Shown one piece after another: positions 1 to 48,293 of a stretch of 48,293 bases of DNA (position 1 is its first letter; each line of letters begins with the position of its first letter). The position numbers were made by a program, and so were the translations under genes. The notes under the pieces are model-generated. The model did not search any database, was not told the DNA's origin, and saw only the letters and a program-made list of their open reading frames with translations. Source of the DNA: Fidelibacterota bacterium (GTDB taxonomy: Bacteria > Fidelibacterota > UBA2242); assembly GCA_049975265.1 (NCBI GenBank), contig JBNGDF010000018.1, forward strand, positions 1 through 48,293, in the 5' to 3' direction.

Positions 1-1239
1 ATTAAAAACGGTCTCTCCAGCCTCTTCCCAGTATTTCGCACCGTTCCAGCTCCCATAGCTGAAGAATTGAAAACCATCAACATAATCCACCGTCCGGCAG
101 GCATTGATAATCTCTTTATGCCGGTACCAGATTTTATTTTTCAGCAAGATATATGAACCCGGTCCGACGGAAAACAGGCGTCCGGCGGCTATTCCCGGCT
201 GGATATAATAGTCCCAGGATTCGGGATCATTGGCTGCCAGCATATCCAGAAAGCCGGCTCCCGTCGTCCAGTGATAATGCATCGGTGTCAGCTGCTCGAT
301 ATAGCCTTCATTAAACCAGAGCGCGGCGTCCTGATATACGGTTCCATAGCCCTGCCAACCCGACCAACGGTATTTGCCCAGTGCAGCAACGGATAAGCGT
401 ACCCAGGGTTTGACGGTCTGAATCGAATCGTGCAGGGTTCTGACGAATTCAGTCACCGACCAGCGCCACCATTCTTCCCAGCTTGAAAATCCCGCGGGAA
501 CACCACCGCTATAGGGGTGCTCGACATCATATAGATAGCGTCCGCTTTTGTTCATTTCCAGGTCTCTGACCTGTTCTTCAGTGATGATTCCATCCAGCAT
601 ACGGTTTGGATCAGTGGAAGCGGCGTACTGTTTGGAGCTCTTGGAGTTGGTGTATTCATTCCAGCGGACATAATCCAGATGCAGCCCGTCCACGTCGTAA
701 TTGTTGACAATCTCCATCGCCACATCAACGGTGTAATCCCGAACCGCCTGCAATCCGGGCGACAGACAGATGCTTTCGGTCATGGCGTTGCCAGACTGAT
801 CCCGACAGATCCATTCCGGATGCTCCGCCGCCGGTGCCCCTTCGACCGTACTCGCTGTCTGAAAGACGTTGAACCAGGCATGCACTTCCATGCCCCGTTT
901 ATGGGCTTCCTCGATTGCATAGGCAAGTGGGTCATAGCCTGGGTCAGAGCCACCGGCATAATATCCCCAGGGTTCGTAGGAAGAATTAAAATAAGCCGTT
1001 CCGCTCTGGCGGACCTGCCAGATCACAGCATTCATGTTGGCAGCCTGGTGGTTGTCCAGGATCTGGCGCACCCGGGCTTTATTGGTCTCGGTTGAAGATG
1101 AGCCACTGATATGCTCCCAGGTAATCACCCAGGTAGCCCGGAATTCTTCATTGTCACTGACACCTTTGGTGGATGTCTGTGAAAATCCGAGGTTAAAGGA
1201 CAGTGCAAAAACGGTGAGAATCGTACATATCTGCTTCAA
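1..1239 (-). CDS. Secreted family-10-like glycoside hydrolase (GHL10/YddW-like), 3' end runs off the window
   Basis: Not in the ORF track because there is no stop in the window. Manual translation of the - strand from TTG at 1239, preceded by GAAGGAGA: MKQICTILTVFALSFNLGFSQ...EEFRATWVITWEH...NMNAVIWQVRQSGTAYFNSSYEPW...YDPLAYAIEEAHKRGMEVHAWFN...NYDVDGLHLDYVR...YQDAALW. These are typical GHL10 motifs, with an N-terminal signal peptide. Confidence 0.88.
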   Translation of the reverse strand, partial: MKQICTILTVFALSFNLGFSQTSTKGVSDNEEFRATWVITWEHISGSSSTETNKARVRQILDNHQAANMNAVIWQVRQSGTAYFNSSYEPWGYYAGGSDPGYDPLAYAIEEAHKRGMEVHAWFNVFQTASTVEGAPAAEHPEWICRDQSGNAMTESICLSPGLQAVRDYTVDVAMEIVNNYDVDGLHLDYVRWNEYTNSKSSKQYAASTDPNRMLDGIITEEQVRDLEMNKSGRYLYDVEHPYSGGVPAGFSSWEEWWRWSVTEFVRTLHDSIQTVKPWVRLSVAALGKYRWSGWQGYGTVYQDAALWFNEGYIEQLTPMHYHWTTGAGFLDMLAANDPESWDYYIQPGIAAGRLFSVGPGSYILLKNKIWYRHKEIINACRTVDYVDGFQFFSYGSWNGAKYWEEAGETVFN

Positions 1240-1474
1240 GAGTATATCTCCTTCTGTTATTCCAAAATAATTTATAGATAATTCGGCAGCCTTACAATCA
1301 TCTTTTTCAGTTTGTGCGACTTTACCTGGATTTTTTCGCACTGAATCCACGTTCTTCAAGAATCATCTTTGCCTCTTACAAAAAAAATCCGGAAATTCTG
1401 GGTGGTTTTCTGATATGGTCAATTGTCTGATTCTCAGCCGCGGCTCATGAATTAAAAAGGGTGATTGCGACTCC

Positions 1475-2296
1475 GTGTTAAAAAAAATTCTGCTGTTCAT
1501 ACTACTCATTGTGATCATTGCCGCCGGCGTCTATATTCTCAGGAAGAATCCCGAGGATCAGCTTAAAAAAATTGTCTATCCGTCGGAATTCCGGGTAATG
1601 ACCTACAACATCCATCACGGGGTAGGCACCGACGGACTCTACAGTCTGTCACGGATTGTCCGTATTATTCGTGATTATGCTCCTCATTTTATCTGCCTGA
1701 ACGAGGTTGATTATAAAACAGAACGCACCTATCGCGACGATCAAGCCCGTATCCTCGCGGCGGAGCTGGGCATGGAATATACTTTTGCCAGAAACCTCTC
1801 GCTGCAGGGCGGCTGGTATGGCAATGCCATCCTATCGAAATATCCGATCTATTTCGCAGAGAATAAGATTTTTTCCACAGCTGAAAACCATGAGCCGCGT
1901 TCTGTTCTCCATGCCATTCTGTCGGTTCATGAAAAAAAACTGCATGTTTATTGCACCCATCTGAGCGTGGATTCTGTAAACAGTGCCGGCGAAATGAAAG
2001 AACTGATCAGTCACGTACTGGATTGGGGGCTGGAGGAACCGGTGATACTCGCCGGTGATTTGAATCTTCCACCAAATTCGCGGGTGGTCGGCGAATTGAC
2101 CTACTATCTTAATGACCTTGGTTCCCTGGCGAAGGTGGAACCGCTGACCTATCCCTCTGTGCGTCCCGAAAAACGGATCGATTATATTCTGATGAATGAC
2201 CAACTGAAACCGCTGTCGATTCAGGCTGTCCTGAATGACGAGAGTCGGGTCGGCAGTGATCATCTGCCGGTTTTCGCAGTGTTTCAGATGAAATGA
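1475..2296 (+). CDS. Endonuclease/exonuclease/phosphatase (EEP) family metal-dependent hydrolase with N-terminal membrane anchor
   Basis: Motifs RVMTYNIHHG, LNEVD, GNAILSKYP, THL, LAGDLN, RIDYI, SDHLPV; hydrophobic N-terminal helix. Confidence 0.9.
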   Translation: MLKKILLFILLIVIIAAGVYILRKNPEDQLKKIVYPSEFRVMTYNIHHGVGTDGLYSLSRIVRIIRDYAPHFICLNEVDYKTERTYRDDQARILAAELGMEYTFARNLSLQGGWYGNAILSKYPIYFAENKIFSTAENHEPRSVLHAILSVHEKKLHVYCTHLSVDSVNSAGEMKELISHVLDWGLEEPVILAGDLNLPPNSRVVGELTYYLNDLGSLAKVEPLTYPSVRPEKRIDYILMNDQLKPLSIQAVLNDESRVGSDHLPVFAVFQMK

Positions 2297-2327
2297 ATGA
2301 AAAATATTAAAAAAGGAGAAGAGAGGC

Positions 2328-3863
2328 ATGTTTGATTTCTTAAAAGAGTTGGGAATCAGAGAGGTAAACTATGGCGCCACACTGGGTAACAGCAGTGGCT
2401 GGATAAAAACGAAGGGAAAGCAGCTGATCAGCTATTCTCCCATTGATGGTAAGCCGATTGCCAGTGTCATTCAGGCGACCGCTGCGGATTATGATACGGT
2501 TATTCGAGAGGCTCAGAAAGCCTTTGAATCCTGGCGCATGGTGCCGGCGCCCAGACGGGGACAGATTGTGCGTGAAATCGGCGATATCCTGCGTCGCTAC
2601 AAAGAGCCCCTCGGAAAACTGGTGACGCTGGAAATGGGAAAAATCAAAGCCGAAGGCATGGGCGAAGTACAGGAGATGATTGATATTGCCGATTTTGCTG
2701 TTGGTCAAAGTCGTATGCTGTACGGCTTTACGATGCATAGTGAACGACCGAGGCACCGCATGTATGAGCAGTATCATCCCTACGGAATCATCGGGATTAT
2801 CACGTCATTTAATTTCCCGGTTGCCGTCTGGTCCTGGAACTCCCTGATCGCCGCCATCTGTGGTGATGTCAATGTCTGGAAACCCAGCTCCAAAGCCCCG
2901 CTGTGTGCCATCGCCGTGCAGAACATTATTGCGCCGGTGGTGGATAAATATGATTTAAAGGGTGTTTTTAATATGGTGATCGGCAAAGGATCGGAAGTGG
3001 GCGAGCGGCTGATCAATGATAAACGGGTGCCCCTGATCAGTATGACCGGCAGCACCGCAATGGGCAAGCGGATTGGCGAGGCGGTCAGTAAGCGGTTGGG
3101 ACGTACCATCCTGGAACTCGGCGGAAATAACGCTGTTATTGTGACTGAGGATGCCGATCTGGATATGGCGGTTCGGGCGACACTCTTCGGAGCAGTGGGA
3201 ACCGCCGGGCAGCGCTGTACCTCCACCCGTCGCATCATTATTCATAAATCGGTGAAAGAAAAATTTGTCAGCCGTCTTGTGAAAGCCTATTCCCAGGTCC
3301 GCATCGGGAATCCGCTGGAGGATGGCATTCTGATGGGACCGGTGATCGATCGCGCCGCCGTTGAATTGATGATGACGGCTATTCAGCGTGCCCGGAAATC
3401 CGGCGCCAAACTCCTCTATGGCGGTGACATCTACCGGGCGGAGGGGTTGGACGGCGGATTCTATGTCCAGCCGACCATTATGGAGGCGCGGAACGATTAT
3501 GATGTTGTTCAGGAGGAAACCTTTGCGCCGATTCTGTACATCATCGAATATGACGATTTTGACGAAGCGATTCGGATTCATAACGACGTGCCGCAGGGAT
3601 TAAGTTCGGCGATTTTTACCTCATCAATGTATTATCAGGAGCAGTTTCTGTCCCACGCCGGCTCCGATTGTGGAATTGCCAACGTGAATATCGGCACATC
3701 CGGTGCGGAGATCGGTGGTGCTTTCGGCGGCGAAAAGGAGACCGGTGGCGGTCGTGAATCGGGCTCCGATGCCTGGAAAGCCTATATGCGGCGTCAGACC
3801 AATACGATCAACTGGGGCAAGGAATTGCCTCTGGCGCAGGGGATAAAGTTCGATATCGACTGA
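2328..3863 (+). CDS. Aldehyde dehydrogenase family 7 (antiquitin / aminoadipate-semialdehyde or piperideine-6-carboxylate dehydrogenase-like)
   Basis: PAPRRGQIVR, FNFPVAVW, LELGGNNA, GTAGQRCT (catalytic Cys), ETFAPILY, GGEKETGGGRESGSDAWKAYMRRQT, LPLAQGIKF; RBS AAGGAG upstream. Confidence 0.93.
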   Translation: MFDFLKELGIREVNYGATLGNSSGWIKTKGKQLISYSPIDGKPIASVIQATAADYDTVIREAQKAFESWRMVPAPRRGQIVREIGDILRRYKEPLGKLVTLEMGKIKAEGMGEVQEMIDIADFAVGQSRMLYGFTMHSERPRHRMYEQYHPYGIIGIITSFNFPVAVWSWNSLIAAICGDVNVWKPSSKAPLCAIAVQNIIAPVVDKYDLKGVFNMVIGKGSEVGERLINDKRVPLISMTGSTAMGKRIGEAVSKRLGRTILELGGNNAVIVTEDADLDMAVRATLFGAVGTAGQRCTSTRRIIIHKSVKEKFVSRLVKAYSQVRIGNPLEDGILMGPVIDRAAVELMMTAIQRARKSGAKLLYGGDIYRAEGLDGGFYVQPTIMEARNDYDVVQEETFAPILYIIEYDDFDEAIRIHNDVPQGLSSAIFTSSMYYQEQFLSHAGSDCGIANVNIGTSGAEIGGAFGGEKETGGGRESGSDAWKAYMRRQTNTINWGKELPLAQGIKFDID

Positions 3864-3910
3864 CACAAAAGCGGGATTACGGCTCATTTTACCGTTTTTG
3901 AGGAGCAAGG

Positions 3911-3945
3911 GCAGAGGACAGGAACTTTACCTGTCCTTTGTTTTG
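3911..3945 (+). terminator. Probable Rho-independent terminator after the ALDH gene
   Basis: GCAGAGGACAGG-aacttta-CCTGTCCTTTGT (12-bp stem with two G-U pairs) followed by TTT. Confidence 0.65.
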
Positions 3946-3966
3946 TAAAACTGCTAAATTCTGTCC

Positions 3967-4677
3967 ATGAATAATAAGGGGATTCTTTATATTGTTGCAA
4001 CGCCGATCGGGAATTTCGATGATATAACCTTGCGTGCCATCGAAGTTCTTAGAACCGTGGATGTCATCGCCTGTGAAGATACCCGTCACTCGGCGAAATT
4101 GCTGAACCATTTTGGCATTCAGGCGAAAAAAATCAGCTATTATGATGAGGTTGAAACCCAACGTAGCGGTGTCCTGATTGCAATGCTGGAATCGGGTAAA
4201 TCCGTTGCCCTTATATCCGACGCCGGGACACCCGGCATTAGCGATCCGGGGTATCGGGTTATTGAGAAGGCGCTGGCAGACGGCATTACCGTGATCCCGG
4301 TTCCCGGTCCGTCGGCAGTATTGGCGGCACTGGTGGCGTCGGGCTTTGCCACTGACCGTTTTACCTTCGAGGGCTTTTTACCCCGAAAAAAGGGTCGCCG
4401 GACGCGCCTGGAGGAACTGAGTAACGAAGCCCGCACGATGATTCTCTTTGAGAGCCGCCTGCGTCTGCTGAAAACCCTGAAAGACCTCGAGACTTACTTT
4501 GGAGACCGCCGGATCGTCATCGGGCGCGAGATGACCAAATACTATGAGGAATACACGCGCGGTACCATTCCCGAGGTGATTCTTCATTTTACAGAAAATG
4601 TACCCCGCGGTGAATTTGTCATTGTCATTGAGGGATTGACACGAAAAGTGAAGAAAGAATATCCCGCAGAGAAGTAG
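3967..4677 (+). CDS. rsmI: 16S rRNA (cytidine1402-2'-O)-methyltransferase
   Basis: LYIVATPIGN, IACEDTRHS, LISDAGTPGISDPG, PVPGPSA, FEGFLPRK, REMTKYYEE, RGEFVIVI. Confidence 0.95.
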   Translation: MNNKGILYIVATPIGNFDDITLRAIEVLRTVDVIACEDTRHSAKLLNHFGIQAKKISYYDEVETQRSGVLIAMLESGKSVALISDAGTPGISDPGYRVIEKALADGITVIPVPGPSAVLAALVASGFATDRFTFEGFLPRKKGRRTRLEELSNEARTMILFESRLRLLKTLKDLETYFGDRRIVIGREMTKYYEEYTRGTIPEVILHFTENVPRGEFVIVIEGLTRKVKKEYPAEK

Positions 4678-4683
4678 TTCATT

Positions 4684-5850
4684 ATGGATCGTCAGCCGAC
4701 AATAGTAGCACTTGTCGAATGCCGGAGCTATGAAAATGACCGGGTAGAGGCGGCGGTGCGCAAAGGTCTGGAATTCATCGGTGGTCTCGGCGCTGTTTTT
4801 AATAATCGGGAGAAAAAATTATTACTCAAGCCCAATGCCCTTTCGGCGAAAGACCCCGGGCGCTGTGTGACGACTCATCCCGCTGTCTTTCGGGCGGCTG
4901 CCCGGATTCTGCGGGAAGCGAACTTCGAATTAACCTACGGCGATTCCCCATCCGTTGGAAAGATTCCGAATGTTATGGCGAAAGTCGGAATTAAGCCGGT
5001 GGCGGATGAACTGGATATTCCGCTGGCGGATTTTGAAAATGGACGCACGGTCTCATTTCCGGAAGGTCGGCACATCAGGCAGTTTTATATTGCCGATGGT
5101 GCACTGGAATGCGATGCAATCGTCAGTTTACCGAAACTGAAAACCCACGGATTGACCCGGATGACCAGCGCTGTGAAAAATCAGTTCGGCTGTATTCCCG
5201 GATTTTCCAAACCGGAATTTCATGTCAAATTACCCGATGCCGAGCAATTTGCGGAGATGTTGGTTGACCTGAACCGTCTTTTGAAACCGAAATTGTATAT
5301 TATGGATGCGATTCAGTCGATGGAAGGGAACGGTCCGGGCAGTGGTGAACCGGTTGAAACCGGCTTCATCCTGATTGGCACGGATCCTGTAGCGCTGGAT
5401 ACGGTCGCCTGTTTGACCATGAATATTTCGCCCGGTAAAGTGCCTACCAACCGAATCGGGGCAGCGCTCGGGCTCGGTATCGGCGATCCCGAGAAAATCC
5501 AAATTGTAGGTGACAACTGGCAAAAATTTGTAAAGAAGGACTTTGTCATCAATCGGGGGATCGAAGTGAAAAGCGGTTCCCCTCTGCGGACGCGCCTGGC
5601 GCGGAAATTTCTGATACTGAAACCGGTCATCAATCGGGATTTATGTCAGCGCTGCAATGTCTGTGTAGAGCAATGTCCGGTGACGCCCAAAGCGCTGTTC
5701 TGGAAGAACGATGATCATACCAAGCCGCCGGTGTACGATTATCAGAAGTGTATCCGCTGTTACTGCTGTCAGGAGGTCTGCCCGTATGGTGCGATTTCCA
5801 CCCGTGCTCCGCTTTTAAGAAAAATTTTTAATGCATTGTACCCATTTTAA
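4684..5850 (+). CDS. DUF362 domain protein with C-terminal 2x[4Fe-4S] ferredoxin domain
   Basis: LLKPN, TTHP, GDSP, LPKLKTH, AVKNQFG, MEGNGP, DPVALD; CQRCNVCVEQCP and CIRCYCCQEVCP. Confidence 0.9.
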   Translation: MDRQPTIVALVECRSYENDRVEAAVRKGLEFIGGLGAVFNNREKKLLLKPNALSAKDPGRCVTTHPAVFRAAARILREANFELTYGDSPSVGKIPNVMAKVGIKPVADELDIPLADFENGRTVSFPEGRHIRQFYIADGALECDAIVSLPKLKTHGLTRMTSAVKNQFGCIPGFSKPEFHVKLPDAEQFAEMLVDLNRLLKPKLYIMDAIQSMEGNGPGSGEPVETGFILIGTDPVALDTVACLTMNISPGKVPTNRIGAALGLGIGDPEKIQIVGDNWQKFVKKDFVINRGIEVKSGSPLRTRLARKFLILKPVINRDLCQRCNVCVEQCPVTPKALFWKNDDHTKPPVYDYQKCIRCYCCQEVCPYGAISTRAPLLRKIFNALYPF

Positions 5851-5859
5851 TGAGGAGCC

Positions 5860-6234
5860 ATGATTTCATTTTATCTGCTTGAAAGTCTGCTGTTTCTGTT
5901 GTTTGGCGCCGTGTTGATTTTCCGGAGCCGGATTCTGAAGAATCTGATCGCCTTTTTAGCGCAACGAAAACTGTTATTCATTCCCGGTATTTTCGAAATA
6001 ATCTTTGGTCTTTTGACACTTCACTTCCGCCACGAAACGCGGTTGACACCATTTGTATTTCTGGTGGGAATTCTGTTGTTTATTGACGGGATTTTCTATC
6101 TGCTGCTTTCGGAAAAACTGAAACCCACAATCGACTGGCTGTTGCAGTTGAATGAGAAAAGTTACCGGATATACGGTCTGGTAATGGTGCTGGTGGCACT
6201 GGGGATGGGACTCGCTGCCCAGTTGACGGTCTAG
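5860..6234 (+). CDS. Small membrane protein of unknown function (about 4 TM helices)
   Basis: Hydrophobic ORF with GAGGAG RBS, 9 nt after the previous stop. Confidence 0.75.
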   Translation: MISFYLLESLLFLLFGAVLIFRSRILKNLIAFLAQRKLLFIPGIFEIIFGLLTLHFRHETRLTPFVFLVGILLFIDGIFYLLLSEKLKPTIDWLLQLNEKSYRIYGLVMVLVALGMGLAAQLTV

Positions 6235-6316
6235 AGACGGCTACCGGACGCCGTTGGAAATTGAATAAACTCTTTCCGATCGCGATTTCATAGCCTATAA
6301 ATAAGTAAAAAAAGTA

Positions 6317-6345
6317 TTGACAACAATTTTTGTAACCTATATATT
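6317..6345 (+). promoter_or_regulatory. Sigma70-type promoter of the alpha-glucan locus
   Basis: TTGACA (6317-6322), 17-nt spacer, TATATT (6340-6345); A-rich UP-like tract upstream; first CDS starts at 6397. Confidence 0.75.
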
Positions 6346-6396
6346 TTTGATTAGTAACTCAAATATGAACTACAACGATATGCGGCTAACTTAAAC

Positions 6397-8235
6397 ATGA
6401 AAAAATTTCCCAAACCAACGACGCTATTGCTTTTAATTTTTGGGTTAATAAATGATTTCCATTGTGCCAGCGAAGGTGGTCTCGATACAGTCCCCGACTG
6501 GGCTGCAGATGTTGTCTGGTATCAGATTTTTCCGGAACGATTCCGCAACGGCGATCCTGGCAATGACCCGACTATTGAGACTCTCGACGGGACCTGGCCG
6601 TATGAGAAGCAAACGGAATGGGCAATCACTCCGTGGACGTCCGATTGGTATAAACTGCAACCCTGGGAGAAGGGAAATGGGCGGGGTTTTTATTACAATG
6701 CCCAACTGCGGCGCTATGGCGGAGATATTCAGGGAATTATCGATAAACTGGACTATCTTCAGGAGTTGGGTGTCAATGCACTTTACCTGAATCCGGTTTT
6801 TGAATCTGCCTCGTCTCATAAATACGGTGCCACCATGTACCATCATATTGATAATAATTTCGGTCCCGATCCGGAGGGTGACATTAGAATCTGGAATTTG
6901 GAAACACCGGACGATCCGGCGACCTGGCGCTGGACTGCAGCGGACAGGCTCTTTTTGAAGCTGATCGATGAAGTCCATCAACGGGATATGAAAATTATAA
7001 TCGATGGTGTTTTTAACCATGTTGGCATTCCTTTCTGGGCATTTCAGGATGTAAAACAGAAGGGCAAAAAGAGTAAATATCTGGATTGGTTTATTATCAA
7101 GTCCTTTGATAATCCGCACACAAAGAAGGACGAATTCGACTATCAGGGTTGGTATGGAGTCATGGATTTGCCGGAAATCCGGGAAAATAAAAACGGTCCC
7201 TGTGATTCTTTCCGGGAGCATATTCAGGCGGTTGTACACCGCTGGATGGACCCGAATGGTGACGGGAACCCGGAAGACGGTATTGACGGTTGGCGGCTGG
7301 ATGTGGCGGAAATGGTCAGTAAAGAGTTCTGGCGGGATTTCCGCCGGTGGGTACGCGGGATCAATCCGGAAGCCTATCTGACTGGTGAGATTTGGTGGGA
7401 AAATTTTTCTGAAAATATAATGTTCGATGCGTCACCGTGGCTGCAGGGTGACATTTTCGACGCTGTGATGAATTACCGTTTCGCCGACGCTATGCTGAAA
7501 GCCTGTGTAGATAAAGAAATGCAGATCCGTCCCACTCAGTTGGATAATCTGCTTGGATTCGTACGGAGAAAGTACCCTCAACCGAATCAGCAGGTGCTGA
7601 TGAATTTGATGGGCAGTCACGACACCGAGCGTTTTGCTTCCATGGTGATCAATCCCGACCGTTGGATCGATCATGCGTCCAATCTGAATTACGATGAGGA
7701 ATTTGAGATCAGAAAACCGATGGAAGAAGAACGAGAAGTTCAGAAACTGATTCTCGCCTTTCAATTCTGCTATCCTGGTGCTCCCTATATCTATTATGGT
7801 GATGAGGTGGGTATGTGGGGCGCCGATGATCCCGATTGCCGCAAACCGATGGTCTGGGAAGATTATCAATACGAACCGGAAACCCATCACCCCTTTGGAC
7901 AGCCACGCCCTGTCGATTCGGTAGAGGTCAATAGAGATCTGCTGGAATACTACCGGCAGCTGATCCGGATACGGAAAGATCACCCGGCGCTTAGACGCGG
8001 AGAATACGAGACAGTCTATACCATTGATGATTCCCAGATTTTTGTATTTGAAAGGAGTTACCGGTCAGATAAAATTCGGGTGGCATTTAATTTTTCTGAA
8101 GAGATCCAGTCGGTGCCTGTTGAAAAATGCCTTGGTGATGATCAGGAATCCTGGCGCTTAATTCATGGAGAGATTCGTGATTTTGCTGCCATACCACCTA
8201 AATCTTTTGGAATATACAAGCGAGGAAATGATTAA
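6397..8235 (+). CDS. GH13 alpha-amylase family (neopullulanase/cyclomaltodextrinase-like), exported
   Basis: VWYQIFPERFRNGDP, YGGDIQGIIDKLDYLQELGVNALYLNP; conserved regions DGVFNH, GWRLDVA, GEIW, GSHD; YYGDEVGM..ADDPDCR; N-terminal signal-like sequence. Confidence 0.93.
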   Translation: MKKFPKPTTLLLLIFGLINDFHCASEGGLDTVPDWAADVVWYQIFPERFRNGDPGNDPTIETLDGTWPYEKQTEWAITPWTSDWYKLQPWEKGNGRGFYYNAQLRRYGGDIQGIIDKLDYLQELGVNALYLNPVFESASSHKYGATMYHHIDNNFGPDPEGDIRIWNLETPDDPATWRWTAADRLFLKLIDEVHQRDMKIIIDGVFNHVGIPFWAFQDVKQKGKKSKYLDWFIIKSFDNPHTKKDEFDYQGWYGVMDLPEIRENKNGPCDSFREHIQAVVHRWMDPNGDGNPEDGIDGWRLDVAEMVSKEFWRDFRRWVRGINPEAYLTGEIWWENFSENIMFDASPWLQGDIFDAVMNYRFADAMLKACVDKEMQIRPTQLDNLLGFVRRKYPQPNQQVLMNLMGSHDTERFASMVINPDRWIDHASNLNYDEEFEIRKPMEEEREVQKLILAFQFCYPGAPYIYYGDEVGMWGADDPDCRKPMVWEDYQYEPETHHPFGQPRPVDSVEVNRDLLEYYRQLIRIRKDHPALRRGEYETVYTIDDSQIFVFERSYRSDKIRVAFNFSEEIQSVPVEKCLGDDQESWRLIHGEIRDFAAIPPKSFGIYKRGND

Positions 8236-9913
8236 AGCGCATATCTTTGCGGGATTGCTTTTATTGGCGGCTATTGCGGGGTGTGATCGCAAACCGGCAC
8301 CTGCCAATCTGCTTGCTCGGGTAGAAGATCGTCAGGTCACGGTTGAAGATTACACGACGCGGTATATCGATTTTCTAAGAAAGACCGGGATAAATGATAA
8401 TCTGAAAGTCCGGCATGATTTTTTAAAAACACTGGTAAATGAGGCGGTTATCCTTGAATACGCACGACAGAAGCAGATTCATAAGGAGCCGGAGTTGCAG
8501 ACCCGGCTACAGAATAAATGTGAACAGCTGTATCTGGATTATTATTACGAAAATTACATCTATCCACAATTAACTATATCGGAAGCAGAATTACGGGAAG
8601 CCTTTCGTCGATCGAAAATTCGGTTACACGCGCGACACCTGTATGCTCCCACACTGGATGCGGCATTTGCGATTCGCAAGCAGTTAAATCAGGGAAAAAG
8701 CTTCGAATCGTTAGCCCGGGAGCTGTTCAACGATCCGACACTAGCATCCAATGGCGGTGATCTGGGCTGGTTCAGTTATGATGAGATGGATCCGAATTTT
8801 GAAGATGCGGCATATTCGATGCAGGTGGGCGAGATTTCCGAGCCGGTAAAGACCAGTGACGGCTACAGCATCATTCAGCTGCTGGATGCAGAGATAGACC
8901 CCTTTATTACAGAATCCGATTATGCAAAGAATGAAAAATGGTTGCAGTTGCAGGTGAAGCGGCGCAAGCATGCCCGTTTTCTGGAGGCTAAAACAGACGA
9001 AATCCTGGCTCAATTGGAGCTGCAGTTTGATCCGGGTGGCTTAGAGCAGCTAATTCAACATTTTCCACTGATTCGGTCGCAAATTCTCGATGAAGCAGAT
9101 CTTATGGAATCCCACCCGGTCGAACCCGATGTGGTATTGCTAATCTCAAAAAATGGCAATTGGACCCTGCAGAAAGCAATCGTTAAGATGGCGGAACTGA
9201 ACCGCAAACAGTGGAACAGGATTCAGAACGAAGACGATCTGGTTCAGGCTATTACAGGACTTGTCATCCGGGAAGAAATCGAGCGGCGAATCGAAGAAAA
9301 AGAGATCAACAACCGACCGGATGTCATTCAACTGGCGAGTCAGAAACGAGATCATGTCATTCTGCAGTATATCGGAGAGAAATTACTGGATACATTGACG
9401 ATTTCTGAAGAGGTGCTTCGCGACTATTTTGAAGCACACCGGGATGAAATGGTATCATCAGAAAGGTATGAAATAGCGGAAATTGCAGTGCCCGATTCAT
9501 TAACGGCTGGGAGGCTTTGTGAGCGGTTGCGATCCGGTGCGGACTTTGGAGAATTGGCAAGGAGCTATTCTCAGAGTGAGCGCAGTTCGAGCCAGAATGG
9601 ATATCTAGGGTGGGGAACTTTGGAGCAATTTGGAAAATTGTCGGAAAAAATCAGAGGTTCGCGCACCGGTGATATTTTGGGACCAATTCGGTATTATGAC
9701 AAATATATGGTGCTGAAAGTGCTTGATGTCCATGAGCCGGTACCACTTGAATTCGACGATGCACGGAGGCTCATCGAGTCGCGGCTAAAACCGCAGGCGT
9801 TTCATGACGCATATTACCGAATAATGAATTCCGCTCGGACAGAATTAACCATTAAAATCGAGAGTGGCTTGGTTGATAAATTAAACATTGATATAAAACG
9901 GGGAAAATCATGA
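8228..9913 (+). CDS. Parvulin/PpiC-type peptidyl-prolyl isomerase lipoprotein (SurA/PrsA-like, two rotamase domains)
   Basis: Start re-called at ATG 8228 (GAGGAA RBS, overlaps the amylase stop); lipobox LLLAAIAG-C; SFESLAREL..SNGGDLGWF...GEISEPVKTSDGYSII and DFGELARSYS...NGYLGW. Confidence 0.88.
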   Translation: MIKAHIFAGLLLLAAIAGCDRKPAPANLLARVEDRQVTVEDYTTRYIDFLRKTGINDNLKVRHDFLKTLVNEAVILEYARQKQIHKEPELQTRLQNKCEQLYLDYYYENYIYPQLTISEAELREAFRRSKIRLHARHLYAPTLDAAFAIRKQLNQGKSFESLARELFNDPTLASNGGDLGWFSYDEMDPNFEDAAYSMQVGEISEPVKTSDGYSIIQLLDAEIDPFITESDYAKNEKWLQLQVKRRKHARFLEAKTDEILAQLELQFDPGGLEQLIQHFPLIRSQILDEADLMESHPVEPDVVLLISKNGNWTLQKAIVKMAELNRKQWNRIQNEDDLVQAITGLVIREEIERRIEEKEINNRPDVIQLASQKRDHVILQYIGEKLLDTLTISEEVLRDYFEAHRDEMVSSERYEIAEIAVPDSLTAGRLCERLRSGADFGELARSYSQSERSSSQNGYLGWGTLEQFGKLSEKIRGSRTGDILGPIRYYDKYMVLKVLDVHEPVPLEFDDARRLIESRLKPQAFHDAYYRIMNSARTELTIKIESGLVDKLNIDIKRGKS

Positions 9914-12651
9914 GACATTGGAAGGTCTGCGGACTGTTCATTCTGCTATTCGGGCTTATTTTTGTAAGTTTTGGCGGAACAACGGGTAAAATCACCGGGC
10001 AGGTTACCGATCAGGATACCGGAACACCGTTGTTCGGTGCCAATGTCATATTGAAGGGGACCTCAATGGGTGCGGCGACCAATGCGGAAGGTAAGTTTTT
10101 AATTTTGAACGTTCCGCCGGGAAGTTATAATTTGGAAATATCGATGATCGGTTATCAGAAACAGCTCCTGACCGATGTCCTGGTACAGATCGACCTGACC
10201 ACCCGCGTGACGATTGAACTGTCGTCCACAGTGCTGGAAGCCGGTGAAGCCGTGACCGTCATTGCCGAGCGACCGGTGATTCAGAAGGATAAAACATCTT
10301 CCGAGTCACGTGTCGGTGCTGAAGAGATTGAAGCCTTACCGGTTACGGAAGTTCGGGACCTGCTGGAGATGCAAAGCGGTGTCACCGTCGATGCGGGCGG
10401 CGGAATTCATATTCGCGGTGGTCGCTCTTCAGAAGTTGCTTATTGGGTTGATGGTCTCCCTGTTACCGATGCTTTTGACGGCAGTCAGGCGGTGACGGTT
10501 GAAAACGACGCCATTCAGGAGCTGCAGGTGATCAGCGGTACGTTTAATGCAGAGTATGGAAACGCCATGTCCGGGATTGTCAATATTGTTACGAAGGAGG
10601 GTGCTACAGAATACAAAGGCTCCATTTCAGCCTATCTGGGTGATTATATATCCTCGGATACAAAATTATATCGTAATATTGAAGAAATTAATCCGTTGCA
10701 CGAACGCAATCTCCAGCTCAACTTAGAGGGACCGATTCCATTGTTAAAAGAGAAACTAAGTTTCTTTACTTCCATTAAAAAAACCTATACCGACGGCTGG
10801 CTATACGGAATCGGCTATTTCAACATGTATGGCGATACTCTCGATGATGTCAAGAATGTTCCGATGAACTGGCGTGACCGCTTTACAACCAATACAAAGC
10901 TCACTTTCAAACCCTTAGCGAAACTGAAATTCCGCCTTTCTTATATGACCAGTGATGAGACCTACGAAATGTATGATCACTTTCTTCAGTATGTTCCCGA
11001 TGCGAATATGGAATATTATGACAAGGGACGCAATTTATCTCTCGGCATGACGCATACCCTTACTCAGAGAACATTTTACGAATTAAAGTTTTCATCCTTC
11101 TATAGCTATTATCAAGCCTGGCTGTTTGAGGATCCCCATGATCCGCGTTACATTGATCCATATTACTGGGAGCATCAGGAACGGGTGAACCCCTACTATT
11201 GGTTTACCGATCACAGCATCAATACCAATCGTTATGAACAATTTACCAATACGAATATTCTGAAATTTGATTTCACGTCCCAGGTGAACGATCTGAATCT
11301 GGTTAAATTGGGAATTGAGGCAAAGCAGCTCAACGGTGGTATTGATGCATTTGCCATCACGGATGATCTGGAATCCACGGATTCTGTTTTTACACCATAT
11401 ATACCCCGAAAAAATGTAGAAGGCAAAAAATTCGGTGATTTTTACCGTTACAGTTTCAATGTAAAACCCGAAGAGTATTCCGCCTACATTCAGGATAAAC
11501 TGGAATTTCAAAGCGTGATCATCAATCTGGGAATCCGGTGGGATTATTTTAATGCCAACGGCTACGTACCCGCCGATCCAAAGGAGCCGTACATCGACAA
11601 TCCCCGCAATCCCGCGCTGGATTCCTTGACACTGGAAGAGAAAGAGGCGATCTGGTGGAAGAAAACCACGGCGAAGCAGCAACTAAGTCCCCGTCTGGGC
11701 ATTGCCTATCCGATAACCGACAGGGGGGTGATTCATTTTTCTTTTGGACATTTCTTTCAGATACCACCCTATGGACTGCTCTATGCCAATCCGGGATATA
11801 AATTACCGGAAACCAGCGGCACTTACGGTATTTATGGTAATCCCGACATGAAACCGCAGAAAACCGTGATGTATGAACTGGGGGTTAATCAGGAAATCAT
11901 TACGGATCTGTATATTGATTTAACCGGTTTTTACCGGGATGTTCGGGATTGGGTTTCCACCGGTGTACCGATCGATATTGGTGGCGGTACCCAGTATATC
12001 ACCTATGAGAATAAGGACTATTCCAATGTTCGTGGTGTTGTCCTCTCCGTGGATAAGAAATATCACGATCATTACTGGTTTAATTTATCCTATACGTTTC
12101 AGATTGCAGAGGGTTCAAATTCGGATCCGGGGGATGCCTTTGGTGCTATCCAGGCGAATCGAGAACCGCGGAAATATATAATTCCGCTGAACTGGGATCA
12201 GCGTCATACTCTGAACGGTGCGTTTTATTATGGAAGCGACCGGTGGGGTGCCACCTTAAATGCGCGATTCGGCTCCGGTTATCCCTATACCCCCACGGTT
12301 ACTACGGCATCACGGCAGGGCGCCAATGTGTCGGTTCAGCCGGAAACCAATAGTCGCCGGGTTGCACCCACCTATGAGTTCGATTTAAAATTGCATCGAA
12401 AATTGAAACTGCTCGGAACGGAGATCATGGTGTATATGGATATTTTCAACCTATTGGATACTCGCAACGAAATCTATGTCTGGAGCAGCACCGGGCGGGC
12501 GGATTCGAGCATCGAGGAGCTGCAGGCGGATGAAACCAGCCGGGCGTATCTGGCGGATCAGCGGATCAACACTGTGGAAGAGTATTTCCGGCATGCCGAA
12601 TGGTATTATGCTCCCCGCAAAATCAATATCGGTTTTAAAATTTCATTCTGA
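9910..12651 (+). CDS. TonB-dependent receptor with N-terminal carboxypeptidase-regulatory-like domain
   Basis: GTTGKITGQVTD..TGTPLFGANV; plug IHIRGGRSSEVAYWVDG and ISGTFNAEYGNAMSGIVNIVTKEG; LSPRLGIAYPI, NPDMKPQKTVMYELG, FNLLD; C-terminal PRKINIGFKISF. Confidence 0.93.
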   Translation: MRHWKVCGLFILLFGLIFVSFGGTTGKITGQVTDQDTGTPLFGANVILKGTSMGAATNAEGKFLILNVPPGSYNLEISMIGYQKQLLTDVLVQIDLTTRVTIELSSTVLEAGEAVTVIAERPVIQKDKTSSESRVGAEEIEALPVTEVRDLLEMQSGVTVDAGGGIHIRGGRSSEVAYWVDGLPVTDAFDGSQAVTVENDAIQELQVISGTFNAEYGNAMSGIVNIVTKEGATEYKGSISAYLGDYISSDTKLYRNIEEINPLHERNLQLNLEGPIPLLKEKLSFFTSIKKTYTDGWLYGIGYFNMYGDTLDDVKNVPMNWRDRFTTNTKLTFKPLAKLKFRLSYMTSDETYEMYDHFLQYVPDANMEYYDKGRNLSLGMTHTLTQRTFYELKFSSFYSYYQAWLFEDPHDPRYIDPYYWEHQERVNPYYWFTDHSINTNRYEQFTNTNILKFDFTSQVNDLNLVKLGIEAKQLNGGIDAFAITDDLESTDSVFTPYIPRKNVEGKKFGDFYRYSFNVKPEEYSAYIQDKLEFQSVIINLGIRWDYFNANGYVPADPKEPYIDNPRNPALDSLTLEEKEAIWWKKTTAKQQLSPRLGIAYPITDRGVIHFSFGHFFQIPPYGLLYANPGYKLPETSGTYGIYGNPDMKPQKTVMYELGVNQEIITDLYIDLTGFYRDVRDWVSTGVPIDIGGGTQYITYENKDYSNVRGVVLSVDKKYHDHYWFNLSYTFQIAEGSNSDPGDAFGAIQANREPRKYIIPLNWDQRHTLNGAFYYGSDRWGATLNARFGSGYPYTPTVTTASRQGANVSVQPETNSRRVAPTYEFDLKLHRKLKLLGTEIMVYMDIFNLLDTRNEIYVWSSTGRADSSIEELQADETSRAYLADQRINTVEEYFRHAEWYYAPRKINIGFKISF

Positions 12652-12665
12652 TAGAGGTATAAATT

Positions 12666-15600
12666 ATGAAATTCATCAGATTCATTTCTTTTATCTTGAT
12701 ATCCGCACTGTTAGTCGCGCAGCACGTTCCCAGTAAGGAGCGCGGTGATCATAACTTTCGCCGACAGACAAACATCGACGGTAATAAAGTCCGGACCTCC
12801 ATTTTTAATTATGGTGTTACCGGGCGACCGGAAGCCGGGGCACAGTATGTGCCTTATGAATGGCCCAAGAATTCCGGTCAGCATTATATTGCCATGACTC
12901 AAATCTGGGTCGGCGCCGAAGTAGTATCGGAAAATGGCAATATAATCCGACTGGTTGATGTTGCCAACGGTCGGACCAATTCTGCTGGGGAGAGTCTGAA
13001 TTTCGAGCCGGTTCCCGGTTATTTGAATCCCGAATCGGACATGATTGCCAAAAGTGACGAGCCGGAGTCATGGCCTAGTTACTGGCCGGATAAATCCGAT
13101 GATGAAACCGATCCCGGCTGGACGGGGTCATGGAACGGTTATTTTGGCAAAGATCAGTTTAATTCCGATCAGGAGATCTATTTTAAGATTTCCGATGATC
13201 ATTATAAAAAATCCACTGTGACCTATTACCCCGATACCACCGATTTAAACCGTGGCGGTATCGGTATTCTGGCGGGCGTACGGGTGCTTGAATGGTCGCA
13301 GGTACTGGTTGAAGATGTGGTGTTTATACTGTACGAGATTCAGAATGATGGTACCGAGGATCTGGATAAGGTCTCTTTCAGTCTCTGGCTGGCAGATCTC
13401 GTCGGCGGTGACGGCGATACCGATGATGATTCGCCGGATTTCGATTTGCAGTATAATATCGCCTGGTGCAAGGACAGCGACGGAATCGGGAACGTGGAAT
13501 CTTTCGGCTCTGATCCGGTAGGTGTTGCCGCGGTTTCCTATCTTGAAACACCGGGTAACGCCCGGGATAGAATTGATAACGACGGCGACGGGGAGCCGAA
13601 CAGCCCGAAAGTGACCGCCGCCATGCTCGTCGGTGAAACCCACAACCGCATCGATGATAATGCCAATGGACTGGTGGATGAGGATAGCACTCATATTGCT
13701 TTTGGTGATTTCTCCGTTGGTGTCGGATTTGCCGACCGGATTGACAACGATTATGACGGGGAGTCTAACAGTCCGACAGTGACAGCCGCTATGGTCGAGG
13801 ATGCACGGACGGACAGATGGAACCGTTGGCCGCCGTTTCCGGAGAGTGATCCTTTTTCGCAGAATGTGGTCCACCTGATTGATGTGAAAGCAGAGGACCT
13901 GGGATGTAAATTCCGTGATTTTATTGATAACAATGACAATTCAGAGCTAGGGGGACCGGAAATTACGCAGGCAATGATTGATTCAGCCGCACTGGATTCA
14001 CCCTATTACCGCTACAAGGTGCCGGGAACGGCAATTATTCTTTACGATGTCAAAGATGAAGATATCGGTTGCCGCTACGCCGATGGTATCGATAATGACG
14101 GCGACGGTGCGGTTGACGAGGGCATTGATGAGAATATTGACGAAATGATTGATGAAAGCCGGGAAGACTTTATTGATAATGATGGTGATTGGGACCCGCT
14201 TTATGACGACGTGGGATTGGATGGTGCCTCCTATACCGGGGATCGCGGTGAAGGTGATGGCGTTCCCACTTCCGGCGCCGCAACCGATTTTCCCGGAGAA
14301 CCCAATATCGATAAGACCGACATTTCTGAATCTGACCAGATGGGTTTGACGTCGGTTGCCTATGACCGGGCGGGTTCCATTAATCTGGATTCCGACAATA
14401 ATTTATGGCGACTATATTTGACACCGGGAAAGTTCTGGCAGCCACCGCCCGGTGGTATTTCCGGTGATTACGATCTGTTTGTATCGTCAGGCTATTTCCC
14501 GCTGAAGTCGGGTCAAACTGAACGGATTTCCATGGCGGTTTGCCTTGGCGCCGACGAAGATGACGCCATTCGCAATATGCAGGTTGCACAGCGGACTTAT
14601 GATGAGGATTACCAATTCGCCAAACAGCCGATTCCACCCAATGTCACAGTGGTTGCCGGCGACGGTAAAGTTACACTCTACTGGGATGATGTAGCAGAGA
14701 GTTCCTTCGATTCCTATATGTTCGGAATTGGATCCCCGGGGTACGACTTTGAAGGGTACAAAGTCTTCAAGGCGACTGATACCGGCTTCAAAGATGCCCT
14801 GAAAATCACCGATGCCAGCGGTAATCTGACTTATTTAAAACCGATTTATCAGTGTGATCTGGTAGATGGACGGCAGGGCTATCATCCGGTCGACATAAAT
14901 GGGGTCAAATACAATCTTGGTTCCGATACAGGTATTTCGCATAGCTTTACTGATACCGATGTCCAGAATGGGCAGACCTATTATTATGCAGTTGTCTCCT
15001 ATGATTTTGGCGGGGATGCGACGAATAACATTCCCCCGACCGAGTGTAATATCAAACTTACGATCAATTCGGCAACCGGTGAAATCGAACAAAAAGGTCC
15101 CAATGTAGTTGTCGTGACGCCGGAAGCGCCGGCAGCCGGGTATGTGGAGGCAGACATTATCGATATCGATTTGGTATCGGGAATGACTACCAGTAAAATC
15201 GGATACCGAATCGTTGATCCGCTGAAAGTGCTGGATCAGCATACCTACCGGATCACTTTTGAAGATACCCTGAAGCCGAAAAAAGGAACCGGGATCGGTT
15301 ATGATACACTTGTTACCAAATCGTATACTCTTGAGGATGTCACTGATCGGGATGATCCCGATACGCTGGTTCTTCGCAACAGACAGTTTTATGCTGAGGA
15401 TGAGCAACCTATCATCGACGGCTGGCAGCTAACGTTTAATAATAAAAAACTGATTGATTTCAATATCAGTGAATCACACTGGAACCGCGACAGTCTTTGG
15501 CGCTTTGTGACGACTGTCTTTTCCCAATCTCTGACCATCGGGCGACCGATTGCGGCTGATTATCGGATAGAGATCGGGGATATTGGGACGGATTCGTCCA

Positions 15601-16325
15601 CCGCCTATACCGGTAATCTACCCTTTCTGGTTAAGTACGATGCCCAGGAGGTCAACTTTACTGTCAAGAAGCGGATTGCTTTAACCGGTGATGATGCAAC
15701 CGACTGGCAGACAATTCCCTTTGCTTTCGGTGATTTTTCTCCTCGTGGGTTCCCCGACGGTAAATTGAATGCCGATTCTGTCGAGAGCGACTGGGTTATC
15801 TTTTTGGATGACACAACCGAGACAGGTGAATTGAAGCCCACCTGGCGCTTTTCGCTTGATGCACCGCGACCGTCGGAGACCTATCGCAAATATCCGCCGC
15901 AAGCCGGTGACACTGCTTTTGTTGTGATCAATAAACCGTTTCTTTCCGGTGATGTTTTTGAATTTACCACCTTTACCTCCTATATCGATGAGGAGGCAGC
16001 GAAGTCGGATTTAAAGAGGATTAAAGTAGTACCGAATCCCTACGTGGCGGCGGCGACATGGGAATCGAAAAATCCTTTTGTCAGCGGGCGTGGTCCCCGT
16101 TCGATTCATTTTAACCATCTGCCGGCGGAGTGTACGATCCGGATATTTACGGTGTCCGGCGAGTTGGTCAAAATCATTGAACACAGTGCGCTTCTCAACG
16201 ATGGTTCTGAAGAGTGGGATTTGCTCACCCGGGACAATCTGTCTGCTTCATATGGAATTTACGTATATCATGTGGATGCGCCCGGGATCGGCGAACACGT
16301 AGGCAAATTTGCCATAATTAAATAG
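12666..16325 (+). CDS. Large secreted protein (1219 aa) with acidic DxDxDG-type repeats, Fn3-like domain and atypical T9SS-like C-terminal domain
   Basis: Signal peptide; repeated IDNDGDG/IDDNANGLVDE; AGDGKVTLYWD..FEGYKVFK..VQNGQTYYYAVVSYD; CTD KVVPNPY...IRIFTVSGELVK...WDLLTRDN..SYGIYVYHV..GKFAIIK. Confidence 0.82.
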   Translation: MKFIRFISFILISALLVAQHVPSKERGDHNFRRQTNIDGNKVRTSIFNYGVTGRPEAGAQYVPYEWPKNSGQHYIAMTQIWVGAEVVSENGNIIRLVDVANGRTNSAGESLNFEPVPGYLNPESDMIAKSDEPESWPSYWPDKSDDETDPGWTGSWNGYFGKDQFNSDQEIYFKISDDHYKKSTVTYYPDTTDLNRGGIGILAGVRVLEWSQVLVEDVVFILYEIQNDGTEDLDKVSFSLWLADLVGGDGDTDDDSPDFDLQYNIAWCKDSDGIGNVESFGSDPVGVAAVSYLETPGNARDRIDNDGDGEPNSPKVTAAMLVGETHNRIDDNANGLVDEDSTHIAFGDFSVGVGFADRIDNDYDGESNSPTVTAAMVEDARTDRWNRWPPFPESDPFSQNVVHLIDVKAEDLGCKFRDFIDNNDNSELGGPEITQAMIDSAALDSPYYRYKVPGTAIILYDVKDEDIGCRYADGIDNDGDGAVDEGIDENIDEMIDESREDFIDNDGDWDPLYDDVGLDGASYTGDRGEGDGVPTSGAATDFPGEPNIDKTDISESDQMGLTSVAYDRAGSINLDSDNNLWRLYLTPGKFWQPPPGGISGDYDLFVSSGYFPLKSGQTERISMAVCLGADEDDAIRNMQVAQRTYDEDYQFAKQPIPPNVTVVAGDGKVTLYWDDVAESSFDSYMFGIGSPGYDFEGYKVFKATDTGFKDALKITDASGNLTYLKPIYQCDLVDGRQGYHPVDINGVKYNLGSDTGISHSFTDTDVQNGQTYYYAVVSYDFGGDATNNIPPTECNIKLTINSATGEIEQKGPNVVVVTPEAPAAGYVEADIIDIDLVSGMTTSKIGYRIVDPLKVLDQHTYRITFEDTLKPKKGTGIGYDTLVTKSYTLEDVTDRDDPDTLVLRNRQFYAEDEQPIIDGWQLTFNNKKLIDFNISESHWNRDSLWRFVTTVFSQSLTIGRPIAADYRIEIGDIGTDSSTAYTGNLPFLVKYDAQEVNFTVKKRIALTGDDATDWQTIPFAFGDFSPRGFPDGKLNADSVESDWVIFLDDTTETGELKPTWRFSLDAPRPSETYRKYPPQAGDTAFVVINKPFLSGDVFEFTTFTSYIDEEAAKSDLKRIKVVPNPYVAAATWESKNPFVSGRGPRSIHFNHLPAECTIRIFTVSGELVKIIEHSALLNDGSEEWDLLTRDNLSASYGIYVYHVDAPGIGEHVGKFAIIK
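13560..14340 (+). repeat. Intragenic acidic, probably Ca2+-binding repeats
   Basis: RIDNDGDGEPNSPKVTAAM (DNA ~13571-13628) vs RIDNDYDGESNSPTVTAAM (~13739-13796); also FIDNNDNSELGGPEITQAM, GIDNDGDGAVDE, FIDNDGDW. Confidence 0.75.
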
Positions 16326-16334
16326 GTGCTTATT

Positions 16335-17363
16335 ATGGATATGAAGAAGCTGGGTTTCACTTTTTTGCTAATATTGACTGCATTGACGACGGTGCCCCTG
16401 GCGAAAACCGTGACAAAGACCGGTACGACCGCCGCCAAATTTCTGGCGATCGGAATCGGATCGAGAGCCAACGGCATGGGTGATGCCTTCACGGCAGTTG
16501 CAGATGATGGTACCGCTATGTACTGGAATCCTGCCGGGATTGCGCATCTGAACCGGATGGAGATAGTCAGCAATTACAGTCAGTGGATCGCCGATATCAA
16601 CCTAATGTATTTTGGGTTGGTACTGCCTTTTCAGCAGTACGGTACATTTGGCATCAATGCGACTCATCTGGCGGTAGGTGAGATGGAGGTCACCACCGAA
16701 GCCAATCCTGAAGGCACCGGTGAATTTTTTAATTCCGGCAGTTATGCGGTGGGGCTCAGTTATGCCAAAGTCCTGACCGACCGTTTTTCCATTGGCGGCA
16801 ATTTGAAGTACATCAATGAATATATCATGAACTCTTCCGCCGGGTCGGTGGCTCTGGACATCGGGACGCTCTTTTTCTCGCCGTTCTGGGGGATTCGGTT
16901 TGGTGCCAGTATCTCGAATTTCGGAGGCAAGATGCAGATGACCGGCGAGGATTTACTGGTTACCAAGGATATAGATGAAACCAAAGAGGGTAATAATGAG
17001 AGCGTAAATGCCTATTTAGCAACCGATAAATTCGACCTGCCTCTAATACTTCGTGTCGGTTTATCAGGAGATATTGGAAATTCGAAGTTTGTTCGCACTA
17101 CCTGGGCGATAGATGCCATTCATCCCAATGACAATTCCGAATATATCAATTTGGGGTTGGAAATTGGGCTGGCGAATGATCTGGTGGTTTTACGGGGAGG
17201 AGTAAAAGCGCTGTTTATGGATTATCGTGATGAGAATCTTTCGTTGGGCGGGGGATTGAATATCCCGCTTGCGAATCAAATAAAACTCCACGTGGATTAT
17301 GCCTACCAATCCTACCGCTATCTGGATCAGGTGCATAAGTACACGATGAGAATAGTGTTCTAA
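16335..17363 (+). CDS. PorV/PorQ (UPF0164)-family outer-membrane beta-barrel
   Basis: KTGTTAAKFLAIGIGSRANGMGDAFTAVADDGTAMYWNPAG N-terminal signature of the FadL-like PorV family; amphipathic strands; terminal Phe. Start uncertain (16326/16335/16341). Confidence 0.85.
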   Translation: MDMKKLGFTFLLILTALTTVPLAKTVTKTGTTAAKFLAIGIGSRANGMGDAFTAVADDGTAMYWNPAGIAHLNRMEIVSNYSQWIADINLMYFGLVLPFQQYGTFGINATHLAVGEMEVTTEANPEGTGEFFNSGSYAVGLSYAKVLTDRFSIGGNLKYINEYIMNSSAGSVALDIGTLFFSPFWGIRFGASISNFGGKMQMTGEDLLVTKDIDETKEGNNESVNAYLATDKFDLPLILRVGLSGDIGNSKFVRTTWAIDAIHPNDNSEYINLGLEIGLANDLVVLRGGVKALFMDYRDENLSLGGGLNIPLANQIKLHVDYAYQSYRYLDQVHKYTMRIVF

Positions 17364-17399
17364 CAGCAAGTTGTGTTTAACAAAAAAAGGAGAAACAAA

Positions 17400-19964
17400 A
17401 TGAAGAAAGTTGCAACAATCCTCATGCTCGTGGCTCTGGTGACGTTTGCGTTTGCGGATGTGAATGTCACTTTTCGACTTAATACGAGTGCAATGACGGA
17501 AGGGGTAACCGATTCCACCGCAATCATGCATGTCCGGGGTGAAATGAATAGTTGGGGAGACGGGAATCCTCTGACCAATGTAGGAGGCGATTACTGGGAA
17601 ACCACGATCCAGCTCACCGATGGCACCTACGGGTATAAGTTTACCTATACCGATGCCGTAACCGGTGCGGTTAAGTGGGAGGATGCGATCGGTAACCGAA
17701 GTGTGACCGTTGCCGGCGCGGATTTAGTAGTTGACCTGGCTTATTTTGATGATGTAGCACCCTATACGCCGACGGACAGTATTGATGTCTGGTTTCGGGT
17801 GAATATGGCTGGTGTACTGGATTATGACGGCACCAGTCCGGTTGGTGTACGTGGTTCAATTCCTCTGGATCCGACCTGGGAACATGCTGCAGAGCTGACC
17901 AAAGAAGGCGACACCGATTTTTATTCCGGGCTGGTCTCGTTTCCGAATTCTGATGCAGGAGACACGGTTGAGTACAAATTTGTCTGGGGACCGTTAGCCG
18001 GTTGGGATGGTGTCCACTGGGAATCACCCAAAAATGATTTACTAAATGGTAACCGTCACTTTATCCTTGGACCGGATACTACCCTGGCGTTCAAGTACTT
18101 TAGCGATGAACCGCCGGTGACCAATATTGATACCTTTGATGTTCGAATTGTGATGAATACGGCTACCATGGATAATATCACGGATTCAACCGCACTGTTT
18201 TTTGTCACCGGTAGTTATGACGGATGGGCTCATGATGATGACACCCTGACTCAGGTGGGTGACTATTGCTACAAGGATTTTCAGTTTGTTGGTCCGGCTG
18301 ATGGACTCGAGCTGGAATTTACCTTCTTCTATAAAATGCTGGCAACGATTGATCAGCAGAATTGGCAAGGTGGTAGCAATCTAAAACCTGTCGTAACATC
18401 TGATACTACATTAGTGTATTACTGGCAGAATGGAACAACACCGCCCTATACTCCAAGTGACAGCATTGATGTCTGGTTCCGGGTCAATATGGCTGGTGTG
18501 CCCGACTACGACGGCACCAGTCCGGTTGGTGTGCGCGGTTCCATTCCACTGGATCCGTCATGGGCAACGACCTTCGTATTGGATCAGGAAGGTGAAAGTG
18601 ATTACTATTCGGGTCACATGAAATTCCCGGTCGAAGATATCGGCGATACGATTCAGTACAAGTTTGTCTGGGGTGCAACATCCGGCTGGGATAATGTAAA
18701 TTGGGAATCACCCAAATATGATACCTGGCTGAATTCCGGTAATCGCTATTTCTTCGTGAATCAGGACACCACACTGGCGTTCAAGTACTTCAGTGACGAA
18801 CCGCCCACAGGTGTCAAACCACAGACCGCTTATGTAGTCTTCTCGGTGGATATGTCGGCGTATATCAGTCTGGGTATTTTCAGCGAAGCCAGGAAGGACT
18901 CCATGCAGATTCGGGGAACCTTCAACGGCTGGAATGACGGTGATCCGCTGAAATGTCAAATGACCAAGCAGCCGGGCACATCGATTTACTCGATTATTGC
19001 TGAAATTACCGATTTCCCTGGAAAAGAGATCGAGTACAAGTACTACATGAAAATGTCACAGGAATCGCTGGACTTCTGGGGAAATGCCGGTATCACCGAC
19101 ATCCATCCCGACTGGGGTTACGAGGTTCCGCCAACCCGTGGTGGTGGCAACCGCAAGATCGTATTCGAAGGTGACCCGAATGAATATCAGATACTGGATG
19201 TGGAAGCGTATAACGGTTTGCCTTTACAGGGGATAATTCCTGAGGGACATACCGTAGCGGTTACCTTCAGTATAGACATGAATAATGCACCTCTGTTCGA
19301 TCCGGCGACCGATTCGGTGCTGTTCTATTTCAAGGATGAATGGCAGGTCAATGCTCTCGGTCTGCGTGGTGAAACTCTGAAGTACACCGATGATAACAGC
19401 GATGGTATATATGATATCACGATTGATTTCGTCGGACCCACTGCTTATACCCTGATCTATACGGTTGGTTTTGTGGGACCTGAGAATTCCATCGAGGAAG
19501 GCGGCGGTTTTGAATTTGGTCGTTTCCGCTGCCGTTATATCCAGCCGACGACGATAGACCCGGTAAGCTGGCCTACGGCATATGCGACGCCGATGGACAC
19601 CTTTACCGAGGATCCGCCGCTTGATGTTGAGAACCCGCCGCTGGGCATTCTCAAGATCAATGATGAAGGTTTGGATATGCCGGAGAAATTTGCCCTTTCT
19701 CAGAATTATCCGAATCCTTTCAACCCCACTACTTCAATCCGTTTTACGGTACCCCGGTCCGAGATTGTAACACTGACGATTTACAATATGCTGGGGCAAG
19801 CGATTGTAAAAGAGATCTACAGCAGTCTGAATGCCGGACACTATTCCTTCGTCTGGAATGGTCGCGATATGTCCGGTAATCCGGTTGCCTCGGGCGTTTA
19901 CTTCTATGAATTAAATGCCGACAACCAATTCCGTGATATCAAGAAAATGGTTCTGATGAAATAG
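17400..19964 (+). CDS. Non-catalytic multi-module carbohydrate(starch)-binding protein with FlgD-Ig/T9SS-type CTD
   Basis: Start re-called at ATG 17400 (AAGGAG RBS, MKKVATILML signal peptide). About six modules of the pattern V.F.VNM...RG..xxW...Y(E/Q)YKF...WE...NR (CBM20/CBM48-like). CTD FALSQNYPNPFNPTT...WNGRDMSGNPVASGVYFY..KKMVLMK. Confidence 0.8.
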   Translation: MKKVATILMLVALVTFAFADVNVTFRLNTSAMTEGVTDSTAIMHVRGEMNSWGDGNPLTNVGGDYWETTIQLTDGTYGYKFTYTDAVTGAVKWEDAIGNRSVTVAGADLVVDLAYFDDVAPYTPTDSIDVWFRVNMAGVLDYDGTSPVGVRGSIPLDPTWEHAAELTKEGDTDFYSGLVSFPNSDAGDTVEYKFVWGPLAGWDGVHWESPKNDLLNGNRHFILGPDTTLAFKYFSDEPPVTNIDTFDVRIVMNTATMDNITDSTALFFVTGSYDGWAHDDDTLTQVGDYCYKDFQFVGPADGLELEFTFFYKMLATIDQQNWQGGSNLKPVVTSDTTLVYYWQNGTTPPYTPSDSIDVWFRVNMAGVPDYDGTSPVGVRGSIPLDPSWATTFVLDQEGESDYYSGHMKFPVEDIGDTIQYKFVWGATSGWDNVNWESPKYDTWLNSGNRYFFVNQDTTLAFKYFSDEPPTGVKPQTAYVVFSVDMSAYISLGIFSEARKDSMQIRGTFNGWNDGDPLKCQMTKQPGTSIYSIIAEITDFPGKEIEYKYYMKMSQESLDFWGNAGITDIHPDWGYEVPPTRGGGNRKIVFEGDPNEYQILDVEAYNGLPLQGIIPEGHTVAVTFSIDMNNAPLFDPATDSVLFYFKDEWQVNALGLRGETLKYTDDNSDGIYDITIDFVGPTAYTLIYTVGFVGPENSIEEGGGFEFGRFRCRYIQPTTIDPVSWPTAYATPMDTFTEDPPLDVENPPLGILKINDEGLDMPEKFALSQNYPNPFNPTTSIRFTVPRSEIVTLTIYNMLGQAIVKEIYSSLNAGHYSFVWNGRDMSGNPVASGVYFYELNADNQFRDIKKMVLMK
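17761..18807 (+). repeat. Intragenic duplication of a ~120-aa binding module
   Basis: PYTPTDSIDVWFRVNMAGVLDYDGTSPVGVRGSIPLDP...YKFVWG...WESPK...TTLAFKYFSDEPP (~17761-18116) recurs almost identically at ~18445-18807; many DNA differences are at third codon positions. Confidence 0.9.
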
Positions 19965-19979
19965 GTTGGTTGTTTTGAT

Positions 19980-20016
19980 GAGAGCGGGGAGAAATCCCCG
20001 CTCTCCTTCTCTTTTC
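19980..20016 (+). terminator. Strong stem-loop (terminator or mRNA stabiliser) inside the alpha-glucan locus
   Basis: GAGAGCGGGGA-gaaa-TCCCCGCTCTC, a perfect 11-bp stem, followed by an interrupted pyrimidine tract CTTCTCTTTT. Confidence 0.75.
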
Positions 20017-20050
20017 CTTAATTTTTTCAAATCGTGCAAAGGACTAACGG

Positions 20051-21877
20051 ATGCATACGATAGATTATACGATTGTCATATTTTATATGGTCGGTTTGGT
20101 GGTAATCGGAATGTGGTTTCAGCGCAAAGCAGCGCAGGGGATCGATTCCTATTTCCTGGGTAACCGCAATCTGCCCTGGTGGGCGCTGGGTGCATCGGGG
20201 ATGTCTTCCAACCTTGACATCAGTGGTACCATGATCATCGTGGCGCTGGTCTATGCGATTGGTGCCCGGGGATTTTATATTGAAATCCGGGGTGGTGTTA
20301 CGCTGATCATGGCATTTCTGATGATTTATATGGGCAAGTGGAACAGACGCGCCGGAGTCATGACTCTGGCGGAGTGGATGAAGTTTCGCTTTGGCGATGA
20401 CAGAGAGGGTAAACTGGCGCGTTTCATTACCGCCGTCACGTCATTAATTATGACGATTGCCATGATTACCTATTTTGCCATCGGTGGTGGCAAATTTTTA
20501 GACCAGTTTCTGGGAATTCCCTCTATGTTGGGATTGCCGTCGGAGTTCTGGGCAGCGGCGGTATTGATTTCCATTGCCATGATCTATACCGTTGCTTCGG
20601 GATTGTATGGTGTGATCTGGACGGACGTTTTTCAGGGGACCCTGATATTTCTGGCGATTGCCTATGTCGTTGTGCAGGCTTTGAAAATTGATCTGCCGAA
20701 TGAATTTCTGGTATCCATGCCGCTGAAGGAGGTCGCCGGTGGCGGTTATAAAGCGTATCTGACCTCTTTTAAGGAATGGACAGCCGTGGTACCGAAGTGG
20801 CATCTGGGCATTGATCCCAATTCGGTCTACTCCATGTATAATCTCTTCGGCATAGCGATCATGTTTTATCTATTCAAAACCGTGATAGAGGGTAGCGGCG
20901 GTACCGGTAACTATATGATTCAGCGTTACTTTGCTGCTAAAAGTGACCGGGAGGCGGGATTGTTATCGCTGTTCTGGACGTTTTTGTTATCCTTTCGCTG
21001 GCCCTTTATCGGTGCCCTGGCGGTTTGGGGTGTATCGCTGGCGACGCAAATCAGCGATCCGGAGATGGTATTGCCTGTCGTTGTAGCGACACTGCCAGTC
21101 GGTATTAAAGGATTTTTAATTGCCGGTTTAATGGCTGCCGCCATGTCCACTTTCGACTCCACCGTCAATGCCGGAGCGGCATACTGGGTTAAGGATATCT
21201 ATCTGGAATATGTTAATCCTGACGCCGACCACAAAAGACAGATGAAACAGAGTTATCTGGCTTCGATTTTAATTGTGTTAATCGGTCTGGGGCTGATGCT
21301 GGTCATTAGGAATATTAATGAAATCTGGGGTTGGATTACCATGAGCATTGGTGCGGGTATGATTATCCCGCAGCTGATCCGCTGGTACTGGTGGCGTTTG
21401 AATGGATACGGCTACGCCATCGGGATGGCAAGCGGAACGATAACGGCGGTTATCTGGAAAATCCTGGCACCGGAGGGAACGGCGGAATATTTTGCTTTTA
21501 TCGTCTCCGCGGGTATGTCGTTTGTCGGCACAATCATCGGGACGCTTCTGACTGAGCCAACGGATGAGAAGGTGCTCAGAAATTTTTACCGGATCACCCG
21601 ACCTTTCGGATTCTGGTCACAAATACGGTCTCATTTTTCCGACAATTTTTTGAATAAAATCAAACAGGAAAATCGGCGGGATATCTTCTCCATCTTTTTT
21701 GCCGTACCCTGGCAGTGTTGCCTTTTTCTGATGTGGCTGATGCTGGCAATGAAACGATTTGACAATTTTATTGTTTTACTGGTGATTACAGTTCTTTTGT
21801 CGATAGTCCTGTATTTTTCATGGTTTAGGCATTTATCAACTGAGGTTCGGGAGGACGCGGAAACGGAGAAATTATGA
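20051..21877 (+). CDS. Sodium:solute symporter (SSS) family sugar transporter
   Basis: SYFLGNRNLPWWALG.S, YTVASGLYGVIWTDVFQ, QRYFAAKS, GLMAAAMSTFDSTVN, RWYWWRLN; many TM helices. Confidence 0.92.
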   Translation: MHTIDYTIVIFYMVGLVVIGMWFQRKAAQGIDSYFLGNRNLPWWALGASGMSSNLDISGTMIIVALVYAIGARGFYIEIRGGVTLIMAFLMIYMGKWNRRAGVMTLAEWMKFRFGDDREGKLARFITAVTSLIMTIAMITYFAIGGGKFLDQFLGIPSMLGLPSEFWAAAVLISIAMIYTVASGLYGVIWTDVFQGTLIFLAIAYVVVQALKIDLPNEFLVSMPLKEVAGGGYKAYLTSFKEWTAVVPKWHLGIDPNSVYSMYNLFGIAIMFYLFKTVIEGSGGTGNYMIQRYFAAKSDREAGLLSLFWTFLLSFRWPFIGALAVWGVSLATQISDPEMVLPVVVATLPVGIKGFLIAGLMAAAMSTFDSTVNAGAAYWVKDIYLEYVNPDADHKRQMKQSYLASILIVLIGLGLMLVIRNINEIWGWITMSIGAGMIIPQLIRWYWWRLNGYGYAIGMASGTITAVIWKILAPEGTAEYFAFIVSAGMSFVGTIIGTLLTEPTDEKVLRNFYRITRPFGFWSQIRSHFSDNFLNKIKQENRRDIFSIFFAVPWQCCLFLMWLMLAMKRFDNFIVLLVITVLLSIVLYFSWFRHLSTEVREDAETEKL

Positions 21878-22707
21878 ATGAAATACCCGAAGAGCTTTTG
21901 GGGAAACTGATTAAACTGGGTTTTACCAATTATGAAGCCAGAACCTATCTGGGACTACTGCGGAGCAATCCGGCAACCGGTTATGAAGTCAGCCAGCAAA
22001 CCGATGTACCCCGCTCGGTGATCTATTCGATTCTCAGAAAATTGGAATCCATGGGGGTCGTCGTTTCGATTCACGACAAACCCCGTCGTTATATACCGCT
22101 CTCACCAAAGCAGCTGCTCTCATTGCTGGAATCCGATTTTTCAAAGCGTATCAGTTCGCTGAAAGAGGACCTGATCAATTTCAATAATAAACCGGAGTCC
22201 GAAGGGTTTTGGAATATTCGGGGCTATGAATCGCTGATGGAGCTCTGTTCTTCGCTGATCAATGAAACCACGGAATCGATCTATTTATCGGGGTGGAAAC
22301 GTGAAATTGAACAGCTGAAACCGGAGTTGCTGATTGCAAAAAAGCGAGATATAGACATTATCATTTTCTCTTTTACAGAGGTTGATGGAGATTTTGGCGA
22401 GACCTTTGCCTATGGGATCAGTGATGCAAAGCTGGCGAAGTTTTGGGACCCGAAACTGATCCTGGTCACCGATTCAAAAAATCTGGTCATGGGTTCGGCG
22501 AATATGGACGACGATCAGCAGGCGATCTGGACCCAGAATCGGGCGGTGATTACAATTGCGATTAATTACCTGATTCTCGATATAACCCTGTTTGGACAGC
22601 GTAAAAATATTGACGTTTCAAATACGGTTATGAAGCTCATGACAGAAAAGGTCGATCATCTGGATCAGCTGATCGAAGAAACGAATCAGAAAAATAAAAG
22701 CAAATAA
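21874..22707 (+). CDS. TrmB-family transcriptional regulator
   Basis: LGFTNYEARTYLGLL..PATGYEVSQQTDVPRSVIYSILRKLESMG (TrmB wHTH), FWNIRG, C-terminal effector domain. Confidence 0.88.
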   Translation: MNEIPEELLGKLIKLGFTNYEARTYLGLLRSNPATGYEVSQQTDVPRSVIYSILRKLESMGVVVSIHDKPRRYIPLSPKQLLSLLESDFSKRISSLKEDLINFNNKPESEGFWNIRGYESLMELCSSLINETTESIYLSGWKREIEQLKPELLIAKKRDIDIIIFSFTEVDGDFGETFAYGISDAKLAKFWDPKLILVTDSKNLVMGSANMDDDQQAIWTQNRAVITIAINYLILDITLFGQRKNIDVSNTVMKLMTEKVDHLDQLIEETNQKNKSK

Positions 22708-22733
22708 TCCAGATAAATAGGGCACTACTCATT

Positions 22734-25598
22734 TTGAAAAATAAAATATTGTTCGGCATATTATTACTATCTGTATTACCGGCATTTACCCAGGTTGTCT
22801 GGACGGAACCGGAATATGCGACTGAGGAAGATTCGATCACCGTATTTTTTGATGCCACTCAGGCAACCCGCACCGATCTGGTGGGATATACCGGTGATCT
22901 TTACACCCACACCGGCGTTAATACCAGTGCCGGCAATTGGATACATGTGATTGGCAGCTGGGGAAACAATTCGGTACAACCAAAACTAACCCGTATTTCG
23001 GATAATGTGTACAAATTGGTCATCGGTTTTCCCCGGGAGTTTTATTCTGTCAGTGACACAACGGAGATGATTTATTCCCTGAATTTTGTATTTCGAAGCG
23101 CAGACGCTACCCGGCAGACCGAAGATATTTTTTATGAACTGTATGACTATGGAATTACCGCTGTAATCGACAGTCCGTCGGTCAATGCCAACTACGGAGA
23201 CGTGATGCGCAGCCCCCGGTTTTACGAAATCAACGATGTTATCGCTTTCAAAATCAAGGCTGCCGCCCTGAATACAGAAGTGGACTCGATCAGGATTGTA
23301 AAAAACGGGTCACTGGTTTATCTTGACGAATGGAGAGATTCACTGCTCTATACAGAAACTGCCCTCGAGTCGGGACGTTATCATTATGAAGTCATTGTCA
23401 CGGATACAACCGGATTCAGTGATGCCGCCGAATTTGGTGCTATGGTTAATCCGAAAACGAAAAATGTATCACCGCCGGCGTCTATCAAGCCAGGGATCAA
23501 CATCCTGAATTCCCAGTCCGCAGGGCTGGCGCTGTTTGCGCCTTATAAGGATTTTGTCTATGTGATCGGCGATTTTAACGATTGGATAGTGGATACGTCC
23601 TATTATATGAACCGTTATTTTGTCAGTGATGATAGTATCCTGTTCTGGTTGGAAATCGACAATCTGAATCCTGCCAGCGAGTATGCATTTCAATATTTGG
23701 TAGATGGCAATATCCGGATTGCCGATCCCTATACGGAAAAAATTCTGGATCCCTGGAATGACCATGATATACCGTCATCAATTTATCCGAATCTGAAGGC
23801 TTATCCGTCCGGGAAAACCGGTGAAGCTGTTTCTCTTTTTCAAACAGGGGAAAATGAATATTCGTGGACCTTCACCGAATGGGACAAGCCGGCGCAGGAG
23901 CAGTTGATTATCTACGAGCTGCTGATCCGTGATTTTCTTGAGCAGCACGATTATCAAACCCTGATCGATACACTGGATTACCTGGCAAATCTAGGCGTCA
24001 ACGCCATCGAGTTGATGCCGGTGAATGAATTCGAAGGCAACAGCAGCTGGGGGTACAATCCCTCTTTTTATTTTGCACTTGATAAATATTACGGACCGGC
24101 TATCGATTTCAAATATTTCGTGGATGAGTGCCACGGTCGCGGTATTGCAGTGATCATTGATATGGTACTGAATCACTCCTTTGGTCAGTCGCCGCTGGTG
24201 CGCCTTTATGATCACGGCAGCGGTACGACTGCGCCGGAGAATCCATGGTATAATGAAGAGCATAATTTTACCAATCCCGATGCCCGTTGGGGCTTTGATT
24301 TTGATCATGAAAGTATGGCGACACAGTACTTTGTTGACCGCGTAACGAAGTACTGGGTGACCGAGTACGGGGTTGACGGCTACCGGTTTGATTTTACCAA
24401 GGGAATCGGTAATAATATCAAGACCGCCAGTGACCCTTGGGGCAGTAACTACGATGCCGACCGAATCCGGTTGTTGAAACGGATAGCGGATGCCCTTTGG
24501 GAAGTTGATAGTTCCGCCTATATAATTTTAGAGCATCTTGCAGAAAATTCAGAAGAGAAGGTTTTGGCAGATTATGGCATGTTGCTCTGGGGGAATCTGA
24601 ACTGGAGTTATTCTCAGGCGTCCATGGGCTATTCCACGGATTCGGACTTTTCCTGGGGCTATTTTAAAAATCGCAGCTGGACAAAACCCCATCTCGTGAC
24701 CTATATGGAGAGTCACGATGAAGAGCGCCTGATGTACAAGAATCTGACCTGGGGCAACTCAGCGGGTGATTACAGTATTAAAGAGCTTTCAACTGCCTTG
24801 AAACGTCAAAAACTGGTTAACGCCTTCTTTCTGACCCTGCCGGGACCGAAGATGATCTGGCAGTTCGGCGAATTAGGGTATGATGTCTCTATTGATTATG
24901 ATGGTCGTCTCAGTGAAAAACCGATTCGCTGGCATTATTTTCAGGATGTCGAACGAAAAAGTCTGTATAAAACCATCGCTGCGCTGCTGAAACTGCGTCA
25001 TGAAAACGATGTGTTTACCAATCCCGCTGCAAGCGTGCAGATGTCGGTTGGAAGTAATACCAAACGCATCGTGATGAGCGGCTCACCCAATGTCGTGATT
25101 ATTGGGAATTTCGGTGTGACATCACTTTCGGTTACTCCGAATTTTCAGCATACCGGCAGGTGGTACGATTACTTTTCAGGGGATTCGATCAATGTCGTAA
25201 GCGGAAGTGATCCGATTGCGCTGGAGCCGGGCGAGTTTCATATTTATACTGACAGCAAACTGGATACTCCGGAGCCGGGTATCATCAACCATATCGCTGA
25301 AACCGGGGCGAATTATCCCCATCAATTTGTTCTCTATCCCAATTTTCCCAATCCTTTTAATGCCACGACAACGTTGCGGTATGATGTCGAAAGGCAATCA
25401 GACTTGCGGATCGGCATTTACGACCTGCGCGGTCAGGAGGTATATTCAAATCAGCTGGATAATCAGCCACCCGGCTGTTACAGCTTCTACTGGGATGGAC
25501 GCAACGGTCAGGGCGAGATGCTGCAATCGGGCATCTACTTTTTGGTATTTCAGCGCGGCGCCGAACGCAGGACGCAGAAAATCACACTGATTAAATAA
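22734..25598 (+). CDS. Secreted GH13 alpha-amylase/pullulanase-like enzyme with CBM48-like domain and FlgD-Ig/T9SS-type CTD
   Basis: TTG start, signal peptide; LFAPYKDFVYVIGDFNDW, IYELLIRDF, IELMPVNEF..SWGYNP, DMVLNH, GYRFDFTKG, LEHL, ESHD; CTD NFPNPFN...WDGRNGQG..LQSGIYF..KITLIK. Confidence 0.92.
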   Translation: MKNKILFGILLLSVLPAFTQVVWTEPEYATEEDSITVFFDATQATRTDLVGYTGDLYTHTGVNTSAGNWIHVIGSWGNNSVQPKLTRISDNVYKLVIGFPREFYSVSDTTEMIYSLNFVFRSADATRQTEDIFYELYDYGITAVIDSPSVNANYGDVMRSPRFYEINDVIAFKIKAAALNTEVDSIRIVKNGSLVYLDEWRDSLLYTETALESGRYHYEVIVTDTTGFSDAAEFGAMVNPKTKNVSPPASIKPGINILNSQSAGLALFAPYKDFVYVIGDFNDWIVDTSYYMNRYFVSDDSILFWLEIDNLNPASEYAFQYLVDGNIRIADPYTEKILDPWNDHDIPSSIYPNLKAYPSGKTGEAVSLFQTGENEYSWTFTEWDKPAQEQLIIYELLIRDFLEQHDYQTLIDTLDYLANLGVNAIELMPVNEFEGNSSWGYNPSFYFALDKYYGPAIDFKYFVDECHGRGIAVIIDMVLNHSFGQSPLVRLYDHGSGTTAPENPWYNEEHNFTNPDARWGFDFDHESMATQYFVDRVTKYWVTEYGVDGYRFDFTKGIGNNIKTASDPWGSNYDADRIRLLKRIADALWEVDSSAYIILEHLAENSEEKVLADYGMLLWGNLNWSYSQASMGYSTDSDFSWGYFKNRSWTKPHLVTYMESHDEERLMYKNLTWGNSAGDYSIKELSTALKRQKLVNAFFLTLPGPKMIWQFGELGYDVSIDYDGRLSEKPIRWHYFQDVERKSLYKTIAALLKLRHENDVFTNPAASVQMSVGSNTKRIVMSGSPNVVIIGNFGVTSLSVTPNFQHTGRWYDYFSGDSINVVSGSDPIALEPGEFHIYTDSKLDTPEPGIINHIAETGANYPHQFVLYPNFPNPFNATTTLRYDVERQSDLRIGIYDLRGQEVYSNQLDNQPPGCYSFYWDGRNGQGEMLQSGIYFLVFQRGAERRTQKITLIK

Positions 25599-25675
25599 GG
25601 CTCTGCGGCAAATCTGTAGTCTAGTAACCTCATCATCATTAAATTGTTGTCTGTTTTTAAAGTGATCAGAATCGT

Positions 25676-26878
25676 ATGACGGAAAAGCTGAGTCTCTACA
25701 TTCATTTTCCATTCTGTCTCCGGAAATGCCGCTATTGCAGTTTCTATTCTGTGAAATACAATCCTGCCCAAAGCGCAACATGGCTGGAGGCACTCGGCAG
25801 GGAGGTGGCTCTTTATCGGAACCGCTACTCCGGTGCGAAAATTGGGACCCTGTATCTGGGTGGTGGGAGCCCGAATCTGATCAGCGGTGATCAACTGAAC
25901 GAACTATTGAGAGAATTAACATCCGTTTTCAATTTCAGTGCTCTGGAGGAGTTCACCGTAGAGACCAACCCGCTCGGACATGCCGCAGATTATTATCAGC
26001 GGCTATTGGAAAGTGGTGTCAACCGGCTGAATGTGGGTGTCCAGTCATTCGACGCAGATGAAATTCGCTTTCTGGGTCGTATTCATTCGGTGGAGGATTC
26101 ATTGGCAGCTTTCGCCAATCTGCATCCGATCGGTTTTCGGCATGTCGGACTGGACCTGATCTATGGAATTCCCGGGCAGACCATGGCGAGCTGGCATCGT
26201 TCCCTGGTTACGGCTCTGGCAATGCCGATTGATCATTTGTCGCTTTACAATTTAAGTATTGAACCCGGGACACCGCTGGAACGGATGGTAAAAGAGAAGA
26301 AGATCGAAGTCGTTGACCCTGATCTGGAACGTACGCTGTACCTGGAAGCCTGTCGGTTGTTGGCAGAGAACGGCTTTGTTCATTACGAGATTTCGAACTG
26401 GGCAAAGCCGGGTGCCGAATCACATCATAATCAGACATACTGGCAGGGCGGTCCCTATTTGGGGCTGGGACCGGCGGCGCACTCCTTCGACGGTAAATCG
26501 CGCTGGTGGAATGTCCGTTCGGTGGATGTCTATAATAAGCGGGTAAGTGCCGGTGTTTTTCCCATTGATCAGAAAGAGCAGCTGAGTACAGCGGACCGCG
26601 AAATCGAGCATCTGTTTTTACAATTACGAACTGTGCAGGGTTTGGAACGGCGGCGCTTTGAGAATCTGTTTCACATCGATTTCAACCGGCTGATTGACAG
26701 GCTGATGCAGTTGAAAATTGATGAAGAATACTGGCAATTCGACAATGGGAAGTTTAAATTAACCCCTGCTGGCTGGTTTGTCAGTGATGCGATCATCTAT
26801 TCACTCTTGAATGTCATTGAGGAGTTCCGAAATGATCATAAAAAAAGTGGAATCCGTGCCGAAAGAACCGGTGGCTGA
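25676..26878 (+). CDS. hemW: Radical SAM heme chaperone HemW (HemN-like)
   Basis: LYIHFPFCLRKCRYCSF, YLGGGSP, GVQSF, LGRIH, DLIYGIPGQT, HYEISNWAKPG..S.HN..YW, YLGLGPAAHS. Confidence 0.9.
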   Translation: MTEKLSLYIHFPFCLRKCRYCSFYSVKYNPAQSATWLEALGREVALYRNRYSGAKIGTLYLGGGSPNLISGDQLNELLRELTSVFNFSALEEFTVETNPLGHAADYYQRLLESGVNRLNVGVQSFDADEIRFLGRIHSVEDSLAAFANLHPIGFRHVGLDLIYGIPGQTMASWHRSLVTALAMPIDHLSLYNLSIEPGTPLERMVKEKKIEVVDPDLERTLYLEACRLLAENGFVHYEISNWAKPGAESHHNQTYWQGGPYLGLGPAAHSFDGKSRWWNVRSVDVYNKRVSAGVFPIDQKEQLSTADREIEHLFLQLRTVQGLERRRFENLFHIDFNRLIDRLMQLKIDEEYWQFDNGKFKLTPAGWFVSDAIIYSLLNVIEEFRNDHKKSGIRAERTGG

Positions 26879-27170
26879 CACCGGTGTCAAAGGTGTCAAG
26901 AAGCAGGTTTTACTGGGGCCTGCCGACGGAGCACCGAATTTCATTATGCGGCAGTTTACAGTGGAGCCGGGGGGATATACCTTTTATCACACTCATGATT
27001 ATGAGCACGAGATTTATATCGTAGCGGGCAGCGGAATCGCCCGGAGTGCCCATGGCGAGGCACCCATTTCACCGCAGACTGTTATTCTGATCAATGCCGG
27101 TGAAGTACACCAGATTGTCAATCAGGGTTCAGATGAACTGGTTTTTTTATGTTTGATTCCGAATATTTAG
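26832..27170 (+). CDS. Cupin-domain protein
   Basis: Start re-called at ATG 26832 (GAGGAG RBS); GAPNFIMRQFTVEPGG..HTHDYEHE...H.I.N...L.FLCLIP. Confidence 0.85.
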   Translation: MIIKKVESVPKEPVADTGVKGVKKQVLLGPADGAPNFIMRQFTVEPGGYTFYHTHDYEHEIYIVAGSGIARSAHGEAPISPQTVILINAGEVHQIVNQGSDELVFLCLIPNI

Positions 27171-27222
27171 GTGAACTTTTCCAGTATTGCCCGGTTTAAA
27201 CAGCATAAAATTTGAGGATTAA

Positions 27223-28083
27223 ATGGCGAAGCAGACGAAAAAGCAGGAGAAGAGTTCGAAGGTGGTTCAGGAGATCAAATCCTGGATGCTGATTATCCTG
27301 ATTGCGCTGGGGATCAAGCAGACGATCATTGCCTCCTATCATGTTCCCACCGGCTCGATGGAAAATACCATAATGACCGGTGATTTTCTGTTTGGCAATA
27401 ATTTCATATACGGGTCACGTACGCCGGACTGGATTGGTATTCCCTACACACGGATCGGTTTTCATATTCCCTGGTTTCGACTGCCGTCGCTTAAAAAGCC
27501 GATTCAGGGGGATGTGGTAATTTTTAAATATCCCGAAGATCCCTATGTCCACTACGTCAAACGCTGTGTTGCGGCGCCGGGACAGACCATCGAGGTGATT
27601 GATAAAAAGGTATATGTGGACGGTTCGCGCTTTCCCGATCCGGAACATACGAAATATATACGCGAGACCACCTTTTCTGAATACTGGAAAGATTACAGCA
27701 TTTTTCCGAAAGGTGCCGGGAATCAGGATAATTACGGTCCGGTCTATGTGCCGAAAACAGGTGATACTTTGCGGTTAGGTGAATACCCGACCCAGTTGCT
27801 GAAAAATGTCGTGGAGCTGGCGCATCACAGCTTTTATATTGAGAACAGGAAAATGGTGATAGACGGAACCGCTCATGACCATTATATCGTCGAGCAGGAT
27901 CACTACTTTATGATGGGTGATAATCGGGACAACAGTCTCGACAGCCGGTTCTGGGGCTTTGTGCCTTTTGATCTGGTGGTAGGACGGGCGATTATTGTCT
28001 GGCTCTCGGTGGATAAAGAGGTACCGCTATACCGATTCAGCCAAAAAATCCGCTGGAACCGTTTTGGGAAAATTATCTCCTGA
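27223..28083 (+). CDS. lepB: Signal peptidase I
   Basis: VPTGSMENT (Ser), GDVVIFKYP, YVKRCVA (Lys), YFMMGDNRDNSLDSRFWGFVP. Confidence 0.95.
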   Translation: MAKQTKKQEKSSKVVQEIKSWMLIILIALGIKQTIIASYHVPTGSMENTIMTGDFLFGNNFIYGSRTPDWIGIPYTRIGFHIPWFRLPSLKKPIQGDVVIFKYPEDPYVHYVKRCVAAPGQTIEVIDKKVYVDGSRFPDPEHTKYIRETTFSEYWKDYSIFPKGAGNQDNYGPVYVPKTGDTLRLGEYPTQLLKNVVELAHHSFYIENRKMVIDGTAHDHYIVEQDHYFMMGDNRDNSLDSRFWGFVPFDLVVGRAIIVWLSVDKEVPLYRFSQKIRWNRFGKIIS

Positions 28084-28116
28084 TTGCCCGGAAGACATTT
28101 TCAATCTCTTCGATTG

Positions 28117-28160
28117 TTAACCAGAATTTAACTGAAGAAATATCCGGCAATTCGTAAATT
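28117..28160 (+). promoter_or_regulatory. Pho-box-like direct repeats plus -10 upstream of the response regulator
   Basis: TTAACC (28117) and TTAACT (28128), 11 bp apart; TAAATT at 28155-28160. Confidence 0.5.
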
Positions 28161-28200
28161 TCCGGATGATCGGAATAGTATTGTATTACCGGGTGAAGAT

Positions 28201-28878
28201 TTGAACGAACTGATTGCGATTGTGGATGACGAGCCGGATATTCTCGAACTGGTTACGATTCATCTGGAAAAAGCCGGGTATCGGACAGAGAAATTTACCC
28301 AGGCTGGCAAGTTGCTCTTTTATCTGGAAAATCAGCAGCCCGATCTGCTGATTCTGGACCTGATGCTGCCCGATCTGGACGGCATTGAAGTGTGCAAACG
28401 TCTGAAACAGGATAAGCGGACAGCGCTTGTACCGATTATCATGCTGACGGCGAAAGGGGATGAATTCGATCGTATCCTGGGTTTGGAACTGGGCGCTGAT
28501 GACTATATTACCAAGCCCTTTTCTGTCCGGGAACTGGTCGCCCGGGTCAAAGCGGTGCTGCGCCGAAACACGGCATCGGAGCAGAAGGACATCGTCCGGC
28601 TACATGACGATCTGGTGGTGGATTTACAGCGCTATGCGGTCTATGTCGACGATACCGAGGTTCATTTGACGATCACGGAATTCAATCTTCTGAAGCAGCT
28701 GATTACCAGACCAGGTTGGGTTTATTCCAGAGAGCGGCTGCTCAAGGGTTTATGGGGTGATGAAAAAATTGTTATTCCGCGTACCATCGATGTTCATATT
28801 CGGCATTTACGAACAAAATTGGGCAACGCCGGACGGTATATTAAGAATATCCGGGGAGTGGGCTACAAGCTGGAATGA
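28201..28878 (+). CDS. phoB: OmpR/PhoB-family response regulator (PhoB/PhoP-like)
   Basis: IVDDE, LDLMLPDLDG, MLTAKG.E.DRILGLELGADDYITKPFS, RTIDVHIRHLR, IRGVGYK; coupled to a PhoR-like kinase. Confidence 0.8.
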   Translation: MNELIAIVDDEPDILELVTIHLEKAGYRTEKFTQAGKLLFYLENQQPDLLILDLMLPDLDGIEVCKRLKQDKRTALVPIIMLTAKGDEFDRILGLELGADDYITKPFSVRELVARVKAVLRRNTASEQKDIVRLHDDLVVDLQRYAVYVDDTEVHLTITEFNLLKQLITRPGWVYSRERLLKGLWGDEKIVIPRTIDVHIRHLRTKLGNAGRYIKNIRGVGYKLE

Positions 28879-30620
28879 TTAACAAGAATCGCTACTTCTT
28901 CAGGCTGTTCCTGAGTTATATCGTTGTTATCCTGGTGTTAACGGTGACCCTGCTGCTGGTGTCGTTCCGGATTATTCGCAAGAACTATATCAACACTCTG
29001 ACCAGCAATCTTGTCCATCTAAATTATACCATAGAGGAAAATCTCGGCGATATCCGAACCCGCAGTGATTACTCTCAACTGGATAGCTTTGTCAAGGATT
29101 TGGGTCGTCGAATCAGCACCCGGATCACCATTGTTGATCCGGCAGGTGTCGTTTTGGCGGATTCTGAAAACGACCCGCTGAGCATGGAAAACCATGGCGA
29201 CCGGGAGGAGATTCAGGCAGCCTACGACCGCACAGTCGGTCGAAGTATTCGTTTTAGTACGACCATGAGAAAAAAGATGCTCTATGTTGCAACGCCGATC
29301 ATCGCCGGTGACCGGGTGATTGCGGTGGCGCGAACGAGTCTTTATCTTTCGAATGTGGAAAATCTGCTGAATACGCTGCGTTTCAGAATTATCTATATCA
29401 CTGCGATTCTTATTATCATGGTGCTGGTCGGGGTTTTGATTTACAGTAACAATATGTATCGTCCGGTGCGGGAACTGGTGGATGCCGCCGCAAAAATCTC
29501 CCGAAGCGATTTTAATATTCGGGTCAGGATTCACCACAAAAGCGTTTTCAGGTATCTGGCGAATGCTTTTAACCTGATGACCGAGACCCTGCAGCGCTCG
29601 TTTGCTGAAATCTCCCTGCAACGGGATCAACTGAGGACGATCATCGCTGCCGTTCCCTCGGATTTATATGTCATTGGTCAAAATGGGGAGATTATCCTGA
29701 CCAATCGACCGAGCAATGCACCGGAAGAACAGATGAATGTCGACAAGCAGAATTATCGGGAGGTGTTTCAGGACCGGATGCTTCAAAAATGCATTGAGGA
29801 CACGATGAAGTCTGGTCGTGATCTGAATACGGAGATCACGCTGGGGCAAAAAACATATCTCGGCAGCCTCTGTAGAATTGGTGCCAGTCAAAATACACTG
29901 CTGATTCTGCACGAAATTACCGATATCAAAAACCTGCAACTATATAAAAAGGATTTCATCGCCAATGTCTCCCATGAATTACGGACGCCTTTGACGGCGA
30001 TCAAGGGATTTGTGGAAACGCTGCAGGAGGATTTTAGCGAAGATCATCGGCGCTATCTGGATATTATTAATCGTCATACCGATCGCCTGATCAATATTGT
30101 GAATGATCTGTTGTTATTGAATGAGATTGAGGATACGACACAGCTGGAAATCGAGGAAATCGAGCCGGTGAAAATTCGGGACGATCTGACAAAACTGTTC
30201 GAAGAAAAATTGAAACAGAAACGGTTGCGTCTGATCTGGGAAATTCCCGCTGACATATCCACGCTGCCGGCAGATCGGTTCAAGCTGGAGCAGGTTTTTA
30301 TCAATTTGCTGGATAATGCGATTAAATATACAGAATCAGGCGAGATTCGGGTCATTTTTCAGACGGATAATACGGACATGATGATCGACGTCGAAGACAC
30401 CGGGATCGGAATTCCGGCTGATCAGTTATCCAGAATATTTGAGCGTTTTTATACGGTTGACAAGTCACATTCACGGCGTCTGGGTGGAACTGGTCTGGGG
30501 CTCTCCATCGCCAAACATATCATTTTGCTTCATAACGGTAGTATAACTGTTGCCAGTGAGCGTCATAAAGGAACCAAATTCACGATTCGGCTTCCCCTGA
30601 ACCGTTCTGACGACCGCTGA
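28875..30620 (+). CDS. phoR: Sensor histidine kinase, PhoR-like (2 TM, extracytoplasmic domain, HAMP, PAS-like, HisKA, HATPase)
   Basis: MENHGDREEI..A...G.SIRFSTT..MLYVA (seen in long-form PhoR); DFIANVSHELRTPLTAIKGFVETL, NLLDNAIKYT, IFERFYTVDKSHSRRLGGTGLGLSIAKH. Confidence 0.82.
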   Translation: MINKNRYFFRLFLSYIVVILVLTVTLLLVSFRIIRKNYINTLTSNLVHLNYTIEENLGDIRTRSDYSQLDSFVKDLGRRISTRITIVDPAGVVLADSENDPLSMENHGDREEIQAAYDRTVGRSIRFSTTMRKKMLYVATPIIAGDRVIAVARTSLYLSNVENLLNTLRFRIIYITAILIIMVLVGVLIYSNNMYRPVRELVDAAAKISRSDFNIRVRIHHKSVFRYLANAFNLMTETLQRSFAEISLQRDQLRTIIAAVPSDLYVIGQNGEIILTNRPSNAPEEQMNVDKQNYREVFQDRMLQKCIEDTMKSGRDLNTEITLGQKTYLGSLCRIGASQNTLLILHEITDIKNLQLYKKDFIANVSHELRTPLTAIKGFVETLQEDFSEDHRRYLDIINRHTDRLINIVNDLLLLNEIEDTTQLEIEEIEPVKIRDDLTKLFEEKLKQKRLRLIWEIPADISTLPADRFKLEQVFINLLDNAIKYTESGEIRVIFQTDNTDMMIDVEDTGIGIPADQLSRIFERFYTVDKSHSRRLGGTGLGLSIAKHIILLHNGSITVASERHKGTKFTIRLPLNRSDDR

Positions 30621-30738
30621 TTCCTTTCCTAATTTCATTTCATTATAGCATAACCGGCAGGACCGACCCGCGGCTACATGTCGGCGTGGTGGAAAAACTT
30701 CTCCGCAGCACCTTCCGCATACTAAAAATAAAGCGATC

Positions 30739-30781
30739 TTAATGATCTGTTTACACCTTGTTTACATCGCAGAGTTAATAT
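30739..30781 (+). promoter_or_regulatory. Pho-box-like triple direct repeat plus -10 upstream of the TBDR
   Basis: TTAATG (30739), TTTACA (30750), TTTACA (30761) with an exact 11-bp period (TGTTTACA twice); TAATAT at 30776-30781. Confidence 0.7.
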
Positions 30782-30842
30782 TGGTCGACTTTAGAAGAGT
30801 TAATGTTCATTTCCAACACAAAACGCAAAGGGAAGAGACGAG

Positions 30843-33782
30843 ATGAATCGAAGAATTTTAACATTTATGATTACAATCTGCAGCAATATCCTGATTATCT
30901 ATGCCCAGTACGGCACCATCTCCGGTCGTGTTGTTGATGAGAAAACCGGTGAACCACTGATGGGTGCAAATGTAATTCTTATGGAAAATTCCCAGGGTTC
31001 AGCGACGGACCTTAATGGTTATTATTCCATTCGGAATATTCCTGAAGGTAACTATACATTGATGGTTACCTATATCGGGTACCAACAACAGCGAATTAAT
31101 AACGTCTTCGTAAAAGCTGATCAGACCAGTCGAACTGATATCTCTGTCGAACCCGCAAGCCTTGAGATGGCTAGCGTCATTGTTGAGGTGCAAGCCAGTC
31201 AGGCTAGTGATAGTTATATGCTGACCCGGCAAAAAAATTCTGTAAATGCCCAGGATGGAATTGCCGCCTCTCAGATCAGTCGAAGTGGTGATTCCAACGC
31301 CGCTGAAGCCGCCAAACGGATCAGCGGTGTGACCATTATAGATGATAAATTCGTCTATGTACGCGGTTTGGGTGATCGTTATACGACCACCGAGATGAAC
31401 AGTGCACCGATTCCCAGCCCGGAGCCGGAAAAAAAGACAGTGCCTCTCAACCTGTTTCCGTCTTCAATTCTTGAAAGTGTCACCGCTTACAAAACCTATA
31501 CACCGGATCTGCCGGGTGCATTTGCCGGTGGAAATGTCAATATCAAAACCAAGGCATATCCGGACAACCGGGTGTTGACATTGAGTGCCTCCGTTTCAGA
31601 AAAAACCTACCCGACGAACAAGCAGGCATATATGGTTCCCGGGACGAACTCCGCAAGCAGTTACTGGGGATTTGATCAAAAAATGCGTGCCATGCCGAAT
31701 AGTATCCCTGCTGGAACCAATCTGAATGTCTATACCATTCCCGGCTATGATACTCATCTGGAACGGGCGGAATTGCTGGGGGAGATTGGACGGGATTTTA
31801 ATACCGATTATACAACCCGGCAGGGACAGGCTTCACAACCGATTTCACTGGGGTTGAGTCTTGGAAACCGCTATACCATTACCGATTATCTTGAATGGGG
31901 ATATTTTGCGAACACCTCATTTTCAAATGATTACTCCTACAGGGTCAGTGATGACATTTTATACGGCTCCGATAACAGCGGTTTATTCAGAGATATTGAT
32001 GTAACGAACCGTAAATCCGGTTACAGTACGAATATGGCTGCAACTTTCAGTACCGGCTTCAAATTTCTAAACAGCCAGAAGGTTGCTCTTCATTATGTCT
32101 TCACTCACAATTCGGAGAATTATGTGAATTTCGGAAGGGGTATGGCTGATCAGTTCGATGACGGCATTTTTTATAAAGAATATTACGCCGAACGCAGTAT
32201 CCGCAACCTGACGTTCAGTGGCAATCACCAAATTCATTTTTATGCCAAACATACATTCGACTGGTCCTTTAACAAAGGACGGTCTGAACTCTATCAGCCC
32301 GATTTCAAAGGCAATAATTATCGTGTGAAAAATCAGATCATTGACGGTGATACGGTGGAATACTACCAGATGGATACCTATGGCTGGAGTGCCGGTATCC
32401 GTGATTTCACCGAAGGTGATGACAATAATGAAAATGTCGATCTCAATTACACGATGACGATCAGAGATCGCTTTGAGTGTGCCTATCACTTGAAAGTCGG
32501 TGGTCGCTTTCAGAATAAAAATCGCGATTTCACCCGACGGGTGTTTTATAATAAGTACGCTTATCCATGGTACGTTGGTGAGATTCCCGGCGACCTGACG
32601 GTCTATTATGATGTTGATGAACTGGGTGCTGCTTTGGTTGATTCAAATTATTTTTCCATCCGTGAAGACGGCACGGTTAATCCGGGTCTGATTATGGCTG
32701 AGAGCACTCAGCCCAATGACGGCTACCGGGCATCGGAACATCTGGATGCCGCCTATTTTATGGTGGATCTACCCATTGGACTGGGTCTCTACAGTCCCTT
32801 GAATATTGTTCGTTTCATCGGTGGTGTTCGGAGGGAAGATTATGCGCTGAAGATGATACCCTATAGCCCCGCAAACGGTGAAAAATATTACAGTAATATT
32901 TTAGGGGACACTGTTGATGTCAGCTCTCGCAAAGAGGATTATCTGCCGTCGTTCAACCTGCTCGTCCAGTTGCCCAATGACTTTAATATCCGTTTGTCAC
33001 ACTCACGAACAGTTGCCCGGGCAGAGTTCCGCGAGCTGGCGCCCTTTGAGTTTCAGGCGCTTTACGGTGGTGAAATAGTGGTGGGGTATCCGTGGTTAAA
33101 AACAACCAATATTTATAACTATGACTTGCGGGCTGAATGGTTTCATTCCGCCGGTGAGATACTCGCCATCAGCCTGTTTAAAAAAGACTTCTACAACCCC
33201 ATTGAAAGAGCCATGTTTGATCTGTCGGACAAACGCTATCGGACCTACCAAAATACGGATAAGGCACGGAGTTGGGGAATCGAACTTGATTCCCGTACCG
33301 GTCTGGACTTCATTCCGACCAGTTATGGAAAAAGTACATTTCTTTTCAACTTTACCTGGACCAGTTCGGAGGTCATGCCTGATGATTCGATTACGATCTT
33401 TACCGGTCAATCCATTGCAAATCAGGGCAACCTGACCAGGCGTCCGCTGCAGGGGCAGTCGGATTTCATTGTCAACGCCGGTGTCACCTATACGGATCTG
33501 AAAGGGTTCAATGTCGCCCTGAGTTATAACGCTTTCAGTAAACGACTGGTATCATTGGGTATCAGCCCTCTGCCCGATGAGTACGAATTACCGTTTCACT
33601 CGTTGAATTTTACGGCGTCTAAGTCATTTGGCAAACTGAAATTAAGCCTGAAAATGAAAAATATTCTGAATTCGAGCGTCGTCTTTGCGCAGGAAGACCC
33701 GAATACAGGAGAGTATCTAAAAACAACCGAGTACAGGCCCGGTCGCAGTTTCAGTATCGGGCTGAGTTACGACATTTATTAA
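30843..33782 (+). CDS. TonB-dependent receptor, probably phosphate-starvation induced
   Basis: GTISGRVVDEKTGEPLMGANV; plug DSNAAEAAKRISGVT...VYVRGLGDRY..PEKKTVPLNLFP..KTYTPDLPG.FAGG; RTVARAEFRELAPF, RPLQGQS; C-terminal FSIGLSYDIY. Confidence 0.92.
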   Translation: MNRRILTFMITICSNILIIYAQYGTISGRVVDEKTGEPLMGANVILMENSQGSATDLNGYYSIRNIPEGNYTLMVTYIGYQQQRINNVFVKADQTSRTDISVEPASLEMASVIVEVQASQASDSYMLTRQKNSVNAQDGIAASQISRSGDSNAAEAAKRISGVTIIDDKFVYVRGLGDRYTTTEMNSAPIPSPEPEKKTVPLNLFPSSILESVTAYKTYTPDLPGAFAGGNVNIKTKAYPDNRVLTLSASVSEKTYPTNKQAYMVPGTNSASSYWGFDQKMRAMPNSIPAGTNLNVYTIPGYDTHLERAELLGEIGRDFNTDYTTRQGQASQPISLGLSLGNRYTITDYLEWGYFANTSFSNDYSYRVSDDILYGSDNSGLFRDIDVTNRKSGYSTNMAATFSTGFKFLNSQKVALHYVFTHNSENYVNFGRGMADQFDDGIFYKEYYAERSIRNLTFSGNHQIHFYAKHTFDWSFNKGRSELYQPDFKGNNYRVKNQIIDGDTVEYYQMDTYGWSAGIRDFTEGDDNNENVDLNYTMTIRDRFECAYHLKVGGRFQNKNRDFTRRVFYNKYAYPWYVGEIPGDLTVYYDVDELGAALVDSNYFSIREDGTVNPGLIMAESTQPNDGYRASEHLDAAYFMVDLPIGLGLYSPLNIVRFIGGVRREDYALKMIPYSPANGEKYYSNILGDTVDVSSRKEDYLPSFNLLVQLPNDFNIRLSHSRTVARAEFRELAPFEFQALYGGEIVVGYPWLKTTNIYNYDLRAEWFHSAGEILAISLFKKDFYNPIERAMFDLSDKRYRTYQNTDKARSWGIELDSRTGLDFIPTSYGKSTFLFNFTWTSSEVMPDDSITIFTGQSIANQGNLTRRPLQGQSDFIVNAGVTYTDLKGFNVALSYNAFSKRLVSLGISPLPDEYELPFHSLNFTASKSFGKLKLSLKMKNILNSSVVFAQEDPNTGEYLKTTEYRPGRSFSIGLSYDIY

Positions 33783-33806
33783 CCTGAAATTGTAAGGAGG
33801 ATTTTC

Positions 33807-35348
33807 ATGAAAAAAACGTTATTAATGGGTTTCGCAATAGTGTCTATCGCAATTGCCCAGACGCAGATCAGCGGTGACATTACGACGAACACAACCTGGA
33901 CAGCGGATACCGATTATTTGCTTGTCGGTCAGACATTTGTTAAAACCGGTATCACACTGACAATTGAGCCGGGAACGGTTATCAAATCGGAAGCCGATGA
34001 CGGAACCGGTTTGGCTCCGGCGCTGATCATCGAGCGTGGCGCCAAAATTATTGCCGACGGTACTGTAGATGCACCGATTACGTTTACATCGAACTTACCG
34101 GAAGACCAGCTGCCGCAACGGGGTACCTGGGGTGGTTTGATCCTTCTTGGAAATGCACCGACTAATAAAGGTGAATCGTTTGTCGAAGGTCTCGTTGGTG
34201 TCCCATACGGTGGCGACGATCCTCACGATGACAGCGGTATCCTGCGCTATGTCCGGGTCTGGTACGGTGGACGTTCTATCGGTCAGGATAATGAGATTAA
34301 CGGGATTACTTTCGGCGGAGTGGGTGACGGAACCGTGGTCGAACATTGTGAAGTGGCTTACAATCTGGATGATGGATTTGAGTTTTTCGGTGGAACGGTC
34401 AATGTACGCTATCTATCGGCGCTGTTCTGTGGCGATGATGCCTTTGATACTGATGAAGGTTATCAGGGTAAAGGACAGTTTTTATTTGCCATTCTCGGTC
34501 AGGATATCTGTGGACGCGGTTTTGAGATGGACAACTCCGGCAGTAATATGGATGTGCAGCCGCGTTCCTATCCGCAGTTTCACAATGTAACCCTGATCGG
34601 TCCCGGCGGCGGAACGCCGACCAATGACGGATCAGACCAGATGATCCGTCTGCGTGAAGGGACTGGTGGTAATTTCCGGAATATTATTGTGGCACACGGA
34701 AACGGTGTCGGTGTCCGGGTTTCCGATGCGGCGACTCAGGCGTTGATTGGTGATTCCCTGATTTTCGATGAGAACAACATCGTGTTCAACTGCACCGATG
34801 GTCAGTTTCATACGGATAATCCAGGAATGACGGCAGTTGGTACTGATCCGATGTTTATGGAACTGAATGGTCGTGAATCGGGTTCAGGAATCATTGATCC
34901 GCGCCCGGCTATTGGTTCCCCGGCATATATACATTACGTCAGTCTGCCCGATGATGGATTCTTTGTTCAGACGGACTATGCCGGTGCTTTTGATGAAAAT
35001 ATGTGGCTGGATGGCTGGTCACTCCTGAGTGAAAAGGGGCGTCTGTCAACGGCTTCGTCGGTCGAATCTGATCTGAATACCGTGGCTGCCGATTTTGCTC
35101 TGAATGTCTATCCGAATCCCTTTAATCCGACGGCGAATGTTCGTATCACGATGCCGGAAAATGATGAAGTCCGGATTCATATTTACAACATGCTGGGTCA
35201 GATTGTCAGTAAACTTTTTTCTGGCTACATGAACAAGGGCTCACATACCTTAACAATTGATGGCAGTAGCCTGACTTCCGGTATGTATTTCATTAAGGTT
35301 TCGTCGGGGAATATGAATTATACACACCGTGTTACTCTTCTAAAGTAA
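33807..35348 (+). CDS. Secreted beta-helix-like protein with T9SS-type CTD, probable TBDR partner
   Basis: AAGGAGG RBS, signal peptide; LTIEPGT, GT..APITFTS, WGGLILLGNAP, YGGDDPHDDSGILRYVRV, NEINGITFGGVGDGT, DDGFEFFGGTVN, DDAFDTDEGY; CTD VYPNPFNP...LTSGMYF..RVTLLK. Confidence 0.82.
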   Translation: MKKTLLMGFAIVSIAIAQTQISGDITTNTTWTADTDYLLVGQTFVKTGITLTIEPGTVIKSEADDGTGLAPALIIERGAKIIADGTVDAPITFTSNLPEDQLPQRGTWGGLILLGNAPTNKGESFVEGLVGVPYGGDDPHDDSGILRYVRVWYGGRSIGQDNEINGITFGGVGDGTVVEHCEVAYNLDDGFEFFGGTVNVRYLSALFCGDDAFDTDEGYQGKGQFLFAILGQDICGRGFEMDNSGSNMDVQPRSYPQFHNVTLIGPGGGTPTNDGSDQMIRLREGTGGNFRNIIVAHGNGVGVRVSDAATQALIGDSLIFDENNIVFNCTDGQFHTDNPGMTAVGTDPMFMELNGRESGSGIIDPRPAIGSPAYIHYVSLPDDGFFVQTDYAGAFDENMWLDGWSLLSEKGRLSTASSVESDLNTVAADFALNVYPNPFNPTANVRITMPENDEVRIHIYNMLGQIVSKLFSGYMNKGSHTLTIDGSSLTSGMYFIKVSSGNMNYTHRVTLLK

Positions 35349-35370
35349 TTACTCGTTCTCTTCCCCGCTC

Positions 35371-35405
35371 AAAGGAGCATGGTTTTTCGAAATCATGCTC
35401 TTTTG
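35371..35405 (+). terminator. Rho-independent terminator
   Basis: AAAGGAGCATGGTTT-ttcg-AAATCATGCTC followed by TTTT. Confidence 0.8.
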
Positions 35406-35409
35406 TTAA

Positions 35410-35463
35410 TTAACAGAATCTTTACCGAATATTAAATCTGCTTTTACTTTTTTTGGATAACTT
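35410..35463 (+). promoter_or_regulatory. Pho-box-like fourfold direct repeat plus -10
   Basis: TTAACA (35410), TTTACC (35421), TTAAAT (35432), TTTACT (35443) with an 11-bp period; TAACTT at 35458-35463. Confidence 0.65.
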
Positions 35464-35493
35464 CGGTTGAAAAAATATTTTACAGTTTTGATT

Positions 35494-36168
35494 ATGAAAA
35501 AAATATTGATTGTTGATGACGAAGAGGACCTGTTATTCATGGTCAATCATCATCTTGTGAAAGAGGGCTATCTTGTTTTTCAGGCTAAGGATGGGCGAAA
35601 AGCGTTAGACTTAACGGACAAACAGCAGTTTGACTTAATCGTACTTGATATTATGATGCCTGAAATGGATGGTTTTGAAGTTTGTCGCAGAATTCGGTTG
35701 AAGGGCAATAAAGTTCCAATCATTTTTTTGACGGCCAGATCGGATGAACTTGATGAAATTCTGGGTTTGGAAGTCGGCGCCGATGATTTTATCAGAAAGC
35801 CGTATAGTATAAAAACGTTTATGAGCCGGATAAGAGCAATACTCCGCAGAGCGGAACTTACAAATGACAGGGTGGAAGACATTCGCATAAAAGGTGTTGA
35901 GATTCGAAAAGGCAGCTATAACGTATTAATTGATAGGGTACAGGTGGATTTTCCCCGGAAGGAATTTGAGTTATTAACATTCTTAGCGTCTAATCCGGAT
36001 AAGGTATTTACGCGAAACTCATTGCTGAACCAGATTTGGAGCGATGATATTGATGTAGTGGATCGCACGGTGGATGTGCATATTGGTCGGATTCGAAAAA
36101 AATTAGGTCCCTATCGGGATATTCTTAAAACAGTAGTGGGTATCGGTTATCAGTGGAAGCCCTGCTGA
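35494..36168 (+). CDS. Orphan OmpR/PhoB-family response regulator
   Basis: Start re-called at ATG 35494 (MKKILIVDDE); LDIMMPEMDG, FLTARSDE.DEILGLEVGADDFI.KP, PRKEFELL, DRTVDVHI, TVVGIGY. Confidence 0.88.
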   Translation: MKKILIVDDEEDLLFMVNHHLVKEGYLVFQAKDGRKALDLTDKQQFDLIVLDIMMPEMDGFEVCRRIRLKGNKVPIIFLTARSDELDEILGLEVGADDFIRKPYSIKTFMSRIRAILRRAELTNDRVEDIRIKGVEIRKGSYNVLIDRVQVDFPRKEFELLTFLASNPDKVFTRNSLLNQIWSDDIDVVDRTVDVHIGRIRKKLGPYRDILKTVVGIGYQWKPC

Positions 36169-36189
36169 CGATTTCAGCGGAAGCTTTTC

Positions 36190-36218
36190 TTGCATCTACA
36201 GAATAAGAATCCTAAATT
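36190..36218 (+). promoter_or_regulatory. Promoter of the riboflavin operon
   Basis: TTGCAT (36190-36195), 17 nt, TAAATT (36213-36218); places +1 near 36225, the 5' end of the riboswitch. Confidence 0.65.
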
Positions 36219-36224
36219 TGCGTT

Positions 36225-36343
36225 ACGTCTTCGGGACAGGGTGAAAATCCTGACCGGCGGTGACAGTCCGCGAGTCACGGTATATCGGGACAGAGCCTGT
36301 GAAATTCAGGAACCGACGGTAAGAGTCCGGATGGAAGAAGATC
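36225..36343 (+). ncRNA. FMN riboswitch (RFN element)
   Basis: TCTTCGGGACAGGGTGAAAATCCTGACCGGCGGT...CCGCGAG...CAGAGCCTGTGAAATTCAGGAACCGACGGT..AGTCCGGATGGAAGAAGA matches the RFN consensus; P1 TCTTC/GAAGA; lies directly upstream of ribD. Confidence 0.96.
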
Positions 36344-36345
36344 AG

Positions 36346-36372
36346 AAAAGTCCCGAGCGATCGGGTTTTTTT
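36346..36372 (+). terminator. Riboswitch-controlled intrinsic terminator
   Basis: CCCGA-gcga-TCGGG followed by T7, immediately before the ribD ATG. Confidence 0.75.
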
Positions 36373-37458
36373 ATGGACAGACATCAAAAATTTATGAAAC
36401 GGGCGCTGGAATTGGCGGAAATGGGACGGGGGTTTACCAGTCCCAATCCGATGGTCGGTGCTGTGCTGGTAAAAGACAGTCAGATTGTCGGTGAAGGATA
36501 CCACCAAAAGTATGGGGGTCCACATGCCGAAATCCGGGCAATTGAACAGGCGAGAGAGGCAGCCGGAGGCAGTACCCTATATGTGAATCTGGAACCCTGC
36601 TGCTTCTCCGGAAAGACACCCCCCTGTACCGACGCAATCATTGCCGCCGGTATTGCTGAAGTCTATATTGGTATGATCGATCCAAATCCACAGGTAAACA
36701 GTGAGGGGGTTCACCAACTGCAGAAATCGGGAATTCAGGTTCATATCGGCTTGCTGGGTGAAGAGGTGCGACAGCTGAATCGTGGATTTATCACTACCAT
36801 GGAAAAAAAACGACCCTGGATGACCCTGAAACTGGCACAAACCGCCGATGGTTATATTGCCGATGTTTCTGGAAAAAGTCAGTGGATCAGCTGTCCGGAA
36901 GCCCGGGATTTTACCCGTCACCAGCGGTCATTGCACGATGCTGTTATGGTGGGAATGGGTACGGTTTTCAAAGACGATCCAACACTTTTACCGGTGAATC
37001 GGGACGGCTATATTCCTTACCGGATCGCATTGGATGACATGTTGCGTATTCCCGCCCGCTTCCGGCTGGTTTCCGATGAATTCAGAAAACGGACGATCAT
37101 CGTGACGGCTTCCGGTGAGAAAGAGGGTAAGATTAAGCAGTTTAAGGGGTCTGGTCTGCACGTGTTACATGTTCCCGGCGACAGTTTCGGCTGGATCGAA
37201 CTGCCGGCTGCCATGCGAAAATTATGGGAATTTGGGATTACCTCTATCTATGCCGAAGGTGGCAGCCAGGTTGCCGGTTCGCTGATTCAACAGGGGTTGG
37301 TGGATGAGATTCAAATGATTATTGCCCCTAAGGTACTGGGCGAGGGAATTTCGACGTTTAGCGGCTTTATGAAATCTCTGGATAATGCCATACAGTTGGA
37401 GTGGGACAATGTGGAAAAACTGGGCAGTGATCTGTTAATTAAAGGAAAACTTGCCTGA
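36373..37458 (+). CDS. ribD: Bifunctional diaminohydroxyphosphoribosylaminopyrimidine deaminase / reductase
   Basis: Start re-called at ATG 36373 (the ORF-track extension is the riboswitch); PNPMVGAV, HAE, LEPCC..GKTPPC, LKLAQTADG, SQWIS, EGGS. Confidence 0.94.
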   Translation: MDRHQKFMKRALELAEMGRGFTSPNPMVGAVLVKDSQIVGEGYHQKYGGPHAEIRAIEQAREAAGGSTLYVNLEPCCFSGKTPPCTDAIIAAGIAEVYIGMIDPNPQVNSEGVHQLQKSGIQVHIGLLGEEVRQLNRGFITTMEKKRPWMTLKLAQTADGYIADVSGKSQWISCPEARDFTRHQRSLHDAVMVGMGTVFKDDPTLLPVNRDGYIPYRIALDDMLRIPARFRLVSDEFRKRTIIVTASGEKEGKIKQFKGSGLHVLHVPGDSFGWIELPAAMRKLWEFGITSIYAEGGSQVAGSLIQQGLVDEIQMIIAPKVLGEGISTFSGFMKSLDNAIQLEWDNVEKLGSDLLIKGKLA

Positions 37459-38102
37459 TGTTTACGGGATTAATTGAAGAGATCGGTTCGGTTCGGCAGG
37501 TCTTGACGAATTCCGAGGGGCGTCTGTTCACAATTACCGCAGAAAAGGTTTTGGAGGGACTCTCTATCGGAGAAAGTGTCGCTGTTGACGGTGTCTGTCT
37601 GAGCGCCGTTGAGGTGCATAACGACGGTTTTGTCGTTCAGGCTGTCCGGGAGACAATCGCCTGCTCAACATTGGTCTCTTTCCGGGTCGGTACCAAGGTG
37701 AATCTCGAACGGGCTTCCCGGGCGGGTGACCGGTTGGGCGGGCATTTTGTCCAGGGACATGTCGACGGTGTGGCGGTGATTTCCGGATTATTGCGGAGCG
37801 GGCAATCGGCATCGCTTGATTTGAATCTGCCCGCCGATCTGATGAAATATGTGATTGCCAAAGGCTCCATCGCCGTTAACGGAATCAGCCTGACGGTGGC
37901 GGAAAGGTCGGGAACCGCTGTTTCCATCGCTTTGATACCGCTAACGCTTCGGGAGACGAATCTGGGATTAAAAAAACCGGGGGATTATGTCAATATTGAA
38001 GTGGATATGATGGCGAAATACATTGAACAATTACTGCCCCGAAGCGAAGATGAGGTTCGGGATATTGAAAGACGAATCAGGAATTGGGGGTACGATAAGT
38101 AG
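37458..38102 (+). CDS. ribE: Riboflavin synthase (alpha chain)
   Basis: MFTGLIEE, SVAVDGVCLS, VNLERA, GGHFVQGHVDG, KGSIAVNGISLT, VNIEVD. Confidence 0.95.
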   Translation: MFTGLIEEIGSVRQVLTNSEGRLFTITAEKVLEGLSIGESVAVDGVCLSAVEVHNDGFVVQAVRETIACSTLVSFRVGTKVNLERASRAGDRLGGHFVQGHVDGVAVISGLLRSGQSASLDLNLPADLMKYVIAKGSIAVNGISLTVAERSGTAVSIALIPLTLRETNLGLKKPGDYVNIEVDMMAKYIEQLLPRSEDEVRDIERRIRNWGYDK

Positions 38103-38115
38103 CCGAAGGAGAAAA

Positions 38116-39324
38116 ATGAAATTCGATAAAATCGAAGATGCCGTCAATGACATAAAAAAGGGGAAATTTATCATCGTGGTAGACGATGAGAACCGTGAGA
38201 ACGAAGGTGATTTTGTCATGGCGGCAGAAAAAATCACTCCGGAGGCGGTGAATTTCATGGCAATTCATGCCCGCGGTCTCATGTGCGTCGGACTGACCGA
38301 AGCCCGTGCCAAAGAGTTACGCCTGGACCTTATGGTAAGTGACAATACCGCCATTCACAATACCCGTTTCACCGTCAGTGTGGATTATACCAAAGGCACG
38401 ACCACGGGCATCTCGGCACCCGACCGTGCCGCGACGATCAAAGCCCTGGCTGATCCCAAAACAGATCCCGGTGATCTGGCAAGACCGGGACATATTTTTC
38501 CCATCATTGCCCGTTCCGGCGGTGTTCTGCGGCGGACAGGGCATACCGAAGCCTCGGTGGATCTGGCAAGAATTGCCGGACTGAAGCCGGTCAGTGTCAT
38601 GTGCGAGATTATGGCTGAAAATGGCGAAATGGCGCGCGGTGAGACACTGACGCAGATCGCCCGGAAATTTGATCTCCGGCTGATTACCGTGGCAGACCTG
38701 ATCGAATATCGCCGCAAGCATGAACGTTATATTGAGCGCATCAGCAGAGCCACTCTGCCGACAAAATATGGCGATTTTGAGATTGTCGTCTATGTCGATC
38801 ATCTGACCGAAAAAGAGCATGTTGCCCTTGTAATGGGCGATGTTGCCTCCGGTGAGCCGGTGATGGTGCGGGTGCACTCCGAATGTCTGACCGGCGATGT
38901 TTTCGGGTCATTGCGCTGTGATTGCGGCGAGCAGCTGGATGCGGCGTTGAAAATGATTGCAAAGGAGAGACGTGGCGTTGTTCTGTACCTGCGTCAGGAG
39001 GGGCGGGGCATCGGGCTGAAACACAAAATCAGCGCCTACAATCTCCAGGATCAGGGCATGGATACCGTCGAAGCCAACGTCAAACTGGGATTTCTGCCCG
39101 ACCTGCGGGATTACGGTATGGGCGCTCAGATGCTGGCGGATTTAGGCATTAAGAAAATGAAACTGCTGACCAATAATCCGAAAAAAATTATTGGATTGCA
39201 GGGATACGGGCTGGAAATCGTTGACCGGATTCCGATTGAGATTCCGCCGAACCCCATTAATGAGAATTATTTGAAGACAAAACGAGACAAAATGGGTCAT
39301 TTGATCCTGAACAAAAATAAATAG
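38116..39324 (+). CDS. ribBA: Bifunctional DHBP synthase / GTP cyclohydrolase II
   Basis: Start re-called at ATG 38116 (GAAGGAGA RBS); [64 protein letters not shown]. Confidence 0.96.
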
Positions 39325-39332
39325 GTGCAGTT

Positions 39333-39803
39333 ATGGTAAAGATTATTGAAGGCGTTTTATCCGCCGAGAAGATGAGGGTGGCTATTGTGGTCAGCCGGTT
39401 CAACGACATGGTCACGAAAGAGCTGCTGGCGGGTGCCCTGGATTGTCTGAAGCGACACGGCGCCGCTGAGGATGATATCCATGTCTATTGGGTGCCCGGA
39501 GCGATGGAGATTCCGGCGGTGGCGAAAAATGTGGTCAATACGAAAAAGTACGACGGGGTGATCTGCCTGGGAGCGGTGATCCGTGGTGCGACGCCCCATT
39601 TTGATATCGTGGCAGCCGAATCCTCCAAAGGCGTAGCGCGTATTTCCATGGAATCGGAAATCCCGGTGATTTATGGAATACTAACCACCGATTCGATTGA
39701 GCAGGCGTTGGAGCGCGCCGGAACAAAAGCCGGAAACAAAGGCTGGGATGCGGCATTAAACGTGATTGAAATGACCAACCTGGTGCGCACGATTAAAAGG
39801 TAA
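39333..39803 (+). CDS. ribH: 6,7-dimethyl-8-ribityllumazine synthase
   Basis: [41 protein letters not shown]. Confidence 0.96.
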
Positions 39804-39806
39804 ATA

Positions 39807-42212
39807 TTGAAATTAAAAACCTTTTTGATCATTCTGTCGGTTTTTTCGGGATTGGTATCCGGTCAGTCAAGGGTCGGTGAGTGGAATAGCTACACCTCGG
39901 TGCTGAACGTTCGCGATATTCTGGCTCTAGATCATTCCATCTATGCCGCCAGCAGCGGCGGATTGGTTTGCTATGATCAACATACCGATAATTTCAGGAT
40001 TTATTCCACCGGTGACGGTTTGACCAAGACGGATATATTGTGCCTGGAAGCGGACCCGCAAGGTCGTCTCTGGCTGGGCATGAGCAACCCCGATGGTGAA
40101 ATTAATATCTGGGATGTTCAAAAGGAAGCGGTGACGACGGTTTTCAACGCCTTTGATTTCGGAGACGAATTGACTTGTATTGCTGCCATTGTATTTACCG
40201 GGAATAAGGCATTTGCCGCTTATCAGTACAATGTGGATTGGGGAATTGCTTACTTCAAAATTCAGAACGATGAATACCGCTATCAGGACCGCTTTGAGGC
40301 GTTCCCCATCAATGTTTCCGGCATTAACTCGCTGACGGTGATTAATGACACTTTGTGGGTGGCGACGACCGGCGGGTTGCTTTATGCCGACCTTAATCAG
40401 CCGGATTTGAAAGCCGAATCTGCCTGGAGCGAAGTTGATTTACCGAAATCCGGAAATGTGTCCCGGGTGGTATCCTATCAGGAACAGGTTGTTTTTACTC
40501 TGGATCAGGCGCTGTATGCGCTGAATAGCCTGACCCCCGCACTTTTGGACAGCAGTATGAGCCGGAATATTGCCGACCTCATCGTGGATCAGCAGGGTGA
40601 ATTGTATGCGGTACTGTCTTCCGGGATTTATCATTTTGATAATGGTGCGTGGGGTAGGGTCGTTTCTGTGAGCGCCAGTTGTGCTTTTTTTGATAATGAC
40701 AACCGGCTGATCGGCGGTTCGCCAAGCCGCTGTATCTGGCAGGCAATCGACGGGACACCGGAATATCTAATTCCCAACACAATTCTGGATAATGTCTATA
40801 CGGCGTTGTGGGTTAATGAGGACGGTTCGCTGATGGCTGGAACCCAGAAAGGCTTTAGCCTGCTGACGGAGCAGGGCTGGTATAATATCAGTAGATCGAA
40901 TAGATATATCTCAATTCATGATGAAACCGAGCGAGATTGGAAACGGTTTGTCGCTGATACAATTGCCTACAGTCTGACCGGTCGGGTCTACAATCTTGAT
41001 CGTAATAAAAACGGTGATTATTTTGCACCCTTATACGGTTCCTATCTGAATCACTACGACAAGTATGGGAACTATATAGATTATTTGAAGGAAGGCGGAT
41101 TATTGAGGTTTAATCCGGATAATCTTGGTGAGTATATTCTATATGACACAACAGATAATAAATTAGAAGGTTCTGCTGGTAGAGGAGGGGAGGACTATTA
41201 CCTGGGCATTGGATATATCGCGCTCGATGCCGGGGAAAATCTGTGGATCGCCAACCAATATGCTCAGAATGATAATGTGATCGCAGTTTTAACCAATGAT
41301 GACCAATGGGTGCATTTTAGCATAGAGGAGTCCGGCGGCTATCTGAATTACCACACGACCTCCATAATCTTTGACGAAGACGGGCGGGTCTGGTTTGCCT
41401 CGGAGGTGCATACCGGCGAAACGCCTTCACCTGCCGCCGGCGGAATCATTGTCCTGGACCATCAGGGAACGTTGTTTGATAAATCCGATGATGAATGGAC
41501 CTGGATTACTACAAATCACGGACTTGCCAGTAACGCGGTCTATTCGATCGCTTTTGACCAAAACGAAGACCTCTGGATTATGACCTCCAACGGAATTCAG
41601 CGTGCCACGGTATCGGCGAATTTTCCAAACCGGATTTTCAGTTCGATTGACAATGAGGTCCTGACCAGTGTGCCCTTTGCCAAGGAGTGCCGGATCAAGG
41701 TTGACCGGCTGAACAATAAATGGATATCTACCGTCGGTTTTGGAGTGAAAGTATATACCTACGACGGTATCTGGCTGAACGATGTGGAAGGCTTTACCGC
41801 CGAAAATTCCGGGCTGCTGAGCAATACGGTGAACGATATCGCCTTTAATAACGCAGAAGGGCTGGTCTACTTTGCCACCAGCAAGGGTATATCGGTTTAC
41901 AAGTCCGCCTATGCGGTTTATGGGGAAAAATACAGAGAGCTGAAGATTTTTCCCATGCCCTATGAGATTCCTGCCACCCGACCGCTGGTGATTGATGGTC
42001 TGCTCCAGGAATCGGAGGTAAAAATCATTACGCTGGACGGTACTTTTGTCCGGCATCTGTCACATCTCGATGGTGATGTCGTCGGACAGCAGGCGTTCTG
42101 GGACGGAAAAGACCACCGCGGTCGCTATGTCAGCAGCGGCGTTTATCTCTGTATGGCATACACCAAAGAGGGCGATACAACCGTGGGCAAAATCGCCATC
42201 GTGCGGAAATAG
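39807..42212 (+). CDS. porZ: PorZ-like T9SS surface component (beta-propellers plus CTD)
   Basis: N-terminal VGEWNSYTS...IYAASSGGL; repeated GL.SN.V..IAFD..LWI.T blades; VDRLNNKWIST..GV, FTAENSGLLSN.V; C-terminal IDGL...VKIITLDG...WDGKD.RGRYVSSGVYL..VGKIAIVR. Confidence 0.72.
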   Translation: MKLKTFLIILSVFSGLVSGQSRVGEWNSYTSVLNVRDILALDHSIYAASSGGLVCYDQHTDNFRIYSTGDGLTKTDILCLEADPQGRLWLGMSNPDGEINIWDVQKEAVTTVFNAFDFGDELTCIAAIVFTGNKAFAAYQYNVDWGIAYFKIQNDEYRYQDRFEAFPINVSGINSLTVINDTLWVATTGGLLYADLNQPDLKAESAWSEVDLPKSGNVSRVVSYQEQVVFTLDQALYALNSLTPALLDSSMSRNIADLIVDQQGELYAVLSSGIYHFDNGAWGRVVSVSASCAFFDNDNRLIGGSPSRCIWQAIDGTPEYLIPNTILDNVYTALWVNEDGSLMAGTQKGFSLLTEQGWYNISRSNRYISIHDETERDWKRFVADTIAYSLTGRVYNLDRNKNGDYFAPLYGSYLNHYDKYGNYIDYLKEGGLLRFNPDNLGEYILYDTTDNKLEGSAGRGGEDYYLGIGYIALDAGENLWIANQYAQNDNVIAVLTNDDQWVHFSIEESGGYLNYHTTSIIFDEDGRVWFASEVHTGETPSPAAGGIIVLDHQGTLFDKSDDEWTWITTNHGLASNAVYSIAFDQNEDLWIMTSNGIQRATVSANFPNRIFSSIDNEVLTSVPFAKECRIKVDRLNNKWISTVGFGVKVYTYDGIWLNDVEGFTAENSGLLSNTVNDIAFNNAEGLVYFATSKGISVYKSAYAVYGEKYRELKIFPMPYEIPATRPLVIDGLLQESEVKIITLDGTFVRHLSHLDGDVVGQQAFWDGKDHRGRYVSSGVYLCMAYTKEGDTTVGKIAIVRK

Positions 42213-42258
42213 TATCAACTAACCGAACTAATAATTCATCAACAAATCAGAGTATTAT

Positions 42259-45200
42259 ATGAAGATCCGGACACTATTTTTTATGTTGATAATCCTTTTA
42301 TCGGTGAAAAACAATGGATTTTCCGCCGATCTGATAGAAGAGCGGGGATATCTTCGAAATATTCAGGTAATCGGTGAAAGATTCATATATACCGACAATT
42401 ATTATTCGGCGATTTACAGTTATGAAAACGGACAGATTCGTACCCTTACCGACACGCACGGCTCCGGATTGTACTATTCTATCGCTCCGGATAAAAAAAC
42501 CGTCGGCTATAAAGCCATTAATGCTTTCGGTCGCCAGCGTCCGGCATTACTGAATATTGAAACTGGCGGAATCCGGTATTTATACGAAGCGACTGACCAT
42601 GCCGGACAGCCGAGTTTTACGGATAATGGTAGTATCGCCTTTACAGTGGCAAATCGTCTGATTATTTCTGATGGACGTGAATATGATCTCGGTGTCTATT
42701 CCAATATCGCACCGATATCTCCCGATGGTCGTTATGTCTGTTATAACGATGATGGTGATAATCTCCGGCTGTTGAATTTGGATAATCTGGAAAAATCGGT
42801 CATATCCGGTTCGGAAGGCGGCTATTACTATCCGCAATGGTCTGCCGATTCCCGTAATATTCTCTATCTCGGATTTAACGGAAAAATCTGGATTTATGAT
42901 CTGGAAACCGGAACGAACCGAAATATCGCCACGGGACATGAACCCAGGTGGTCTCCCGATGGTCGGCAGGTGGTTTTCTATCAAAAGGAGATCGAAAACT
43001 TCGAGCTGATCAACAGCGATCTTTATATCATTGATCGGGATGGAAGCAATTTGCGCCGGCTGACTGACAGCGGGGATCGGTTCGAAATGGACCCCGCTTT
43101 CTCTGCCGATGGCACCCAGATTGTTTATCATACATATGGTCAGAATGAGATTCACCTGGGCAGCCTGAACCAAACAAAATCATCGATATCAGCGGAAAAG
43201 ATACTGAAAATCACAATTGCGGATCGTGAAGAATTGACGGATAAATATCCGTCAGTTTATCACATCAAAGGTGAATCAGAAGGTCTGCCGGTACCATATC
43301 TGCATCAGGTCTACGACGTACCGGATTGGTTCTGGGGCTATTACGCCTGTGCACCCACGACTGCCGCCATGCTTCTGGCGTATCACAACATTCTTCCCAA
43401 ATGGCGTGTAATATGTGCCAGTCCCTATCGTCACACCAGTTTGTGGGGGCGTTATATCTGTGAACGGTATTTTTATCGGGAGCGGGATTATAACTACTCT
43501 TCATCACCCGCCGGGCATACCGCCGGAAAAGGGGGCTACGGGTATATGTGGGGAACCGGTGGCAGCCCGAATTCAAGGATGGCAGATTACTATGAGAAAC
43601 ATGGAATGAATACCGATCAGGACTGGGAACAGACCAGCTGGCTCAAAGCCGTCAACAACATCAATTCCGGAAATCCCTACACCATGTGTGTCTGGCTGAC
43701 CAGTTCCGGGCATCTGGTTTTAGCAAAAGGGATCGTAGATGGGAAAAAAACGCTGATCTTTAATGATCCCTACGGCAATAAGAATACACCCGGCTATCCC
43801 TCCTATGACGGTGAAGGTGCCCGCTATGACTGGCCCGGATATAATGAAGGCAATGTCAATCTTGCTTCCGCCGGCTCCGGTATTCCCTGGATAATCGCAA
43901 CGACATATGCTTCGATAACAAGAGCAGATACGCTGGTGGATGACAAACAGCTGGAAAAGGGTTTTTATCTGCATACTGCTTATCCGGCTTCGATGATAAA
44001 ATGGAAAGACAAAATCGGAGGCTATCATAATCACTACTGGTATTGCAACAGCCGACAAAGCACCGATACCGATACCTGTTATGCCACCTGGACTCCGGAT
44101 TTACCGGAGTTGGGTTGGTATGACGTATATGCCTATATTCCCGGACATTCCGAGGCAACCACGGGGGCAGTCTATCATATTCAGCATTCCGACACCGTAT
44201 CACTGGTTCCAATCGACCAAAGTCTGTACAGCGACGAATGGGTACGCCTCGGTCACTATATTTTTCACTCCGGACCTGAAGCAAATATCCGTCTGGGCGA
44301 TGGCTGCGCAGAAACAGGAAAAGTGGTACTATTTGATGCTGTGAAATGGGTTCCGGAACGGTCGCTTGAGATTGATTTTACCGCCAATAATACCACCGGA
44401 CCCGCACCGCTGACAGTTCGATTTACCAATCTGTCGGAATACCTGCCGGATAACTGTCAACTGCGGTGGGATTTCGGCGACGGGAATTTCAGTGATGTAT
44501 GCGATCCTATCCATATCTATCGGGAAGCGGGAGATTACGATGTGCAATTGACAGTCATCTATTCGGATACGGTTCAATCCGTACAGAAATCTGCCTATAT
44601 TCATGTTGATCCGCCGTTTCCGGGTGATTTCAGTCTGATCGTCCCGGAAGCAAACAGTATTTTGCGCACGGCAACGCCGCTGTTTTTCTGGGTACCGGAG
44701 TCTATCAGTAAAAATCAGCGGAATATTCTGACCGATGATTTGAAGAATGGCGTTTTACCATCGAGTCCGGTCTCTAATGTGGATCGCGATTATCAGCTGT
44801 TCCTCGAAACTAATTCCGATTTTCGTGAAACTGCGCCGATCAATGTTGATACAAATTTCTATCGACCGGAGTATTCTTTAGAGGAAAACCGTGAATATTT
44901 CTGGCAGGTGCAATATGTCACCGGCGCAGGTGACACCCTCTGCTCGGCAATTTGGTCATTTGGAGTGGATGTTCAAAACAGTGCGCCACAAAAGTTTGCC
45001 GTAGAATATCCGGTTGAGGATGATGTTTTGGTAAATTTAGCACCGGAGTTTAGTTGGAACGCCTCGGAAGATCCGGATTTTCAGGACTCTCTCTTTTACC
45101 GGATGAAAATCGGAACCGGTCAGCATCAATTGCACAGCGTTTACGAAGGTCACCGGACGAAAATTGTCTTGAATGATTCTTTATGGGATAATCAGGTATA

Positions 45201-45891
45201 TTACTGGCAGGTTGAAGCGGTGGACCGGGCTGGCGCTGTTACGATTGCCAATGGACATCCGATCGTTTTTTATACAAATGTCGAAAATGAAGCGCCGGCG
45301 CCACCAATTTTGAAAAGCCCGAAAAACTGTGACTATGTATTCACGCAGTATCCTGTTTTTGAATGGCTGCCGGCAACCGACCCCGATCCCAATGATGAGA
45401 TCAGTTATTATTTACGCTACTGGCCGGTAGAGTCAACTGTTCGCTATGTTTATCCCACTGATACAACGTATTGTGACATTCGCCGGTTAAAGTATAATTA
45501 CGAATATTACTGGTGTGTGGAAGCCGAGGATCGCGACGGATTGACGGCGATTTCCGATACGTTTTTACTGAACACAAGTTCAAGTGCCATCGATGAGGAA
45601 ACCAATTTGCCGGAGGAATTTGCCCTGGATCAAAACGTTCCGAATCCTTTTAACCCGCTGACGACAATTGCCTATGATCTGCCGGTGGAAAGCAGAGTCA
45701 CCCTGGTAATCTATGACATTATGGGGCAGGAAGTGGTACGTTTAGTCGATACCCAAGCCCCGGCAGGCTTCTATCAAGCCGTCTGGGACGGCAGAAATAA
45801 ACGTGGGCAGCTGGTCTCCAGCGGGGTGTATATCTATAGGATTATCGCCGGTGATTTTACCAAGACCAATAAGATGATCTTTATGCGGTAG
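42259..45891 (+). CDS. Secreted multidomain protein: TolB-like propeller, C39-like cysteine peptidase, golvesin-like domain, PKD, Fn3-like repeats, FlgD-Ig CTD
   Basis: PD40-type P.WSPDG repeats; VPYLHQ..ACAPTTAAM..GHLVL..FNDPYG; ATWTPDLPELGWYDVYAYIP...FDAVKW; GPAPLTVRF..WDFGDG; FALDQNVPNPFNP...WDGRNKRGQLVSSGVYIY..KMIFMR. Confidence 0.8.
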   Translation: MKIRTLFFMLIILLSVKNNGFSADLIEERGYLRNIQVIGERFIYTDNYYSAIYSYENGQIRTLTDTHGSGLYYSIAPDKKTVGYKAINAFGRQRPALLNIETGGIRYLYEATDHAGQPSFTDNGSIAFTVANRLIISDGREYDLGVYSNIAPISPDGRYVCYNDDGDNLRLLNLDNLEKSVISGSEGGYYYPQWSADSRNILYLGFNGKIWIYDLETGTNRNIATGHEPRWSPDGRQVVFYQKEIENFELINSDLYIIDRDGSNLRRLTDSGDRFEMDPAFSADGTQIVYHTYGQNEIHLGSLNQTKSSISAEKILKITIADREELTDKYPSVYHIKGESEGLPVPYLHQVYDVPDWFWGYYACAPTTAAMLLAYHNILPKWRVICASPYRHTSLWGRYICERYFYRERDYNYSSSPAGHTAGKGGYGYMWGTGGSPNSRMADYYEKHGMNTDQDWEQTSWLKAVNNINSGNPYTMCVWLTSSGHLVLAKGIVDGKKTLIFNDPYGNKNTPGYPSYDGEGARYDWPGYNEGNVNLASAGSGIPWIIATTYASITRADTLVDDKQLEKGFYLHTAYPASMIKWKDKIGGYHNHYWYCNSRQSTDTDTCYATWTPDLPELGWYDVYAYIPGHSEATTGAVYHIQHSDTVSLVPIDQSLYSDEWVRLGHYIFHSGPEANIRLGDGCAETGKVVLFDAVKWVPERSLEIDFTANNTTGPAPLTVRFTNLSEYLPDNCQLRWDFGDGNFSDVCDPIHIYREAGDYDVQLTVIYSDTVQSVQKSAYIHVDPPFPGDFSLIVPEANSILRTATPLFFWVPESISKNQRNILTDDLKNGVLPSSPVSNVDRDYQLFLETNSDFRETAPINVDTNFYRPEYSLEENREYFWQVQYVTGAGDTLCSAIWSFGVDVQNSAPQKFAVEYPVEDDVLVNLAPEFSWNASEDPDFQDSLFYRMKIGTGQHQLHSVYEGHRTKIVLNDSLWDNQVYYWQVEAVDRAGAVTIANGHPIVFYTNVENEAPAPPILKSPKNCDYVFTQYPVFEWLPATDPDPNDEISYYLRYWPVESTVRYVYPTDTTYCDIRRLKYNYEYYWCVEAEDRDGLTAISDTFLLNTSSSAIDEETNLPEEFALDQNVPNPFNPLTTIAYDLPVESRVTLVIYDIMGQEVVRLVDTQAPAGFYQAVWDGRNKRGQLVSSGVYIYRIIAGDFTKTNKMIFMR

Positions 45892-46013
45892 AAATTAATA
45901 AATAATCGTATTATGGGAAATCGGGTGACTGACTTTACTATATTTTTGGCAATGGTTAAGATTTTCCTTGCATCCTCGTTTTTTTTTTAAATTTAAACAC
46001 AAACTGCATCTTT

Positions 46014-46076
46014 GACGTGGGGCAATAACGAAGCGGCTGAAAGCCGCCCGGCGAGGTCGCTTCAGAGTTCTTTGAA
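46014..46076 (+). other. Candidate structured cis-regulatory leader element (unassigned)
   Basis: GACGTGGGGCAATAACGAAGCGGCTGAAAGCCGCCCGGCGAGGTCGCTTCAGAGTTCTTTGAA: GC-rich element after an AT-rich promoter-like tract, with alternative pairings (see findings). Confidence 0.4.
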
Positions 46077-46390
46077 ATGAATTCCCGACAGTCTCATTGA
46101 TCCTAAGGATTCTATGGAAGACGCCGGAATTCGTACAGATACACCGCTTGCCCCGGATACTACTTGTCTACAGAAATATTCGGCTCTTCGGTTCACCGGT
46201 GATTATTGGTTTTTTCCGGGAATGATATCAATCCATCCGGCTGGGATAACCGGTCGGATGAAATTAATGAAAGGAGAGTGTGAAATGAAGTCAGGTCCAA
46301 AAAGAGAACCCTGCAGATGAGTGGCGATTCGATCTGCGGATGAAATCTATTTTATTTAATCGTTTGTGAGCAAGAAGAGGAGTAAATGTT

Positions 46391-47320
46391 ATGAAAAAAT
46401 ATATCTTGATTTTTCTTTCATTTTTTTGGTTGTTAATTGGACAAGAAAAACCATCGAATTTACAGATTGCAAAAAAACTTGAAATAAAGACAAAATTTGA
46501 AAGAGTAACAAAGACACATGAATTTCCCAAGCCGTATAGAGAATTAGATTCATTACTTCAAATAATATATGATCAGTATTGTAATTATCCTGGAATGACA
46601 AAAAGAGATCAAAATAGTAATTATGTTAGATGGGAGCATACAGACATATCCTATGATTTATTAAAAGATTTCGCAAGTGTTTTATTAAAAATTCAATTTT
46701 ATCCATGGGAATTATACCATAATTATGTAACAATAGCAAATGAACCAATTAAGGATCAGCAGAGGAGGTTTAACGAATTAATTAAAAAAGGTGGTTACTG
46801 GAGTGAATTAATCCTTCCGTTACCTGGATGGATAATACATCATTACATTCTAAATACCCAAATAAAAAATCGTTTCCCCAGAGATTTCAACCTTATTATT
46901 AACAATCGTTATATCCTTATAGTAGAACCTTATTTATATGAAAGAGATTGGGTAAATCCGGACATAAAAATTCAGAAAATAAATTATTATGGTTGTAAAG
47001 TTATTAGTGATATAAAAGGCAATTATATGGGGGATGAGAAAATTGAGGTTTGTGTTGGAGACAATTTAATGGGATATTCGACTTTGGATATCGGGAGTAG
47101 ATATATGGTTCTGCTGAGACATAAATCACAATATATTCACTTCAATGATCTTAATCAATCGTATATTTTAAATCCTAGTGATACAGATAGATTTGGAATT
47201 TTTAAGATTGAGGGTAACTATATAAATAATTTAGAAATTGTCCTCCAATCAAATTCAAAAATAGAGATAGAATACTTTAAACAAGTTGTGGAAAGAATTA
47301 TAAACGATACTATGGAGTAG
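46391..47320 (+). CDS. Hypothetical secreted protein, AT-rich
   Basis: GAGGAG RBS; MKKYILIFLSFFWLLIG signal-like N-terminus; 309-aa ORF; no family recognised. Confidence 0.75.
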   Translation: MKKYILIFLSFFWLLIGQEKPSNLQIAKKLEIKTKFERVTKTHEFPKPYRELDSLLQIIYDQYCNYPGMTKRDQNSNYVRWEHTDISYDLLKDFASVLLKIQFYPWELYHNYVTIANEPIKDQQRRFNELIKKGGYWSELILPLPGWIIHHYILNTQIKNRFPRDFNLIINNRYILIVEPYLYERDWVNPDIKIQKINYYGCKVISDIKGNYMGDEKIEVCVGDNLMGYSTLDIGSRYMVLLRHKSQYIHFNDLNQSYILNPSDTDRFGIFKIEGNYINNLEIVLQSNSKIEIEYFKQVVERIINDTME

Positions 47321-47323
47321 AGC

Positions 47324-48172
47324 ATGAAAAATATCAAAACAATATTTTGTTCTATATTACTACTAATAACAATTACAATGTGTGTTGCTCAAAATGGAAC
47401 GTATTACTATTATGAATATGATGATAATGCCGAAGGAGATAAATCAAGAATTGGGGCAACAAATGATGAAATAAAAGAATGGACTGTCGAAGTTTTATAT
47501 TGGAATTGTCTATTAAATAGTAATCCGATATCAATACCTATTAATATTCTTACAGCATACTTACCTTCAACATTAACTTCTAATGACTATCAAGGAGCAA
47601 TAGATGCTGTGATTGATGATTGGAATTCAATATTTTTAGATGATGAAAACGATTGTAAGTTATTTGATCAAAATGCTAATGGTGTGAAAGTGCCAGTGTT
47701 CTTTACAGATAATGAAAATTATTTTGCGAATTTTGATGATCCAGAATATATTGCTGGTGTTACGGTCATGGGAATAAATGCCGATAATGATTCATATGAG
47801 GTATCTGGAACTGGAATATATTTTAATGATATTATTGAATTTGATTATCTATTCACTTGGAGTTGGTCATCTACTCCGCAACCAGAAGGACTTGATTGGG
47901 CGGGGATTGATATACAAACAGTCGCACTACATGAATTTGGACATCTTGGTGGTCTTGCACATTGTGAATCGGAGGTTGAATATGAATCTATTGTGATGTA
48001 TGACACTTCTAGAACATCACAAACAAATCCAAGTAGTAAAAGAAATCTCACATCATATGATTCAAAAGCTATCCGAATATTATATGGCAAAATTGTCGTA
48101 TCTCCTGTAATTGATGAATATAATCAAATAATTGGAATCAAGAGAAGAGGTTGTTATGAAGAAAACAATTAA
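47324..48172 (+). CDS. Secreted metzincin (matrixin/M10-like) zinc metallopeptidase
   Basis: DIQTVALHEFGHLGGLAH (HExxHxxGxxH), Met-turn IVMY, LTSYDSKAIRILYG; signal peptide. Confidence 0.85.
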   Translation: MKNIKTIFCSILLLITITMCVAQNGTYYYYEYDDNAEGDKSRIGATNDEIKEWTVEVLYWNCLLNSNPISIPINILTAYLPSTLTSNDYQGAIDAVIDDWNSIFLDDENDCKLFDQNANGVKVPVFFTDNENYFANFDDPEYIAGVTVMGINADNDSYEVSGTGIYFNDIIEFDYLFTWSWSSTPQPEGLDWAGIDIQTVALHEFGHLGGLAHCESEVEYESIVMYDTSRTSQTNPSSKRNLTSYDSKAIRILYGKIVVSPVIDEYNQIIGIKRRGCYEENN

Positions 48173-48293
48173 ATTATTAATTATTTATTTAGCATTATCT
48201 ATTGTAGTATTTGCCAGTACAGATTACCTAATTGTGTACCATAGTTCTTTTAATAATCAGAATGGCTGGCAATCAGACTTGAAAACACTTCTT
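48156..48293 (+). CDS. 5' fragment of a secreted protein running off the window
   Basis: Not in the ORF track; AGAGG RBS then MKKTIKLLIIYLALSIVVFASTDYLIVYHSSFNNQNGWQSDLKTLL, open to the edge and overlapping the previous stop. Confidence 0.7.
   Translation, partial: MKKTIKLLIIYLALSIVVFASTDYLIVYHSSFNNQNGWQSDLKTLL

Follow-up and report, generated by a model that had tools for sequence, protein, structure and literature searches.

The window analysed in the present study, a 48,293-nucleotide stretch of a Fidelibacterota bacterium (assembly GCA_049975265.1, contig JBNGDF010000018.1), carries what appears, on a modest balance of the evidence, to be a starch/alpha-glucan operon in which a large protein, X, is kept by its own PorV/PorQ-family barrel as the surface lid or capture partner of a TonB-dependent receptor (TBDR), replacing SusD. 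All nine co-oriented genes claimed in an earlier, sequence-only reading were found on the forward strand (Table 1), separated by -8 to +86 nt when likely starts are applied. Profile searches upheld the assigned families, namely GH13, parvulin peptidyl-prolyl isomerase (PPIase), TBDR, PorV/PorQ-family barrel, CBM20-like protein with a C-terminal sorting domain (CTD), sodium:solute symporter (SSS), TrmB regulator and GH13 with CTD. The PPIase frame is open from 8165, although its lipobox-like AGC indicates that translation probably begins at 8228.

Table 1 Features of the locus (positions are those of the window; CTD, C-terminal domain)
Feature	Position	Strand	Evidence
Sigma-70-type promoter, TTGACA-17-TATATT	6317..6345	+	11/12 matches, near-consensus
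Candidate palindromic operator (9 bp - 4 bp - 9 bp)	6353..6374	.	starts 7 nt past -10 box
GH13, neopullulanase/maltogenic-amylase-like, 612 aa	6397..8235	+	PF00128; N-terminal signal-like segment, without CTD
Two-parvulin-domain PPIase (SurA/PrsA-like), probable lipoprotein	8228..9913	+	PF00639, PF13616, PF13145
TonB-dependent receptor, 913 aa	9910..12651	+	PF13715, PF07715, PF00593
Protein X, 1219 aa, candidate surface partner of receptor	12666..16325	+	no family match
PorV/PorQ-family barrel, module-specific clade	16326..17363	+	NF033709 192 bits, cut-off 90
CBM20-like repeat protein with cargo CTD, secreted	17373..19964	+	PF00686, PF13860, TIGR04183
GC-rich 11-bp hairpin with pyrimidine tail	19980..20005	+	z = -2.9
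Sodium:solute symporter, 608 aa	20051..21877	+	PF00474
TrmB-family transcriptional regulator, 277 aa	21874..22707	+	PF01978, PF11495
Secreted GH13 alpha-amylase with cargo CTD, 954 aa	22734..25598	+	catalytic motifs at 549, 598, 660

The substrate of the locus is very probably alpha-glucan, as had been proposed, with catalytic motifs intact in both GH13 enzymes. The closest solved structure to the first is alpha-amylase II/neopullulanase (E 1.8e-84), and D302, E331 and D409 are invariant in 9/9 aligned sequences; judging from its sequence, the enzyme is likely periplasmic with a SusA-like role. The second is nearest to PDB entries 8xx9 (E 7.5e-190) and 8dge (E 5.8e-115), which we take to be GH13_47 enzymes. 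It is by homology likely of GH13_47 type, tolerating alpha-1,6 branches, with a SusG-like role. A description of this subfamily is available in PMC11239784. The CBM20-like protein comprises approximately six tandem beta-sandwich domains followed by an ordinary, type-A-like cargo CTD (TIGR04183 41 bits, cut-off 23). It was given a predicted model (pLDDT 84), and its top five structural matches, with Z of 11.6-12.7, are CBM20-type domains of a glucoamylase, STBD1, GDE5, a phosphatase and an amylase. A Foldseek search with the whole model returned only generic Ig/FN3 arrays, and a sequence search of the repeats against the PDB a single chance match. Its sequence and model point to a likely SusE/F-like role. 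Related loci additionally carry GH77, phosphorylase and GH97 genes. The pairing of PPIase with a CBM20-like gene was considered as a starch marker and ruled out, as similar genes adjoin GH53, GH2 and galactose genes in three related loci (L057, L059 and L067) and CBM20-like repeats are present in galactan loci too; these domains by themselves are thus no proof of starch.

The receptor consists of a CarboxypepD_reg-like N-terminal domain, plug and barrel, and has no close solved relative in the PDB. It is not SusC-type, in line with the sequence-only reading (TIGR04056, 82 bits versus a cut-off of 368); no gene of the genome exceeded this cut-off, which the Bacteroides thetaiotaomicron control did. 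The claimed lack of SusD was likewise borne out, searches for PF07980 and PF12741 finding nothing in the 95%-complete genome while positive controls matched. X itself is not SusD-like; it has neither a SusD Pfam match nor a lipobox, and its model consists almost wholly of beta structure, with short helices only. Structural searches with the whole model and with its supersandwich domain gave no SusD chain among the matches listed, which is no formal exclusion. Across 51 genomes of the phylum SusD was detected in seven, versus all 51 for the X-type CTD. SusCD can adjoin the unit (L059), so the two systems coexist and replacement is not strict.

The locus contains the co-localised CAZymes, glycan binders and regulator by which SusC/SusD polysaccharide utilisation loci (PULs) are recognised. 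It shares with the Bacteroidota Sus system (SusC/SusD, SusE/F/G, SusA, SusR) a TBDR with co-encoded surface partner and a starch-binding repeat protein in one operon, outer and periplasmic GH13 enzymes, a regulator, and many paralogous copies tuned to substrates. In contrast to Sus, the receptor scores far below the SusC cut-off, its partner is a large beta protein with a CTD rather than a TPR lipoprotein, the binders and amylase end in type IX secretion system (T9SS) tails where Sus proteins have lipid anchors, the core includes a PorV-family barrel, the regulator is TrmB-like and not SusR, and a symporter is included in the operon.

At E<=0.01 X was without a match in Pfam and NCBIfam (T9SS CTD models included), phmmer found no PDB sequence at E<=10, its closest 30 matches in the ESM Atlas were without a shared Pfam family, and Foldseek with the whole model found only generic Ig/FN3 arrays. 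The predicted model (pLDDT 89, pTM 0.80) suggests a beta-supersandwich with an Asp-rich insertion, a helix, an FN3-like domain, a middle beta domain and the X-type CTD. A conserved loop of the CTD, residues 1106-1123, is disordered in this model of the monomer. The best structural match of the supersandwich reached Z 19.8 (rmsd 3.3, 264 residues). Galactose mutarotases and GH174 fucanases have this fold too (Z about 12-13.5), and E, R and W residues are invariant in X, which might indicate that X acts enzymatically at the surface, as a mutarotase-like protein or a glycanase of supersandwich fold, and prepares substrate for the receptor. We consider this very improbable, given that the top matches are the non-catalytic supersandwich N-domains of GH15, GH94 and GH65, that the model of X has no helical catalytic barrel, and that the invariant residues recur in copies whose neighbouring genes concern glycans, glycerophosphate or peptides. 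The invariant aromatics are shared between substrate classes, consistent with a role in structure more than in substrate binding. Nine candidate substrate-specific aromatics were uninformative, five of them lying within the Asp-rich insertion, which is missing from other clades.

The sequence-only reading placed a T9SS-type CTD on X. The domain is real but constitutes a separate subtype, X matching neither the type A models TIGR04183 and PF18962 nor CHU_C/TIGR04131 at E<=0.01. The best PDB matches of an X-CTD profile, both weak, were PorZ (E 0.001) and PorU (E 0.04), with no cargo CTD, whereas a cargo-CTD profile matched 8glj, 8glk, 5uyt, gingipain CTDs and PorU and not PorZ; our own cargo-CTD profile scored X at 0. 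Ten proteins of the genome carry the X-type CTD (117-164 bits on its own profile, the next protein scoring 30 bits), compared to about 70 with an ordinary CTD. According to PMC10202324, the CTDs of PorU and PorZ remain bound to PorV and PorQ, and PMC9143113 describes type B cargo as held on cognate PorP-like barrels.

The module barrel falls short of the equivalog cut-offs for both PorV and PorQ, and the ten module barrels group together with a support of 0.93, apart from nine other paralogues of the genome. The proposal that it shuttles all surface partners is unlikely, because the CBM protein and second GH13 bear ordinary cargo CTDs and a separate general PorV-like gene exists. Sequence evidence instead suggests that the barrel likely serves X only, as anchor for its CTD, and we are fairly confident that X is retained on this cognate barrel. 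PorZ-type sequence likeness, gene adjacency and tree congruence are the observations that bear on retention. The pair resembles PorQ-PorZ and PorV-PorU of the T9SS attachment complex as presented in PMC10202324, in that a CTD protein is encoded beside a PorV/PorQ-family barrel. It differs in that X has no propellers or C25 peptidase domain, is tied to a TBDR and is multiplied ten-fold, and the genome has separate PorZ, PorU-like, PorQ-like and PorV-like genes. With type B CTDs and PorP/SprF barrels, as outlined in PMC9143113, it shares one co-encoded barrel per cargo and a proposed non-covalent surface anchoring; here, by contrast, the barrel is of the PorV/PorQ family, X has no type B match and the operon no PorE-like gene.

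The T9SS core on which the sequence-only reading depended was recovered in part. SprA is present (TIGR04189, 824 bits summed in one frame, cut-off 200), and SprA_N was detected in 44/51 phylum genomes (E<=1e-25). GldK reached only sub-cut-off scores; GldL and GldN were not found in the genome by profile searches run without a positive control. GldM was found in 0/51 phylum genomes and 0/5 of a separate set, with 9/41 Bacteroidota-phylum genomes as positive control. Very divergent homologues of these motor and ring proteins may exist. PorZ is above its cut-off (265 versus 260), and PorU-like (354 versus 420), PorV-like (184 versus 250) and PorQ-like (140 versus 220) proteins are below theirs. 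In Flavobacterium johnsoniae the motor is reported in PMC10994853 to be required for cargo release from SprA; the failure to find a motor here counts against the lid model. An exbB-exbD-exbD-tonB cluster adjacent to sprA was considered as a substitute motor and rejected, the arrangement being found in 0/10 relatives.

Of the 41 Bacteroidota-phylum genomes, 23 encode the X-CTD, the nine with GldM are all outside this set, and co-occurrence is likewise nil in the 51 genomes of this phylum. This exclusion tracks kinship and is not independent evidence. It could nevertheless be taken to mean that the unit serves secretion or display, the TonB-energised receptor providing the pull, or a channel, in place of the missing GldLM motor, with nutrient import secondary; PopC secretion in Myxococcus is described in PMC6434023 as requiring a TBDR. 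We regard this as improbable, since the ordinary CTD proteins of the genome have no such unit, the copies multiply by substrate class and accompany inner-membrane sugar transporters and sugar regulators, and neither the kinship-bound exclusion nor the sprA neighbourhood lends it independent weight.

Conservation of the unit was assessed in 71 loci retained out of 618 matches and representing several FCB lineages. The TBDR lies directly 5' of X in 58/59 evaluable loci and the barrel directly 3' in 66/68, all three being contiguous in 53/56; 20/20 further regions, chosen for strong X-CTD matches, have the three genes in two gene orders. The core block is conserved across lineages with flanking genes that vary with substrate, as anticipated. 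A PPIase lies upstream in 28/42 evaluable loci, and a simple lipobox-like pattern occurs in 15/40 homologues, several others lacking the Cys; the foldase ascribed to the unit is thus present here but accessory or optional. The nine-gene layout is repeated in L132, L091 and L109 come close to it, and the genome of Rosettibacter primus 4148-Me carries a GH13-PPIase-TBDR-X-barrel-CBM-GH13-SSS copy. Within the genome each of the ten X-CTD copies is clustered with a TBDR and barrel and with differing substrate genes. The unit can no longer be taken as glycan-specific, given that only ~4/10 of these adjoin clear glycan-degrading genes and others adjoin phosphodiesterases or peptidases. X relatives number 4077 (E<=0.001) among 50%-identity cluster representatives, with up to 29 X-type CTD copies per genome in the 51 phylum genomes. 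A literature search of mostly open-access papers found no description of the triad; for Melioribacter, the available text of PMC3534657 reports Por CTDs as well as a classical sus operon, without mention of it, and that of PMC11205867 does not name these lineages.

Trees of 48 triplets gave distance correlations of 0.94 (TBDR-X), 0.91 (TBDR-barrel) and 0.82 (X-barrel), and the TBDR and X trees have 27 of 36-37 supported splits in common. Paralogues of the present genome group in different clades with other lineages, indicating that congruence is not only the species tree. Linked genes inherited jointly also yield congruent trees even without binding. The locus combines the TBDR, degradative enzymes, inner-membrane transporter and sugar-related regulator that define CUT loci, which in Xanthomonas and aquatic Proteobacteria are likewise SusD-free; in contrast to the present locus, PMC1790865 describes, in its available text, no large co-evolving surface partner or dedicated barrel there, and no T9SS. 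The receptor could accordingly act alone, with X on its barrel functioning independently as a binder or adhesin at the surface, or as a scaffold for CBM and amylase cargo, and never capping the receptor. This fits the CUT definition and the copy in this genome in which X is three genes from the TBDR (L038), and the CTD evidence bears on X and barrel only. We nonetheless consider it unlikely, because TBDR and X show the tightest correlation and near-invariable adjacency, and a free scaffold would not need to track one receptor so closely. Contact of X with the receptor as a lid is, on these sequence comparisons, somewhat favoured, and it is by inference that X would perform the job of SusD.

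The promoter is the top-scoring of 34 sigma-70-like sites within 6000-25900, a number no higher than the shuffle mean of 34.2, and 3/8 related upstream regions inspected (L051, L054, L091) have a comparable TTGACA promoter ahead of the first gene. The 'one strong promoter' of the sequence-only reading holds for this near-consensus site, but the hairpin divides the operon after the CBM gene, so that expression from a single promoter probably amounts to attenuated read-through. The hairpin is a candidate partial terminator or mRNA stabiliser. The operator is three mismatches from a perfect palindrome, and no other site in the genome (2.86 Mb) comes within that distance. At <=4 mismatches it occurs in 14/71 related loci, 12 of the 14 matches lying immediately 5' of a GH13, PPIase or CBM gene position and two (L058, L059) within coding sequence, and it was additionally found in L132, L133 and L136; perfect copies adjoin a divergent trmB in L068 and L070. 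A shuffled 600-kb sequence yields 1-2 matches at this threshold, so lone four-mismatch matches are at chance level. From sequence, the TrmB-family regulator of the locus is the likely ligand of this putative operator.

In the lid model, TrmB would likely repress at the conserved palindrome until maltodextrin builds up. The CBM20-repeat protein and second GH13 would then take the general PorV/PorU route indicated by their domains, and, outside the cell, attach to starch, glycogen or pullulan and cleave it. X likely exits via SprA, and its uncleaved tail would be held by the dedicated barrel, as PorZ is on PorQ, so placing X to gather oligosaccharides above the receptor. Of this step, the linkage of the genes, the congruence of their trees, the CTD subtype and the fold were observed, its contacts and sugar binding being proposed. 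As expected of these families, TonB-ExbBD would power import, the first GH13 trim in the periplasm and the symporter import glucose or maltose. The optional PPIase likely aids folding or assembly of the unit.

Our confidence is evenly divided over the broader proposal that TBDR-X-PorV is a third basic outer-membrane design for nutrient capture beside SusCD and the lid-less proteobacterial receptors, its lid leaving the cell through a possibly ancestral T9SS that has no motor and being fixed next to the channel by a barrel of its own. In FCB lineages poor in SusD (Marinimicrobia, KSB1, Calditrichota, Ignavibacteria, Rhodothermales, Balneolales and WOR-3) it would serve as the principal means of taking up glycans, phosphodiesters and peptides, and it would be absent where the GldLM motor is present. 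Such a unit would link TonB import with T9SS attachment, two machines that have been studied separately, and poses the question of how SprA exports cargo without a GldLM motor; the copy in a named strain, R. primus 4148-Me, makes the idea testable at the bench. PUL prediction keyed to susC/susD pairs would miss such loci, though relatives of X are numerous and occur in abundant marine and sediment lineages, for whose substrate niches the triad would serve as a marker.

All nine co-oriented ORFs proposed by the sequence-only reading are present in an ORF check, with neighbouring genes spaced at -8 to +86 nt. Their family assignments are backed by Pfam or NCBIfam throughout except for X, the protein between the TBDR and the PorV-family barrel, which has no family match in either database. 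The locus is devoid of SusC and SusD, as had been proposed: its receptor scored 82 bits on TIGR04056 against a cut-off of 368, no gene of the host genome (2.86 Mb, 95% complete) exceeded that cut-off, and the SusD models PF07980 and PF12741 had zero matches genome-wide, with a positive Bacteroides thetaiotaomicron control. Within the host phylum, SusD was detected in 7 of 51 genomes (E<=1e-10).

Coordinates and content of features in the window
Feature	Position	Details
Sigma-70-like site	6317-6345	top-scoring of the region
Palindrome (operator candidate)	6353-6374	7 nt past the -10 box
Nine-gene locus	6397-25598	+ strand
Protein X	12666-16325	1219 aa
Hairpin, 11-bp	19980-20005	3' of sixth gene
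Second receptor region	28201-35348	PhoB/PhoR-like two-component pair, then second TBDR (979 aa), 513-aa no-family CTD protein, another response regulator
PorZ orthologue	39807-42212	after riboflavin genes; NF052228 265 bits, cut-off 260
Low-GC end	46000-48293	GC falls to 0.33; 309-aa no-family ORF and M10-like peptidase

The TBDR-X-barrel triad is a recurrent unit. Each of the ten X-type genes of the host genome shares a cluster with both a TBDR and a barrel, contiguous in eight cases; one exception (L031) has an inserted SurA-like gene and the other (L038) is rearranged. Two copies contain split genes (the receptor in L032, X in L033), and both of these copies, on contig C5, are linked to glycerophosphodiester genes. 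A GTDB scan returned 618 matches, from which 71 loci were fetched, with titles including Marinimicrobia, KSB1, Calditrichota, Ignavibacteria, Kryptonia, Rhodothermales, Balneolales and Stahlbacteria. A TBDR lies directly upstream of X in 58 of the 59 loci with enough flank, the next gene after X encodes a barrel in 66 of 68, and both hold in 53 of 56. The triad was also complete in all 20 further regions chosen for strong X-CTD matches (CTD, C-terminal secretion domain), ordered TBDR-X-barrel in 13, TBDR-barrel-X in six and both ways in one. In loci with the TBDR-barrel-X order (L134, L135, L141, L143-L146), a PPIase-like gene immediately follows X in five of seven. Trees of 48 triplets were congruent (Spearman 0.94 for TBDR-X, 0.82 for X-barrel and 0.91 for TBDR-barrel; the highest values among 500 permutations, which take no account of kinship, were 0.27-0.36) and clustered by flanking substrate genes, across lineages. 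Flanks of the host copies differ, comprising LacI and GH5; CBM9, GH3 and SSS; pectate lyase, GH88 and GH43; glycerophosphodiesterases; peptidases; or lamin-tail/HhH proteins. The expectation of a conserved core with substrate-dependent flanks is thereby borne out. Rosettibacter primus has eight X-type CTD matches; its loci L059 and L138 comprise a galactan-type copy beside a SusC-like/SusD pair (immediately upstream in L059) and an alpha-glucan copy closely resembling that of the window.

Relatives of X are numerous: one search gave 3705 matches among 7991 scored candidates, with no Pfam domain in any of the 120 proteins listed, and a separate search gave 4077 cluster representatives. The nearest named homologues among the matches listed are from Marinimicrobia, which makes the host a likely member of that phylum. 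An AlphaFold2 model of residues 20-1219 (122 sequences; model numbers are ORF numbers minus 19; pLDDT 89, pTM 0.80) is almost wholly beta. Its N-terminal part resembles the beta-supersandwich of dextran dextrinase, bacterial glucoamylase and GH94/GH65 phosphorylases (Z 19.8, rmsd 3.3 A, 264 residues), and the helical catalytic barrel of these enzymes is missing from the model. Each of the eight other paralogues tested has parts of the sandwich, of the FN3-like region and of the CTD in common with X. An insertion, short in other paralogues, is Asp/Asn-rich (25% D+N, five DxDxDG-like motifs) and probably binds calcium.

Profiles built from host-genome proteins separated two CTD classes. The X-type profile recovers ten host proteins at 117-164 bits, by construction, the next best scoring 30; the PorZ orthologue of the window ranks among these next-best matches. 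Ordinary cargo CTDs occur in about 70 host proteins, including the CBM protein and second GH13 of the locus. Against the PDB, the X-type profile matched PorZ (E 0.001), PorU (E 0.04) and one chance entry, and the cargo profile FlgD, 8glj, PorU, 8glk, 5uyt and gingipain CTDs. According to the accessible part of PMC10202324, the CTDs of PorU and PorZ stay bound to PorV and PorQ; X may similarly be retained on its own barrel and contact the receptor. The ten X-adjoining barrels form a single clade (support 0.93), apart from the other nine host PorV-family paralogues, among which are the strongest candidates for a general PorV and for PorQ. Because there are two CTD classes and a separate clade of module barrels, the locus barrel most likely serves X rather than all cargo, and its proposed role as shuttle for the surface partners is not upheld.

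The suggested T9SS coupling holds in part: SprA is present, as are PorZ, PorU-like, PorV-like and PorQ-like genes, but GldM, GldL and GldN were not found in the host genome and GldK matched weakly. SprA occurs in 44 of 51 phylum genomes, and GldM in none of these 51 nor in five other X-bearing genomes; in the phylum, SprA as a rule comes with no detectable GldM. The X-type CTD was found in all 51 (E<=1e-15, 1-29 copies, six having a single weak match) and in 23 of 41 Bacteroidota-phylum genomes (E<=1e-22). GldM occurs in nine of the 41 and in none of those 23, and it never coincided with the X-type CTD in either sample; related genomes do not count as independent. Loss of gldK-N has reportedly been seen earlier in Rhodothermus. 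X is presumably exported, and since the motor frees cargo from SprA in F. johnsoniae (accessible part of PMC10994853), some other energy source, or components that escaped recognition, must drive export here. The host sprA operon (L041, C29:6000-25999) ends in genes for a CTD protein and a pair of PorV-family barrels and converges on the genome's only exbB-exbD-exbD-tonB cluster; six of ten relatives keep the CTD protein and first barrel behind sprA, and none of the ten has exbBD-tonB there.

Neopullulanases come nearest to the first GH13, whose D302, E331 and D409 are invariant; the roles of GH13 catalytic motifs are well established. For the second GH13 the nearest entries are 8xx9 and 8dge, which we take to be GH13_47 enzymes from R. 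marinus and B. ovatus. Such enzymes from both species are named in the accessible part of PMC11239784. Repeats of the CBM protein are mutually homologous, and CBM20-type domains are the best structural fit for the first (Z 12.7, rmsd 1.6). GH77, glycogen phosphorylase and GH97 turn up in related loci (75 of 148 unassigned neighbours scanned, from 26 loci). In sister loci, however, the same PPIase and CBM-like genes keep company with GH53, GH2 and galK/galT, a caution against over-reading these genes as substrate evidence; among 34 long-flank loci, 21 have both, 12 neither and one the PPIase only. The palindrome has no other host-genome site with <=3 mismatches and recurs at <=4 in 14 of the 71 loci, 12 times directly upstream of the GH13, PPIase or CBM gene position. 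Perfect copies adjoin divergent trmB genes in two loci (L068, L070), and the palindrome is present in each of the four loci where TrmB matched strongly. Its conservation marks it as an operator, which TrmB would bind.

Elsewhere in the window, the second receptor region may be an uptake unit under phosphate control that lacks both X and barrel, and the low-GC end is likely a foreign insert. The nine-gene locus falls within the CUT definition in the accessible part of PMC1790865. It works like the Sus system, with sugar binding and the direction of transport presumed, yet does not belong among the SusCD systems. The literature searched yielded no account of the triad, and the odds that this core represents a distinct class of uptake machine appear about even.

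Follow-up and report, generated by a model that had tools for sequence, protein, structure and literature searches.

A TonB-dependent receptor, a protein with a PorZ-like tail and a PorV/PorQ-family barrel form a gene trio in a Marinimicrobia-like genome

Several described systems join a protein to a cognate barrel. In the T9SS attachment complex, PorZ's C-terminal domain (CTD) is retained and bound by PorQ, according to the available portions of two reports (PMC10202324; PMC12365241), the first of which also puts forward the hypothesis that cognate PorV-like barrels shield CTDs from cleavage. For cargo carrying type B CTDs, PorP/SprF has been proposed as both shuttle and anchor (excerpts of PMC12618676 and PMC9143113). 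In BamG–BamH, a 14-stranded FadL-like barrel docks on a larger barrel and holds a surface protein (extract of PMC12611786). Here we analyse a locus on a 48,293-nucleotide stretch of DNA (the window) from a Marinimicrobia-like genome that is 95% complete. An initial annotation had singled out a 1219-aa protein, here protein X, together with the barrel gene that follows it. The unit is not merely a cargo–barrel pair; it is a trio of TonB-dependent receptor (TBDR), X and barrel. No title or abstract opening in our search of the open-access literature described this trio.

The locus and protein X

The trio is embedded in a cluster of genes (Table 1), of which those at the 3′ end are likely to be the remainder of a starch/α-glucan locus. 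The TBDR consists of an N-terminal CarboxypepD_reg-like extension, a plug and a barrel, and falls below the SusC cut-off (TIGR04056; 82 versus 368 bits). The reading frame of the trio barrel opens at the base next to the stop codon of X, and its start codon is likely the ATG at 16335 or 16341; the CBM20-like protein likely starts at 17400. Homologues of the parvulin-type PPIase were found in 32 of 39 orthologous loci and homologues of the GH13 enzyme in 23/39, compared with 2/41 other loci for the latter. The orthologous trio is also present at locus L039, from a Melioribacter strain.

Table 1. Features of the trio locus and the PorZ reading frame of the window
Feature	Position	Strand	Evidence or remark
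GH13 alpha-amylase-family enzyme	6397..8235	+	PF00128; 5′ of trio
Parvulin-type PPIase (SurA/PrsA-like)	8165..9913	+	PF00639; overlaps TBDR start
TonB-dependent receptor (TBDR), 913 aa	9910..12651	+	Pfam PF13715, PF07715, PF00593
Protein X, 1219 aa	12666..16325	+	Has a signal peptide but no lipobox; predicted to be secreted as a partner at the surface
Galactose-mutarotase-like beta-supersandwich of X, predicted	12723..14615	+	Residues about 20–300 and 560–650; VIA-align
Beta-rich stalk of X	14616..15992	+	DSSP of model; Foldseek FN3 matches, low TM
Atypical PorZ-like T9SS CTD of X	15993..16322	+	Alignment, Foldseek, VIA, tree, motif counts
PorV/PorQ-family beta-barrel, trio-specific group	16326..17363	+	NF033709; not canonical PorV; trees
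CBM20-like starch-binding repeat protein, ordinary type A CTD	17373..19964	+	PF00686 E 1.8e-10, TIGR04183
Sodium:solute symporter, TrmB-type regulator, GH13 amylase with type A CTD	20051..25598	+	PF00474, PF01978, PF00128
PorZ ORF	39807–42212		NF052228 265 bits, cut-off 260; C-terminal end GKIAIVRK

Protein X had no Pfam or NCBIfam match at E ≤ 0.01. An AlphaFold2 model of residues 20–1219 (pLDDT 84.8) was β-rich, with a longest helix of 16 residues by DSSP, and VIA-align matched its N-terminal supersandwich to dextran dextrinase (9ju0, Z 19.5) and glucoamylase (1lf6, Z 19.0), at an rmsd of about 3 and 8% identity. This model predicts for the N-domain a β-supersandwich of galactose-mutarotase-like form, not a SusD fold. 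An Asp-rich insertion (residues about 300–560; 48 Asp in 261 residues) breaks the supersandwich and, with DxDxDG-type motifs at residues 304, 330, 360 and 476, is likely to bind Ca, judging from its sequence. The stalk probably comprises FN3/Ig-like domains; Foldseek with the whole model returned low-TM FN3-type matches alone. An HMM of the N-domain matched no PDB sequence at E ≤ 10, and the N-domain of a paralogue retrieved only unnamed clusters from the ESM Atlas.

Two candidate identities were rejected. Homology of X to SusD was ruled out by the absence of a SusD Pfam match in X and eight paralogues, by the β-rich model and by the lipobox pattern, which occurred in 0/115 triad X proteins. 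A glycoside hydrolase role of the GH15/GH94/GH65 kind was discarded because the β domain alone aligns and the model has no catalytic (α/α)6 barrel. The N-terminal domain was shared by 142 of the 156 complete X-tail proteins, and searches at E ≤ 1e-10 recovered 4069 unannotated X-family clusters, a figure that takes in type-A-tailed forms and fragments.

The tail of X and its barrel

The C-terminal stretch of X, ...IKVVPNPYVAAATWESKNPFVSGRGPRSIHFNHLP...WDLLTRDNLSASYGIYVYHVDAPGIGEHVGKFAIIK, follows the motif order VPNPY, a loop of 12–20 residues, FxxLP, WDL, GxY and GKFAIIK. Tails of the PNPFN...SGxY form were found on the comparison CTD proteins at 17373/17400, 22734, 33807 and 42259, three of which pass the type A cut-off of TIGR04183 (23 bits) with 41.4, 52.2 and 35.6 bits; the 22734 protein, whose NCBIfam comparison covered the best 25 families, matches PF18962/FlgD_ig in Pfam. 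The window's X tail matched neither TIGR04183 nor PF18962 at E ≤ 1. In a CTD tree of 107 columns, 25 X tails and the PorZ tail, itself a long branch there, shared one branch separate from 83 other CTDs, and motif counts differed sharply between X tails and ordinary CTDs. The tree and the counts bear out the original proposal that this tail is unlike the type A CTDs nearby, and its suggested likeness to the PorZ tail was upheld: the best Foldseek match of the X CTD was PorZ 5m11 (E 4.8e-5), VIA aligned 92 residues with it at Z 11.8 and 26% identity, and the PorZ model matched 10/10 X tails of the genome at E ≤ 1 (best 3.4e-8). RemZ and PorU CTDs were also similar by Foldseek. The predicted CTD has about seven strands and fits a seven-stranded Ig-like sandwich, and a terminal K/R strand was present in 97/115 triad X proteins. 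The X CTD therefore stands apart from the ordinary type A tails, with the PorZ tail as its nearest counterpart. The suggestion of a separate CTD class holds for a distinct group and fails for a general class on unrelated cargos, since 142/156 members share the N-domain.

X tails matched nine NCBIfam families at E ≤ 1, not including the type C (ChiA-like) family, whose model was presumably in the searched library. Type B membership was rejected: TIGR04131 (1/10 X tails, E 0.035) and CHU_C (6/10, best E 0.0037) stayed below cut-off, and no PorP/SprF barrel adjoins. In the ESM Atlas the X tail retrieved unnamed clusters or clusters with 11–43% type A/CHU_C members.

The gene directly after X was confirmed as a PorV-family member by NF033709 (PorV/PorQ family; 192 bits, cut-off 90), and all 10 trio barrels of the genome scored 155–215 bits. 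It is neither the PorV orthologue (NF033710; 77 bits versus a cut-off of 250) nor the PorQ orthologue (NF033711; 96 versus 220). The canonical PorV candidate (G000:C6:29015-30301, 184 bits) grouped with PorV-type sequences at 100, and a better PorQ candidate (C1:193080-194183, 140 bits) lay on a different branch from the trio barrels, which formed a group of their own in FastTree and LG+G4 trees with moderate support (80–93). The BamG model matched trio barrels weakly at most (27.8 bits, cut-off 250). The PorP/SprF family (TIGR03519) was found in neither G000 nor G026, and the positive controls G188 and G164 matched. The type B/PorP-SprF model first invoked for X did not survive, as no PorP/SprF gene was detectable in the genome; PorZ–PorQ fits and is the better precedent for X and its barrel.

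The genome encodes its own PorZ, PorQ-like and PorV-like genes and a PorU-like protein. The X tail could accordingly be family drift of a type A CTD served by canonical PorV/PorU, with the barrel acting as a TBDR partner or as carrier of the downstream type A cargo and the linkage reflecting an inherited operon. The canonical PorV candidate and the PorU-like protein speak for this reading, as do the weak TIGR04183 matches of 9/10 X tails in the genome (best E 5.4e-6) and the near confinement of the tail to one protein family. Gene linkage and tail swaps make it improbable.

Linkage, tail swaps and co-variation

All 10 X-type tails of the genome sit in clusters with the TBDR subfamily and a barrel. 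A PorV-like gene lies directly after 8/10 of them and after 4/86 other CTD proteins (Fisher p 1.5e-7, the paralogues not being independent). Those four proteins have atypical tails, and no canonical PNPFN-type CTD protein of the genome stands directly before a barrel, which argues against drift. X and barrel occur within 8 kb of 10/10 members of the TBDR subfamily and of 0/13 other TBDR-like matches in the genome. Across 80 related loci, X stood before the barrel for 77/85 X tails and directly after the TBDR in 58/67 cases, a strong enrichment on the frequency check that had been proposed; type A proteins of the same loci stood before a barrel in 0/69 cases and directly after a TBDR in 0/66. 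Six further X had the order TBDR–barrel–X and kept the barrel as neighbour, again contrary to drift, whereas the type A cargo directly 3′ of the barrel in 39/66 cases favours it. In a hand count over the whole genomes of five relatives, 23/35 X lay directly before a barrel and 33/35 within 10 kb of one. Exceptions were the X of G047, whose contig bears no barrel, together with L293, L298 and two tails of G123 C22, which have no barrel next to them. Up to 29 copies of the pair occur per genome, and trio loci contain GH13, GH3, GH5, GH43 or GH88 enzymes or peptidases together with an inner-membrane transporter and a regulator. With this adjacency and the separate grouping of the barrels, pairing of X with a dedicated PorV paralogue is supported; neither clustering with type A tails nor a lack of barrel enrichment was seen.

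Among X-tailed homologues of the N-domain, 33/37 had the barrel and 35/37 this TBDR subfamily, compared with 0/12 and 0/12 of type-A-tailed homologues, 8 of the 12 having been chosen for their tail and the alignment searches behind them scoring 2–5 candidates per genome and so undercounting. The swaps represent 5 independent events on starred branches and 7 on the best tree; a sign test over 5 well-supported independent pairs gave a median p of 0.0625. That each observed type A swap is without the barrel also weighs against drift.

Pairwise distances across 72 trios correlated at 0.87–0.92. Partial correlations in 42 thinned trios were 0.58 for CTD–barrel and −0.09 for CTD–TBDR, 0.62 for N-domain–TBDR and −0.03 for N-domain–barrel, and 0.57 for barrel–TBDR. 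The anticipated co-evolution of CTD and barrel is supported, with the proviso that the CTD–barrel and N-domain–TBDR pairs are also physically neighbouring gene ends and that co-duplication can be an alternative source of such a mirror-tree signal. The barrel–TBDR value is what drift would predict; a tail that co-varies with the barrel and not with the TBDR is not.

These data bear equally on a reading in which the barrel is a shuttle and anchor dedicated to X in the PorQ–PorZ style, and X, as adhesin, scaffold or enzyme, is merely co-expressed with the TBDR and independent of it. All the tail–barrel evidence fits this just as well, and the N-domain should be able to work away from the importer because its type-A-tailed homologues are without any TBDR (0/12). 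The N-domain fold is, moreover, also that of the N-domains of GH15/GH94/GH65 enzymes and is seen in mutarotases. Against it, every member of the TBDR subfamily in this genome is accompanied by X, a change of gene order leaves the TBDR in place, and the N-domain co-varies with the TBDR more than with the barrel. We consider TBDR independence unlikely, though less so than drift.

A proposed capture system and its known counterparts

We favour, with a probability of roughly 0.6, an importer in which X reaches the outside by way of the SprA translocon, the tail of X stays uncleaved and is held by the barrel, tethering X at the cell surface, and the N-terminal supersandwich rests against the TBDR and serves as its lipid-free lid or as a partner in capture; the ligand here would probably be starch fragments. 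Binding of the tail by the barrel is highly probable; contact between X and the TBDR is somewhat favoured. Secretion and surface tethering of X, ligand binding, a starch substrate and a role like that of SusD in gut Bacteroides are inferred.

SprA was found in this genome and in 5/5 relatives tested. Export by another path, via the adjoining TBDR or barrel, or a periplasmic X, has behind it a GldM motor search that found none in G000, G026 and G121 while two positive controls matched, and the precedent, in the available portion of PMC6434023, of a TBDR required for protease secretion. The modelled T9SS CTD fold of the X tail and the presence of SprA count against it, and the T9SS appears functional here because the genome holds about 86 ordinary CTD cargos; such export is very improbable. 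X tails occurred in 121/121 sampled Marinimicrobia genomes, of which the streamlined 1-Mb ones retain exactly one, and in Ignavibacteria, KSB1 and Calditrichota. SusD had no match in this 95%-complete genome, and 17/18 SusD-rich Bacteroidota genomes are without X. Strict mutual exclusion was rejected, as X and SusD occur together in 37/121 sampled Bacteroidota genomes.

More tentatively, and at slightly less than even odds, non-Bacteroidia FCB bacteria may possess an undescribed lipid-free alternative to SusCD, in which a dedicated PorV-like barrel docked on the TBDR holds a T9SS-exported lid by its retained PorZ-like tail, up to about 29 paralogous trios per genome each have their own barrel and substrate, type A swaps repeatedly freed the lid, and the T9SS runs without a recognisable GldM. 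Marinimicrobia, Ignavibacteria, KSB1 and Calditrichota are frequent participants in the carbon cycle of marine and subsurface settings, and SusD is absent from many of them. If the proposal is right, the trio would be their main route of polymer capture, the T9SS would be tied directly to TonB uptake, and thousands of unannotated clusters would gain a function. The natural cognate pairs and tail swaps also make the PorU-protection hypothesis testable.

The trio resembles PorZ–PorQ and PorU–PorV of the attachment complex in joining a type-A-related CTD to a cognate PorV/PorQ-family barrel. It differs in that X is unrelated to PorZ beyond the tail, the barrel, below both cut-offs and on a separate branch, is neither PorQ nor PorV, and the X–barrel pair is multiplied within genomes and tied to a TBDR. 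With type B/PorP-SprF it shares one barrel gene directly 3′ of each cargo; the tail family (TIGR04131) and barrel family (TIGR03519) are both different, and X cargo is essentially one TBDR-linked protein family. BamG–BamH offers the likeness of a barrel docked to a larger barrel with a surface protein held, but BamH is a lipoprotein, X is without a lipobox and trio barrels match BamG weakly at most. SusC/SusD (RagA/RagB) likewise places a large partner gene after a TBDR in loci with enzymes, a transporter and a regulator. SusD is a helical TPR protein, whereas X has a β-rich model, no lipobox and no SusD Pfam match, and the trio TBDR lies far under the SusC cut-off. The distributions of X and SusD are largely complementary, and the anchor of X would be a protein barrel, not a lipid.

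Gene linkage and spread of the trio

X, the 1,219-residue protein that ends in a type IX secretion (T9SS) C-terminal domain (CTD; here the X tail), is encoded between a TonB-dependent receptor (TBDR) and a PorV/PorQ-family barrel, and these three genes form the trio. They lie in a run of genes with short gaps, on the + strand throughout, that extends between two GH13 genes and, judged from its gene families, would be a starch or alpha-glucan locus.

Genes of the locus around the trio
Feature	Position	Strand	Placement
GH13	from 6397	+	upstream of trio
PPIase, parvulin-type	8165–9913	+	directly 5′ of TBDR
TBDR	from 9910	+	directly 5′ of X
X	from 12666	+	between TBDR and barrel
Trio barrel, PorV-family	from 16326	+	directly 3′ of X
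CBM20-like protein with type A tail	from 17373	+	directly 3′ of barrel
Sodium:solute symporter		+	3′ of CBM20-like gene
TrmB regulator	21874–22707	+	between symporter and GH13 type A gene
GH13 protein with type A tail	from 22734	+	

Among 80 related loci, the GH13 upstream of the trio had a homologue beside 23 of the 39 trios orthologous to that of the window versus 2 of 41 others. The PPIase, present as a homologue in 32 of the 39 orthologous loci, recurs either directly 5′ of the TBDR or in the gap that separates X from its barrel (also L003:12010–13398) and is possibly a dedicated folding helper. The regulator resembles the archaeal sugar-sensing TrmB. Elsewhere in the window, 28201–35348 carries a PhoB/PhoR-like two-component pair and a second TBDR of another subfamily, directly followed by a 513-residue protein whose tail is of the ordinary type A; no barrel is present, and receptor and protein may form a different kind of TBDR–partner pair. 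Positions 46001–48293 (GC 0.33, against about 0.47 before) contain two ORFs, of which one is unassigned and the other weakly matches an M10 peptidase, and may be acquired DNA.

In the window's genome, G000, each of the 10 X genes has both a barrel and a TBDR within 8 kb, the TBDRs all belonging to a single subfamily (eight X genes directly followed by the barrel, one with a PPIase between and one in a rearranged cluster), and none of the 13 other TBDR-like matches has X or a barrel within that distance. A barrel directly follows 4 of the 86 other CTD proteins, all four with atypical tails. Two of these genes, for an X paralogue and a trio TBDR (G000:C5:69171–72147 and G000:C5:39770–42404), are broken into several reading frames, through either sequencing error or decay.

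A GTDB genome scan gave at least 585 relatives, of which the best 80 loci, biased to close relatives, were analysed; they come from Marinimicrobia (the window's own phylum), Ignavibacteria, KSB1, Calditrichota and others. The initial annotation had asked how often such tails are followed by a PorV-like gene and preceded by a TBDR; in these loci the barrel came next after 77 of 85 X genes with room downstream and X lay directly 3′ of the TBDR in 58 of 67, versus 0/69 and 0/66 for type A proteins (ordinary tails, PNPFN...SGxY) of the same loci. Six further X genes showed the order TBDR–barrel–X, and 39 of 66 type A proteins lay directly 3′ of a barrel. A hand count in five whole genomes of relatives placed the barrel directly after 23 of 35 X genes and within 10 kb of 33. 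Each of the 121 genomes sampled from the own phylum carries the X tail, with 1 to 29 matches per genome, as do 69 of the 121 Bacteroidota genomes sampled. The trio module is real and widespread.

Streamlined genomes of one genus have exactly one X tail each, possibly a core copy; in G067 (a 0.97-Mb single contig) it belongs to a full trio (L128:4366–11836) with a C-terminally extended tail, and its barrel falls in a well-supported sub-branch that it shares with G121 and G122. Four more pairs, each an atypical-tail protein with a PorV-like barrel directly 3′ of it, lack a TBDR directly 5′ (L015:5224–7438, L009:1286–4173, L013:2400–5829 and L012:3201–9106); one lies near sprA with two tandem barrels, and another is a PorU-like protein followed by a PorV2-like rather than canonical PorV barrel.

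The X tail and its barrel

Everything in the initial annotation of these features was confirmed: the tail sequence of X, the ordinary tails of four other proteins, that of PorZ and the neighbouring PorV-family gene. The PorZ orthologue itself (39807–42212; NF052228 above cut-off) lies immediately 3′ of riboflavin synthesis genes. Among 7,991 scored candidates, 3,705 matched as relatives of X, those named being Marinimicrobia or unassigned FCB-group bacteria, and the 120 matches listed contained no Pfam domain. A profile of X and these 120 homologues recovered 10 G000 tails at 51–192 bits, the next match scoring 35 bits. When 115 trio X proteins were compared with the 86 other CTD proteins of G000, P[ND]PY occurred in 103 versus 1, FxxLP in 107 versus 1, W[DN][LM] in 93 versus 2 and PNPFN in 2 versus 73. 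Such differences should be read as specificity with caution, because PMC10994853 reports that conserved type A motifs mostly set the fold rather than translocon contact. In a FastTree of 109 tails, built on only 107 columns and with PorZ on a long branch, one branch (support 97) united 25 X tails with that of PorZ and left the 83 others outside. The idea of a separate tail group is supported.

The PorZ model was matched at E ≤ 1 by all 10 G000 X tails and the type A model weakly by nine, the window's own tail being the miss. PorZ was also the best structural match of the predicted tail fold (Foldseek E 4.8e-5; VIA, Z 11.8, rmsd 2.3, 92 residues aligned). These matches make the X tail an offshoot of the type A fold that resembles PorZ; the type B class, served by PorP/SprF barrels and initially taken as the model, does not fit, since only one of the 10 tails touched the type B model. 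An X-specific loop after VPNPY, modelled at low confidence, is a candidate recognition element.

G000 has 18 PorV-like genes (E < 1e-3); its 10 trio barrels all score 155–215 bits against the family model NF033709. The window's barrel exceeds the family cut-off and falls below the PorV and PorQ equivalog cut-offs. In an IQ-TREE of 41 rows, a branch with support 80 set 21 trio barrels apart, and PorV-type (100), PorQ-type (96) and PorV2-type (94) groups each had a separate G000 member. A FastTree of 102 rows (62 of 142 X-adjacent barrels left after thinning, plus 40 others) gave the same grouping with a support of 93; two outsiders on long branches fell on the trio side. Reference labels came from NCBIfam scores and from genomes regarded as Bacteroidia-like for their many SusD genes and, in two, for GldM and PorP. 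Assignment as PorV or PorQ was rejected on cut-offs and branches alike, and in both trees the trio barrels form a group of their own.

Tail exchange and co-divergence

The N-domain of X was common to 142 of 156 complete X-tail proteins of the analysed loci and to none of 136 type A proteins there. Its family comprises 8,060 clusters at E ≤ 1e-3, and the best 150 representatives included 66 with an X tail, 47 with a type A tail and 37, mostly fragments, with neither. Forty-nine matches with gene context were compared, 9 from searches with a type-A-tailed alignment and 40 hand-picked from N-domain match lists, partly for unusual length (incomplete L284 and L290 left out). Type-A-tailed homologues had neither a barrel nor a trio-type TBDR nearby (0/12 each); X-tailed homologues had an adjacent barrel in 33/37 and an upstream TBDR in 35/37, and of the four that lack a barrel, one sits at a contig end, one is a tandem copy and two have a type A protein next. 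Whether a barrel is present thus depends on the tail and not on the remainder of the protein. On the N-domain tree the type A tail requires seven changes (five on starred branches), one within the window's own clade; no independent pair runs in the wrong direction, with too few pairs for significance (median p 0.0625). Two homologues, P0207 (PF00404) and P0177 (likeness by eye), carry a dockerin-like tail in place of the CTD.

Across the 72 trios that are complete, the patristic distances of the four parts (tail, N-domain, barrel, TBDR) correlated with one another at 0.87–0.92, as co-duplication alone would also give. Partial correlations among 42 thinned trios (all 72 in brackets) were 0.58 (0.40) for tail–barrel, 0.62 (0.62) for N-domain–TBDR, 0.57 (0.48) for barrel–TBDR, −0.09 (0.11) for tail–TBDR and −0.03 (0.08) for N-domain–barrel. 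This pattern, expected of a three-way complex, is suggestive only, because tail–barrel and N-domain–TBDR are also adjacent gene ends. In these values the tail tracks the barrel and not the TBDR.

Predicted structure and proposed mechanism

Residues 20–1219 of X were modelled as beta-rich (pLDDT 84.8, pTM 0.76; 63-row alignment). In structural alignment the N-domain matched the beta-supersandwich domains of dextran dextrinase (Z 19.5) and bacterial glucoamylase (Z 19.0), and those of GH94 and GH65 phosphorylases and galactose mutarotases; unlike dextran dextrinase, glucoamylase and GH94/GH65, the model has no helical catalytic barrel and continues into an Asp-rich insertion, a beta-rich stalk and the tail. 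The modelled fold is compatible with sugar binding, which it does not prove. Paralogous trios neighbour GH5, GH3/CBM9, GH88/GH43, glycerophosphodiesterase/phosphatase or peptidase genes; substrates therefore likely differ and include non-sugars. No lipobox was present in 115 trio X proteins.

G000 (95% complete) encodes SprA, PorZ, a PorU-like protein, PorV-, PorQ- and PorV2-like barrels and about 96 CTD proteins; PorP/SprF, GldM and SusD were not detected. GldM had no match in the whole genomes G000, G026 and G121 (positive controls G188 and G164 matched), and SprA is present in G000 and G026; theirs would be a T9SS with a motor that is absent or highly divergent. Among 121 Bacteroidota genomes, in which kin are not independent and a SusD count of 17 means at least 17, X was lacking from 17 of the 18 that had 8 or more SusD matches, SusD was lacking from 20 of the 36 that had 5 or more X, and 37 genomes had both.

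We propose that X would be exported, probably by Sec and SprA, that its cognate barrel would take up the tail and likely keep it uncleaved, as PorQ does with PorZ, and that the barrel likely sits next to the TBDR, where the N-domain would cap the receptor and hand ligand on to it. We give this mechanism a probability of roughly 0.62; the predicted tail–barrel binding is its firmer part and quite likely, and contact with the TBDR is favoured by a smaller degree. No description of the trio appeared in the titles and opening abstract lines of the literature searched, and the module is apparently undescribed. The PorZ CTD is retained on PorQ according to PMC10202324 and PMC12365241; the trio would be like PorZ–PorQ in anchoring and probably like SusD in uptake, and is a member of neither system.
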